A DNA stretch of 64,000 nt from Diplonema japonicum (GCA_964019335.1 OZ025735.1:186001-250000), one strand, 5' to 3'. Shown: positions 1-64,000, numbered from the stretch's first letter. Program-made: numbers and translations. Notes: generated from the sequence alone by a model not told the origin.

Positions 1-2
1 AC

Positions 3-665
3 ATGGCGCTCGGGACGTGTTACCTCCCTTCCGTGAGGGATACTGTTCACATTGTACATGGAATGGTGAAAACTCCCAAGAGCAACAGAGACCGGGTTCT
101 TGAAGACATGTTGACCAGGAACATGATAGGCAGAACCGGGAACAGCAGAGAGCTCGTTGGATTGTTAAAGGGAGCGGCGAACGGATCGTGTCAAGGAATC
201 GTAAAACGTATATTTTCAAACGGTCTGGATATGCGGTGGTTTACTGGATACTCCGCAGGGAGGCTTGCAGATTCTGTGCACAGCTTGGCACGGCTCTCTT
301 GGTCGGTGGAGATCACCTCGCTTCTAGATAGGTTTCCCCATCTGATCCCTGTTGCCGCGCAGCCGCTGGCGAATTTCGTCGCTTCCCTGGCTTTGCTTCC
401 CTCCACCATTAAGCCGTTCCTGTCGGACATCACCCTGTTGGGTCCTGTGACGCCGCCCACCGCAATTTCCTTAATCAACGTCTTTGCGAGGTGTAACGTG
501 TCCGCACCTACTAATGTTGTAGACAGATGTGTCGAAGTCTTGACAGGCGCACCTGTCCGAGAACACATCGCAAGGGAAACCCTTGAAAACCTACGAAAAA
601 TGCTGTACGGCAAAGGCAGAGGCGACCACGCCGTGGAATATTTACAAGCATGTTGTTGCAAGTAA
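3..665 (+). CDS. 3' part of a hypothetical helical protein (runs in from the window edge)
   Basis: Open 220-codon frame with coding-like composition ending in TAA at 665; no family motif recognised. Confidence 0.6.
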   Translation: MALGTCYLPSVRDTVHIVHGMVKTPKSNRDRVLEDMLTRNMIGRTGNSRELVGLLKGAANGSCQGIVKRIFSNGLDMRWFTGYSAGRLADSVHSLARLSWSVEITSLLDRFPHLIPVAAQPLANFVASLALLPSTIKPFLSDITLLGPVTPPTAISLINVFARCNVSAPTNVVDRCVEVLTGAPVREHIARETLENLRKMLYGKGRGDHAVEYLQACCCK

Positions 666-726
666 TCTTTCCCCCCCTTCCCATCTTTAAAAAAAAAAAA
701 AAAAAAGGGAAACAAAAAAAAAAAAA

Positions 727-1842
727 ATGGGTGTCAGCAAAGCCATGCCGCCAGCGAACACATGGTCCGTGGGCGAGGTAGGCCGATGGCTGTCGAGTAA
801 AGGTTTGGGGGAGTACTGCCGGCTGTTCGAAGAACAAAAAGTAGACGGCGAGGCGTTGTTGATGCTTGTCGAAGACGACTTTAGAAAACCCCCTCTGAGC
901 ATGCCTAAGGTTGGCGACATTAAGAAGATAGCGAAAAACATCGACACCCTAAGAGAGCAGGACGCAGTAACATCCTGCCTCGCAGGACAATCTGCAAACC
1001 CCATCTCCGACAAGGGGACAAGGAGCAGACAACTAGTGAGACTCGTAGCCGCCGCGGCGTACTGCTGCCTCTCTATATTCACAACGTCGTTCTCCTTAGT
1101 GGCAGCGCATGAAAGGGTCCCCCACACAGATTATTACCCACCTCTTCCGGATTTGTTTCTCGATAATGTTCCCAGGATACCGTGGGCATTTGCTGCGTCG
1201 GAGGTGTTCATATTGTCGTTGGGTGGGATATTGATCGCACTCCTTGTGGTTCACAGGGCAAGAATCGCCATCCTAACCCGTTTTCTTGCAATTTCCGCGA
1301 CGGTTTTCCTGTTGAGGTGTGTTACAATGCTAGCAACGTCGTTGTCGGTCCCGGGGGCTCATCTTGAATGTCAACAGCTGCAGCTTTCAAGTTTTCAAGA
1401 GAAACTTGATCGAGCGTTGACGATAATGATGGGGCTTGGGTCGACGGTGTTTGGGGTTGAAACGTGTGGTGATTATATGTTTAGCGGTCATTGCACAGGG
1501 CTCACCCTTCTAGCCTGCTTTATTTGTGAATACACCCCCGCCTCATGGGCAGGATTCCACCGAATTATATGGATGCTGTGTGTGTTTGGGATTTTTTGCA
1601 TTCTTGCCGCGCACGAGCATTACAGCATCGATTGTTTTGTAGGGTTTTATATTAGCTCGCGTGTGTTCGCGTACTACCACTCGCTGGCCTATCAGGTTTC
1701 GACAATGACGCCGTCGCAGTGGAAGAGGCTGGGGATGTGGTTCCCCTTGGTGGCCTACTTTGAGAGGTACACCCCCCCCAATGGTTACTCTAACACCTAC
1801 GATATTCCTTACTTCGCGAAAAATATTCGTTATGAAGATTAA
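727..1842 (+). CDS. SAM-domain sphingomyelin synthase-related protein (SMSr/SAMD8-like)
   Basis: N-terminal SAM (WSVGEVGRWL...VDGEALLML), PPLPD motif, catalytic CGDYMFSGH and AAHEHYSID motifs, about 6 TM segments. Confidence 0.93.
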   Translation: MGVSKAMPPANTWSVGEVGRWLSSKGLGEYCRLFEEQKVDGEALLMLVEDDFRKPPLSMPKVGDIKKIAKNIDTLREQDAVTSCLAGQSANPISDKGTRSRQLVRLVAAAAYCCLSIFTTSFSLVAAHERVPHTDYYPPLPDLFLDNVPRIPWAFAASEVFILSLGGILIALLVVHRARIAILTRFLAISATVFLLRCVTMLATSLSVPGAHLECQQLQLSSFQEKLDRALTIMMGLGSTVFGVETCGDYMFSGHCTGLTLLACFICEYTPASWAGFHRIIWMLCVFGIFCILAAHEHYSIDCFVGFYISSRVFAYYHSLAYQVSTMTPSQWKRLGMWFPLVAYFERYTPPNGYSNTYDIPYFAKNIRYED

Positions 1843-1931
1843 GTGAGGGGGAAGAGCGGTTGTATCAAAAAAAATTTTTTTCCGTGTTTTTTTTTTTTTT
1901 TTTTTTTGTTTGTTTGTTTGGACAAGGGAGG

Positions 1932-1965
<34 letters not shown>

Positions 1966-2069
1966 GAGAAATTGTTGTTGCTAAAAAAAAAAAAAAGAAG
2001 AAGAAAAAAAAGAGTCGAGGCACGCTTTGTTCGGCTTTTTTTTTTTTAAAACTTTTCATATAAAAAGAA

Positions 2070-2101
<32 letters not shown>

Positions 2102-2192
2102 CCCGGCTTTGTGTGAGAAAGTCTCCTCAATTTTACTTTACTTTATTCAAGTACCCTCCATTGGGGGTTGGGGGGCTGGGGCGAAATATTAT

Positions 2193-2735
2193 AATAGCTA
2201 TTTACTGCCAACAAGTACTGACTTCACCGTTACCTCGAGGCAACGGTAAAGCATTACTTGGCGGTAGGTAAGTGGCTTTATTTCACGACACTTCTGAAAT
2301 CTACTTCACCACGAGGTTACAATTCAAGTTGTTTTCCCTCATTTTGTTGACTAAGTGCTGCCGCTGTCGCTGGCATTGCTACTGTCACCATCTCTAATCA
2401 AGCCTTCTTCTCATACCTGGCGCGGCCACTCGTTTCTCACTTTCTGCTGGAGCTTGGTAAGCTGACTAAATGAAGAAAAGTTGTAATTGGGAACAAGGCC
2501 TAGCCAAAAGTGGGCAAATTAGGAGGAAAAGGTAGTCCAACTTGGAACTAAACCCAGGCGAAAGTTGGCCAATTGAGCTGAACCTGGGGGAAAATTAGCA
2601 AACTGAGAGGAAAAAGCAGCCCCACTGGAACTGAACCGAGGCAAAAATTGGCCTACCGAGGCACATTATTTCACCGTGAAGTAATGATATTTAGCGTTGC
2701 CCTAGTGCGTGAAGTAATTTCAGAAGAGTGAAATA
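2193..2735 (+). mobile_element. Hairpin/internal-complement element E1 (non-autonomous, no TIR/TSD); same family as E4
   Basis: Highly similar to 48611-49350. Left hairpin about 2200-2270; 2277-2309 is the reverse complement of right end 2709-2737; palindrome 2664-2686. Confidence 0.85.
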
Positions 2736-3893
2736 AAAAAAAAAAAAGAAAAGAAAAAAGAAGAATGAATTTTGATGAAAGGCACTTGGTACCTTCTGGT
2801 GTCATATTTTCTTTTTTTCTCTTTTTTTTTTTTTTTGTTTAGACTTGCTTTTTCTACCTCGGTGGGTTCACTTCTTGTTCTTCTTCCTCCTCCGTTCCCC
2901 GCCATGCACTGCTCTTTTTGATGTGTCGTGAGAGTTCTTATTGCAAAAACAAGTAAGCCGCGGGAAAGAAAAAAAAATGAAAAGCTAGAAGGGAAAAAAA
3001 AAAAAAAAGACGAGCTTACAAATTTCAATAAAACCTCCTATATAAAAGAAAAAAAAAAAGATAAAGAAGAAAAGAAAGAAAAAGTTCAAATGAAAGGTGA
3101 GGATGCGACTCAGTAGGACAGAAGTCTGTGTCCCGTTTTATGTGAGTTTAAAAAAAAAGAAAAAAAAAAAAAAAGAAAGACGTTGTACTAAGCACCCCCG
3201 TCACCCCGGGTTTCTTTTTTTTTTTTTTTTTTTTTTTTAGAGACAAGGGAGACGTTTCAAAACAGGAACCTCCTTTATCTCATCTCTTTCTGTTCCTTCC
3301 CCCCCCCTCTTTTTTCCTTCTTTTTTCTTCCGATGAGGGGGGGGGGGGGGGGTCAACGTGGTGAAGTCATTTTCAGAGTGAAATAAGACCCACGGCTTTC
3401 GGCTTTCTTTAGAAGAAAGGAAAAAAAAAAAAAAAAAAAAAAAAAAGGGACACGCAGATTTAAACTCTTTTTATAGAGAAAGTAAAAATGAAAAAAAAAT
3501 CACGTTGTCCACCCCCCTCCCCCCCCCCCTATTTTCCTTTATTTTTAGGGGGGAAAAAAGGGAGAGAAACCAACGTTTTCAGTAACTTTTTTTTGGGGGT
3601 GCTTGGTAATGAGTCAGTAGCGACGCCACTTCACTGATTCGAATTGAGTTTTTGTGGCAAATCCACTACATCGGTAGGGATAGATTTCTCTTAATTTCGG
3701 CATTAAAAAAAAAGTTACTGAGCGTTGTTCTTTTTTCCCAAAAGGGGGGGGGAAAAAAAAAGTGCGCTCCATGTCAGCTTCCTCCCATGTCTCTTTTTTT
3801 TTTTTCTCATATTTTGTCATAATTTTTTTGACATGTGGGGACGTGTTCATGCCATCTCCCCCCCCGCCAGAAATAACATTGGTAGCCTTTTTT

Positions 3894-4994
3894 ATATGGG
3901 TCGATTTCAAAAAACCCCCCCCCAAAAGAAATGAGGCCAATTGACACTTTCGTTGCATCTTTGGGCATGCCGCCCCCTTTAAAAAAATTCTCCATATTTC
4001 CCGGCCCATATTAGGAAAGAACCCGGGTCAGAAATCGCTCAAGAGTGCTATTTTTGACCTATGAAAAATTTCAGTCTTAGGGGTAAAAATCGGGTTTTAG
4101 TGGTTTTGGTAAAGTCAGAGAGTATGCTTTCAATAGCAAGAAATAGCGGAACTCACTGCTAGAAGGTGGCTGAAATGATGTTGGAAACCTTCATTTCCTA
4201 GTCTTCTGCGGCTGAGATGTGCTGCTGCTGAGTGGGCGACCTCGTTTCTTTTTCATACCATTAGGCCTTCTACCGCATTTTGGGGGGGTTTTAAGAGGCT
4301 CATTCGTAGGTGTACTTGGTGCTTTGGGCTTGTCATGGGGTGTCGAGTATTTTTGTAATTTGGTTACTATTCTTTCTCGTTTTTCAAGTCCGGGAAGGCT
4401 ATCAAGAACGTCCTCATACTCACAAGATTCATAGACTGGGGGCCTTTTCTCTGCCCTGTCTGCATCGAGTTCTTTGATGATGTACTTTAGTTCTTTCTAG
4501 CTCGTGGACGCGCGCGTAGCAAATACACCCTCCGTGTGCTCCTGAGCTCATATGCACCTGTAAAATCCGGAAACTCAAGAATCTTCTTTTTGTACGGGCC
4601 AAAGACATCAGTAACTACATCGTTGCCACTGAGCTTCTCAAAAACCTCTGTGGCGGGTGTCCTGATCGCCGTGGTGTTCCCATTTACCCTTTCTCGGTCC
4701 GAATACCATTTTTTTTTACCCCTAGCTTCTCAACAGCAAGTTTAAAAGCATCCATTTTTGTCACCCCCTCTTTTACTGAATTTGTGCAAAGTGAAAAAAC
4801 CCATTTTTGTCCCTAGGACTGAATTTCTGGGTACTAGTAACACTCACTTTCCCATTTTCTGGGGTGTTTTCTTTCCTAACCTGGGCCGGGAAAGTTGTAG
4901 AATTTTTTTCTTTGGGAAAAAGTACTTAAAGAAATATTGAAAGTGTCAATTGGCCTCATTTTGGGGGGGGTTTTTTTTTGAAACGATGCCATAT
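3894..4994. mobile_element. Non-autonomous TIR DNA transposon (possibly Sola-like, ATAT-flanked)
   Basis: About 55-bp imperfect TIRs (...tttcaaaaaacccccccc...aaatgaggccaattgacactttc at about 3894-3951; inverse at about 4939-4994), a second subterminal IR pair, ATAT at both ends. Confidence 0.7.
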
Positions 4995-5128
4995 TTCAAA
5001 ACCACAATTTCACCACCCCCCCCCTTCTTTCCCTTTTTTTTAATTCCCAACTTTTCTACTCACAGAAAAAAAAAGAAAAAAAAAAAGGACTCCCTTCCCT
5101 CCCCCTTTTTCTCCCTGTATTCCAAACA

Positions 5129-7534
5129 ATGGAAACAGAAGGAGTGGATATGGAAGTGGTGACGCAAGTGGATGATGAAGGCTGGTTGGATATCGTAGTG
5201 CTGTCGGCAGTGGTGATAGCTATTATGTGGTGGAAGTGGAGCTCCATGGTGGAACAGAAGAGACGGGAAAAAGAGCTGGAGGAACGGGAAAATTTGCGAA
5301 AGAAAATGACGATCCCCACAAAAGAGGAGTGGAAACTAGACGAAATCGCACACTACACAGGCGGCCCGGAAGACGACCCGAGCCCCATCGTCTTTGCAGT
5401 TAAAGACAGCGTATTCAATGTCTGGAGGGGAAGAGGCTTCTATGGCTGCGAAGGCGCTTACCACTGCTTCGCGGGCAAAGATGCAACCATCATGATGGCT
5501 ATGGAACTTCTAGAACCACCCACAGAATTACAAAACGAAAGAGCATTGACTAGGACGGAGCTCTCCACTTTGGACGATTGGTTTGCTACCTTCGCTTGGA
5601 AGTACGACATAATAGGGAAACTGGCACCAGGCGAGGGTATCTGGGAAAGAGAGCCGCAAAAACGGAGAGATTGGGACTTGAAAAGTATGTATCTTACAAA
5701 AAAAAAAAAATAGCTATTCATTCCTGATTTCACGCGTGGGGTCCCCTTTTTGACGAGTGATTTTACTTCACTCGCTTCGCTCGTGAAGTAAAAAAACGAG
5801 TCAAAAAAGGGGACCCCACAAGTGAAATCATGCTCTGATTTTATTCAATACTGCATTTTATCAGGCCCCCCGGTTCAAAATGGGTTTTTTTCGATAGACC
5901 TGCGGTGCTTTTTTGGCCGATTCTTTGACCCTTTTTTTCAAAAAAAATAAAAATAGGGGTGAACGTTAATTGGGCCTCTCGTTGGCTTGAACACTTTTTT
6001 TTTTCTCCCTGAACGTTTGTGCTACTCCTCCAGAAACTCAGCCTCAGTAAGGTTCACATTCCGTCTGCTTGTCGGCATATCATGAAACCGTCTTATGACG
6101 CAACTGATGAAGTCTTCACTCGGAACATCTGCCCCCTCCGTGCTTATCACCAATAGACAGTTCAGTTTCTCAGGTTGTAGAGCAGGGAATTGCGGATAGC
6201 AGCAAGAAGAACTCTATCGATGCAGGGCTTAGGAAAGAGCCCTCTAGAGTCTCCCTGATGGTGTCGTGGTTGATGGGAGAAGAACTTGTCTTGAGCTTGA
6301 AAAGCTCAGCCACCACTAGACTGATGTCTTCTCGCACGGCCTTAACCCAGTTATCTGGCTTCAGCTGCCGCACCCTCTTCCACACTTTATCCTTTGCCTC
6401 TTTGCCAAGTTCTATGGAGAACTGATTGCCTAAGTGGTGAAGCAGCGGCTCGACCAACTGCTTAGCTATTTCGATTTCGGGCTTGTCCCCTGCATAGATT
6501 TTATGGTCAAGATCGAATAAACCGGCAGCTTGCAACTCCGGCTGCGGCGCTAACCGCTGCTTCACGTTGCCCATCAGAGCGCTGAATTCGTGGCACAGAC
6601 TGGATGCCGTGGAACTGAGTTGGACTCCGTGGGACACGCAAAAGTTCGTCCATGGGGGGTTCTCGACATGAGCTGCCGATTCAGCGAGGTTCATGATTGC
6701 TCCATGAAGCAACCCGTTCACAGAACCGAATGAGAGGGAACTCTTCTGCAGTTTATTATTCAGTGGGTGCAGGCAATGCAATGCGGACTAAAACCACACC
6801 CCGTGATTAATAAAAAGAGAAAGATTCCTCACAAGGGCAACCCCTGCCCCCTTATGGCCTACCGCAGGTACTAGAAATTCGCCGGTCCACGTAGACAGGC
6901 GGCGTTATCAAAAAGAATTGCTTAGACAGGCGATCGCCGGTCTATCCCCACCTTACCGGGGGTTTGGTATGATCAATTCAGCGAATTGATGTTGACGTTT
7001 ATGTAAACGTGATTCTGTGCACTGTTGAAGTAGTGGGCTGTGTCGAAGGGGCAGAGCTGAAGGGGGCGTTGCAGGGGGACTGCTGTGTTTGTTCAACAGT
7101 TGGCCGTGCTTTTCTATTGGGTTTGATCGAGTGGTAGGTGCAAAACCTCTCCCACTCCTTCCTGTAGGCCATTTTGCTTGCCGTTGGAAGCCATCACAGT
7201 TTAGGCTGATGCCCTTGGCTCGCTTCCCGGTCGCCTTCGGTTTTCTTCCCATTTTGCTAGAAATGACTGTGGGCGTGAAATAAAGTACCTGATTTTCACG
7301 CCCAGCAACGTTTGGCTTAAAAACATGAGGAAAAAATCAGATACTTTATTTCACGCCCGTGAAATAAAGTGAAACCTGATTTATATCTTCCGGCCTAAAT
7401 TCTTTAAGCTGCTCAGAATTAAATAAAAAAAAAAAGTTGCGCAATATGCCCCATCTGGCATCGCTGCAGCTGTAGTTGTAGCTGCATCGCTGAGCGTTAC
7501 GCATCACAGTGGGACTCCCCGGGAAGGGGAATGA
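5129..7534 (+). CDS. Membrane-associated cytochrome b5-like heme/steroid-binding protein (MAPR family); join(5129..5684,7437..7534)
   Basis: N-terminal TM; AVKDSVFNV..GRGFYG..GAYHCFAGKDAT..LDDW...KYDIIGKL motif. Donor GTATGT at 5685 and acceptor (A)nAG at 7436 give an in-frame hydrophobic tail (KIAQYAPSGIAAAVVVAASLSV...). Confidence 0.85.
5709..7425 (+). mobile_element. Hairpin/internal-complement element E2, inside the MAPR intron
   Basis: Starts TAGCTATT like E1/E4; about 105-nt hairpin 5726-5830; 5840-5853 complementary to right end 7414-7427; palindrome actttatttcac-gccc-gtgaaataaagt at 7343-7370. Confidence 0.8.
6120..6781 (-). pseudogene. Probable hAT-like transposase C-terminal remnant carried inside E2
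   Basis: AAGLFDL (cf. AxxLDP) and LLLSAIPCSTT*ETELS (cf. hATC P(A/C)SSxxxERxFS), with a stop inside the motif. Confidence 0.45.
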
Positions 7535-7553
7535 TCTGGTGATTAGTTTTTTT

Positions 7554-7598
<45 letters not shown>

Positions 7599-7671
7599 GA
7601 CGATATCCCCACCCCCCCATAGCCATCCACGTATCACATCACACAAAAGGTAAGAAAAAAAAATTAAAAGA

Positions 7672-8328
7672 ATGTCATCAGCAAAGTTCAGTGTGAACTG
7701 GTGGGAGAGGGCGTGGCTGGAAGGGGACACCGGCTGGAAGTTCGTGGAGGCAACGGAAACCCTGCCTTTCGACAAGAATCTCGATACTGCTGCTGAGATC
7801 TTGAAAGAAAACCCCTTGAAGAAGAACGGCCACGCCTTCGTCCCTCTCTGCGGTGACTCCAAGGTGGTCCCCTACCTCGCGATGAAGGGGATGAAGGTGA
7901 CATGTGTCGAAGGGTCTGAACTCGCTCTGAACGGACTGAGAGAAGCGATCGGCACAATCCCTGAAGAAGCCCAACAACAGATTACAGTGATAGAAGGCGA
8001 CCTGTTCAAGGCAGAGCTTCCCACTGAATCCGTTGACTTCATCTATGACAGAGGAAGCCTCGTTGCAATCGATCCTGCAATGAGGCAAGAGTACTTCAAC
8101 GTGATGCAGAAAGTAAGCAAGCCTGGAGCTACATGTTTTTTGGAAGTAATCCACAGGACTACAGACATCACAGAAGGCCCACCACACCACATCACACTTG
8201 ACATGGTGAAGGACCTGTACCAGGGGTGGTCTGTGGGCATGGAAGAAAACGCTGTCGAGAAAGCAGAGAAGACAATCACCACGGGGATGCCATTCGGGTT
8301 TCCTATCGTGGCCATGAAGAGACTTTAA
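7672..8328 (+). CDS. Thiopurine S-methyltransferase (TPMT) family SAM methyltransferase
   Basis: W..AW..GDTGW, FVPLCGDS, GDLF, IYDRGSLVAI and GPP motifs. Confidence 0.9.
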   Translation: MSSAKFSVNWWERAWLEGDTGWKFVEATETLPFDKNLDTAAEILKENPLKKNGHAFVPLCGDSKVVPYLAMKGMKVTCVEGSELALNGLREAIGTIPEEAQQQITVIEGDLFKAELPTESVDFIYDRGSLVAIDPAMRQEYFNVMQKVSKPGATCFLEVIHRTTDITEGPPHHITLDMVKDLYQGWSVGMEENAVEKAEKTITTGMPFGFPIVAMKRL

Positions 8329-8491
8329 TCCCTCTTTTTGAAAAAAAAAAAAAAAAAAACCCCAAACTCACAATGGTTCCTAAGCAATAAGTCATTGAGC
8401 TTATCCTTGAGGGGATCACCACAAGAAGAGAATTTTCGTGGTGTGTGAGGCGGGTATCTCTCTCTCTCTTTTTTTTTTTTTTTTTCTTTTG

Positions 8492-8531
8492 AGGCGTCCT
8501 GCCACATACCGCAGGTACCCTTAAATGTCTC
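8492..8531. repeat. 40-nt dispersed micro-repeat, copy 1
   Basis: aggcgtcctgccacataccgcaggtacccttaaatgtctc; identical at 53608 and 61880; flanked by T-tracts. Confidence 0.9.
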
Positions 8532-8729
8532 TTTTTCTTTTTTTTTTTTTCCCTTCTTTTTTACAAGAAAGCGTTAGCTTTCCGTATCCCCCTACAGACA
8601 CAAGTCGGGGGGGGACTATGGGCTTTTCCTTTTCGTCCATCTATCCCCTTATACTCCTTGCTTTTTTTTTTCTTCTTTTTTTCTTTTCCTTTCTTGGATT
8701 ACCGAAAGGAAAAGATTTCAAGATACAAA

Positions 8730-8838
8730 CACTACGATAGGGCAGCGGGGAGCCACCTCAAACATGGGAGCATCATAAGGTAGGCACGCCACCGCCCGCG
8801 GTGGTCCGCTGCTGACCCCTTCGTTTCCTATCATAGTG
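8730..8838. mobile_element. 109-bp CACTA/Transib-like MITE
   Basis: Termini cactacgatagg ... cctatcatagtg (11/12 inverted match), AA on both flanks. Confidence 0.55.
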
Positions 8839-8925
8839 AATTTCCTTTCTTTTTTCCTCCCCTCTTAAATCCTTTTTTGCCCCCTACCTCTGCAACGTCT
8901 TAACATTTAGAATGGAAAAAATAAA

Positions 8926-10263
8926 ATGTCCTTCCCACCCAGCGAACTGATACGCCTTGGCAGCTCACTGTTGGTGTCCGGGCCTTCCGGTGCGGGGAAG
9001 GCGTATCACATCAAACAAGCAGCTTCACAAAAAAAACTCAAATTCCGCGAGCTGGAACCGATAGACATCTACTCCTTAAAATTCGAGGGCGGGGAACACG
9101 GCCTTCGACCGTTCTTCGCAGATTCCGCAAACGGGAGCGACGGGTGCCTGCTGGTAAAACACGTAGAAAGGCTTCTTGAAGACACCGACCTGTGGGGCTC
9201 ATTCGAAGACCTCCTCCAAAACCCCCCAAGAAACTGGTGCGTGTGCTGCACCGCACGAAGCACGACGGACATACCCGGGTTTATACTGTCTAAGTTCTCG
9301 CACTGCATAGAATCCCCAACGCCTAGCCTCGCGCAGCGATCAGAGTTAATATCAAACATCACGAGAGGGAAACCGATGCACGCAGACGCGGAATGGATAG
9401 CTGGCAGGCTCGGTGGTGTACCGGAGTACGAGATCCATCAGACCTTGACCGGTTTGGACACAAAGGCGGATTTTATCAAAGCGTCGCGTTCCCGAATCTC
9501 TGTGATGGAAAAAACGGGTTTCGGTGGGGCCACGGTGGCGAAAACAGAGTGGAAAGACGTTAAAGGACACGAGACGGTGAAATCAGAACTGCAAACTGCA
9601 TTGTCTTTATTCAAATCAGAGAAATCCGTTGCAGCACTGGGGCTTGACGGTTGTAATGGAATCCTGCTGTACGGCCTGCCAGGAAACGGGAAGACAATGC
9701 TTGCCAAGGCGGTAGCTACCGAAATGGGGGGTACTTTCCTGTATGGCAGTATACCCGGGTTGGTGAAGGGGTTTGTTGGGGAGTCGGAGAGAATGGTGAG
9801 GGAGCTCTTCAGTGAAGCGGGTAAGAACGCGCCGTGCTGCCTTTTTTTGGATGAAATCCAAGCTGTGTTCGGGGCACGCGAGGCATCGGGGGACCATGAT
9901 TCCCGCATTGTTTCTACTTTGCTTACTTGTATCGATAATGTGCCTTCCAGCGTTCTTCTGCTGGCTGCCACCAACACTCCTCACCAGCTTGACTCTTCGC
10001 TCCTTGTACCTGGAAGGCTCGACATGCACATACATGTTACGCCCCCATCGCACTCCGACCGTTCTTGTTTTTTCGTTCACAATGGCGTCAGTGCCGGGTT
10101 GGCGGGGCAGCTCGCGTCGGATACCGAAAACTACTCGTACTCTGACCTCGCTGCTGTGATGGCGATCTCGAAGCACTGCCCGTCTTTGCAGGATGCGGTT
10201 CGTGTCACGCACCCGTCCGCCGACCCTGAAACACTGCGGGAACTTTGTAGTTGGAAAGCTTGA
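8926..10263 (+). CDS. Two-module AAA+ ATPase (CDC48/AFG2-like subfamily)
   Basis: Degenerate first module (GPSGAGKA); second module with GLPGNGKT Walker A, LFLDE Walker B and AATN...LD..L..PGRLD second region of homology. Confidence 0.88.
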   Translation: MSFPPSELIRLGSSLLVSGPSGAGKAYHIKQAASQKKLKFRELEPIDIYSLKFEGGEHGLRPFFADSANGSDGCLLVKHVERLLEDTDLWGSFEDLLQNPPRNWCVCCTARSTTDIPGFILSKFSHCIESPTPSLAQRSELISNITRGKPMHADAEWIAGRLGGVPEYEIHQTLTGLDTKADFIKASRSRISVMEKTGFGGATVAKTEWKDVKGHETVKSELQTALSLFKSEKSVAALGLDGCNGILLYGLPGNGKTMLAKAVATEMGGTFLYGSIPGLVKGFVGESERMVRELFSEAGKNAPCCLFLDEIQAVFGAREASGDHDSRIVSTLLTCIDNVPSSVLLLAATNTPHQLDSSLLVPGRLDMHIHVTPPSHSDRSCFFVHNGVSAGLAGQLASDTENYSYSDLAAVMAISKHCPSLQDAVRVTHPSADPETLRELCSWKA

Positions 10264-10363
10264 AAAAAAAGAGAAAAAAAAAGAGTTCGCGGGATTTTTT
10301 TTTTTTTTTAACACAACCCAGAGACAAGAATAACTGACCTTTAAAGGAAAGAAAAGAAAGAAA

Positions 10364-11152
10364 ATGAGCAAGCAGAACTGTCCGATGTGCAAGGGCCAGG
10401 GCAACTTCGACGTGTGGGGCCGGCCTTGTGCGGCCAACCACATGCACGCGAAGATGGCGTGCCCGTTGTGCCAAGGGGTGTGTTTTGTGATGGGGGACTA
10501 CAACGAGTGTGGGACGTGCAAGGGGAAGGGCGGGGTGAGCTCCTTCGGACACCCCTGCGTGAAGACCGACATGCACTTCACGAAGGACTGCCACATGTGC
10601 AACGGAGCAGGCTGGACGAAGGTAGCAGGTGGGTGCTACCCGCCAGTTCCTGGAATGCCGAATGCTGACTTCTCATCTGATTGGGTGAATGTGACGGTGA
10701 GGCCGAGCGAACCTAACCCGGTGCAACCTAACCCAGTGCCCCACAACCCTTACGTGCAGCCGGTGCCTCACAACCCGTATGTTCAGCCTGGTGGCCAGCC
10801 TGGGGGTGCTATGCCGCATAACCCGTATGCCCCGAACCCTAGCGCACCCCCGGCTATGCCTATGCCTGTACCTATGCCAGCACATAACCCGACCCGTGCT
10901 GTTCCCACCCTTCCAGTTGCCGGAAGCTGGCGCAATGCAGCTGATCTTCATGATGTCAGCACCATTACCCAAAACGGCGCCACCTTTACCACCAGTAACC
11001 CCAAGCATACCTGGTCCCCCAGCGAGGGCGTGCTCTCTGGTAATGCCCTCAGCTGGATGAGTGGGGGCCTCTCCCCCTTCACGGCCACAGTGAACCCAGA
11101 GCACAATTGCATTACCTTCTCCAACGGTGGCGTTTGGGTACGCATGACATGA
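10364..11152 (+). CDS. Cys-rich CxxCxGxG zinc-finger protein with Pro-rich PHNPY repeats
   Basis: CPMCKGQG, CPLCQGVC, CGTCKGKG, CHMCNGAG; three PHNPY repeats; beta-rich C-terminus. Confidence 0.75.
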   Translation: MSKQNCPMCKGQGNFDVWGRPCAANHMHAKMACPLCQGVCFVMGDYNECGTCKGKGGVSSFGHPCVKTDMHFTKDCHMCNGAGWTKVAGGCYPPVPGMPNADFSSDWVNVTVRPSEPNPVQPNPVPHNPYVQPVPHNPYVQPGGQPGGAMPHNPYAPNPSAPPAMPMPVPMPAHNPTRAVPTLPVAGSWRNAADLHDVSTITQNGATFTTSNPKHTWSPSEGVLSGNALSWMSGGLSPFTATVNPEHNCITFSNGGVWVRMT

Positions 11153-11698
11153 GGAGAGTGTTAACATTTTTTGTGTGGTGTGTCAATGAACTTGTACGTT
11201 TAGTTTTAACAGACTCAAAAAAAAAAAAAAAGAAAAAAAAGTGTTTTTTTTTTTTTTAAATTCCCCTTCAGATACAGATTTCATTCCCCTTTTTTTTATG
11301 GAGGAAATAATACTGGCCGCGAAATGGTGTTTGCAAATAACGTCTCTATTAGGTTGAAAAAGAAATTCAAAAAGAGTTTGTAACCTTTGCGCACAAACAA
11401 AAGAACAACTTTCAAAGAAGCTTTGAAACTTTTGAACCTATACCTCTTGCCGCCTACCCCCCCCCCCCCCCCCCCCCTCCCCTCTTTTTTTATCGTTACA
11501 TTTTGTACTGCAGAGTGAAATCCTTTTTCTTTTCTATTCTTTTCTTTTGAAAATACTTTTTTTTTTCGTTCAAAGAAACATGCATATTTAAACAAAAGTC
11601 ATTTGTAGCTTGCCACGAAAAACCTCCTCTTTCTCACTCAAAACAGTATTTCTTTTTTTTTTTTTTTTATTATTGAACAAAATAAAGTCACAGTACAG

Positions 11699-11733
<35 letters not shown>

Positions 11734-12112
11734 CCCTCCCTCTAGGCTGACCGTGTTCGTCGGACTGGGTAGTTTTCTTTTCCCTTCATCCCCCCAAGGA
11801 GAAAAAAACCCTCTCTCAGACTGACAAAAAAGTCCAAGTTTTTTCTCTCCCACCCCCCCTTTTTTTTTTCCCGTGACCCGGGAATTTGTCAGTCTGAGAT
11901 TACCTGCTTTCTTTTTGCTTCATGCAAAAAGGAAAAGAAATACCGGAAAAAAAAAAAAACAAACCTTGTGTGCTATGCCGTGTTTTTTTTGCTTCAACTT
12001 TGTCTTGTTTTTTTTCCCCTCGTTCTCACACCAAGAACAACAACAACAACAACAACAACAGGAATATAAAAAAAAAAAAAAAAAAGTTGGGGGGAGGGCA
12101 AACAATGGTACG

Positions 12113-12838
12113 ATGTCGTACATAATTACAGACTGCAGCGACCAACAGATGGTGACCTCTAAGGGGACCGTGCTTCGCTTCGAGCGAAGGGTCATCATGC
12201 ACGTGGAGGAGAGGTTCTCCAGACCGGCCTCGAAAAAACCCGTATCGCTGGAGAAGTTCGCAAAGACACGAGAAGAAGGCGGGTTCCCCTTCTGCCTGTA
12301 CGGCTTTAAACGTGGGAAAAACGAAACCCACAGATATCAACTTGGAGGCCGCGACTTCAGGGAAGGCCTCGCCTGTAGGGGAAGACTAGAAGGCGGTCTT
12401 TCCTTCGGTCTGGGAAGGGCCTTATTAGTGTGGGGTTTCACTAATGCGAACCACTTGAAAAACCTCCCAGCTTTATGTGATATAGTGCCTTATATAGGAA
12501 GTTACCTCCCCCCACTGCGGACGAACAGAGTCCTGGTTTATCCTGTGGTGAACCTTATGGCGTCAAAAGACACCAAAGGTCTGTGCCTCACCGAGCAATG
12601 TGCAATAGAGACAACCCTGGCCCTGGCACCTAGCCCCCCGCGGCGAAGTCGGGCGAAGGTATCACCGTCGCCAAGCCCTCGGCGGAAGGTAAAGTCAAAA
12701 TCCCCGACCCCCGTGTCCCCCAGCCCGATAAAGCTCGTCAGAAGATCGCCTTCACCAACACCATTCAAGATGATACATTCGCCGAAGGTCTCCAGGGTGT
12801 CGAGGTCGCCGAGAGCGTCCTCAATATGGAGACCATGA
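12113..12838 (+). CDS. Hypothetical protein with basic Ser-Pro-rich tail
   Basis: Coding-like composition starts at ATG 12113 (the upstream ORF extension is homopolymer); SPxR/K-rich C-terminus. Confidence 0.65.
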   Translation: MSYIITDCSDQQMVTSKGTVLRFERRVIMHVEERFSRPASKKPVSLEKFAKTREEGGFPFCLYGFKRGKNETHRYQLGGRDFREGLACRGRLEGGLSFGLGRALLVWGFTNANHLKNLPALCDIVPYIGSYLPPLRTNRVLVYPVVNLMASKDTKGLCLTEQCAIETTLALAPSPPRRSRAKVSPSPSPRRKVKSKSPTPVSPSPIKLVRRSPSPTPFKMIHSPKVSRVSRSPRASSIWRP

Positions 12839-13066
12839 AGACGATTAGGAAGATTGTGTACTTGTATTTTTTTTTTTTTTTTTTTGTCTTTTTGTTTTGT
12901 TTTGTAGCTTACCCCCCCCTTTTTTTTGTTTTACGTATTGCTGACGTTTCATATTTTTATATTTTTCTCTGTTTCTTTTCTTTTTTCTTTTTCTTTTTTT
13001 TTTTTTTTTTCTCTATCACTTGCTACGGGAAAAAAAAAAAAAAAAGAAAAACAAAAAGGAACACAA

Positions 13067-16000
13067 ATGAAGCAGAGCTACTACTCTCCCGGAGGGGGGA
13101 TGACGTCCCCTGCAGTGGGGTACAGGGCGTCGCGGTCGCCTGCGAGGGAGACCATGAGCCCTCCAACGAACAGGGACGTGTTGCCGGCAGACTGGCCGAT
13201 GAACGGGGGGCAGCAGCAACAGGCAACGCCAGCTGGTTTCATGTTCACCCCGACTCCAGAGAGGGCGAACGACCGTGAGGGGTCAGTCACTATTTCGCAG
13301 TATGCCCAACTGCAGGCTGACAGGGCGACGGTGGAGGTGAAGCTGAACGTTGCAGAGAACAAGCTGAAAGATGCCCAAACTCGCGAGGGCTGCCTTGTCA
13401 ACCAGCTGCAAAGGGAGCGCACCCAGCACACTCAGGTCTGCCAGTACCTTCTTGACGCTTGCAAGTCTCTGTCTAAACAGGCCGAGGACCTCCCCGACTC
13501 TGTGTCATCGCCTTCCCGTGCGCCTGACTTCGCCAGAAAACTAGGAGAACAGCTCCGCGAGACTGAAGAAGACCGCGACGTCGCCATCGCCGCTTCACAG
13601 GCCGCCACAGCGAAGGTCGACCAGCTCACTATGGCCATCAAAGACCGTGATATCTGCATTACCTCTCTCGAAACAAAGCTCCGACAAGCAGACACACGGG
13701 TCGATGGTCTGGAGGCTGATGTTCAGCAGCTCCTCGACCAGCTCCGGATAGCCCAGACAAGCCCCGTGGGCCCCGCAGAGAAGTCAGCCGACGACTCTCT
13801 CCTCACCTGGGCCAATACCAACGAAACTGCTGTCCCCCCCAGACAGTCACCCTCTACCAGGGGGCCTATCCCCGCGCCACCCGTTGCCAAAAGCCCAGCA
13901 CGCCCCATCCAAACACCGCAGAGCACGAACACTGTCAACACCTCTCACGCCTCCACGAACCCACAGGAGACCACAGGGGAATGGCCCCCCAGCCCCAGGA
14001 GGCAGCTCAACACGTCTACCATGGACTCCACGCTGAACGACACCTTGCCGGAAGAGTTTCCCCTCAGCCCTAGGAGGGAGTTGCCGGCAGAGAACGGACC
14101 GGGTGAAGATTGGAGGCAGGCCGGCGAGGAGTGGCCCCCCAGTCCGAGGAGGAGTGTCCAGCCGGAAGAACGCCATCACGAGCCCCCTGCCCACCAGCAG
14201 GACTGGTCCAATGTGACAGCCACCCCTGACCAGAGGGAATGGCCCCCCAGCCCTCAAAGGAGTAGGAATTACGAGCAAGAAAGACACGAAGAGACACAGG
14301 AAGGGATCAACCAAAACGAGTGGCCCCCTAGTCCTGCCCGTGCAAGAGGGAGGGAACCCGAACCGGAGGAACACGAGACACAGGAGCCAATGGGAGAGGA
14401 ATGGCCTCCCTCGCCGGCAAGGAACAGGAACAGTGAAATGGAAGTTTGGGGAAAGGAATGGCCGCCAAGCCCGCAAAGGGAGAGGAACACCCCTGCTGAT
14501 GAGAGCCCGAGACGCGCACGCGGGAATGAGGGAGAGCGACAGGACGTAGAAGAGGGAAAGGAATGGCCCCCGAGCCCGAGGAGGTCGAGGGACGTCGGGC
14601 GCGAAGCAACGCGTGAGGCAGCACCGCAGGTTAGCCAGACAAAGAAGGCAGGCCCGTGGCCGCAGAGCCCGAGGAGGACACCGTCGTGTCAGGTACGTAC
14701 TTCGAACACATCAAGACAACACAATACAACAGCGCCACGATCTTACAACACCAGACTCGGAGAACGAACCGCAGTACGCGGAGAGCATCCACATGGAGGA
14801 CGACTCGCCACCGCGGTCGGAGCCGCACACGACAACCCCTGTTGATGCGGTGTGCATGCAACAACATTTCCCCTTTATACACAAAACACAGACGAACATT
14901 TCGCAGAAGTTGGAGTATACCCCGAACAGCCCGAAGACCAAACGGGATGACCTGAACGACTCGATGAACCAACTCGGCGGGCGGAGGAGAAGCGTGGGGT
15001 TTGTGGACGTCCCCAACGAACAGCACAGGAAACACTCAGAATGCAGCGATGTGGGTGCTGTGCGGCGCTCTGTGGACCTTATCAGAGCACCTTCTGACCT
15101 GACCCCGACTGCTGCAAAACTACGCATCGCAAAGCTTGAGAAGGAGATCAGACTGATAAAGGGCGAAGAGGAGCAGTCCGCTTTGGAAGGCGACATGAAA
15201 CGCCGCGCGGAGAAAGCGTTCAACGCCGTCGACGCCCTTCATCAAAAGGACGGGAGCATCTCAAAAACAGAGCTTGGAAGAGTTCTGAGGGAGGACAAGC
15301 TTGGCGCGAAGGTGCTCTTCCACGAGCTGGACGGCGACGACTCAGGCGAGATCGACATCCACGAGTGGCTCGGGTGGTTCGGAAAGCTAAAAAACAAAGA
15401 TGCAGCAGAAAACATGCTGGAGTGGATCGAGGAACGCTTGGAGGCTGTGTCTAAACAGAAGGGCGTGCACTTCTCAAGGGGTTTGAGCGAGCCCACGCAC
15501 TCCAAGGCAAAGCGTCTTTTCGAATGCATCCTCGATAGAGTCAACAACGAACATTTTATCTACAAACCTTCTTTGATCGCTATGCTCAAGGACGAAGGCT
15601 TGGTTATGAAAACCCTACCCAACAACGACGAGCAGAACGTGTACATGACGCACTGGATCTCTTGGCTGGAGGAAATCGACACTTCAGAACATTCGTCAGC
15701 TGCGTCAACACTGACATGGGTGGAGTCAAAGATCGATGCACAGCCACCGCAAGAAGCCCCTGCTGTGGATGAGGCTTACAATGGGCCATTGTCCGAAGAA
15801 CAGAGGCAGCGTGCTGTGGGTGCTTTTCACCGTCTGGATGAGCTATCGGGGAACGCAGGAGTTGTGACTATTGAAACACTCCTCCTTTCGCTCCAGATGC
15901 AGGCCCCGACCGCCAACATCGTTCTGAAGGAGCTTTATGACATCGTTAGCAGAGATGAAATTTACATGGTTTGTCTTTAATTCAGGGGGAGAGGGGGGAA

Positions 16001-16108
16001 AAAAAAAAATAACAAAAGGTGGACTGGATCGCATGGTTCGATTCTCTTGAACGCTCGAAAGGATCTTGTGGCGATATGCTGCAGCTACTTGAATCAAAGC
16101 TTGCGTGA
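13067..16108 (+). CDS. Coiled-coil / EWPPSP-repeat / EF-hand protein; join(13067..14692,14733..14849,14892..15968,16019..16108)
   Basis: 40-nt intron 14693-14732 fuses the two long ORFs in frame; 50-nt intron 15969-16018 completes a third W..W repeat (EIYM|VDWIAWF); EF-hand DGDDSGEIDIHE. Intron 14850-14891 is in-frame and less certain. Confidence 0.8.
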
Positions 16109-16764
16109 TTCCCGAAGGAGTGATGGGGGGGGGGCGTTTTTTTCTTCTTCTTTTTTTTTTTTCTTCCCCTTTTTATTATTATTATATTTTTTTTTTTTGT
16201 TCACTCACAGAGAAAAACGATATTCTTTTTTTTTTTTTTTTCCCTTCTTTTTCCCATATCCCCCATCCCACTTAGAATTTCGGGATTAGAGATATCCCGT
16301 GCGGCAAGTACGCCCTTTCCTTCTAGCCGTCTCTTTGGTAATACAACCAGCAGGGATGGAAAGAAAAAAAAGGGAATGTACAAGAAGAGGCATTATTTTC
16401 TTATGGCAAGACGCAAACGCCCTTTAGAGAGAGAGAAAAAAAAAAGAATTGGCGTGAATGGCGGGAATTTCTCATCCCCCCCCCTTTCACCCTTTCCATA
16501 TTTTGCTTAGATATTTCCTCCCCACTTTTAATTTTGATTCCCGCCCCCCCCCCCCCCCTTTATTTACTGTTGTTGTTTCCCCCTCCTTTCCTCTTTTTTC
16601 CCCCTCCCCCCCTCTTCTTTCTACCACCAACGCCGTTTCTTTATTTCCCCGTTTTCTTCTCGCTTAGAAAAAAAAGTATGCTTTCTGTTAGTCTACGATT
16701 TTTTTTATAAATGTTTTAAAAAAAAGAAAATCTTTAAAAAAGAAGGAACACCAACATCGACAAA

Positions 16765-18042
16765 ATGAGCATTGCTAAATCGTATCTTGCAAGTGGCATC
16801 ACAAGCAAGACAGCCAGGGGATTATGGGAAACCGCTTACAGTTTATACCAAACCGCAACGTTTCAAAAGAAAACGCTGTACTTCTATCACGCGCCGGAGT
16901 GCGCGGCTTCTGATGCTCTGTTGCAGGTTCTTCCTAAGCTGCTGGAGTGTTACCCTAAAGTGGACATCAAGGTCCGCACTGTCGCTCCTTGCAACGATCC
17001 GTCACTGGCGCCTTTCCCGGAAACCCTGGCAAAATGGGACCATACCGACGCGCAAGAATTCTCGAAATATCTCAAAGACATCTCACCTCCAACCACCATT
17101 GAGGAGCCTGCACTATCAACTGTAAGGAACATGCTTCTAAACCTTGAATCCAACCCGTCAGAGTACATCAAAACCGCGTTAGAGCTTCGCTCCAAAACAT
17201 CATTCTCGGACACTCCTCAAGCGAACGACGAGATGTTAAAGAGAAACCGAGCTGAGCTTGAACGAGCAGGACACTGGATGACAGGGACTATTTATTTTGG
17301 CGGGCGTTTCTACAGAGGGCTCGACAGGATGCGGCTTCTGGAAGAACAGCTGACAAAACAAGGTTTGGGCTCCGGAACGTGCATGGTGTACAATTCCTTC
17401 ACCCCACCGAAGCCCGTTGGTAACGAGAAGATTGAGGTGTGGTTGTCCCCACGATCACCTTACAGCTACCTTACCCTCGCGATAATCATGAGAGAAGGGA
17501 AAATATCGGACGAGGGTATTTTAAGATGGCATGGAACAGATGTGGTACTACGCCCTACGGTACCCATGGCCATGAGGGGGGTCAAGGTTCCGCTTAAAAA
17601 AGTGTTCACGATATTGTTTGACGCTGCTCGTGTTGCGCACCATCATGAGATTCCCTTCGGGTTCTTGAAGGATCCATTGGGGGATGCTGCAACAAACTTA
17701 TTGAAGGTTACCTGCTACCTTCAAAAAACACACCCTGGAAAAGAATGGACATTCTTGTTGGAGGCATACAAAGCTGCGTGGTCTCGTGCAATCGACCTTA
17801 CGTCCGAAGCAAACATTGTGTCCCTTGCTCCTCTTGCAGGTGTGACTGAAGACGACATCCGCGCAGGTCTCGCAGATGACACTTACTCTGTTTCCGTCAA
17901 GTCCTCCCGTGAGGATCTCTTTGAGAGTGGGCTGTGGGGGGTTCCCTCGTTTCGTTACAACGGGAAAGTTGCGTGGGGCCAAGACAGAATGTGGTTCATC
18001 GAAAGATGGCTTGGAGATTCTTCTGCAGAGCTCACTTTATAA
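16765..18042 (+). CDS. Tandem-domain DsbA-like / HCCA-isomerase (GST kappa class) protein
   Basis: SPRSPYSYL, GLWGVPSF and WGQDR in the C-domain; degenerate copy (GHWMTGTIY...YRGLDR) in the N-domain. Confidence 0.85.
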   Translation: MSIAKSYLASGITSKTARGLWETAYSLYQTATFQKKTLYFYHAPECAASDALLQVLPKLLECYPKVDIKVRTVAPCNDPSLAPFPETLAKWDHTDAQEFSKYLKDISPPTTIEEPALSTVRNMLLNLESNPSEYIKTALELRSKTSFSDTPQANDEMLKRNRAELERAGHWMTGTIYFGGRFYRGLDRMRLLEEQLTKQGLGSGTCMVYNSFTPPKPVGNEKIEVWLSPRSPYSYLTLAIIMREGKISDEGILRWHGTDVVLRPTVPMAMRGVKVPLKKVFTILFDAARVAHHHEIPFGFLKDPLGDAATNLLKVTCYLQKTHPGKEWTFLLEAYKAAWSRAIDLTSEANIVSLAPLAGVTEDDIRAGLADDTYSVSVKSSREDLFESGLWGVPSFRYNGKVAWGQDRMWFIERWLGDSSAELTL

Positions 18043-18297
18043 ACAATCGGATTTGGGAGAGGGAGGGGGGAGAATTAACTTTACTGGCTCAAGTTCTCTC
18101 CTCTCTCAAAAAAGAAGAAAAAACCTGTTTTGTGGCTACACCCAGACACAAGCAGGAAGGAACGGAGGGGAAAAAAAAAAAGATTTCTTTTTTTTTTTTC
18201 GAGTGTTCGACATCTTCTCAAAATTTCATTTTTTTTTTTCCTTCTTTTTTTTTTAAAAAAAATATTAGCATTCTTTGAGTAGTACCCCTAAGGAGTT

Positions 18298-18504
18298 ATG
18301 CACGATGCTAACCTGGAAAAGCTGGTGGTGGCCATTGCCAAGAGGGTAGGCAGCGTGCGAAGGGCCATCGAGGAGATAAAGGAAACCATCGAGCATGTCG
18401 AAGAAAGGGAGGAGCTAGGAGCGAGAGAGCTGCTAGAACGCATCGCAGAGGCACAGCACGAGACATGTGCGACACAAGACGAACTACTGAAACGCTTGAA
18501 TTAA
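18298..18504 (+). CDS. Small coiled-coil hypothetical protein (68 aa)
   Basis: GC-rich coding-like island between homopolymer tracts; heptad-like E/R/L pattern. Confidence 0.45.
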   Translation: MHDANLEKLVVAIAKRVGSVRRAIEEIKETIEHVEEREELGARELLERIAEAQHETCATQDELLKRLN

Positions 18505-18656
18505 AATTTACAAACCCCCCCCCCCCCAACAATCTCTCATATTTATCTCCCCAAAAACATGTTCAGCTTTAATAAAAATCCCCCCCCCCCGACAGGAGGA
18601 GTGGTTGGGGGAGGGGGTTTCGGTGTTTGGGAAAAAAAAAAAAAAAAAAAAAAAAA

Positions 18657-19827
18657 ATGGGTGATGATCTTCAGCGTGCCATGGCGGACCGTATGGCCCG
18701 CATGAGGGCGCAGGCTCACAGAGGGAGGACGGGGGGCAACCCACAGGTGATTCGCACCAGCGAGGCAAAGAAGCCGATGTACGTCCCCGATATTTCGGCG
18801 AGGCAGGAAATGTTCAAGAGCTTCCCGAACGCAGTGGGGAGCACAGGGGGGATGGCGCTCTCGACGTCGACGGCAACACCCACCACCACAGGCCAGCCGA
18901 GCTCAACAGCCAACAACACAGCTTCCTTCAACGCGAACAACTCCCGGCTATCAGAAGTATCAGACGACGAAGGTGCTGAAAAACTCCGGCAAAAGCTCCA
19001 AGACATGGGCATCAGTGAGACAGTAGCACCTCTTACACAAAGTATGGAACGGGAAGAAAGAAATAATAATAATAATAAATAAATAAAATAAGGCGACGTC
19101 CCTGCTGCAACCATGCGAAACGCACCGAAGCTCGACATTACTGACAAGCGAAGCTTTTTAGGACACGCGCCGCCGAAGTATGATTTTGTTCAGAAGAAAA
19201 ATAAAAAGAAAAAAAAAAAATAGAGTCGGGATGGTGTACTGTCATATAATAAGGGACCGCAGCGGGCTGAAGAAGCTGCACCCCGAATACACGTTGTACT
19301 TGGAGTCGGGTGTGGAGAGCCAGTTTTTGCTGGCGGCGAGGAAGAGAAAGAAGAACAAAACCAGCAATTACCTGATCTCGATGGACACAGAGGACCTGCA
19401 TAGAAACTCGGGGAATTTCTACGGAAAGGTGAGGAGCAACTTTTTAGGGACAGAGTTCACTGTCTATGACAGGGGCGAGAGGGCGAGCAAGGACGGCAGC
19501 GTCTCGCACCGACAGGAGCTTGCAGCGGTGCTCTACGAGGCCAACATAATCGGCAGCAAAGGACCAAGAAAAATGACAGCTGTGGTTCCATCTGTTGATG
19601 TGACTGGGAGGCGAACTACATGGAAGCAGGACACCGAAGACTCCGAAGGTCTTATCCTTGCCTACAAGGCGGGAGAGCGGAAGGACGACATGATGGTCTT
19701 GGAAAATAAAAAACCCAACTGGAACGAAGAGCTACGCGCGTACGTCCTCAATTTCAAAGGAAGGGTCACTGTCCCCAGCGTTAAGAATTTCCAGCTTGTT
19801 GAACGCCATACCGAGAAGGTATTTTTC

Positions 19828-19862
<35 letters not shown>

Positions 19863-19987
19863 TACTTGTCCAATTTGGAAAAATTGGCCCCGATAAATTC
19901 ACCCTTGATTTCCAATATCCCGTGAACGGGCTACAGGCGTTTTCTATTGCTCTGACGGCTTTCGACAATAAATTGGCTTGTGAGTAG
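18657..19987 (+). CDS. Tubby-like protein; join(18657..19041,19093..19177,19224..19818,19862..19987)
   Basis: FLLAARKRKK, GKVRSNFLGTEF, GPRKM, LNFKGRVT.PSVKNFQL, QFGK...LQAF..AL..FDNKLACE; three GT-AG introns (51, 46, 43 nt) restore one frame. Confidence 0.93.
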
Positions 19988-20457
19988 GGGGCGGAGAAGG
20001 GGGGAGGGGGGGATAAGAAATAGAATTCTGTTGAGTGGATAAGTTAGAATAAACAAATAAAAAACTTTTTTTAAGAAAAAAAAAAAAAAAACGGGATGGG
20101 GGATCTTTTTTTTTTCATTCTTTCGCCATCGCTTTCTCTTTTTTTTTTTGGCTTTTTTAAAGAACAGAATCGTTCTGAAACGGTAACTATTTATTGTCCA
20201 AAAAAAAAAACAAGAAAAAGAAAAAGCCACGACGCAATAAGCATGGGAATGCTATCGGGGGGGAGGGGGGGCTTGAAAAAAAAAAGAAACCTGGAAAAGA
20301 GACCTTCTCGTCTTGCATGGCATTATGTATCTTGCTTCCCCCACCTTCCCTTCCCTTCTCCTCTCCTCTCTTTTTTTGCATTAAAAAAAAATTGCTAGTT
20401 TTTTTTTCTTCATGCAGGGCAGCAAGGCCTTTGGCCGGGTCTAGGTGCGTAACGACA

Positions 20458-20600
20458 CCTCCCTTAAGCGAGTCATTTCAGAAAAGTATGTGTCAGGGTG
20501 ACGGGTGCTCGGCGGAGAAACAAGAATAAGGCAAAACCTTGGCCGGCCGGCTGTTATCAGCTACTGCACAACCAAGCGACAGACCTCTCAAAACAAGGGG
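20458..20600. repeat. Dispersed GC-rich repeat, copy A (related to 27218-27350)
   Basis: Shared blocks cccttaagcgagtcat, agggtgac.ggtgc.cgg, caagaataag.caaa and acag.cct.tca.aaca. Confidence 0.7.
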
Positions 20601-20780
20601 CAACATGGATTGCAACGTACCTTAAAAGAAATATTTTTTTTTTTTGTTTGACAAAAAAAAAAAAGGAAAAAAAAAAAAGAAAGCCCTCCGCTCACTCCCC
20701 CCAATTTCTTTTTGCAGATCCCATCCCCTCCAAAAAAAAAAAAAAAAAGTGGGGAGAGGAGAAGGGGAAACAAACGAAAA

Positions 20781-22930
20781 ATGGAACAACCCCCCGACAA
20801 TGACGAAGACGTTCTTACCCGGATTGAGAGAATGCGCGAGGCAGTGAGAGAGAAGGGAAAGCAGCTGGGGCTGCAGTACGGGCTCATGAAGGCGGCGAAA
20901 CACGTCGAGGCAAGGAAGAAAAAAGCAAAGGACGGCTTGTACCTTGACCCTTGCAGCTTCACAGCCCACCACGACCCTATGGCAATGCTGTCCCCCATAT
21001 CACCCTGCGAGATACTAAACCCGTGCCTTCCACAACTCGCAACAAAGTTCGGGACATCCGGATCAAAACAACTTCAAAGCCTTGTGAAATATCTCTCAGA
21101 CACCCCTGGAGTAAGCCGCGTATCAGACCTCGATTTTCTAAAAGTGATACAAGAATGGACGTCCACCGCGATAACAAGAAAAGAAGAGGAGAAAGACAGC
21201 ATTTCACCAAGCAGTTCAAAAGGCCAGGGACAGCTCAAGTTCAAATGGGAAAATCTGCCCAAAACACAGGCCACATCATTGTCAGGCCTTGACGACGTCA
21301 ATAAAGATGGAGAGCTTCTTTTCACATCCGACGCTGCGAATAGTCTGATTCGACTTCGCGCAGATGCAATTCACCAGCACGTAGCGCTTATTGTGTTAAA
21401 CACCGAGGGTGAGATTCTAACATGGAACACGCGAATGGAACAGGCAACCGGTGTGAATGCTTTATCTGCAGTTGGAAACGACATAACCGCCTTCCTCCCC
21501 CTCGAGCAAGACCAAGAAGAAATCTGGTCGTGCCTTACATTAATGGACAAGGACCAGAGCGTCGAACTTGCCCCGCACAACTACACCTTCACACGCTCCG
21601 ACGGTATCAACATGGCGCATCTTACCCTTCAGCTTATTGGAGGCCGGAGTCCCGGGCATATTTTGGCGGTCGGATCAGAGGCTATAAACAAAGCCGAGAC
21701 GAATTATTCAAAATGGGTTATCGAGCAGGTTCAAGAACCTCTTAAATCCCTGAAGACAACGTACCCAGACCAGCCCGACATCGCCAGCGTTTTGAACATC
21801 GTGAAGAAATCGCAGTCTGTGGACACGTCACGGTGGGGGCGGTTGAACATCCGCACGGCTTTGAAGAAGCTTGTCGTCAACTACCAGATGGACAACAGCA
21901 GCTCGCAGGACATTGAGGACAACGAGGTCAGCATAAAGCTTTGCATCGACCCGTCCGTTCCGGAAGAGGTACACACGGACTTCAACAGATACCCACTTTG
22001 CGTAGCGTACTTAGTGACAAACGCCGTTCGATTCTCACCAAAAGGCGGGCAAGTCCAGATAGAAGTGGGCCATGAACGGTGCACGCCCGAGGCAATGGGG
22101 AAAATCGTGGTAAAAGTAAGCGATGAGGGCAGTGGTATGCCGGAAGACGTCCTCAAAGCGCTGAAAGACTACAACGACGAGGTCGCACCCGGGTTGGTTG
22201 GAATCAAAATGGTGTTGGATGAAGTTGGGGGTTCATTGAGGCATATTGAAAATAAAATTGTTCAAAGAGGCCGTCGAGGCGCGGCTGCAGGAGAGACCAT
22301 GGGTGTCCCCGTTCGAGGCGAAACCGTGACAAAGGGCAGCACAGCGATTGTGGAAATTCCCAGGCTGACCATACCCAGAACCGTCCGCCCCCCCGGTGCA
22401 AGCATGACAAACTCTGTCTCCATGACAAGGTCATTCCTCACAAAGAAAAGCACGAGGTCCACCGAAACGACAAAGGCTGTTCAAGAAGCGAGGCACGAGC
22501 TCCTCCAGCAGGGCATGACGCCATTGGTGAGGTGCCTTGTCGTGGAGTCCAACGTTATCTACAGAATGTCGTTTTGCCATCATTTATGGGAACGGTCCTA
22601 CGCCCTCTCCCTTGCCGGGTCCATCCCCGAGGTCATGCAACAGATTGACAGCATAGACATCATCGTCATAGATGTGGAGGAAGAAGAGATGAACATTGAA
22701 GAACTCATCCAGTCACTGACCACAGATTACACACACGTGCAAGTATGCGACAAGGGGTTTATATGACAATAAAAATAAAAAAATATAAAAAAGGTCATCC
22801 TCGCATCGCGGATTTTCAACGCGGCACAAAAACAGACTATTAAAGATGCGTGCTGGTTTGGGATTACCCTCCCCGTGCAGAGCCATGAGCTGCAAGGCAC
22901 GTTGGACGAGGTATGTTTTTCAGGAAAGGG

Positions 22931-22966
<36 letters not shown>

Positions 22967-24492
22967 GGAACTTCGAGTGTACAAAAACATGATGCAGAAG
23001 AAGCACATCGAGGACGTACGGAAAGCCTTCAATACCGGGCAGTATGGGGGGAATGGGAAAAAAAAAAAAAAAAAAAAAAAAACGAAACCAATTTTTCTTT
23101 TTTTTTCTTCTTTTCGCAGTAGTGTGCCATGGGAACGAGGAAGGGTCCTCGGCGCCGGGAACTTCGGAAAAGTCTTCGAAGCCACAAACAAACTGACCGG
23201 GGGGAAAATGGCGGTGAAAGCTATCCCACTAGGAAGAGGAATGGAGGAAGAAGCACTTCTTCAGGAAGTCAAGGTAATATCAAAAAAAAAAAAAAAAAAG
23301 CAACAAAAAACTTCAGCTCATGGCCACTTTCGAACACACCAACATCATCCACTATTTCTACAGCGAACTCACAACAGACGAGCTTCTCATCTTCATGGAA
23401 TTTGCTGCCGACGGCACACTAGCTGACATGATCCCTCCTGGCGGCATGCAGGAATCCATGGTCTCAGGCTACATGGAGGGCATCCTTCGCGGCCTTGGAT
23501 ACCTACATAACAAAGGCATCACACACCGTGACATCAAAGTAGCAAACGTTCTAATCAACAAAGGTGTCTGCAAGCTAACAGACTTCGGGACAGCTACCGC
23601 GACAAAAAAAGGCCCGACAGAAAACAGTGAAACGGTGGGGACGCTGGCTTACATGTCACCAGAGGTCTTGGAAGGTGCGCCTCCAGCCACAGCGTGCGAT
23701 ATTTGGGCGTTGGGGTGTTTACTAATGGAACTTACAACGAACAAATCTCCGTTTGCACACGCTGGTGAGTCACCATGGCTGGTGGTGAAATACATTTCGG
23801 GATTGAAAATCGACGATAATGTTGACGTGGGAAAACACGCATACGGTGGGAGGGTAATGTTGTTTTTAAGAGATTGTTTATGTGTCGACCCGGCAAGACG
23901 GCCGAACTGCGATGAACTTCTGCAATCTCCACTGATACAGGGAACGGAGTTGATGATGAGGAAGGCCACAGTGTTCAGCCTAGCGAGGGTGAGCAGGAAG
24001 GAGAGTATGATATCGCCAAGCTTCAGAGGAGTGAAACAAAGTTTCCGAAACGCCGTCCGAAAGAAATCCTCAACTATGTCCCCGCAACAGTCCCAACCCC
24101 GCACGAGCACGGGGAATATCATACTATCACCTACCGCAGTAGATCAAACTATTCAAGACTGTTCTGATGGTTCAGACTTCTCGGGTTGGGGTGACAGTCC
24201 CAAGGACAACCCGATCCTTCCCGATTCAAAGTTCGACCACCCGGGTACTGGAACGGGTTCTTCCGCTGGGGACCAAGGTGCTTGCCTTACAAGAGTGCGG
24301 TCACGTACATCGACGTCCTCCATCTCTATTGAGGAAGAGGAGAAAATGAGGCGACTTGCCAACCGAGCTGTGACGGACACTCTGCGCAAATCCTTTGTCA
24401 CTAAGAAACCCCCGATTCCTGTGAAAAAAACCTCTGATGTTTCATCAGCTGGCGGCGGGGGTATCATGTATACCAGCTTTTCCGGTTTATGA
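20781..24492 (+). CDS. PAS - HATPase_c-like - receiver-like - STE/MAP3K-type Ser/Thr kinase; join(20781..22742,22794..22910,22965..23041,23120..23273,23317..24492)
   Basis: PAS (LIVLNTEGEILTWN), N/G1 boxes (LVTNAVRFS, VSDEGSGM), REC (CLVVES...IIVID...ITLPV), kinase GAGNFG, AVK, HRDIKVAN, DFG, GTLAYMSPE; four introns (51, 54, 78, 43 nt). Confidence 0.88.
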
Positions 24493-25043
24493 GAGGGATA
24501 TGGGAAGGGAGACTGTATTTTTATTTGGGGAACGTAACATTTTTTTATCCCCCTCCCCCCCCCCCCCCCTGAGTCTTTTGACTTTGTCTAAACAAAAAAA
24601 AAAGGGAACGTTGGGCAAAGTTTTTTTTTTTGCTGGAACAAGTAAACAAATTTTTGAAAAGAATTGTTATTGCAAAAAAGAGTAGAGGCAGCTTGTCCGT
24701 TTATCCCTACTGTAGGTGAAAACGGCTTGCACAAACAAAAAGCCCCCCCCCCCCCCACCCCAGCACGTACAAACAAAACGGCCAGTTCCTCTTTTAAAAT
24801 TACATAACACAACTGTTCTTTTTTTTTCTTTGCGGGAAGAAAGAAAAAAAGGAAGTTAAAAAATGAAACAAATATGACCCCCCCCCCAGCAACATTTTCT
24901 CCCCCCCCCACAAAACTGTTCCTCTATATTTCACCTCCCCATTTTTTTTTCACATACCCTCCCCCCCCTTTTCCATCCTCTCTAAGATTTTCTGCTTTTT
25001 AAAAATAAAAAAAAAATCTCATAGGACCACCTCCCTTAGGGGA

Positions 25044-25866
25044 ATGGATATGTATGATGAGATGACAAGCGAGACACGGGGCATGACGAGCAGCATGTCT
25101 GAAGGATGCCTGGGAACCCCTTCGGTTTACTCGTCAGTGGGAGAAGACACAGAAGATTGGCTGAGACATCTGAACAAAAGGTGGTCATGCGGCGGGAGCG
25201 AACGGAGAGGCAGCATGGTGATCGAAGAATGGCATAGGATTGTATGCCTAGACTGGCTAGCAGAGGTGAGGTCGGGAATGGGATTAAAGAACTCGACATA
25301 TGTGAGATCTGCTGTTCTGTTTAACAAAATCACAACCGAGATGCAATTGAAGAAAACTCAGCTCCAGAGGTACGCCATAACATGCCTCATGATGTGTGCC
25401 AAGATCGAGGAATCTTGTTCTGTTGAGATTAAGAAATACGCGGATCTAACCTGTGGGATATGTGATGATGAAGAGTTGAAACAGACCGAAATGGAGATTC
25501 TGATCCACTCCAACTTCACCATCAACACGCCAACAACGTCAGATTTTTTGTACCCTCTCCTCTCCCACCTCGAGATCCCTAATGTTTCCACCGCCGAGTT
25601 CATTCTTGAAGCTTCGTGTTATTCTCTGGCATGTACTTCTTTACCCCCGACGGTGGTGGCCGCTTCTGTTGTATCAATCACTACTGCGGGGACGATGGAT
25701 GTGCAGATCACGTCGGCAATGGGTTCGCTCTTTCAAATATCATCCTGGGAGGAAGCTCGTGTACCGGTTACGGAGGCGCTTGAGGAGTGCTTTACATACA
25801 ATTTCAAGAACATCATCTCAAACCACACTAGTGAGGTCACACATTCGACTAAGGTGTGGAAACAAT

Positions 25867-25902
<36 letters not shown>

Positions 25903-26072
25903 AGGCGCATTTTTTCCCTCGAAAACGAAAGCACTTTGATGACGATGAAACCACGTACTTAGACACTGCTACTGAGGAGGAAGATGACACGCAATCTGAT
26001 GCTGTGCCTACAGAGGACACTTCTACTACTGATTCGAGGTACGACCTGCGAAAGAGGGTGAGAAGAAATTGA
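25044..26072 (+). CDS. Cyclin (A/B-like cyclin box); join(25044..25853,25905..26072)
   Basis: R.VCLDWLAEV, LQ...ITCLMMCAKIEE, EMEIL...F.IN.PT; the 51-nt in-frame poly-A intron explains the poly-Lys in the ORF track. Confidence 0.88.
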
Positions 26073-27217
26073 GGGGGAAACAAAACAAAACCAAAAAAAA
26101 AAAAAAAAAAAAAGAAAAAAACAAAAAAAAAGATAAATAGAAAAAAAAGAAAAAAAAAAAGGAGAAAAAAGAAAACTATGTATGTATTGTATGATCCATT
26201 CTTTTTTTTTCGGGGGGGGGGGGAGTATGACGTCTGGAAGAAAGAAAGAAAAAAAAAGAAAAAAAAGGGGGGGTAGGATGCAGAAACAGGAGAAAGAAAA
26301 ATGCACCCTATCATAGTAAATTCCCCCCCCCCCCCATGTGCAGTATCGATTTCGTAAAAAAAAAAAAAAAAAAAAAAATCTAAAATATCTTAGTTGTTCT
26401 TAAAGAATACGGTGCTGCACCCCCCCCCCTTTTTTTCCCTCTTCTTTTTGTGTATTTTTTTTAATTTTTCTTCTCTGGGGAGGAAGGAAGGAAACTTTAT
26501 CTTGTAAAGCTTTTTTATTTTGCTTCCTTCTCTTCTTCTCTCTCTCCCCCCCCCCTTTTTTTTGAAAACCTTAGGCATAACAGTTCAAGAAGAGATATTC
26601 CTCTTTAATGGGAATGGAACTTTATGAAAATACAGATTTCCTCTTTCTTGCTTCTAAATGCTACTTGCTGCACGCCTCATTGTATCCAGATTAGCAAGAG
26701 TATTAACTCCACTGGTCTGTCCCCCCCCCCCTTTTTTTTGGTATGCAAAGAATGGAATAACTAGAGAGAAGGGAAAAAAAAGGAGAAAAAAAAACTCAGC
26801 GAATACTCAAGCTTAGATCAGTGGTCGTAGATCACATTGTGTGTGTGTTTTTTTTTCTTTCTTTCGTTTTCTTCTCTTTTTTTTTTTTCTTCTAAAAGCA
26901 AGTACACCCCCGCCAGCAAACGAATTTATTTTTAAGCATTGCCCCCTCCCCTGCCCCCCTTCCATTTTGTTGATACCCGCCCTTTTTCTTTTTCTTTTTT
27001 AAAAAAAAAAATAGTGAACGTTTTAGATGAAAACACGCAACGGCAAGAGCCCACCGTATTGTACACCCTCTCCCTCCCCCCATCTGCAAAAAAAGAAATT
27101 TTTTTTTTTTAAAACGGAACGAATTCTTTAATGTGTCTTTAACCCTTTCCCAATACCCCTTCACTTGTACAGCTTCAACTCTTCCACTCACATTTTTTTT
27201 TTTTTTTGTACGAAGTC

Positions 27218-27445
27218 TTCCCTTAAGCGAGTCATGTGAGGGAGTCTGTCCTAGGGTGACTGGTGCACGGGGAGAGGCAAGAATAAGCCAAACTTTAGCC
27301 CGCTGACTTCACCTTCATCCTAGGCACAGACAGGCCTTTCATAACAGGCATCATCGCATTTCAGAGGAAGCCGGCGTATAGCACAAACGCCATGTGCCTC
27401 TGAGAGGTGGCCGCTAGAAGCTCACCCCACATGTGTCGTTTGACT
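27218..27445. repeat. Dispersed GC-rich repeat, copy B, with extra hairpin-forming extension
   Basis: First about 130 nt align with 20458-20600; tcagagg...cctctga and ggcgt...acgcc stems at 27360-27415. Confidence 0.65.
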
Positions 27446-27664
27446 ACAAATACCCCCCCCCCCCCCCCCCCCCCACGTACTTTATGGTACACTTTGGATC
27501 ATGATTGTGGTCATTTTTTTCTTTTTTTTTTTAGAAACTCCCCCATTCTTCTATAACTTCCTAGAATCTACCCCCACCCTTTTTTTTTAAAAAAAGTTTA
27601 CGTATGCAACTTTTCTATTCAAAAAAAAAAAAAAAAAAAAAAAAAAAAGAAGAAGAGAAACAAA

Positions 27665-28723
27665 ATGTCGCTTAATGCAGGAAGCCAGCTGTGCTACAGC
27701 ATTCTCAAGGAGGCGAGACGGGTCTACCTGCCGTTGTACTGTCAGGAGTCCCTTGAAGTGGTGGGGGAAATTGCCTTGGAGGCCTGTTCAGAAGGCGGTG
27801 TGTTGATAAAAGAAGCACGGGTAAAGGGGAACGGGAGGTTGTTGGCGGGGGAGACCCTCTGTGCGGTGTTCGAACGAACTACCGAAGCACAGTCTCTTGT
27901 AAGTGAGATAACGGGCGGGCTGGTAGAGGGGAACAAATTACACAACAAAAGCATCGACTGCAGGAATGGAGTGAACTTCACCGTGGCTGACAAACCCGAA
28001 GGAACAGCACAACCAAAACAACGATCCTTTGTAAAGAAATGCCTGACGACAACAGTACAATTCAACTCGCATTTCAGCGATTCCCCACATCTAACCAACA
28101 TGGACGGAGTAATTTCCTTAGGTTCCGACTGCACCATGACACAAGCACTCAAACTGCGCGACCTCCGCCCATCGAGAAGCCTCCCTTTCGACTGGTTAAG
28201 GATTGTCGGTACGAGAAACCTAACAGAGGTACTTCAAGCCGAACCCTTTGAAAAGGACAACGTGAAGAATTTGAAGTGGATTCAAAGAAACGAGTTTGCT
28301 GAGAGCCCAGAAGGGACGCACCTTTACGACCACACCCACGGTTTGATCAGCAGCCACCATGGCACGGAAGATCCTTCTGAGCAGTTTAAAAGAAGGTTTG
28401 ATAGGATGGCAGATGGTTTGTCGCGTGCCAAGAGAGTCCTCTTCGTGACCTCGTCACGGCACCCCGACCACCCGATTACTATATCCGGTGTCCCCATACC
28501 TGACCCTCCTGATCCTTTGCTTTTAGACACCTTGGGGGACGTCGTTCACAGCCTCTATCCGCACCTCTCGTTTGCTATTCTTGCCTTCAATTACGGGGCC
28601 AAGCCCGGGCAGCCACAGCGTTGGTTCGCCAACCATGAAATCGGTTGGAGCGGGCTGCGGGACCAGTCTGAAGTACTCGCCGCCGTGCTTCCGGAGATTT
28701 CGCTTTCGAGCTTTGAGTGGTGA
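27665..28723 (+). CDS. Protein with DUF1796 putative papain-like cysteine peptidase domain
   Basis: VISLGSDC...AL...LR..RSLPFDW motif, followed by HH and F.RR..R. Confidence 0.75.
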   Translation: MSLNAGSQLCYSILKEARRVYLPLYCQESLEVVGEIALEACSEGGVLIKEARVKGNGRLLAGETLCAVFERTTEAQSLVSEITGGLVEGNKLHNKSIDCRNGVNFTVADKPEGTAQPKQRSFVKKCLTTTVQFNSHFSDSPHLTNMDGVISLGSDCTMTQALKLRDLRPSRSLPFDWLRIVGTRNLTEVLQAEPFEKDNVKNLKWIQRNEFAESPEGTHLYDHTHGLISSHHGTEDPSEQFKRRFDRMADGLSRAKRVLFVTSSRHPDHPITISGVPIPDPPDPLLLDTLGDVVHSLYPHLSFAILAFNYGAKPGQPQRWFANHEIGWSGLRDQSEVLAAVLPEISLSSFEW

Positions 28724-28847
28724 GTTTTCGTTTGAGGTTTGTATTATTATTATTATTATTTGTTCGAGTGAAGAAAAGGAAAAAGAAGGGGGGGGGGGGG
28801 GGGGGGGGGGATCAACAACTTAAAAAAGCAGACTTCAACATAAAAAA

Positions 28848-31184
28848 ATGCAATGGCGCCTCTTAAACCTGAGCATCACCACAACTGTGCTGAGCGCAAC
28901 TGTGGCTGTGACGGTGGCTGTGGTGCTGCTGGGGGTGAACATGTATGAGACTGTTGACAAAACTGCCTCAGTGGGCGAGGATCTTGCGTATGGCTTGGCA
29001 CGCGACGTCGTGAACGAGAGGGGGAAGTTTCTGGAACTGTCCATCAAGGCGAAGCTCTTCAGGCCCATCATAGAGGTCGTGCAATACGGGAGCAGAAGCG
29101 CACAGCTCATCGGGGGGGGGAGCAACCCAATGGGCTGGAACGACACCATGACCGTGGTGCGCAACATGCTGGTACACCTGCAGTCAGGGACCACAGTGTT
29201 CCCTGAAGAAGGATGGTTCTTAAGTGTGGTTAACGACATTCCCGTCATGTCGACCAAAGCCTTTCTCGCCTTCGGGAAGAGGATGTTGATGATTTCACAG
29301 CGCGTAACAGGGGGGTCGAACTTGTTCTTGTACACCGACAGGTACCCCAGCCCCACAAGCGACGACCTCCATTGGGCTAGGTTCTGGAGTGGTCCTACCT
29401 TTAAACCGCACCACAAATACACCAGACCTGACATGACGATCGGCTTTATGTGGAGTGGCATCACGTTGGATGAACCTACTGGAGGGCTTCAGATGGGTTA
29501 CGGAGGGCCTATCCTCAAGTCGGGGACACTCACGGACAATCTTTGGGTTTATTCCGAAACACTTCTGGCGCTCTTGCGGCCCCTTTTGCAGTCGATCATC
29601 GGAGGCGGGGAGCCGCTGCTCTTCGGGGAGTACAACAACACCCAGTACAAACCCGTCCTGAACGAAACGATCCTGTGTGTCCTGGAGGAGGAGAGCGGAC
29701 TGCTCGTGGAGTGCTCGCATGGCTACGCTAATCTGAACATCAGCGGTGTGTTTAAGCGAGTTGCCGCGAACGAGTCGGAGCACCCCATCATCGGCCCTGG
29801 CGTAAGGGCGGCGGCAAAGAACCCCGGGAACTGGGAGGGGGTGTTCGGGACATCGGGGTCTGCGCGGTTCCCTCTCCCAGGGAACATCAGGTACTTCATC
29901 GACATCGAGCCTCTCACGGGGGGGCCACTGTGGTCGAGGGTAGTCATCACCCCTTACGACGCACTGCTGAAGGAAGTGGAGGAGCACACGGAGAAAGAAC
30001 GCGAGGGAGCCATGGAGACCATCATCTTCGCTATCGTCCTCGCTGTAGTTGTCACAGCCGTTGCGATCATGGCGGCAGGCTACATCTCTGTGAAGATCAG
30101 CAGGCCGATCACTGACCTCGTGCACGACATGCGAAGGGTGGAGCTCCTGGACATGGACGGGATCACAACAAACGAGAATGGCCCCGTGTCGATTGTGCGA
30201 GAGGTGGAGGAGATGAAAAGGTCGTTCCTTGCGATGGTGAGGATGATGGTGGAGTACAAGAGCTTCATCCCCAGCCACTTGGTGGTCGAAGAGTACGAAG
30301 AGTCGAGCGAAGAATCGGACGTTAAGAGCAGGGTGACTAGCGCCGCAAGTAAAACAACAAACACACGGAAGAGTGCTGCAGAGCACGTGCGGAGCTTGTT
30401 CGCTTTGGAGCTTTCGACGAGGCAGTGCTCGATGGGGTCGTTCGTGCTGGAGAGGGGGAAGTTGAAAGATTGCGATCTTGCAAGAGACTACAACACCGTG
30501 CTGGAGGAGATCCTGGCGGTATCGGCGGGGATGGGCCCCCACCTGAACTTGACCTTCGATTCTGTTAGCGTGTGCTTCAACGCGGCGACACGTCTCATGT
30601 CCTTTGCGGAGAAGGGGCTGAAGGTCATGGACGCACTCTGCAAGAAGCAACCCTCCCTGGTTGTGGGGTGTTCATACGAGACAGGGGCAGCGTCTGTAGG
30701 GAACGTGGGGACGTCCGCGAACAGGTTCTACGCAGTGTGCCCCGACAAAATGGTGCGGTCACGGTGTATCCCTCACTTCGCCACAGAGCATGGCACAGTT
30801 GGTGAAGTGTACTGCAGTGCCTCTGTGACTGCAACGTGCAAAAACTTCTACTTCCTCGATGTTGAGCTTCTGAACGCCCCAGGAGAGGCTCAAGTGAAGG
30901 TGTCGCGTCTAGTCGGGGAGAAGGCAACTGACACAGAGGAGTGGATGTATTCCTTGCAGGAAACAGAAAACCTCCCTCACGCGAAGTTCAACGCTGCCTT
31001 CAGGGAAATGGTTTCTGGTGGCTTTGATTCTGCGAAAAAAGGCTTCGAAAGCTGCAAGGGAGAATACCCCGAGGAGTGCAATCACTTCCTTTCCTTAATG
31101 GTGAGGCACGCGGGGTCGGAAGGTGATGCCAACTGGTACTGCAACGTGGAGAAGCGTTCCGTAACAGTTGTTGAGAAGGTTTGA
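28848..31184 (+). CDS. Receptor-like membrane protein with HAMP-like linker and degenerate class III nucleotide cyclase domain
   Basis: Two TM segments flank an ectodomain; ISRPI..L..DM..V...EV..M...F..M......Y..F.P linker; G.ASVGNVG and EWMY motifs. Confidence 0.7.
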   Translation: MQWRLLNLSITTTVLSATVAVTVAVVLLGVNMYETVDKTASVGEDLAYGLARDVVNERGKFLELSIKAKLFRPIIEVVQYGSRSAQLIGGGSNPMGWNDTMTVVRNMLVHLQSGTTVFPEEGWFLSVVNDIPVMSTKAFLAFGKRMLMISQRVTGGSNLFLYTDRYPSPTSDDLHWARFWSGPTFKPHHKYTRPDMTIGFMWSGITLDEPTGGLQMGYGGPILKSGTLTDNLWVYSETLLALLRPLLQSIIGGGEPLLFGEYNNTQYKPVLNETILCVLEEESGLLVECSHGYANLNISGVFKRVAANESEHPIIGPGVRAAAKNPGNWEGVFGTSGSARFPLPGNIRYFIDIEPLTGGPLWSRVVITPYDALLKEVEEHTEKEREGAMETIIFAIVLAVVVTAVAIMAAGYISVKISRPITDLVHDMRRVELLDMDGITTNENGPVSIVREVEEMKRSFLAMVRMMVEYKSFIPSHLVVEEYEESSEESDVKSRVTSAASKTTNTRKSAAEHVRSLFALELSTRQCSMGSFVLERGKLKDCDLARDYNTVLEEILAVSAGMGPHLNLTFDSVSVCFNAATRLMSFAEKGLKVMDALCKKQPSLVVGCSYETGAASVGNVGTSANRFYAVCPDKMVRSRCIPHFATEHGTVGEVYCSASVTATCKNFYFLDVELLNAPGEAQVKVSRLVGEKATDTEEWMYSLQETENLPHAKFNAAFREMVSGGFDSAKKGFESCKGEYPEECNHFLSLMVRHAGSEGDANWYCNVEKRSVTVVEKV

Positions 31185-31506
31185 AAAAAAAGTGACCACG
31201 GTTTGGTGTTGTCTTCCCTGTATCCTCTGAATCTTTCTGAAAAACTTTGAATTTGACTTGGGTTGTACTTCCTTTTGAACGCGGCTCTTTAGGACGTCGC
31301 TACCGTTGAAACGGCAGAGTAGTCTTGCGTTGTCGGATTCTGTAGGCATGTCTGATGAATACCCCCCCCCCCCCCCCCCCCCCCCCGAGTAAGATGAATA
31401 CCTTTCTTTTTTTCGTGTTCTTTCTTCACCTGCATGCAATTGCTTTTACTGTAACATATTGCTATACATTTTTGCCGAAAGGTTTACACCTTTTTCCTTT
31501 CCCCCC

Positions 31507-31730
31507 CGAACCTCCTTGAAGAATCCCCACCGACAAGTATGCAGCGACGCAGAAGGGTACCAACGCAAGATGGACCATCCGCCACGCTGCACACTAAACA
31601 TCAGCAATGAAAGCCTCATTTTCTCTCTTTTTTTCGCCTCAATGGTGAGTCCCTTACCCCAACATCGAATAAGGAGGTGGTATCACCATGGGCACATAGT
31701 CTCGTGCAACATAATTTTCAACATCTTTAC
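31507..31730 (+). mobile_element. 3'-end relic of the LINE at 49520-53100
   Basis: atgcagcgacgcagaagggta.caac.caagat.gacc..cc.ccacgctgcacac matches about 53007-53062; weaker similarity continues on both sides. Confidence 0.85.
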
Positions 31731-32002
31731 CTCTCCTTTTTCATTCTACTTATGCACTTCATTTTTTCCATCTCCTACAGGAGGGGGGTACAAAAGAAAA
31801 AGGGGGACGCATGACCCCTCTTTTCCTTGAAACACTAGCAGTGGATGCTCCCTTTATACGATGGAGCCGGCCTAGAGACGTGAGCGGACGGGCGACGGTG
31901 GTCGCAACGCTGCTGGTAATAAGTGCGGCGGTTAGGGGAAGGTCATCATCGGGAAGGGTGAAGGGTTCCCTTCGGAGGACGAAGGGAAGGACACGGCTCG
32001 CA

Positions 32003-33382
32003 ATGGCGAAATCAAAAGCACCTCGGGCACAACAACGACAACAGCAAAGCATCCAAGGAAACCACCGCCACGGGACCGTCGCAAAACTCAGCATGGAAGT
32101 ATGGGAAGAGGTGTATCAATACATACATTGGAAGGGCGTTCTTAACTTGCACCGCAGCTGCTTCTTCTTCGAAAAGCACATTGGGGCTTTGATGAAGACA
32201 GAGGCCGCGAGCAAAACAGGCCACAGCAACAGCGAAAAAACAGGGAAAATCGCGAGGGAGATCTGCGCGCAGCTTCGAATGCCGTTTCCCCCGAACGTTC
32301 TGTTTCTGTTCGTGTCGCCCGGCTACTGCCGCAAGCGAACAGATAAAATCGTGGAGAAGATAACAAAACGGCTTCCGAAAGACATACTACTTCTCGGAGC
32401 GCGTGCTCCACCCGTCTCAGGACATGCTGTCTCAGCCATGGCTGTCAGAATACCAGGAAACACCATATTAAAAAAACGAAGCTATTCGGAAGCAGAGTTG
32501 GGGAAATTCCTTGATGGATGCGAACGTGCAACGCAAGCTGATCACGACATCATCCTGTCGAACTCGTACCATGACCTTGTTGTTACAAAGCCCCAACCAT
32601 GCCATGACAGCCAGAAGAAGAAACAACCTCGAAGAGCAAACCCCCGACAGCACGAGTGGGCGACTCACGTCGTCATCGCAACAGGGCTGAACTCATCCTT
32701 AATCAACGGGCTGTGCCGATCGCTTCAAGACGACAATGGGAAATGTATCATAACAGGTGGGGTTGCACCGGGAGGATTGATCAAAGAGGATAAAGCCATA
32801 ACAGTTTTATCCATAGGCACCGGTGTGAGCACGATCGCAACAACATGCAGGGGTGCCAAGCCCATAGGAAACAGTTTTAAAATCGTGGCGGCATCTGGAA
32901 ATCGCATCCAACAGGTCGAACTGCCCAATGGGGTACAAGACACAATGAGTAAAATACTTTTCGACACCGTCCACGCGGCGGGTGGTTACAAGGAACAAAA
33001 CCCCTTGCTTCTCGGGATATCGAACGAGAACAGCCCCACCGCCGAGTACACCATGTCCCAGATTTTTGGAATCTCGCTGGACTCGGTCATTACCAGCGTC
33101 GCTGTGGAAAAAGGCCAGTACTGCCAGTTTTTTCTTCAGGATTCGATTGCTGCAGGGCGTGATATTTCATCAAGGCTTTCCGGCCTTCAAAAACACCTCC
33201 CCGATGGATTGGGATCGCTGCTTCTTTTCCAAACGTTCAGTTTGATCCCTGAGGAGGTCCAACTCTCGCGTAAGACGCGTCTGCCATTTGCTGGGATGAG
33301 CTGTTCTAGTGAAATTGGTCCTTTGGGTCTTACACGGAGATGTCCGAGAAGCGATCCTTATGATATGAAGGTATGGAGGAAA

Positions 33383-33413
<31 letters not shown>

Positions 33414-35366
33414 CTGTAAAACGAAAAACTCCCGGACGGAAAAATGTCCGAGTTTTTTTGGCGTCCGGGAATTTTTCCGTCCGGGAATTTCTTTTAGGTA
33501 AGGCCGTCAGGGGGCCTGGTCCACTACCACCTACATACTGGCCTGGGCTGCAAACGGCAACCGCGCGAAGAAACCCCCAGGGTTCCCTTTCTGCATCTTT
33601 GTCCTCCCTTGCTGCCCTGAGGCAATCAACTTGTCGAGCCTTCGTGTGGCCTACTACCTTTCTTAATAGATGATTTACAGCTGCGTTCAACCCAATATCC
33701 ATCGGTTGAACCATGTAGGTGAGCCCAGGGGGACAAAAGCAATGTGCACGTTTGCGCCTGCGAACCACTCTACGAACCCATAGGCATAGGTCGTGTGAGA
33801 GTTGTGGTCGCCGACAAGCAGCAGAATCGGCCCGTTCGGCAAAACCATGGGAATCGATGATTTATAGCAAAAAGGAAGAAACAGCTCCGTAACCCAGATA
33901 CCGAGTATCATAATTAGCAATGATTGGGCGATGCCGTTAGGCTCCATTCGGTGGGCGGGTGCTTGACTAATCCCTGCCGATTGCGTTTCCGCTTTGCCTT
34001 TGTATTTAACCATCCAGCCAAGGAAACAGCCAGCTGTTCGGTTATAGCCCGTTTTGTCCCCCAAGCCACGGACTTTTACGACCTTAGCACCCCTTTTTGT
34101 TTTGGTTTTTAACCCCGTATTCCAGACCAATTCCGGCCTTACTTTATGGGTGTCGATTATGGACCTGAATTCCATGGTGAAACAGCGTGCCTTCTCGTTG
34201 TCCTTCTCGTTTCCGGGCTTTTCGGAGGTGGCTTGCGGCTTTTGTCTTTCTTGCTACAAAATTTTGTCAGCCTAGCCAGTGGAAAAGGACAGTGCCCCAC
34301 CAAAGTCTACCAGCTGTCTTTCGGGCTGGATTGGCGCACAGCAGCCCTTCTACATAGGTGCATATTTGTTGTGCTGGGATAGGCTCACCAAGCCCGTTTA
34401 CCTATCGACTCAAGCAAAAACCTTTCAGCCCCCGAAGGATGCTAAATCCTGTATTGGGCGATACGCAGCTATCACGGCGTCGTGGCGGCCAGGGTGTGGT
34501 AGGGTGGAATAGCAACGTCCAGTATTTCCGTCGAAGAAACCGGGGGCTCTGTTGAACCTGTTGCTGCCGTCTTCTGACCGAGGCAGAGGCCGCCAAGCTG
34601 CTTTCGGGGGTTTGTACTGGCCCGGTTTGTAAGGAGTTTATCTCGGGGGTGAGCTGGCCGGGGGTGTCAGCACCAAAGTTGGGCCCCTCACAAGCCAGCT
34701 GCTCAACGTGCCTTGGGTAGTCGAACTGGTCAATCTGACGAAAGAAGTACGGGTTTATGAGAAGTTAAAGATCCCGTGGGTGCTGTTTGTTGGTGCATTG
34801 AAAGGGGAAGAAAAATTCAAACTGCCACGCAGGGTGACATTTTGGCTCTGCACAAGGAATAAAGCCCTTCCAGGCAAACGTGGTGGGAGCTGCTACCCCC
34901 CCCTTAAGTAAAAAAACTTCTTCTCAGAAAAACTCCCGGACGGAAAAATGTCCGGGTTTTTTTGGTGTCCGGGAGTTTTTCTGTCCGAGAATTTTTCCGT
35001 CCGACATTATTCGTTTTACAGTATATAAAAAAAAAAAAAAAAAAATACCCACAGACGAGCGAGCTTCTAGAAGATTTGAAAACGCTAGGAGGGGACCTAA
35101 CGGCCCACGATATCTGTAGACACAGCGCGTTAGATCGTTACACGAAAATATTTGGTGATCGGTGTATTGTACCTCAGGTGTTGAGGGAGGGGGAAGAAAT
35201 TTAAAAAAAAAAAAAATTACAGAGATCGTGCAATCGGTTGCTTGATACAAAGTTTCCCAACCCTTCAGCCGAGGCGGAAGGTTGTTCCGTGTCATCCACG
35301 TTGATTTGTGAGTCTGTGTGCGAGGCCCAGGTGTTTACATCTGTTGCGCTTGCGTTCTCCGTGTAG
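32003..35366 (+). CDS. F-box + FIST domain protein (FBXO22-like); join(32003..33370,35055..35177,35223..35366)
   Basis: F-box (LSMEVWEEVYQYI....L......C), FIST motifs (ITGGVA, GAKPIG, FAGMSCSSEIGP); spliced last exon ends QVFTSVALAF as expected for FIST_C. An upstream start at 31811 is possible. Confidence 0.8.
33414..35021 (-). mobile_element. Decayed pogo-family (DDE_1) DNA transposon inside an intron
   Basis: TIR ctgtaaaacgaa/ttcgttttacag with TA TSD inside a (TA)n run; subterminal aactcccggacggaaaaatgtccg repeats; frameshifted minus-strand transposase (LVWN.TG, ILLLVGDHNSH, PPGLTYMVQPMDIGLN). Confidence 0.92.
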
Positions 35367-35554
35367 AGGGAGAAGAAAAAAAGAAAGAAAAAAAAAAAAG
35401 AAAAAAAAAAAGGGAAGATAATATATGACAAGCATCTACACATTCTCCTCTCCTACTGCTTGTGGCACCCCCCCCCCCCCTGAAATTGTTGTGAGTGGTG
35501 TCAGCAGTCAGTGAATGCATTCCCCCTGTTTGTTTTTTTTTTTTTTTTTTCGCG

Positions 35555-36310
35555 GAGGTCAAAAGAGAAGGGCTGCCGAAAGCAACGGCGCTACACGGTG
35601 TAGTGAGAGGAACGGGAGCGGAAGTGCAGAAACAAGCGCGACTGGTGCAGAGCGTACCTGGTGCGAGTGGTGGCGTTGCGTGACAGTAGAGCAGCGGAGA
35701 GGACGGTGCATGTTATAAGACCATATCCTTGGAAAGAGACGACGGCCGGAACAAGATGCCCGGTACCGACGGAGGAGATGCTTGTTGCGCACGGAGCAAC
35801 GGGTGAGATACTGAAAAAGCAGTTGAAACATGTGCTACCCTGGCTGCAAGGTCTGAGGTGGTACCTAGGATCGAGGAAGACGTCAATCACCACGATGGAG
35901 CTGGCAATTGATTTTGAGATGACGACCGGTATATCCTTATACGGGGAACATGGGGAGAGCAGTCTGTTGGAGAGAAAAGCCGCACGTCTGCGGTACATCC
36001 TCAATAGAGTGCAAGCATGTGCGGCAAAGGGCAACAAAAGCGGCTTCCCGGCAGGAAGGATGACCAGAGTACACTCCCTGAGAAACCTGGGCGCACCAGC
36101 GATGCATGGCTACGACAAGAGACCCTTGTTCTCGTCAACCCAAACAGCCCCCTATTTGGAGGGACTGCGACCGATGTTCTTAGCGCAGATGCCGTCCATG
36201 ACGGACAGGCAAACCCCGACGGCCGGCACCAGGATGCAACCGCAGAATGGTGACAGGCACGTGTAGGATCCCCAGTCCACGGTGGGCACCAACCAGCGCA
36301 CCGCAAAAAT
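35555..36310 (+). mobile_element. 5'-truncated relic of a second, divergent LINE family (C-terminal domain only)
   Basis: ALHGVV, YPW, WLQGLRW, ELAIDFE.TT, SLRNLGA, GY..RP.F align with the C-terminus of the LINE ORF (ALHGII, FPW, WLRMLQW, ELALDFEATT, SLRSIGA, GY..RP.F). Confidence 0.85.
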
Positions 36311-36653
36311 AGATCGAGCTTTTTTTTTTTTTTTTTTGGCAAGGAAAGAGAGTGGGTTGAATGCTTCTTGGTTTGCTGCTGACTGTAAAAAAAACTTCTC
36401 TGTTTCATCCCCCTCCTCTTCCTCTTTTGCTCCATTGTTTTTTTTTTTCCCACGTTTCTTTTTTATTTAAACGGGGGGGGGGGGGGGGAAACTAACTATG
36501 TTTACGAAAGAAGAAAAAAAAAAAGAAAAAAAAAACGGAAACCGCTGAACTATATTTTTTTTTTTATTACTCAATTGTAATAACTTTTGGTTTAAAAGTC
36601 TGAATTTTTTCTTAAGGGATGGGAAGGGGTTTTTTTTTTTTTTAAATGTCTCT

Positions 36654-36698
<45 letters not shown>

Positions 36699-37216
36699 CT
36701 TCTTCTTTAGGTTAAGTCTTTTGTAAAGATTCTTGGTCTTTAAAGAGTACAGTAAGACCTCTTTACAACTACTTCTACTTTCTGTTATTTGGGGAAGTGC
36801 ATCAGGAAGGAAACAGTACACTAACACTGAGGAGGTGGGCAATAAACACCACAAAACCAGCCCGTTGGCTGCAAGGTGAGGTATTCTTTGCAACACGCAA
36901 GCTATACCCCCTTCGTCACTCAATGGTCTTTAGAAAACGAAAAGAAAAAGGAAAAAAAAAAAAAAAGAGATCTTAAGCAACCAAGCGCCAGAATTATATG
37001 AGCTCGACCGGAGTAGGGGAAGAATTCTTTTTTTTTTTTTTTTTTTTTTTTTTGTTCCGTTTATGTTCTGCAGCCATCTAAAACCCTCCTGTTTTAAGCC
37101 GAATTTTAAGGCCCCCTACTGCCAGGCCGACCTTCACACTGCGTGCAGCATATTTGGGAAAAGTAAGTTTTTTTTAGAATCTCATGGCGCCCATCTTTCC
37201 TCTTGTGCAACGAGCT

Positions 37217-37249
<33 letters not shown>

Positions 37250-37841
37250 TTTTTTTGGCGGGATAAACATTTCAAAATATTTTAGGCACAAGGACAAGCA
37301 ATTTTTTTTTTTTTTATACGCAAAAAGAGTAATGATTTATTACGAAACAAACACTTCCCCACCCCCACTTTTTTTTTTTTTCTTCTGAAAAAAAAAAAAA
37401 AAAATACAATATCATACACTGCGGTGTCTTCTCTCCCTCCCTTTCTTTTTCTCGACTCCGAGATTGGCACACTTTGAATACTTCTTGTTGTGTTCAGGCG
37501 TCTTTTATTGTTGCAGGCGGACCCTTGATGTGCTCTGGCAACAATATTAAAGGAGCTGCAGTCACAAACTTTTTTTTTTTCTTTCCTTCCCACTTTTTCT
37601 TCGCCAGAATAAAGTTATGGGCTTTCTCTCCTCCTCCTCCTCCTCCCCATTTTTTTTTCTCTCTTTCCAAAAGGGGTCAGTAAAAGCACTTTGTCAAAAC
37701 GATTTTCTTTTTTTTTTTTCTTTTTACTAACAAAAATTGCTGAGTTGACTCCCCACTCTGCACCCAGACAACCCCGCCTGCCTAGTACCTCTCGGATGTA
37801 AGCAACTTCACTCTTTAAAAAAAAAAAAAAAAAAAAAAAAT

Positions 37842-38154
37842 AGTATTCAGGGTTAACCCCACGGGTTTTTAATTACAATTGGGTTTAAATTGACGCCAAT
37901 TGAAAGGCGAACATGCAACCCTTCTATTCGTCCCCAGGACCCCCCCCAGATACACAAAGCCGACCCAAGGGAGCATCGAAACGACTTAGAAAAGGATTAT
38001 TTTCCCCAAAATATTGGTTTTGGATTGATCACGACCCGATTTTTTAATTAGGATCGATCGGTCAAACCGATTATAGATCAGATAAAACCCATCAAGAACC
38101 CAACTGTGATCCAAAGTCTAAAATTGCTCGGGTCGTCAGCTAACCCTGGATACT
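37842..38154. mobile_element. About 310-bp MITE (hAT-like ends)
   Basis: agtattcagggtta ... taaccctggatact inverted ends and internal acccg/accgat motifs; no clean 8-bp TSD. Confidence 0.5.
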
Positions 38155-38832
38155 TTACCAACCGAAAAAAGAAAGAAAAAAAAAGGGAAAAAAAAAAAAA
38201 AAGAGGGAAGCCTTGTGCAACAAGTGAGAGGGAAAAAAAAAAAAAAAAAAAAAAAAAAAGTATGGTGATAATATATGCACTCAAAGAAGGATTTTAACTA
38301 GCTGTCGGAAAATCTACCCCTTCCTTCTTGTGTGATTCATGCTAACAAAAAGAAAAAATCGTCTCCCCTTTTTTTTTTTGGAGAACATTACATTATCTGC
38401 GGTGCCCTGATATAATGACTATTCTTTTAGGACAGTTGGTTTTTTTTTTTCTTTTTTTTTCTTCCTTTTTTTTTTCTTATTCTACACATAAAGAATTAGG
38501 TTTGGCACCCCTCCTCCTATAAGTTGTACAAAAAAAGAAAAGAGAAAAAAAAAAGTACTTTCCTTTCCCCACCCATCTCGTTTATCCCTCTTGATCTGGA
38601 CCACGGGGGGGTTGTTTTTTTTTTTGTTTTTTTGAGGGGGAGAGGGGTGGTAGGGAAAAAAAAAAGGGGGGAGGGATGTATATATAATGTTTCGTGTGTA
38701 CTTGTCTTTTTTTTTTTTTTTTTTTCTTATTTTTCTCTCCGTTTCTTCTTCTTTTTTTTCTTTTTTTTTTTATTCCTCTCGATTCTGTCTTCCCCTTCCT
38801 TTTAAAAGAAATTCTTCTTTTTTTTTTCATTT

Positions 38833-38869
<37 letters not shown>

Positions 38870-38910
38870 AAAGGAGAAAGGGAGAAGGGAAAAAAAAAAA
38901 AAAAAAAAAA

Positions 38911-40541
38911 ATGCCGAGAGTCAGGGGTGTGAAAGAAGCCCTTTGGAATGTGGGCACCTTCGTGATTGGCGGAAGCGTGGCATGGAAGATGGGGGGTGCC
39001 TTGGGTGACGCAGTGTTTGGGCAGGAATTGAAGGGACACTTTTTGGTGGTATGAATTTTTTTTTTTTTTTTGTTCCACACAATCCCGCACAGGACAGAGG
39101 AGACAGGTACACCAACGAGCACCCCATCTACAACTTTACCTATAACAAACCTGGGCATCCTGTACAAATGAGCCCAAACGATTGGATTCATTTTCCTTTG
39201 GAGCTCAAGAAACAGCACACAAAAGACTCTGTCCTCCTCCGCTTTCAGCTCCCTTCCGTCCACGGGCGCATGGGCGGCAATGTAGCCAGCTTCGTCCTTT
39301 TGCGTTATAAGGACACTGATGGAAAGTACGTCGTGCGCCCTTACACCCCCGTTTCAATGGATTGGGAGTTCGGGCATTTCGATTTGCTGGTGAAGAAGTA
39401 CCCTGACGGTAAGATGGGGAACCATCTCGATGGGCTGAAAATAGGAGACAGAATTGAAGTAAAGGGTGTGCTGCCGAAGCTGGAGGTGCAGGCGAACGAT
39501 TATGCGAAAATTGGGCTTATTGCAGGGGGCAGCGGTATTACTCCGTGCTGGCAGGTGTGGAGGGAGGGAAAAAAAAAGAAAAAAAAAAAAAAAAAGGTGA
39601 TGATGTACCTGGCTAAAATGGACACCAACAAGACGAATTGTTCACTTATTTACGCGAATCACACCCCAGATGATATCATGATGAAGAGGGTATGAGGGGG
39701 AAAAAAAAAAAGACTATTTATTAAATAAATCTTTTTCACGAGTAGTTGAATTTCACGAGCGAAGCGAGTGAAATTCAAAAAACGAATGAAAAAAAAAAAA
39801 ATTCCGAGTAAAAATCTGGCTGATTTTTATTTAATACGATATTTTATTTAATTTTTGTAAAGTTAAATGAGGAAATTTCGGACACTGTGAACCCTTCATG
39901 TTCACTTCTGCGAAATGTTCACACTGATGTCAAAACTAAGCCTGATTGCCTGAGAAGACGATGTCAAATTGACAGAATTCTGTAGGTTTTGTGTAATTTG
40001 TGTCGGCACTTGATCATCGCTCTTCAGAAACTGCTGGTTTTGTGCGGGGGCTTGATCAGGTCTGACTTCCAGCCAAAACAGCAGGTTCCTTCATCAACAA
40101 GGTATTGTGCAAAAGAACGCCTGTATGCATGGCCAGTGTAATTTTCGGCATTTGCCAGCCTCAGGTGTGATGCTTGGTGGCCCGGAAACGTGGTAAAGTG
40201 TGTTTATGCCTCTTTTGCCTCGGATGCCTGACTGTTTTTTGCCTCAGATACCTGGCTGTGGTTTGGGTTGGTTGGGTTGGGTTACGTCTCATATTTTGCG
40301 AGGCGATTAATGTATGTGTCGAGCGACGTTTGTAAAAGCGCAACATGCTGTAGCTCAGTGGCAGCCTCGAGGGGACTGCCCCGAATGTAATCAGCCAGGT
40401 CGGCTGTCCCAGGAAGGGGGAACGGAGCACCGAAGGGAAGGTTCAGCCCACGTGGTGGCCCTCTCGGTTACTCCAGACAAAAGACTGGACACACCCCACA
40501 CCCCACCCCCCACCCCCAGTTTCCCCCCAGTGGTTATTATT

Positions 40542-40576
<35 letters not shown>

Positions 40577-40850
40577 CAACATGCTGTAGCTCAGTGGTCA
40601 TGTCGTCGCACTCGTCTCCTGGAGACGCCAGATCAAATCCTGGACCCTGAACTTTTTTCGATAAAATCGGGGTCAAAAAAACGGTCCCTCGGGGCTTGAA
40701 CCCTCGACCCCTGAAACAGTGGCACTTTTTTAAGCCAAATTCGGCCTATTACTTTATTTTTATTCTTCACTTTATTTTTACTCGTGAACGATAAAGTGAT
40801 TTCTGATTTTTATGGCTCTTTAGGAATTTCCTCATGTAACTTTACAGAAT

Positions 40851-40884
<34 letters not shown>

Positions 40885-41158
40885 CAGTCGCTGAACAGCT
40901 TAGAGCGAAACCACACCAGAATGTCCATTTACCATACTGTGTCAAAAGCGGACTCTGAGTGGCGGGGCGGTCTCGGCCGTGTGAATGCGCAGATGATCAA
41001 GTCGAAGATGCCCGCCCCTGGCGAAGGGAAGATTTTGGTCTGCGGTCCCCCGGCAATGATGGAAGCAGTGTGCGGCAAAAAGGATCAGATGAAACAGGGC
41101 CCTCTTGGGGGAATGCTGAAAGACATGGGGTATTCTGAAGACGATGTGTTTAAATTCT

Positions 41159-41160
<2 letters not shown>
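38911..41160 (+). CDS. NADH-cytochrome b5 reductase (MCR1/CBR-like); join(38911..39048,39093..39554,39597..39689,40888..41160)
   Basis: RPYTPVS, LVKKYPDGKM, IAGGSGITP, LIYAN, VCGPPAM, GYSEDDVFKF; three GT-AG introns restore the frame. Confidence 0.93.
40362..40575 (+). mobile_element. Poly(A)-tailed retroposon (SINE or LINE 3' end) with 22-bp TSD
   Basis: gcaacatgctgtagctcagtgg duplicated at 40340-40361 and 40576-40597; A32 tail immediately before the second copy. Confidence 0.8.
40582..40650 (+). pseudogene. tRNA-derived sequence (A box plus degenerate B box) inside E3
   Basis: TAGCTCAGTGG A box and ccagatcaaatcctgg T-arm-like stem; no acceptor stem; an opposite-strand B-box-like ggttcaagcccc at about 40691-40702. 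Confidence 0.5.
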
Positions 41161-41193
<33 letters not shown>

Positions 41194-41578
41194 CTGTACA
41201 GTGTTTTTTTTTCCCTTTTTTTTCCCAGAGGGGGATCTAATATCCAGAAAAGAAAAAAAAAAAAGTGTTCCAGGATTTTTTTTATATTCCATTTCCCCCC
41301 TTTTTTTTTGTTTCCTCCAGACAACCACGAAAAAAAAAAAAAAAAAAGAATCCCCGTTCCCCAATCTTCTTTTTTTTCCCAGAAAAATCTATTTTCTTTT
41401 ATTGTATTATTCTAATGCTTTTCCCCCTCCACGTTAAGCTCGGAGAAGAAAACCAATAATACAAAAAAAAAAAAGAAAAAAGAAAAAAAAAAAACAACAT
41501 TAAAATTCAGGGCCAAAACTAATAATTATGTTCTGAGCTTTTTTCAAAAAACCCAAAAAAAAAAAAAAAAAAAAAAAA

Positions 41579-43537
41579 ATGAAATTATTGCACATTCTAA
41601 CCGTAGTGATAGTGGTGTCGTTCGGGATGACATTTTCCATAGGGGTGAGCGTCAACCGAATGTCAGCATGGGAGGCCTCAACCGCCGGAATCCCCCACAA
41701 CCGAGAAACCGTCATAACAAATGTTCAGCAAGTCGTCCGACAGATAGAACAAGCAGAAGCACAGGACAACACCAACGCCAACATCCGTAGAGCCCTCGAA
41801 GCCGCTGTGCATAAAATGGGCGCCGACGAGACCTACAAAAAAATCATCGAAAACCACAATTTCAAATGCCGAACCTCCATCACAGGAAGGCTCTGCATAT
41901 ACCCGTTCACATACGAAAACAGCAAGCTTAAGGGAAGCGTGATGGTTAACAACGTACGTTCCTGCCCTGTTGAGGTCAATCTTGAAAATTCCGAAGCCAT
42001 AACCTTCGAACCATGTGGAAACCTGCACCTTACTGACAGCCCCCCTGAAACAAAAGGCTCGTGCAAACATGGTAAATGCAATTGTAATGACGATGGGGGA
42101 ACGACTCTAATGTGTACTGACGAGAGGCTGTCATGCCCCGCAGCTTGCGACGCTCTGTATCAAAAACCACACGAGGGGTACTTCAACAAGATCATCGCAA
42201 CGACCATTGTATCAGGATGGCAAGCTTCGAAACCATCATCGATTTCAGATATCTCCTCTCTTCTCCGTCTTGAACCTCCATCATATCATTCCGTCTCCGA
42301 TCAGTTCCACGGTACTGGGATTGTAATAGCATCGGGTGGAACTCGTATGTTATCTGCTGTGGCAACTGCATTGTTCATCCGTTTGCAGTTGAAATCCACG
42401 CTTCCAATTGAAATATGGAGAACAGAGGGCGAGGGGGAGATTACCCAGGATATTATAGATATCTGCCAGCAGCATGATGTGTTTCATGTTTCGATCCCGA
42501 TGGACTTCGGTCCTGGAATATTCGGGTGGGAGGACCGTTGGCAGCAAGACCCGAAGCATGAGCTTCTCTCCTCGAAGGCCGTGTTTACAGCGTTGAAGCC
42601 TTACGTAATGCTTCTGTCTCATTTTGACACTGTGATTTTTTTCGACGATGACGCGATCCCTACCATCGACCCCGCGCACTTCACATCATTGCTAGAAAAC
42701 GGTATTTCCGCTGTTTTCTGGCGTGATTTATGGTCGCTTTACCCCGACGCATCCATATGGACCATTTTAAAATGGCCGGGAGAGAATCCTAAAACCGCTC
42801 CTGCACAAGATTCCGGAACTGTTGTTGTTTGCAAATCCTGCGACAACGGGAAAGGTTGGGAGGGTTTGTACAAAGCCGGTTACATGAACTTCCACCACTC
42901 CGTCTTCTACCCCTCCCTTTATCTCGGGTCTTTTAAAAACTGCAAGGGCGGCTGCACCGCGTTCGGTATCGGCGATAAAGATACTTTTCAAGCTTCTTGG
43001 ATATCAATTAACGCGAAATACTCGATGATGCCTGCATTGTCCCTTGTTGGTGCAAAGCGAGCGTCATGTGGGCCTGTCTTGGGGCAGCCTGGTCCTGACG
43101 GGTCTATCCTCGTACTCCACATGAACAGCAACAAGCTTTCGTATCGTGATTACAAAAAGAAATCCTGGGATAAATCTTACAAAAGATACGGACATTCGTT
43201 GCAACAGGTCATATCCCACACCAACCCTGACAATGCAAATATTGGTGACGGGAGGCACACACCTCAGATTAAATGGTCTGGTCTTCCTAGGTCGGGAGCG
43301 GCGAGGTGTCTAAGTTTTTTGAAGGGGCACCCCAACACGAAAACACCCCTGCGGGATAACGTCGGGACCCCGTGGGATATCGAGGAGGCTATCCATAAGG
43401 TGTTTGTCAATGTGTTTGAAACAAAGTGGGCGGATGCGTATTACGTAGCAGTTGCACCCCCTGAGACACCTACTCCACCGACCGAGCCTCCGAAGCCGAA
43501 GTTGAAGAGCTTGGAAGTTACACGTCAAGTGCCTTGA
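41579..43537 (+). CDS. Alpha-mannosyltransferase, GT71 (MNN2/MNN5-like)
   Basis: Signal anchor; GIVIASGG, LPIEIW, K....L.S.FD.V.F.DDD, FWRDLW, QDSG and GDKDTF motifs. Confidence 0.85.
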   Translation: MKLLHILTVVIVVSFGMTFSIGVSVNRMSAWEASTAGIPHNRETVITNVQQVVRQIEQAEAQDNTNANIRRALEAAVHKMGADETYKKIIENHNFKCRTSITGRLCIYPFTYENSKLKGSVMVNNVRSCPVEVNLENSEAITFEPCGNLHLTDSPPETKGSCKHGKCNCNDDGGTTLMCTDERLSCPAACDALYQKPHEGYFNKIIATTIVSGWQASKPSSISDISSLLRLEPPSYHSVSDQFHGTGIVIASGGTRMLSAVATALFIRLQLKSTLPIEIWRTEGEGEITQDIIDICQQHDVFHVSIPMDFGPGIFGWEDRWQQDPKHELLSSKAVFTALKPYVMLLSHFDTVIFFDDDAIPTIDPAHFTSLLENGISAVFWRDLWSLYPDASIWTILKWPGENPKTAPAQDSGTVVVCKSCDNGKGWEGLYKAGYMNFHHSVFYPSLYLGSFKNCKGGCTAFGIGDKDTFQASWISINAKYSMMPALSLVGAKRASCGPVLGQPGPDGSILVLHMNSNKLSYRDYKKKSWDKSYKRYGHSLQQVISHTNPDNANIGDGRHTPQIKWSGLPRSGAARCLSFLKGHPNTKTPLRDNVGTPWDIEEAIHKVFVNVFETKWADAYYVAVAPPETPTPPTEPPKPKLKSLEVTRQVP

Positions 43538-43574
43538 GGGCAGTTTCTTTTTTTTTTTTTTTTTTTTTTTTTTT

Positions 43575-43820
43575 GTGGATTTGACGAGTGAAACGTTTAA
43601 CGAGTCAAAACTGACCACAGTGAAATCATCAATCTTATATTCACAAATACAATATTTTATTTTTTAACGACAGCAAAAATTTGAGTGTGTGGGGGTCCTT
43701 TTCACTCCTGGGCCTAATCTTCTGTAGTAGCCCGAGCGTGGAAATAAAGTCGGGAGTGAAATAAAGTAAATTCTGATATTCACTCCCCCCACACGAAAAA
43801 TTGTGCTGGAGTTAAATAAA
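43575..43820 (+). mobile_element. Short, left-truncated hairpin/internal-complement element E5
   Basis: tttgacGAgt...acGAgtcaaa stem as in E2; about 43654-43695 complementary to right end about 43785-43821; gtgaaataaagt motif. Confidence 0.7.
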
Positions 43821-44090
43821 AAAAAAAGAAAGCGAAATATTAAAATTCACAAGGTGGGGGGGGAGGGGGGGGAGGTGGGAACATGGGAACAGTGTTGGTA
43901 TCCTCTTTTTTTTTACCTCTTCTTTTTTTCCCCCCCCCGTTTTATCGTGTTTCTTTAAATTATTCTTATTATTATTATCGTTTTCTTTTTACTCAAGAGA
44001 AAATCCTTTTTTCGGAGGCCGAATACAGAGAGTTTTTTTGCGCTGCGAAAAAAAGAATTGCAAAATGAACATTTTGCTCTTTTATTCTTC

Positions 44091-44121
<31 letters not shown>

Positions 44122-44147
44122 TTTTGCATGAACAAGAAAAACTATAT

Positions 44148-45049
44148 GAGCTCGTCCGGAAAAAAAATGTCAACAAATGACCCTCTTTTGCAACGGAAAA
44201 TCCTCGGAAGATTTCTAAGTACAAAAGTAGTCCGACACCACTTTGTGTGCAGAATTGCGGTCTGAGTGTGTTCACCATATTAGTCACGATGCGCGCCGTT
44301 TGTTTCATTTCTATAACGCACGTGCAAAAACATGCTTTTTAGAATGTTTTTTTTTGGCATTCGGAAATTGTAAATGACCCAGGCTCCATATTTCTTTTTG
44401 TTTTCTTCAATAAGAAGAAATGGACGCAGATGGAAAATCTGTGAAACTTAAGGGGTCATTTTGGGTAGTTTGGGCTCTTTATCACTATTAAAATGGGGTG
44501 GGCCCATTTTAGGCTAAAATCCCTTAAGGGCCCTTTAAAAGCAAACTTCTCAATTTTTAATTTGTCATGAGTAAGAAAAAAACCGACAAGCCTCAGCAGA
44601 TGGGTAGAGAATGCATATTTGGCCCAAAGATACCGATGTTGAGCAGGCAAGTGTGAAGAATGGGTTTTCAGGAAAATGGGCCTTTTAGGCCAATTCCCTT
44701 AGGAACCCCTGGAAAAAGCAAAAAATAGGGTGTAAAAAAACCGGTTTTTTGGGGGCTATGTAACGCCATATATTTTTCGCAAAGTACTTTTAACAGTAAC
44801 CCTGGGTTGTACCCGTGTAAAAAACATTTTTCGTCGTTTTCCTGACCTCTGTTTTTTGCTTCCCGGGGGGGCAGCCGGTTGCAAAGCCTGCCACCCTCAT
44901 GGCAAAACAAGCATCGCAATTGAAAGAACCATATATGTCATCTTCCTATGGTTGCATGCTGCCCTTTTTTTTTGCTCAAATCAATCAAAACAAGAAATTT
45001 TCGGAGGTGCCCAAAAAAGTGTTGGCATTTTTTTTTTTCGGACGAGCTC
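44148..45049. mobile_element. 902-bp non-autonomous Sola-like TIR element
   Basis: TIR gagctcgtccg(g)aaaaaaaatg.caac, GAG...CTC termini, ATAT TSD (44144-47 and 45050-53). Confidence 0.8.
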
Positions 45050-45332
45050 ATATATTGATAATGAATTGTTGATGCTAAAAAGAGTAGTGGTAACATTGTT
45101 GGGCTTATCCTTCTACAGGTTAACCCCCGGCTGTGCACAAACAATAATCAACCAACTCTTTTTTTTTTTTTTTTTTTTGCAGCGAGGTTGACAGGAAGGG
45201 GTGGATAGAATAACTACTTCCCTCATATCTCTGAGGGGGTTAGTTCTATTCTTTTTTTTTTGATCTCTGATAAACAGTAGACTTAAAAACTCTGTTGCTA
45301 GATAACTGCTGGGAGTTTCCCCCCTCTTCTTC

Positions 45333-45371
<39 letters not shown>

Positions 45372-46637
45372 CATTCTGGGACACAGGGCAAAAGTAAGAG
45401 ATTCTGAAACACTCTTTTTTTCAAAGCGAAAAAGAAGTCTTTTTTTTCTAATACAGCTCTTGGCGGAAAATGGGCCAAATTTTTCTTTTTTCTCTTTCTT
45501 CTTGTCCCCCTTCCCAAAAAAAAAATTAAAATAGAAGAACTGTGTTTTTTATTCTCGGTTGAAAAGGATTCCCCCCCCCCCCCCCCCCCCCAGGCTAAGT
45601 ACGTGCGTTTAGTGGCACACTTCCCCTGCGAAGGTAGAACGGCTCTTGTGCCCAGACAGGCGATGCTCCCCCCCCCCCCCCCCCATCATAGTAGTGAGTC
45701 GTAAGGGAGTTAAATAATTTCTTTTCATCAGCGAATTTTTATTTTAAAAAAATAACTATTCTTCACAATAACGCGTTTTTTGATTTTTATCTTTTTCTTT
45801 TTTCTTTCCTTCTTACGCATTGACCTTTGGGAGGGAGGAACAAAAATTTTAAAAAGAAGGGGGAAATAACCTGCACTACTATGTGTTTTCAGCTTATTTT
45901 CCTCTTTTTTTCTTTCTTTCCCCCCTTTTTTTTTGAGACACCTTACCCGTTCTGTAGAAGATACTAACCCCCCCCTCTTTTTTCGTTTTGGCTTTGTTTT
46001 TTTTTTTTCTCTCTTTTTTAAAAAAATCTTTTTATTCCTAAAGAATCTTATTGGAAAAAAAAAAATCAAAATTCCTTCTTCTTCTTCTTCTTGTTATCCG
46101 GAACTTTAAGAATTATCCTTTTTTTTAAGTTCATTTCCTTAATTTCGTTTTTTTTTTTTTTTTTTTTCCCTTAGATTTTTTTCTTTTTTCCCTTTGATTT
46201 TTTTTTCTTCATTTCTTTGTGTTAAGATAAGGGAAGGAAAAGGGTGTTTTTTTGTTTTTTTTTTTTGTTCTCCTTTTGGGACACACAAAAAACAAAAAGA
46301 AAACAAAAAAAGCATTATTCCCATGCCACCCATTGCTAGTAGACCGCAAAAAAGAAGAAAACGAACAAAAAGGAAAAAATAAAATTGTCAGTCATAGTGG
46401 GCTTGAGGCCATTCACCCCTCCCTTAGGAATTCTTTCAAGAACTCTATTCTTCGACTTCTCTTGGGGAAAAAAAAAGTGTGGCCGGTGCTGCTCTGTGAA
46501 AACTGAGATGTGAGCGGAGGGTGAAAAAAAAAAGAAATCGACGAAAGAAAAAAAAAATACTGAAAAAGAAGAAGAAAAAGAACAACAAATTCAAACCCCT
46601 GGAACACCATGTGAGGAAGATGGGGTGCGTAATAATA

Positions 46638-46677
<40 letters not shown>

Positions 46678-47094
46678 AAAGCTGAAAAACTTTTTTCAAC
46701 GGGGGGGGGGGTGAGAAAACCATGTATAAATCGGAAATTTCTGTTATATTCCTTTTTAAAAAAAAAAAAAACCCCTTTTTTTATTCCCGCTGGGGTGTGC
46801 AGGTTATTCTTTTTTTTTAAATTTATTTATTTTTTTATTTATGTGGTCGGTTATTCACCTCCCTCCAATCGTGAAATCATTTCTAAACTGCGTGGGCGCC
46901 GAATCTCGGTTACCCGGGACGCCCCGGTTGGGGTTGAGCTGTACACCGCACGCAGAAGAAGCTACAACTCGGCCGAGGAGCGCCTCCTGTAATCAAGTAG
47001 ACAATTATTGTGCAGGGCACCGGCCTCCTTTAACTCTTATATTCTTTTTTTTTTTCCTTTTTCTTTAAAAAAGAGATGAAAAAGAAAAAAGAAG

Positions 47095-47095
<1 letters not shown>

Positions 47096-47142
<47 letters not shown>
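47096..47142. repeat. (GA)n microsatellite
   Basis: Perfect dinucleotide run of about 23 units. Confidence 0.95.
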
Positions 47143-47145
<3 letters not shown>

Positions 47146-47285
47146 ACCGACTGGATTATTTTCTTTTTTCCCCGCGTTTTTATCTTTATTTATTCCCCCC
47201 ACCCCACCCCACCCCATTTGTTTTATATTTCCACCCCCCCAAAAAAAACCCACTCTAAAAAAAAACCCCCCCAGGGAAAAAAAAA

Positions 47286-48500
47286 ATGAACTTTAAATTT
47301 TCAATAATAATATTAATCCTGAGCGTGTCGCATGAGGCCTCCTGCGGGGCATGCAAGGAGGGTGTTCTCGAAAAGGCAGATTCGCCCACCGCAACTGAAG
47401 CACAGCTGATCGCTGCCGTGAAGTGCTTCTCAGAAGAGGATAAAAATCTTGACAAAGGCCTGGAATACCTCCGAAGAGCCGCGGAAACCGAAGGCGTCCT
47501 GGGACCGAGACTGTACGGAAACTACCTCCACGGTGTGAACGACAGCTCCTTCATGGAATGGTGGGTAAAAGGGATGGAAAGGGGCGACGCGCAATGCGAG
47601 AGCAACATAGGAATGGCCTACCTCCACGGCCACGGCGTAGACGCCGATCTGGAAAAAGCACACAAACACATCAAAACCGCAGCTGACCACGGTGACACTA
47701 CAGCTCAATACAACATGGGCCTGCTTCTTCTAGAAGGCCTACCGTCAATCGGAATATTCAAGGACGAGAAAAACGGAGCCCTCCACCTCGCAAAGGCCGC
47801 GAAAGCAGGCCACACCTCCGCCATGATGGAACTGGCGGTCATGACAAAACGTAACGGCCGTTATACCAAAAAATCCTTGAAATGGCTTGAACCAGCTCAC
47901 AAAGCAGGTAACACCGAAGCTTCACACATCCTCGGGTATATGTACAAAACAGGTGTTCAAGTAGATGTTGATGAAGAAAAAGCATTTTCCTACTATATAA
48001 AAGCAGCTAGAGGCGGGCATGCGGGTTCGCAATACGAGGTTGGTCTTATGTATTTTTACGATACTGGTGTGGAAGAGGACTACACCCTTGGTAGGTACTG
48101 GATGGAAAAGGCTGCCCGGCAGGAACACCCCAACGCGATGCACAATTTCGGGTCTATTTTGCTGAAGGACGACGATCCGAAAAAAGCACTCCTTTCGCAG
48201 AAACAGCGGGCGAAGCAACAGAAGGAAGACGAACAGTTAGCCCTTTCAATGTACGCTAGCGCCGCGTCAAAGGGCGTTCTTGAATCGGTGTACATTCTTG
48301 GGTACCTGCACTACAAAGAGCTGTACGGGCTCGAGAAGAACCATACTCTAACCTCCAAGTACTGGTCCGAGGCTGCCAGGGGAGGGCATGTGAAGTCTCT
48401 GAATGCGTTGAGGAAGATGGCCGAGGATGAAAACCACCCGGAGGCAATTTACCAACTAGGCGTTCTTAATGAAGTCGGTATGTGGTGGATTGAGGGGAGG

Positions 48501-48534
<34 letters not shown>

Positions 48535-49434
48535 GTCGAGCACATCCCCCAAGACGAAGACCTTGCCAAGAAACTATTCCGGGAAGCAGCTGATTTGGTA
48601 TGTCAAGATTTATAGCTATTTACTGCCAACAAGTAATGACTTTACCGTTACCTCGAGGTTCCGCATTTTACCGTCGAGGGCCCGCAGGGCCCGAGATGGT
48701 AAAATGCGGAACCGAGAGGTCGGTAAAGCATTACTTGGCGGTAGGTAAGTGGTTTTATTTCACGACACTCTGAAATTACTTCACCACGAGGGGCACAACA
48801 GGGTGACAAGGGGTACAACAAGAGAGGGGTTACAAAGGTTACAATACAAGTTGTTTTCCCTCCTTTTGTTGACTAAGAGCTGCCGCTGTCGCTGGCATTG
48901 CCACTGTCACCATCTCTAATCAGGCCTTCCCATACCTGGCGCGGCCGCTGGCTCCTTTTTTTCTGCTGCTTCGGTATTTTGAAGTCATTTGGGGAGCTTG
49001 GGTAAGCTGACTAAGTTACCCTTACCCACAGAAGAGTTACCCCCAGAAACTGGGAACAAGGCCTAGCCAAAAGTGGGCAAATTGGGAGGAAAAAGTAGTC
49101 CAACTTGGAACTGAGCCGAGGCAAAAGTTGGCCAATTGAGCTGAACCTGGGGGGAAATAGCAAACTGAGAGGAAAAAGTAGCCCCACTGGGAACCGAACC
49201 GAGGCAAAAATTGGCCTACCGAGGCATATTATTTAACGGAAACCCCCTATTACTTCACGGAAAACAGGCCATTATTTCACCGTGAAGTAATGAGATTTAG
49301 CGTGAAGTAATGGGCCCCCTAGTGCGTGAAGTAATTTCTGAAGAGTGAAAAAAAAAAAAAAAAAAAAATGATTGGTAACACAGGGTTCCGAAGCTGCGAG
49401 AAGTAAGCTCGGTGAGCTCGGTGAAGAACTTTAG
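47286..49434 (+). CDS. Secretory-pathway SEL1-repeat protein; join(47286..48477,48533..48597,49384..49434)
   Basis: Signal peptide and multiple A..G...AQY.LG SLR repeats; spliced end AADL|GSEAARSKLGELGEEL* completes the last repeat and gives a KDEL-like EEL terminus. Confidence 0.88.
48611..49350 (+). mobile_element. Hairpin/internal-complement element E4, inside intron 2 of the SEL1 gene
   Basis: Longer sibling of E1; about 130-nt hairpin with gggccc-GCA-gggccc apex (48678-48692); internal complement of the right end; palindrome 49270-49292. Confidence 0.88.
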
Positions 49435-49456
49435 TTCTTTTTTTTTTTTTTTTTCC

Positions 49457-49487
49457 AGGCGTCCTGCCACATACCCTTAAATGTCTC
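49457..49487. repeat. 40-nt micro-repeat, copy 2 (9-nt internal deletion)
   Basis: aggcgtcctgccacatacccttaaatgtctc; deletion between the two tacc direct repeats. Confidence 0.85.
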
Positions 49488-49519
49488 ATTTTTTTTTCTC
49501 TTCTTTTTTTTTTTCTCCT

Positions 49520-52500
49520 ACATTGCAACATGCGCTTAACACGCACTGGGTGGACGCATCCGCGATGTTTGCAAAACATCAAGGGAGGGACCCAAGCCCC
49601 ACCTACGTTACTGCCGTTGCAGCCACAAGACCCGACTACATCCTGATGAACCCCATAGCTGCTGCAGCGCTTGTGTCCTGTGTTACTGAAGACATAGGCG
49701 TGCCGTCGCATCGAGCGCTAACTGTGACGCTGAAGTTACCAGCCATGCGGCAACTTGTACCCATGTACAAGGTACCCAGACAGCTCAAATGTCCGAACAC
49801 CGTCATCACGGGAACGCCTGGCTTGTTCGACCGCAGAATCTTCAACACTACCCTGCTGACTAACCTGAACTCGGCCATTCGATACCTAGCCGTCGCTGTT
49901 GAGGACCTCCTAGGAGCCGATCTCACACAGCGGGGGCGAGGAGACTTGCGGCAACCGGTGCTTCGGGAGATTTCCGCACCGTCGAATCATGAAGGGTGTG
50001 GGGCAGCGACCTGCAAAGAGAACCAAGTCGCGATCCTTAAGCGGAAGATTAAATCATTGATCCGACGAATGGAAGAAACACCCGCGATAGGATGCATGTC
50101 GCACGAGATGAGGGCACAGATACGTAACGTGTACACCACTGCAGTGCGTCTGAAGCTATGGACTGAGAGACCCGACCCCCAAGATTGGTCTTGTAACGAC
50201 GAGATTTACACGGCGATGGCTGAGCTTAGGGGTAGGGCTGCGAAGTCGAACGCTGAGATAATCAGCCGCAACAAGAGACACCGGAACAAGGAGTACGCGA
50301 GGTGGACTGCGGAAGAGTTTGGCACGGACCGTAAACGTGTGACGGCATTTTTAAAGGATGGTACGGTGGAACAAGAAACGAAGACCACGCAAACCGTACG
50401 GCGCGACAGTGGGCAGATCACCGCTAACGCAGTCGAAATGTTGAGGACCTTGGAGCAGCATTGGGCGAAAGTTTTCTGCCTCTTCGGAAACGGAGAGACC
50501 AAGCCGTCGTACAAGAAATTCAAAGCGACCTACGGACAGTTCATCAAACGCACCGAAATGACATGTCCTCTGATTACGGTGCAGGACTTGCGCGTAGTCC
50601 TCGCGAGAACGAAGAAGAAGACTGCGTGTGCTGTTGACGGGTGGCGCTTTGCTGAGCTCCATTGTCTGCCGGACGATGTTCTTGGCTCATTCGCGGACCT
50701 TTTCAATGCTATTGAGCTACAGGGTCGTTGGCCCGACACTGTGATGACTGCGTTGATCTCGATGCTCCCGAAAAATGGTACAGGCCAACCGCTTGACCAT
50801 CGACCGATCACCGTCACCAGTGTGATTTACCGCCTGTGGGCCTGTGTCCGACTCAAACATGTTCTCGAATGGCAGGAGAAATGGATCGATCCCACCATGC
50901 ACGGCTTCAGGCCCAAACACGGAGCTGACCATGTCCTCATGGACATATCGACAATGGTAGAGGATGCACTCCTAGGTGGGAGGCCACTGTATGGCTTAGC
51001 GCTGGACTTCCAAAAGTGCTTTGATCGAGTTCCGCAGGAGATTGCCCTTTCGTTAGTAGAGGACCTTGGCCTGAGCGTATCCATCACCCGTCCGATGCGA
51101 TACGTGTATGAGAATCTGCAACGCCGACTAAAACTACCGCTTGGGGTAGGCGAGGTGCTACACGTGGACAATGGAATCCTCCAGGGGTGCCCGCTGTCGG
51201 CCGTTCTGATCAACGCACTGCTGTCGATCATGGTCAAAGAAATCGGACACTTGACGAAGGCAAAAACTACCTCATACGCCGATGATGTGACGATGTACAG
51301 CAGGAAGTCAGAACGACACGTACAGCGAGCTGTTGATAGAGTATCCGAGTTCTGTAAAATCACAGGGATGGCTCTGAACCACGAGAAGACGCTTGCTTTC
51401 AGCACCGTGAAGAAGTATACGTCAACTCTACGACAGGGTGGATTTACGTTTGCTACGAAGAAGAAGGTGAAGATCCTTGGAGTCACTCTGTCAATGGAAA
51501 GGAAAGGTAGGGCTGACAACAAGAGGGTGGAGAAAGCGGTCGAGACAGCCAAGAGACTGGCCGCGTTACAACTACCCTTTACAAAGAAAGCCCTCATCGT
51601 GAGCCAATCTATTCTACCCGCTGCCTTATACGGTGCGCCATATGCCCCACCGTCAAACGCGAAGATCGACGCCCTTAGGATCGCTGTAACAGATTGTCTG
51701 TGGGGTCCGTACAACACCACGCGCTCATCGGGCGCGCTCTTGAACATCGCACTACCGGGCCACACACACGACCCTCTTGCTGCCTTTGCCTACAAGACGG
51801 CGGGCACCGTCCTGAGGCTAGCGGAAAATCGAAGAATACGAAAGCGTGCAAGAAAGATCCGGAAGAAGTACACGAAGAATATGAGGTCCGCTGGTCCCAT
51901 AGGAACACTCCTGCGTCTTCTGGAACCAGCCAAGCTCGGATGGCCTTGGGCCAGGGCCCTCTTGGGCGTGCATAAAGCTGCCAGAGGTCATGAGATACGG
52001 CGAGTGACGAAAGCGATCAGAAGGAACGCAGTTGCCAAAGGCAGACCCTCCTTTATTGGTGTCGGCCGCGCAATTGACGAAGTCCGCACTAACGAGGTGT
52101 GGAAGAGTGCCAGGTCCGTGCAAGAGGAACGACTTGGCTTGAGGATGATCACGGGTGCCATGTTCCGCAGCTACCCGATCGTCGAACCAGAGGTACAATG
52201 TATTGGGTGTGAGGCGCTCTTCACCACGCAAGACGAGTACACCATACACACGTTCTGGAAATGCAAGGCACACGAAGAGGTACGCGGTGCACCTGAGTTC
52301 GCCCCTGCAATGCATGCATACAGGCAAGAGGGGATCACACGCTGCCTTGCACTACACGGCATCATCCCTCTGGAATGTAAGACGGAACGGCCAGAGGTAA
52401 TACAACAGATGCTGCTTGCGATCATCAGGAGAGTGAGCGCGAAGCAGGAAACGAAGAAGGCCGCGGTAGAAAGGTTCCCTTGGAACAGACCGCTGGTTGG

Positions 52501-53100
52501 AAGAGGGTGCTCGGTGCCAAGCCTGGATTGGTACAAGAACAACGGACTGAAACACTTCCAAGGGGATACGATTGTCCCAGAAGTGCTCAAATGGCTTCGC
52601 ATGCTGCAGTGGAGCCCACATGGTTCAGTCTCAAGGATAGAGCTCGCACTCGACTTTGAGGCCACGACCAAACAGCTCATCTTGGAAGATACGGCTGACG
52701 TACGTAAGCGTGCAAACCGGCTAGCTAAAGTTCTGACAAAACTGTCAGAGGTGGCCGAAAAGAAAGCACGACCCCCTCCTATACCCGGGAAACCTTTCTT
52801 GACATCCTCCCTCCGATCCATTGGTGCAAACAAACGGATCCGAGGGTATACCTGCAGACCCACATTCGCATCGTACGACAAGGTGCGCTTCATCCTCGAA
52901 CAGCGACTCGCAACCGGTTCACCGGGGAGAGACGACTGGAGCGACAAGTTCGTGCCGACCTACCTCGAACCTACCCGAAGTATCCCCACCCCATCTGCCG
53001 ATAAAAATGCAGCGACGCAGAAGGGTAACAACACAAGATAGACCCCCCACCACGCTGCACACTTAACGCCAAATAGTGTTGCAACCAAAGCCCCATTTTT
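49520..53100 (+). mobile_element. 5'-truncated non-LTR retrotransposon (APE-RT-CCHC) with uninterrupted ORF to 53041
   Basis: APE tail (PTY, TRPDY, SHRAL); RT motifs (RPIT, GFRP, DFQKCFD, GILQGCPLS, YADD, KILG); C-x2-C...H-x4-C knuckle; long C-terminal extension. Confidence 0.95.
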
Positions 53101-53114
53101 TTTTTTTTATATAT

Positions 53115-53169
53115 GAGCTCGCCCGGATAAAAATGTGACATTTTCTTTTTTTTTTTCCCGGACGAGCTC
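53115..53169. mobile_element. 55-bp TIR-only derivative of the Sola-like element
   Basis: atat-gagctcgcccgg...ccggacgagctc-atat. Confidence 0.8.
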
Positions 53170-53385
53170 ATATTTATAATATTCAATCTTATACTTATTA
53201 CCTTTACAGTTTGCCTATGTGCGCTAGTTACTCCCAACTCCTCTTTTTTCTTTCTTTCTTTTTTTCGCTTTTTTTTTTCCGCAGGGCGCCACCAACACTG
53301 GTCTCCTTTATCTCTTATGTTTTCTTTTTTTCTTTTTCTCCCTGCTTTTAAAAGCCCACCAGTAGACGACACATCAGAAGATGAC

Positions 53386-53416
<31 letters not shown>

Positions 53417-53607
53417 TAAAGAGGCAGAGAACAAAAAAAAGGGGGGAGGGCGGAAGAGTATCGAGCCGTTCTCTATTCTTTTTCTTTTTCTTTTTGTCCT
53501 CCCCCCTTCTGCCTCTTTCAAAACCTATTTTTTTTTCTCTTTTTTTTTTCCTTCTTCTCTCTATTTTTTTTTCTTAATAAAAACTTTCATTAAACTCGTT
53601 TTTTTTC

Positions 53608-53647
53608 AGGCGTCCTGCCACATACCGCAGGTACCCTTAAATGTCTC
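53608..53647. repeat. 40-nt micro-repeat, copy 3
   Basis: Identical to copy 1; T-tract flanks. Confidence 0.9.
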
Positions 53648-53660
53648 TTTTTTTTTTTAA

Positions 53661-55242
53661 CCCATAAAGGACCGGAGCTGAATATTCAGTTAAAAAAGAT
53701 TTTTTAAATTCTGCTAAGGCATTTTTAGTGCTCTGCATGCCCACTCTTTAAAGAGGGGCCTTATTGCGCGACTTTTTTTATACTGAACACTATATCGCCC
53801 GTAAATTTTTGCATCCAAACTGCAAGGGGAGAAAAGAAATAGTGGCACAGACATTGTTTTTTTTACACCCCATAAGGAGTAGTGCCGAAAGCACTTCTGA
53901 AGAAGGGCCAGTGTCACCGGATGATGGGGATATCCCGGATACGGAATGAGATTACAAAATCGAGAAGGTGGGGAGGAAAATATTTCGCAAGGTACCAGGT
54001 CCAAGTGTACCAGTAGTGGGTCTCAACGGGCTGGAGGTTTTTCCTTTGTTTTTGATAGGGCGGCCCTCCAGCAGGGGGCTTGTCCTGTACTTTGAGTTGT
54101 TTTTCACTCCTGCGGCTCTAAAAGGCCATCGTGGGGTGGGCAGCAAGCCATTCGAGTAGTATAGAGGCCTTTGGATACTTAAAGGGCTTATAATCAAGAC
54201 AGATATCAAGGTCTACTGGGCACAGGATGAATGATGATACCCCATATTCACAATATTTCAGAACGGTAATGGAGAGAAACAGGCTCCTAAAAATAATGCG
54301 CCAAATGCGGTTTGGGTTGCCCGCTGGTGGAGGAGAAGGAGACACAATGGCTAAAGGGCGCAATCTTATAAATCTTGTGGTTCCTTCTTGGTCATCCCTG
54401 TATGTACCCAAGCGAAACCTTGCTGTGGATGAACCATCATACGCTGTAGAAGCCGTGTCGGGTTCATTGTTTGTGAGCCGAAGAAGAGGAAGCGTTATGG
54501 GTTCAAAATGCGATTCAGACACCGGTTACACTCTAAACATGATTGTTTGTACCGGCACGGGCACCCGGGGGAAAGAGGTAGAGCTGCTCACCGAATATCA
54601 GCACCAGAATTACTGGATTGTCTTTGACAACTGTTTTCGCTTGTCCCATTGTTGATACGGATTTACAATGCGGATTTCCACTGCATGGGGACCATCAGGA
54701 AAACCCGGAAATTGCTCCCAGAATACCCATTCAGTGTCAGCAAGTGTGTGGCAAAGAAATCTTGTCAAACAACATCATCGCAAAAGGGTGGCACCCACAT
54801 CAAGTGTTCCCCGCCGGAGCCGAAGATACCTACCCCTCAGGGTGCACCTTCACGTACCAAGGGTGCACCTTCAATGTGTCCTGAGAAGATGCAAAAGGCA
54901 CGGAATTGCACTGTGTGCAACAAATTAGAGAAAAAACGCACCCAGGCCATGTTCTCGTGCAGAGATTGCAACGTAGCAATGTGCCCTGTGCCCTGTGCCC
55001 TGTGCCCTGTGCCCTGTTTCGAAATCTTACATTAACGACACCTTAAAAACCCATTCTCTCAAATGCTGCTCTACCACCAAAGTTCGGGCGCGTCTGGGGC
55101 TGAAATGCAGGCCGCTTCGCGCTCCAGAAACGGGGTAGTGAAAATAATATAGGTACACACCCCACCTCGCCATTTTATTTTGGTATTTGAACGAAAAGTT
55201 CGAAATCGACTTTTTAGACGAAAAATAGCGGTCCTTTATGGG
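53661..55242 (+). mobile_element. Decayed piggyBac transposon
   Basis: TTAA TSD and 14-bp TIR cccataaaggaccg; transposase remnants (VMERNR, LAVDE, D..TGY, FDN) and C-terminal Cys-rich domain (C..C...C..C...C...CF..H). Confidence 0.94.
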
Positions 55243-55336
55243 TTAAAAAAAATACCCCAAACAGAGGGAGAGGTGGGGGAGAAGGGGAGGGGGCAGGACA
55301 AAAAGAAAAAAAAAAAAAAAAAAAAAGACAGCAGGG

Positions 55337-56353
55337 ATGTCAAAGAAATCCTTTGAAGCTGAGGAGCAACGGGCCGCGGTGAAAGAAATGGAACAAGCGG
55401 CAAAGGCCCTCACAGACATTCTGGAAAGCACCGAGGAAATGGGTCTAGAAGAAAGAACCCTCGACCACTTCGAAAGAGATATCAGAGAAATGAATCAAAT
55501 CCACGCTCTCAACCGCGTGGAGAGCATAGTAGGCGGCGCTGGAAAAGGTTGGAACAAAGCCCTAGAAGACAAAGTCGAAACACGACAGATAGAAGAAGAA
55601 GAAACCGAAGGCCTCCTATCCCTAGTAGGCGCCGCAAGAGAAGATGACAATGACGAACCAGCATCAGATCCATTTGAAGTTCAAGAAATGCAACCATTAC
55701 CACCAAGAAGGCCCAGCGAACCAAGAAGATCAAGATGTTCAAGTATAGCATCCTCTCGCATGTCAGTAAGAAGAAACTCGGAAAGCTACCGGGTTGTAGG
55801 ATCTCTTACCCCGGACATGGTGTCGAATATTCGTCGAACTTCAGGAAGGTCCGCGTCTATTGTTAGACCTTCCTCTGCAAGGTCTCCCTCTGCACCGTGT
55901 GTGTCAGCTGATGGTTCCATAGCTAGACGCTCGTTGGTACAAAGAAGGTCCACGGTGAGTTCTCTACATTCAGGGGCAGCACGTCCATCATTCAGGCAAA
56001 GAGACACCAGCTGTACCCGTGTGACGGGAAGGGTCGACTACTCAGAACTGTTACAGGAACAGCAGACAGATTTAACACAGCGGCGGGCTTCAATGAAGGA
56101 GTACTATTGTATGTTAGAAGAAAGAAGGAAAAAAAAAAAAAAAAAAAAAAAAAAATGCAACACCACATAGGCATGTTGGACCAAGTTGAAGATTATCAAA
56201 GCCGGATGCTCGAATCGCTCGACAGGCAGTTGGTGTTCATGGGTATCAATTCTAATGCACCAATGCCACCGGTATGTTAGGAGAGGGGGGGGATTTTTTT
56301 TTTTTTTTTAAAAGGCTGTCGCTGCTACTGGAGGTGAGTACTACTCGATTTAA
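55337..56353 (+). CDS. Hypothetical protein (acidic coiled coil plus Ser/Arg-rich); join(55337..56108,56171..56271,56315..56353)
   Basis: Long ORF; two GTATGT...AG introns (62 and 43 nt) extend it in frame and remove the poly-Lys. Confidence 0.65.
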
Positions 56354-56940
56354 GAAGAGGGAGGAAAAAAGGGGGAAAAAAAAAACCTGATGCACATTGT
56401 ACTTTTTTTTTTTTTTTTTTTTAAACGGTAAATATTTGCGTCTTTGTGTGTATTAGGAACGAAGAAGAAGAAAAAGCAGGAAGGAAGGCCCCGGTCTTTT
56501 TTACAAAAGATAGATTTCCTCGGTCCCTAACTGGCTGTGAACAAGAATGAAAGTTTCCTTTTTTTTTTTTTTTTTTTTTTTTTTTTGAAATTTTGACATT
56601 TCTTTTCTTTTTTTTTTTTGCACACTTTGCTTGTGACAACCCACCCCCCTTTGTTTTTTTTTTTTATGAGTTCTGTAACTTTAAAAAAAAAAAACTAGGG
56701 ACTGGGAGGGGGAGAGAGAAAATTTTTGTAGTTTTTTTTTTTTTGTCTCGTTTTCATTTCACTTCCCCTTAATTCCCCCCCCTTTTTTTTCCCCCCCTAA
56801 TCTCTCTCTCTTTTTTTTTTTCCTCCCTCTTTCTAATTGTTTTTTTCTTTTCTTTCTTTTTTTTTTTTTTCCCCTCCAAAAATTCTTATAAAAAAAAAAG
56901 GATCGCTTTGGGTACACAATTTAAAAAAAAAAGAAAAAAC

Positions 56941-57414
56941 ATGACGGTAGGCCTTGCTGATTGGTACGGGGCATGGGAAGCATCAGAAGTATGCGGTTGT
57001 GGAGAAAGGTGTCAAGTGGTACAAGAGGTCATCTATAAGAAAGTCCCCTTCCAACCTGTATTACTGAGAGCGTTGTGGGAAGTACTACGGGTGGTGCTCT
57101 TTATCTCTACTGCTGGGCTAAGCGATGTTCTGTGGGGTGGGGTGAAGGACAACTCACACGAATGTGTTGCCTTTGCCACATGCTGCACCATGTGCAACAA
57201 GCCTACCTATTACGTAGTTGAGCACTCTTTCAAGGGTCCCTCTATGCGATGCGGTCGGTACGTAAATTCCTGCTCTTCTACGGTTTTCCCCCATAAAGCC
57301 TCTCTTGTTGAGGTCTGTGCCACCTACAACTCCATGCCCTCGGGCTACAATTTACTGTGGTTTAACTGCTCGCATTGGTCAACTTTGTTTGTTGATAAAT
57401 TGGGGTTGCTGTAG
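56941..57414 (+). CDS. Permuted papain-like (PPPDE/LRAT-type) protein
   Basis: YNLLWFNCSHW matches the YxLxxxNCxH catalytic-Cys motif; upstream His (DNSHECV). Confidence 0.65.
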   Translation: MTVGLADWYGAWEASEVCGCGERCQVVQEVIYKKVPFQPVLLRALWEVLRVVLFISTAGLSDVLWGGVKDNSHECVAFATCCTMCNKPTYYVVEHSFKGPSMRCGRYVNSCSSTVFPHKASLVEVCATYNSMPSGYNLLWFNCSHWSTLFVDKLGLL

Positions 57415-58039
57415 GAGAACGAAGAAGGAAGAAAAAAAAAAAAAAAGAAGGGAAAAAAAAAAAAAAAAAAACACACCCCCTAGCCTTTTTTTTTTTATTA
57501 TTATTATTTTGGTGATTTGGTAAAACACTTTGGAGAGAATGAGAGAGGAGAATTAAAAAAAAAAAAAAAAAAAAAAAGGTGTTACACCATGATGATTCCT
57601 GCGATTAGGGGAAGAGAAAAAAAAAGAAAACTTGTTTTACATGTGGTTGGGTTGTTAACCCTCCCCCCGACGCTCCCCCTGCAGGGAAGGAGGGGCATTT
57701 AGTTTCCCCCTCCTTTTTTTTTTCTTTTTTTTTTTTTCTCTTACCGGATATGATTTAATTTCGGAACTTTGGGGGTCCAAGAAAAAAAAAAATGGATTTC
57801 GGCAATTTCTGAATTTCGGATTTGGAACTTTTCCCAATTCATATTTCATATTTTCTGTTGTTTTCTCTTCTTTTTTCTATTTCTTTGCTGTCCCCCCCCC
57901 TTTTTTTTAAATTCCCCTTAGTCATCTTCGCGCATGGATAAGCCGTATTCTTCCTATCCTTCTTTTTTTTTATTTTTACGTTTTTTTTTTTTTTTTAAAC
58001 TCCCTAACTTTAACAACAATGCGCACCACCGAGAAGAAT

Positions 58040-58075
<36 letters not shown>

Positions 58076-58151
58076 TTCTTACAAATTTTACACAAACTTT
58101 TTTACTAAAAAAAAAAAAAAAAAGAAAAATCTAAAAAAAGAAAAAAAAAAA

Positions 58152-60206
58152 ATGTGGAAAATCGACACGGGGGCAGGCAGCAAAGAAAAGGAAAACAAGG
58201 CCAAAAAGGGGAAAGAGCTTCATGCCGAGGGCCAGCTGCTCATGAAAAAAGCCCCCGGCGCCAAGAACCCTGCAGCCGTGGCGGCACTTTACAGAGAAGC
58301 CGTCGACAAGTTCAACCAAGCCATCATCCTCCGCCCAGCAACCTCAAGATATTTCCATATCAGAGGCAACTGCTGGAGAAACCTAAGCGAATACAAACGA
58401 GCACTCTTTGACTACACAATGGCGATACAGATCGACGATTATAAACCCGAATACTACGGCTTCCGGGGAATCTGCTTCAGATACATGGGAAAGCTAGAGG
58501 ACTCCATTAACGACTTCATGCGTGCGATCCACCTAGACCCTGCAAACGGGACATGGTATTATCACCTCGGGCTGACATACTATGATCTAGGTGATAAACA
58601 AGGTGCAATTCAACAATACACGCAAGCTTTGAATCTGGAGGAGAAAAAGGAAAAAGAAAGTACGTCAGGGAAACGGATTCGCAGCAAAGCGCTGTATCAC
58701 AGAGGGAATACTTTAAGAGAAATGGGAAATCTCGATTTATCCGTGGCTGATTTGAAACAAGCTGTTGAAATGGAGGACAAGAACGCCATGGCGCACAACA
58801 ACTTAGGTTTGTCGCACTTTGAGAGGCAGGACCATAAGCTCGCCGTCCAGCATTTTTGGAAAGCGTTGGAAAACGATCCTGAAAAAGCGATTTTTTACAA
58901 CAACCGGGGTCTGGCTTACTTTCAGCTCCAACGGTACGACGAGGCTCTTGAAGATTTTGACAAAGCGATTCAGCGTGACTCCGGTAACGCTAACATTTAC
59001 TTCAACAGAGGCAACGCCGCATTGTGCATGAAGGCCTTCGACTCCGCGATCCAAGACTTCGACAATGCGATAAAAAGGGTCCCAAACGATGAAAACAACT
59101 ACCACTCGAAGGGAATCGTGTACCAAGAGCAAGGAAACAGCCAAGAAGCCATCACACAGTTCAAAAAAGCACTCAAAGTGAACCCGGACTTTATCCCGTC
59201 GCTGTTCCACCTCGGTTTGATGTACCACGTCTCACCATCTAACCAACTTTTCGCTGCAATGGAATGCTTCACCAAAGTCCTCCAAGCCGCTCCAGAAGAC
59301 CGCAGAGCATATGAATCCCTTGGTTTAGTATATTGCGACCTTCTGTACTACGATCTCGCCGTCGGTGCGTTTTCCAAAGCGATTTTGCTAAAACCGGATT
59401 ACCCGGTGAATTTCTTCTACCGTGGGAAGTCGTACCTGTGGTTAGGTCGGCACGACGAGGCTGTCAAGGATTTCAACACAGCATTCTCATTGGGGTGTCA
59501 TGACGCGCAGGTGTTCAACTCCCGTGCCATGGCCTACAAATATCTTAAGAAGTACCCGTTGGCGATAAAAGACCTCAAAGAAGCTACGGCGAGAGACCAG
59601 ACAAACGTGGAGTATCTGTACAACCGCGCGCATTGTTTCATGGACATCGGAAAATTCGCGGAAGCAACAGCAGACTTAACACAAGCGATTGGAATCGAAG
59701 GCGACGAAGCGAAACTGTATTTTCTCCGAGGGAAGGCCTTCTATCAGCTTCAAAAATACGGCGAAACCATCGCTGATCTACACAAATCCCTTGAGCTTGA
59801 CGCGCAGTCGCTGGAAGCGCACGACTGCTGGCACCATATGGGAATCGCATATGCGAATTCTAACCGACATTGTGAGGCTATCCGTGCGTTTACTAATGCA
59901 ATCCGACTTCGGCCTAACATGCCGTGTTATATTCATGAACGGGCCAAATCGTATCAAAATGAAGGGAAGTACGAGGATGCCATACACGACTTCACGAAGG
60001 TGATCCAGTTGCAGCCCACCAACGCGCGGGCGCACTTTCGACGGGCGTTCGCGTTCAAGTCTGTGGAGCGGTTTGAAGAGGCCGCGGAGGACTTCGAGAC
60101 TGCCCGGCAGCTGGACCCCTTGAACCCGAACCTCGTTGTTAACTACAAAAAGATATACGATGTGGAGTTTATTGAACTGTGCGCAGCAGGGGAAGAGATG
60201 CCTTGA
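58152..60206 (+). CDS. Multi-TPR protein
   Basis: About 17 consecutive 34-aa repeats (Y..RG......Y..A..DF..AI...P). Confidence 0.93.
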   Translation: MWKIDTGAGSKEKENKAKKGKELHAEGQLLMKKAPGAKNPAAVAALYREAVDKFNQAIILRPATSRYFHIRGNCWRNLSEYKRALFDYTMAIQIDDYKPEYYGFRGICFRYMGKLEDSINDFMRAIHLDPANGTWYYHLGLTYYDLGDKQGAIQQYTQALNLEEKKEKESTSGKRIRSKALYHRGNTLREMGNLDLSVADLKQAVEMEDKNAMAHNNLGLSHFERQDHKLAVQHFWKALENDPEKAIFYNNRGLAYFQLQRYDEALEDFDKAIQRDSGNANIYFNRGNAALCMKAFDSAIQDFDNAIKRVPNDENNYHSKGIVYQEQGNSQEAITQFKKALKVNPDFIPSLFHLGLMYHVSPSNQLFAAMECFTKVLQAAPEDRRAYESLGLVYCDLLYYDLAVGAFSKAILLKPDYPVNFFYRGKSYLWLGRHDEAVKDFNTAFSLGCHDAQVFNSRAMAYKYLKKYPLAIKDLKEATARDQTNVEYLYNRAHCFMDIGKFAEATADLTQAIGIEGDEAKLYFLRGKAFYQLQKYGETIADLHKSLELDAQSLEAHDCWHHMGIAYANSNRHCEAIRAFTNAIRLRPNMPCYIHERAKSYQNEGKYEDAIHDFTKVIQLQPTNARAHFRRAFAFKSVERFEEAAEDFETARQLDPLNPNLVVNYKKIYDVEFIELCAAGEEMP

Positions 60207-60218
60207 GGGAGGGGAAGG

Positions 60219-60260
<42 letters not shown>

Positions 60261-60282
60261 TGGTCTCTTTTATAAGAGTACC

Positions 60283-60327
<45 letters not shown>

Positions 60328-60784
60328 CCAGGCCCACAGGCTAATAACCGGAAAAAAAAGTCAATTCTCCTTTTTTAAGGAAATCAAAAAAAAAAAAGAA
60401 AAAGAAAAACAGAAAGAAATGGCAGCATTTAACCATATAAAGTGTTCTTTTTATGGAGAAGTGACCTGACCCTGTTTTGGTAAGGAGGGGGGAAAAGAAG
60501 TAAAAAAAAGGGGGGGGGGAAAGTGGAGAATAAATACTAAAATGCATAAAAACACTATTCTAGCCCAGATGTAGATTGCGTACCACTCTGGCGTCCGAGG
60601 CCTATCGGTGAGTTTTTTGGTACTTGTCGGTGTTTCGGGCTCCTGAAGATAACGGTGATGCCCCCCTTCAGGTGGAGTAGAGTATTCCACTAAATTCTTC
60701 GAAATAATGCCAAGAAGAAGGGCAGCATTTTTTAGCCAAAAAACAAAGTGGGAGAAAAAAAAAAAAAAAAAAAAGAAAAAAAAA

Positions 60785-61405
60785 ATGGATGTTTTCAATG
60801 GTGTGAGGGCGAACAGGATAATGGCGGCGTACTGTTTCCATGTGTTGGAGGCCAGGTTGAAGAGGTGGAAGGCGGGGGTACCCTGCAACGAAGATCTGGA
60901 CAAGAGTTTCAATGTGAACGGGCTGTTCGTCACGTATGAGAAGCTAGACGGGGATCTGAGGGGCTGCATCGGCACCTTCGCCCCCGGGAATCTTAAGAAG
61001 AGTTTAGAAGATTTCTCGCTGACCTCTGCATTAAGAGACTCCAGGTTTAGACCGATAGACACAGCGGAACTACCCACCTTGAAGTGCTCCATCACCGTTC
61101 TCTCTGAGATGTCAAAAATAGACTCTTGGGACGCGTGGGTACCTGGTAAACACGGAATTTACATAACTTTGCGGAAAAGCTCGCAAAACTACTCTGCCAC
61201 TTTTCTCCCAAGCGTGATTGTCGATCAGGGCTGGTCCAAACACCAGACCTTCGAGCACCTTCTTGCAAAGTCTGGTTACCGTGGTGAAATAAACAAATCG
61301 GTTTTCCAACAATGTGAAGTTCAGACCTACGAGGGGTCAAAGGATCACCTTACTTACGACGAATATAAAAATGAATTCAGAGAGAAATGGGGGTTCGATG
61401 TTTGA
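60785..61405 (+). CDS. AMMECR1: AMMECR1-domain protein
   Basis: LFVT, LRGCIGT, SALRDSRF.PI...EL..L, W..GKHGI, ATFLP.V...QGW, L..KSG. Confidence 0.92.
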   Translation: MDVFNGVRANRIMAAYCFHVLEARLKRWKAGVPCNEDLDKSFNVNGLFVTYEKLDGDLRGCIGTFAPGNLKKSLEDFSLTSALRDSRFRPIDTAELPTLKCSITVLSEMSKIDSWDAWVPGKHGIYITLRKSSQNYSATFLPSVIVDQGWSKHQTFEHLLAKSGYRGEINKSVFQQCEVQTYEGSKDHLTYDEYKNEFREKWGFDV

Positions 61406-61466
61406 TAGGTAGAAGTTGGAAAAAAAAATAAAATAAAATAAAAAAGTGTTTTGTTTTCTTGCCTCG

Positions 61467-61507
<41 letters not shown>

Positions 61508-61879
61508 CTTCTGAAGTCGGGCCGGTGAAAGGGGAAGAAAAGTGATGCCTTTTTCTTTGCCTTTTGATCGCCACGTGATTTGTGCTGCCCGGAAAACGTT
61601 TTTTTTTTCTTTTTCTTTTTTTCTTCCTTCTTTTTTTTTTCTTTTTCTTCCCCCCTCCCTATTCTATTTGAACCAAAAGAAATACAAAGTTGGATTTAGC
61701 CTGCGAAAGGTTTTTTAAGAATTTTGAATCTGAACAGGCAGTTGGCCAGGACAAATGCACAGGCAAGCCCTGCATATTGCACTGTAGGCTAACATGTCAG
61801 TATTGTAACAGGCACCCGTAATTTTCGCGTTTCCTTTCTACTCTTTGCAAAAACGAGTCTTTTTTTTTTTTTTTTTTTC

Positions 61880-61916
61880 AGGCGTCCTGCCACATACCGC
61901 AGGTACCCTTAAATGT

Positions 61917-61919
<3 letters not shown>
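61880..61919. repeat. 40-nt micro-repeat, copy 4
   Basis: Identical to copy 1; embedded in long T-tracts. Confidence 0.9.
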
Positions 61920-61970
<51 letters not shown>

Positions 61971-62157
61971 ACTTGTCTAGCAAAAAGGGCAACGTTTTGC
62001 CAACATTTCTTTAAAAAAAAAAAAGGGAAGGTTTCAAAACAAAAACAAAAAAAAGCCCCCCTGCAAAAAAAAAAAAACACTTCTTTTTTTTTTCCTTCTA
62101 AAAATCTCGTATTTTTTCAGCACTACAAAAAAAAGGGGGGGGGGGAGGCGAAGAAAA

Positions 62158-62883
62158 ATGAAAATCCTGTACCTCCATGGGTTTGAGGAGAACCGTCAAA
62201 GTGTGAAGCCGGCCTTCATCAGAAAGACGTACAGAAACATGCTCTTTCCTGACCTGGACATGTACTTATCGAAATGGAACAGCCCTGTCCGGTATGGGTT
62301 GGCGTCAAGCATAGGATTGGGAGGGATTCTGACTGGCGTTGTAACAGGAATGCTGAGCAATGCGTATGTTGACGGTGGCGGTGTGCTGGTGGGTCTCGCG
62401 GCGTGCTTGGCAGTGTTGTTCGGGGCGAAGGAGAAAATCGTGAGAAAAGGCGTGCAGGGCTCCTTTGACGCGACTAAAGAAATCGCGAAAGCCGCCATTG
62501 AAAAACACAACCCCGACCTCATTGTAGGATTTTCATGGGGCGGTGCGGTAGCCCTTGATCTTGTTGCTAGCAAAGATTTTACCGGCCCGCTTCTCCTCCT
62601 GTCGCCTGCTTACCACAAGCTTTACTCATTAATGTCTCAGCCTCTGCCTTCGTTAAGTCACAACACTGCTAAAATACATATTATTCACTCCAAGGATGAT
62701 ATTGTTTGTCCTATTGACAATTCGAAGGAGCTTTGTAACTCGGTTCCGTTCACTTCCCTCCAAGAAGTGGATTTCATGGGGCACAGGTTGTGGGAGTTGT
62801 GCGACACGGGGGACTTGATAAAAGGGATTGAACAGCTTTCGCCGGAGAAAGATGAGGTGAAGAAGGGTGAGGAAAAAAAATAG
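62158..62883 (+). CDS. Alpha/beta-hydrolase (YqiA/UPF0227-like) with hydrophobic insert
   Basis: YLHGF, GFSWGG nucleophile elbow, HSKDD and GH triad positions. Confidence 0.85.
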   Translation: MKILYLHGFEENRQSVKPAFIRKTYRNMLFPDLDMYLSKWNSPVRYGLASSIGLGGILTGVVTGMLSNAYVDGGGVLVGLAACLAVLFGAKEKIVRKGVQGSFDATKEIAKAAIEKHNPDLIVGFSWGGAVALDLVASKDFTGPLLLLSPAYHKLYSLMSQPLPSLSHNTAKIHIIHSKDDIVCPIDNSKELCNSVPFTSLQEVDFMGHRLWELCDTGDLIKGIEQLSPEKDEVKKGEEKK

Positions 62884-64000
62884 AAAGGTATTTTTTTTTT
62901 TTTTTTTTTTTTTAAATCTTTTCCACTCCCTTCCCGAATATTTAAAGAAAGGAAAAAAGAAGAAAAAAAAAGAAAAAAAAAAAAAAAAAACGTTGTTCTG
63001 ATACGACCGCGTGCACATAGCCCTCTCAATTTTTTTTTTTTTTCACTTTTTGCCCCCCTGCCCCCCCTAATATTGTTCGTTGTCTTTCCCTTATTAACTA
63101 CTCACTAGCAACCACGTCATGGGAGCCAAAATTGGAGAAAAGAAAATAAAATAATTTGTTCGCTGGTATCAATCTCCCCCCCTCCCTTTTTTTATTATTA
63201 TTGTAAAGTGAAAAGAACTCCCGGACTATTCGTCAGGACGACCTTCTTTTTCACTTTTCGTTCCCCTTTGCTGCTGTGATCCCGACATATTGAGAAAGAA
63301 AAGAAAAAGAAAAGAATAGAAAAAAAAAATAATAGAGGAGCTTCATTTTTTTTTTTTTTTTTTTTTCCCACCTACTGCGTCGTTATCATGAGTTTATTTT
63401 ATTTCTATTTTTTATTTTTTTGTGATGAAGAAGGCCCCCCCCCCCCCCCCCCCCCTCTTCCTAGCACTCCTTTTAAAAAAGGATTAACGTTGCTGGTGGC
63501 CTTCCCCCGATGACCTTCCGCAAGAGAGCTGGCCCGGCCAGCGACGAGGGTAAAAAGCTCATTTTCATTGATTATAGAGGCCTCTTTGATGGTGTCGCTG
63601 TTGGGCTTAACGCATGTCTTACTTCAGCGGGCCTTGCTTGTCGCCTCCTGTCGAAGTGCTTGTTTGTGGTATTTTGAATTTATGTAACCGGGGCCCTTGG
63701 ATGAACAGAAGAAAAGAAAAAGGGAGGAAAAAAAAAGAAGCTGTTATTGTAATTATCAAAAAGAAAGAAAGAAAGAAAGAATAATTTTGTGTGAGGAGGT
63801 AGTAGTTTGTGACCCCGAGTTCTTTTTTTTTTTTTTTTTTTTTTTTTCAGGGGACAACGGGGACTAAGCGCAACTCGGTCGGTGAGCGCAAAAACGCATA
63901 CCTTAAAAGAATAGTTTTGCTGAAGTGATATACTCGGGAAGTTAGAACAAAGGGGAGCGTTTCACAAACAAAACCTTGATTATAAAAAGATTTTTCTTTT

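Follow-up and report, generated by a model that had tools for sequence, protein, structure and literature searches.

Very small, probably Crypton-class transposons with a terminal hairpin and an internal complement of the opposite end in Diplonema japonicum

The window analysed is a 64,000-nt stretch of Diplonema japonicum (GCA_964019335.1 OZ025735.1:186001-250000), read on one strand, and the five elements E1-E5 all lie on its + strand, in the common orientation that the original prediction had described. Two of them, E1 (2194-2735) and E4 (48612-49352), belong to family F1 and, as had been claimed, can be aligned from end to end (~76% identity). E1 is non-autonomous and represents an old subfamily, ~76% identical to young copies; its boundaries read ATA|GCTATTTACTGCC on the left and GAGTGAAATA, followed by an A run, on the right. 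Its left terminal hairpin (arms a and a', 2197-2277, fold z -3.9) is followed by an internal segment b' (2279-2316), which pairs with the right terminus b (2701-2735) at 32 of 38 positions, while the subterminal palindrome TTATTTCAC-C-GTGAAGTAA occupies 2666-2684 and a second GTGAAGTAA motif lies at 2709. E4 is a young F1 copy, having a median identity of 97.8% and a maximum of 99.7% to 27 other copies. It carries the long form of the left terminal hairpin with an inner hairpin (48615-48750, fold z -12.4); the short form is also found in the genome. Its segment b' (48755-48793) corresponds to the right terminus at 49316-49350, with 27/32 paired for 48766-48793 versus 49316-49347, and its right subterminal array (49272-49350) consists of the palindrome (49272-49290) and GTGAAGTAA at 49282, 49302, and 49326, followed by the terminus. 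The right junction of E4 lacks the usual T (GTGA|AAAA).

E2 (5710-7425) is a copy of family F4, whose usual size is ~0.65 kb, broken up by a foreign 1.1-kb TIR DNA transposon (5862-6962, +) that is unrelated to the hairpin element and has a deleted right TIR tip. The left hairpin of E2 (5725-5830, fold z -8.6) is intact, and so is its right end ...CAGAATTAAATA, though the internal complementary segment is gone; the palindrome TTATTTCAC/GTGAA(A/G)TAA lies at 7346-7367. E3 (39712-40857) belongs to family F5, which has at least 40 genome copies with 90-96% identity, and its termini are slightly mutated. It has a weakly folding tip hairpin (39746-39778, z -2.7) and a segment b' (39846-39877) that matches the right terminus (40825-40855) at 29 of 32 positions (E 2e-6). 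Its body holds a foreign poly(A) retroposon of 214 bp (40362-40575, +) with a perfect 22-bp target duplication (40340-40361 and 40576-40597). E5 (43575-43822) is an internally deleted relic of family F7 (~0.8 kb), in which the left terminus with the hairpin tip is gone and ~0.5 kb of the body is deleted; b' (43657-43694) has kept its match to the right terminus (43785-43822, 29/38). The layout originally ascribed to E3 and E5 needs correction for the nested retroposon in the former and the missing left terminus in the latter.

According to the comparison with shuffled sequences, the left hairpins predicted for all five elements are confirmed for E1, E2, and E4, are weak in E3, and have no real counterpart in E5 (z +0.5). 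As for the predicted match between an internal segment and the extreme right end, it holds for E1, E3, E4, and E5, which have b/b' scores of 30-47 (shuffles have a mean of ~14, sd ~2, and a maximum of at most 28), and fails for E2, where the proposed segment is at chance level (10/12, score 14). E2 has no b' because the insertion of the TIR transposon and a deletion removed it; its intact relatives L041 and L042 have b' with scores of 34-35. The subterminal palindrome was seen, as described before, in E1, E2, and E4.

In every family the order is a, loop, a', b', body, b, where a and a' form the left-terminal hairpin and b' complements b, the right terminus. This layout is kept in six families and two distant metagenome relatives, whose recombinase is only ~30% identical. 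When right termini are scored against left regions, values within a family range from 30 to 68, and those between families from 11 to 26. The complementarity also co-varies between families, and b and b' co-vary between the copies E5 and L007, which have CCCCACAC and CCCACCCAC, respectively, at both places. The earlier statement that joining the right end to the left one recreates an internal stretch in reverse complement proved correct, and this stretch is continuous. In the joined form, such as an excised circle would have, b+a makes up one arm and a'+b' the other arm of a long, imperfect palindrome whose loop is short, and junction constructs fold as one continuous hairpin with MFE of -24 to -90 kcal/mol. 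What looked like the left-end half of a splint is the terminal hairpin's 3' arm, the 5' arm beginning near the terminus; an inserted copy seems able to "splint" its own ends because one arm is opened by integration, at the point where b meets a. The hairpin directly adjoins b', with the stem unbroken across the joint, in six unalignable families of differing sequence. GCGAAGC-type mini-hairpin motifs are found at the hairpin tips, the tip is inverted (flip/flop) in 1 of 31 copies, and CGAG and CACTCGC boxes are conserved across families.

The ends are sharp and identical in ~30 copies (...A-run ATA|[G/A]CTATTT ... GTGAAATA|A-run), and the left end of F1 has ~250 genome copies. Insertion sites are A runs, with the A strand always being the top strand of the element, and flanks contain 68% A versus 11% T. 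The left border of the element is ATA and the right one AATA, and ATA or AATA is present at both junctions in ~85% of copies, so that the AATA-like overlap previously reported for E1 and E2 only is in fact general. Copies without T at one junction are not reciprocal. Neither TIRs nor target duplications lie beyond the ends, and the mean score of flank pairs (9.2) is at chance level (8.7 for mismatched pairs). Ragged ends, independent change of b and b', and ordinary TIR/duplication boundaries further out, named in the original prediction as observations that would speak against it, were thus not what the copies display. Of 24 head-to-tail junctions, 17 have the form GTGAAATA-ATA-[G/A]CT, i.e., AATA+ATA, and a single shared AATA occurs in 0/24. 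This register speaks against a 4-bp duplication and agrees with one defined exchange point; judging by the tandem junctions, the (A)ATA motifs at both ends may be part of the element and not of the target.

A tblastn search of the window with two recombinases gave nothing at E<=1, in agreement with the claim that it encodes no enzyme for these elements. Elsewhere in the genome, the long recombinase-bearing copies that had been suggested as a search target do exist, with identical or matching ends. A PF00589 profile search of the genome gave 31 matches, with E-values of full-length relatives from 2.5e-9 to 6e-12. In elements of 1.35-1.7 kb with the same end layout, the recombinase is the sole long ORF, on the minus strand. 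The L049-type enzyme has 367-440 aa and five copies with ~96% identity; other recombinase-bearing elements are of the L047 type or, as L064, have the exact ends of E1 and E4. Altogether, three recombinase lineages each lie inside elements with matching family-specific ends, and L050-L052 represent a second recombinase type in the genome. Among 16 homologues, R142, H249, R252, and W275 never vary, and K169 and Y284 are almost invariant (>=90%), i.e., the catalytic set R-K-H-R-W-Y of a Cre-like tyrosine recombinase is present. The predicted model is Cre-like as well (TM 0.6-0.69), with XerH, integron integrase, and Tn1549 Int also among the fold matches. Homologues number 1565. The named ones come from eukaryotes (insects, metagenomes), and DUF3504-type and ALOG+integrase proteins occur in look-alike clusters. 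For the F1 lineage, an intact recombinase gene was not found in the genome: those of L064, L065, and L068 are broken, and for this reason the F2 enzyme is assumed to cross-mobilise F1.

E1-E5 are thus very probably members, non-autonomous or decayed, of a Crypton-class superfamily of very small transposons in the diplonemid, and the description of the elements as non-autonomous, mobile, and TIR-less stands. Cryptons (Goodwin et al. 2003) are eukaryotic DNA transposons with a tyrosine recombinase. Their definition and behaviour are published (PMC3212892, Kojima & Jurka 2011; PMC9977147, on the active CryptonF-1_cRei). The analogy with Cryptons drawn in the original prediction is borne out by the elements with matching ends, which encode only a tyrosine recombinase. 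Full-length relatives outside the window have the R...H-x-x-R...Y signature, and elements of 1.35-1.7 kb encode neither RT nor another transposase. Cryptons lack TIRs and long terminal repeats and have short (4-6 bp) direct repeats at both termini matching the target; here, TIRs are absent and ATA or AATA stands at both junctions, with tandem junctions hinting that these motifs are the element's own. Likewise, in both groups the recombinase is the sole encoded protein, TIRs and long direct repeats are lacking, insertion is site-selective, and copy number rises despite conservative chemistry. A terminal motif recurs in the flank or target in both, being (A)ATA here and CACCG/CAYCG or TATGG in Cryptons. 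In contrast to Cryptons, the diplonemid elements are far smaller (1.35-1.7 kb) with sharply defined ends, hit A runs in one orientation, form large MITE-like families (~250 copies of F1), and add subterminal motif arrays, a terminal hairpin, and an internal complement of the other end. Such an end architecture is absent from the Crypton descriptions in PMC3212892 and PMC9977147. The superfamily is large and undescribed. Until now, its hairpin layout was known from bacterial elements whose integration proceeds through folded single strands.

Among these, CTXphi uses the attP1/attP2 forked hairpin of its single-stranded phage genome (PMC3089051). Like CTXphi and integron attC sites, the diplonemid junction has two imperfect site copies in inverted order with a short spacer between them, able to form a hairpin of ~100-200 nt with a less well paired core. 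In both cases integration splits one arm and leaves the other whole beside one end, which gives a-loop-a'b'...b. Paired inverted copies with one split arm are found in the junction folds of six families. The core, moreover, is unlike the target except for a few bases; this fits one-strand exchange, with which the single junction register is also compatible. The bacterial systems differ, however, in that CTXphi relies on host XerCD and its own rolling-circle protein to make single strands, whereas the eukaryotic elements have their own recombinase, and the likeness here is one of sequence and predicted folds.

Taken as a whole, the best explanation, combining Crypton-class identity, the hairpin layout, and a folded-substrate mechanism, is given a probability of about 0.7. 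The recombinase of autonomous 1.35-1.7 kb members would act in trans on short copies, whose palindrome would fold either as a cruciform or as a single-strand hairpin. Bound to the b/b' and a/a' duplexes, the enzyme would then carry out a one-strand exchange at GTGAAATA^ATA. The partner would be an A run or, by preference, the ...AAATA terminus of an element already in place, with the event completed by replication, as for CTXphi attP(+) or integron attC. The single-stranded or circular intermediate of the original prediction is likewise conjectural: assembled contigs of public runs, which break off at the repeat, contained no circle junction, excision event, or empty site. That the palindrome is used folded, with the recombinase exchanging one strand and replication finishing the process, seems nearly as probable as its opposite. 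The broader proposal is slightly more tentative: a eukaryotic superfamily may use a self-folded DNA hairpin, single strand or cruciform, as its attachment site, with the ends meeting on their own internal complement before a Cre-like one-strand exchange that replication completes. If so, eukaryotes would have their own counterpart of recombination in CTXphi and integrons, and the replicative mode would account for Cryptons gaining copies.

The main alternative, plausible although it is given less than even odds, keeps the same recombinase elements and makes the process purely double-stranded: a classical Crypton circle would undergo two strand exchanges with the target. The inverted internal junction copy would then be a regulatory site, a binding site with an accessory or architectural role, or a remnant of an ancestral inverted duplication whose halves gene conversion has kept similar, and would never pair with the ends. 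Cryptons are indeed modelled as double-stranded circles, with clean excisions documented (PMC3212892, PMC9977147). According to G.T wobble pairs, which are equally frequent on the two strands (12 versus 12), and to the fold, equally good for both, nothing points to one particular folded single strand, and the elements encode no replication or strand-displacing protein able to make single strands. The CGAG and CACTCGC boxes shared across families also suggest that a protein reads sequence and not shape. In addition, the fold matches include Tn1549-type integrases, which tolerate unlike overlap regions; Tn916/Tn1549 share with the diplonemid elements tyrosine recombinases, A/T-rich targets, and no need for an identical overlap. 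Those elements, however, are bacterial and large, with variable coupling sequences from the donor flank, whereas the diplonemid junction spacer is constant (AATA+ATA in 17 of 24 tandem junctions). What argues against a purely double-stranded process is the continuous stem across the abutting hairpin and b', kept although sequences differ, both between families and in the relatives at 30% protein identity. The mini-hairpin motifs and flip/flop variants at the tips point the same way, and the junction core (ATAGCTA), being unlike the A-run target, would hamper two-strand exchange with branch migration.

DIRS-like retrotransposition, in which an RT acting in trans would rebuild and join the ends via the internal complementary region before the recombinase inserts the circle, appears improbable. 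DIRS1-type retrotransposons have inverted terminal repeats and an internal complementary region (PMC13465315), and an internal segment complementing joined termini, the defining idea of that model, is found here as a resemblance of layout only. A tyrosine recombinase as integrase and a presumed circular intermediate are also shared, and the genome has many retroelements besides the second recombinase type. However, the autonomous diplonemid elements lack RT, RNase H, and methyltransferase, have no long inverted terminal repeats, and place the internal segment directly beside a terminal hairpin. Their recombinase gene runs antisense to the strand with the terminal A run. From the DIRS analogy of the original prediction, only the idea of the internal complementary region carries over.

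Retroposons that depend on SINE/LINE machinery have a target duplication of variable length around the element and a poly(A) tail. If the diplonemid elements were poly(A) transcripts that LINE machinery had placed in A/T-rich targets, the A runs would represent the tail together with a duplicated A-rich target. An A run does follow every copy, both flanking runs are often long (e.g., L003 and L018), LINEs are abundant in the genome, and in E4 a direct repeat of 9-10 nt possibly encloses a 14-nt leader and an A20 run. This origin is nevertheless highly unlikely, given that the E4 repeat is inside the control range, flanks have no duplication beyond chance, 5' ends are exact in all copies, 17 of 24 tandem junctions are exact with no leftover tail, and matching elements carry a recombinase.

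Elements moved by HUH nucleases have subterminal hairpins and neither TIRs nor target duplications; Helitrons and Helentrons have a Rep/helicase gene, 5'-TC...CTRR-3' ends, and insert between A and T. Rolling-circle or single-strand transposition of the Helitron, Helentron, or IS200/IS605 kind would accommodate the absent TIRs, the lack of a clear duplication, the hairpins near one end, and the single defined junction point, but is scarcely credible, since the ends ATA[G/A]CT...GTGAAATA break that rule and the Helitron Rep domain PF14214 was not found in the genome (control genomes being equally silent). The Helentron/DINE-1 analogy, whose ends are of another kind, is not supported, nor are the Helitron, DIRS, and retroposon readings; the family-specific ends of the elements enclose recombinases of three lineages.

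The five TIR-less repeats E1 (2194-2735), E2 (5710-7425), E3 (39712-40857), E5 (43575-43822), and E4 (48612-49352) are most probably Crypton-class elements, non-autonomous or decayed, to which a probability of about 0.85 is assigned. The window, which is eukaryotic with A and T runs recurring every few hundred bases, encodes no enzyme for them, as originally predicted. In the 62.5 Mb assembly (132 contigs), however, the search for longer copies with a tyrosine recombinase recovers complete small elements of the same architecture, and the Phage_integrase domain (PF00589) has 31 matches. Six families were distinguished: F1 (E1, E4, and locus L064), F2 (L049), F3 (L047), F4 (E2 type, represented by L041 and L042), F5 (E3), and F7 (E5 type, represented by the L007 copy); the E3 family and further copies of the E5 family were assessed from match tables. 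F2 elements (~1.68 kb) encode on the minus strand a recombinase of 367 aa from the first Met, with open frames in five copies that are ~96% identical, and F3 elements (~1.35 kb) are decayed. The 1.6-kb element at L064 has a broken recombinase gene and ends exactly as E1 and E4 do, which are thus miniature derivatives of the L064 type. The analogy with Cryptons drawn in the original prediction holds for the full-length relatives, which encode nothing but a recombinase, lack TIRs, and have a short terminal motif like the target; Cryptons are defined by these features, the motif being repeated at both termini (PMC3212892).

Catalytic positions of the recombinase are well preserved: across 16 homologues, R142, H249, R252, and W275 are invariant, and K169 and Y284 are near-invariant (at least 90%). 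An AlphaFold model (pLDDT 78) has Cre as its best match (TM 0.6-0.69), followed by XerH, integron integrase, XerA, and Tn1549 Int. A word-based protein search reports no match, whereas the full HMMER search finds 1565 homologues. The closest of them (33-40% identity) lie on contigs of 1.3-2.0 kb, the named ones come from insects, and look-alike clusters are eukaryotic, including DUF3504-type and ALOG+integrase proteins. A second type of tyrosine recombinase, ~544 aa long, was noticed at L050, L051, and L052 (contigs C74, C114, and C25). It shows no phmmer kinship to the enzymes of the hairpin elements, is located in GC-rich regions where long open frames overlap, and possibly belongs to another element class.

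Regarding the termini, ends are sharp rather than ragged: about 30 F1 copies start and stop at identical bases, with an A-rich flank ending in ATA directly before GCTATTTACTGCC on the left, and AATA and an A run directly after GAAGAGTGA on the right. Genome-wide, there are 249 occurrences of the 33-nt F1 left end (control, 0). T occupies position −2 in 55 of 63 left ends drawn from all families, and A makes up 71-95% at each of positions −3 to −8, with the minimum at −5, where T is found in 13 of the 63. With 68% A against 11% T in the flanks, the elements insert in a fixed orientation with respect to the A strand. Classical target site duplications had been claimed to be absent, and flank pairs indeed score the same as mismatched controls, with no longer target duplication detected.

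A genome-wide pattern search gives 24 sites with an F1/F2 left end no more than 20 nt downstream of an F1/F2 right end. None of the 24 tandem junctions shares a single AATA; 17 read GTGAAATA-ATA-[G/A]CT, and the remainder have extra A's in between. Since some tandems join different families, they represent insertions beside a resident end rather than replication dimers. Both T-containing motifs are also found inside otherwise pure A runs, which favours termini of the form ATA[G/A]CT...GTGAAATA; on these patterns, insertion would take place without duplication at one defined point. The junctions likewise favour resident ...AAATA ends as the preferred targets. One T is missing in a few copies, on the left in L003, L024, and L064 and on the right in E4, though not reciprocally. 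The paralogue comparison for an empty site yields one pair, L010 versus L039, with an A run at the insertion point; the two loci are unsuitable as an empty site because they are too diverged beyond that run.

The end-to-end alignment of E1 with E4 was borne out. A long left hairpin had been predicted for all five elements, and E1, E2, E3, and E4 do fold better than shuffled sequences (z equal to −3.9, −8.6, −2.7, and −12.4, respectively), in contrast to E5 (+0.5). Similarly, an internal segment complementary to the right end is present in four elements but not in E2 (score 14, chance level): the terminal 35-45 nt pair with the segment directly after the hairpin at 32/38 positions in E1, 29/32 in E3, 27/32 in E4, and 29/38 in E5. 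Where this proposed splint matches the left end, it consists of the terminal hairpin's own 3' arm. Thus, the layout is a - loop - a' - b' - body - b, where a and a' are the hairpin arms, b is the right terminus, and b' is its internal complement. It was also correct that joining the right end to the left recreates the reverse complement of one internal stretch. When joined in silico, the ends are predicted to fold (DNA parameters) into a single long hairpin spanning the joint, at an MFE of −24 to −90 kcal/mol.

In a pairing matrix for the six families, the reverse complement of each right terminus was scored against the initial 320 nt of each family. Scores within a family are 30-68, versus 11-26 between families and a mean of ~14 for shuffles (sd ~2, maximum 28). 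Termini differ wholly between families and each internal segment tracks its own terminus, as expected from stem covariation; within F7, the same difference between E5 and the L007 copy appears at both b and b'. The metagenome contigs L070 and L071, with a recombinase only ~30% identical, have the same end design, a 189-nt hairpin adjoining a 32-nt segment complementary to the opposite end (93.8% over 32 nt). Right subterminal regions carry a family-specific motif (GTGAAGTAATG in F1, GTTAAATAATG in F2) in 3-4 direct copies and 1 inverted copy, and the motif is also present in the hairpin stem. CGAG boxes are common to all families and the metagenome relatives, and a GCGAAGC-type mini-hairpin motif occurs at F4, F5, and F7 tips in either orientation. 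Hairpins differ by precise tip deletions (88-nt versus 148-nt forms), the inner 70 nt are exactly inverted in 1 of 31 F1 copies, and in some copies the whole left hairpin is precisely deleted (L068, about 2360); the palindrome is therefore structurally unstable.

The new feature lies in the attachment region of the presumed circle, which forms one arm of a long, imperfect palindrome. When folded, this palindrome could serve as the recombination substrate, with one strand being exchanged. In CTXphi, the attP1 and attP2 sites are in inverted orientation, ~90 nt apart, and form a forked hairpin by pairing on the single-stranded genome (PMC3089051). One strand is exchanged there and replication completes integration, leaving one site copy divided and the second intact at one end (PMC3089051). 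The hairpin elements have the same anatomy, that is, inverted and pairing site copies of which one arm is split, and their attachment region is analogous to integron attC sites as well. One-strand exchange is compatible with the unlike cores (ATAGCTA versus an A run) and with the single junction register. However, G.T and A.C wobble pairs are equally frequent (12 versus 12), giving no strand preference, a gene that could generate single strands is absent, and the contigs of public runs, which break at the repeat, show neither an empty site nor a circle junction. The folded mechanism is therefore held at somewhat below even odds, and recombination of ordinary double-stranded DNA, as in classical Cryptons, comes close behind it.

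As for other element classes, a DIRS-like origin, also raised in the original prediction, contributes the idea of an internal complementary region (PMC13465315), which carries over, but a reverse transcriptase is absent. A SINE-like retroposon with a poly(A) tail was the initial guess. It is opposed by exact 5' ends, exact tandem junctions, and the lack of target duplications, and was dropped on the recombinase elements and the negative duplication test. The suggested Helitron/HUH (Helentron) analogy fails, as the ends are of a different kind and no Rep match was obtained in the genome, the latter being weak evidence because control genomes were silent in the Helitron domain search too.

No class of eukaryotic DNA transposon is, to our knowledge, less well understood than the Cryptons, whose ends have been described as hard to define. 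The hairpin superfamily supplies what they lacked, namely exact ends and hundreds of young copies, as well as recombinase-only elements of 1.35-1.7 kb, with the frame still open in one lineage. The first observed Crypton activity includes copy gain not explained by a simple cut-and-paste circle model (PMC9977147). In these active Chlamydomonas elements the target resembles the terminal motif and excision is clean, yet copies are gained in a 'complex mode' that is still unexplained (PMC9977147). Neither the Crypton papers (PMC3212892, PMC13465315, PMC9977147) nor the diplonemid genome papers (PMC10161547, PMC12621601) describe such ends or Cryptons in diplonemids, and full-text literature searches returned nothing closer. 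A testable prediction of the conserved architecture is that the elements need both the b'/b and the a/a' pairing. If the substrate is indeed folded, folded-DNA recombination would cease to be confined to bacteria. This very small recombinase, together with its sites, might be interesting as a tool, and diplonemid genomes need these families annotated, since the elements sit in A runs between genes.

Among individual elements, E2 is not the single element originally described but a composite, with a foreign 1.1-kb TIR DNA transposon nested at 5862-6962 (TIR CAGGGCCCCCGG...CCGGGGGCCCTG). This insertion plus a deletion took out the internal segment of E2, which intact F4 copies retain. The transposon has many genome copies, others showing 6-7-bp target duplications (CTTTAAC at L033, CCTAAGT at L037). 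Its 203-aa ORF (6170-6781, minus strand) and a 99-aa ORF have no Pfam match and belong to the nested transposon rather than to a recombinase. Nested in E3 is a poly(A)-tailed retroposon of 214 bp (40362-40575), flanked by a perfect 22-bp target duplication (span 40340-40597). By eye, the E3 sequence that was duplicated resembles a tRNA; ARAGORN and Rfam searches report no match, this segment included. E5 is a 246-bp relic of a ~0.8-kb family with its left terminus gone, and E1 belongs to an old subfamily (~76% identity). E4 is young, with a median identity of 97.8% and a maximum of 99.7% to other copies. Its flanks carry TGATTTGGTA 14 nt upstream (48576-48611) and TGATTGGTA directly past an A20 run (49371-49379); the match could indicate that this copy was retroposed, but it falls inside the range of control flank pairs. 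Pieces of the F1 element (window 48630-49310) occur at 97-100% identity in a run labelled as a different organism, and a coral metagenome holds a relative of this region, the right flank of E4 included (runs X2 and X1). All five copies lie on the plus strand within 47 kb, which may reflect the A-run strand in a one-directional gene cluster.
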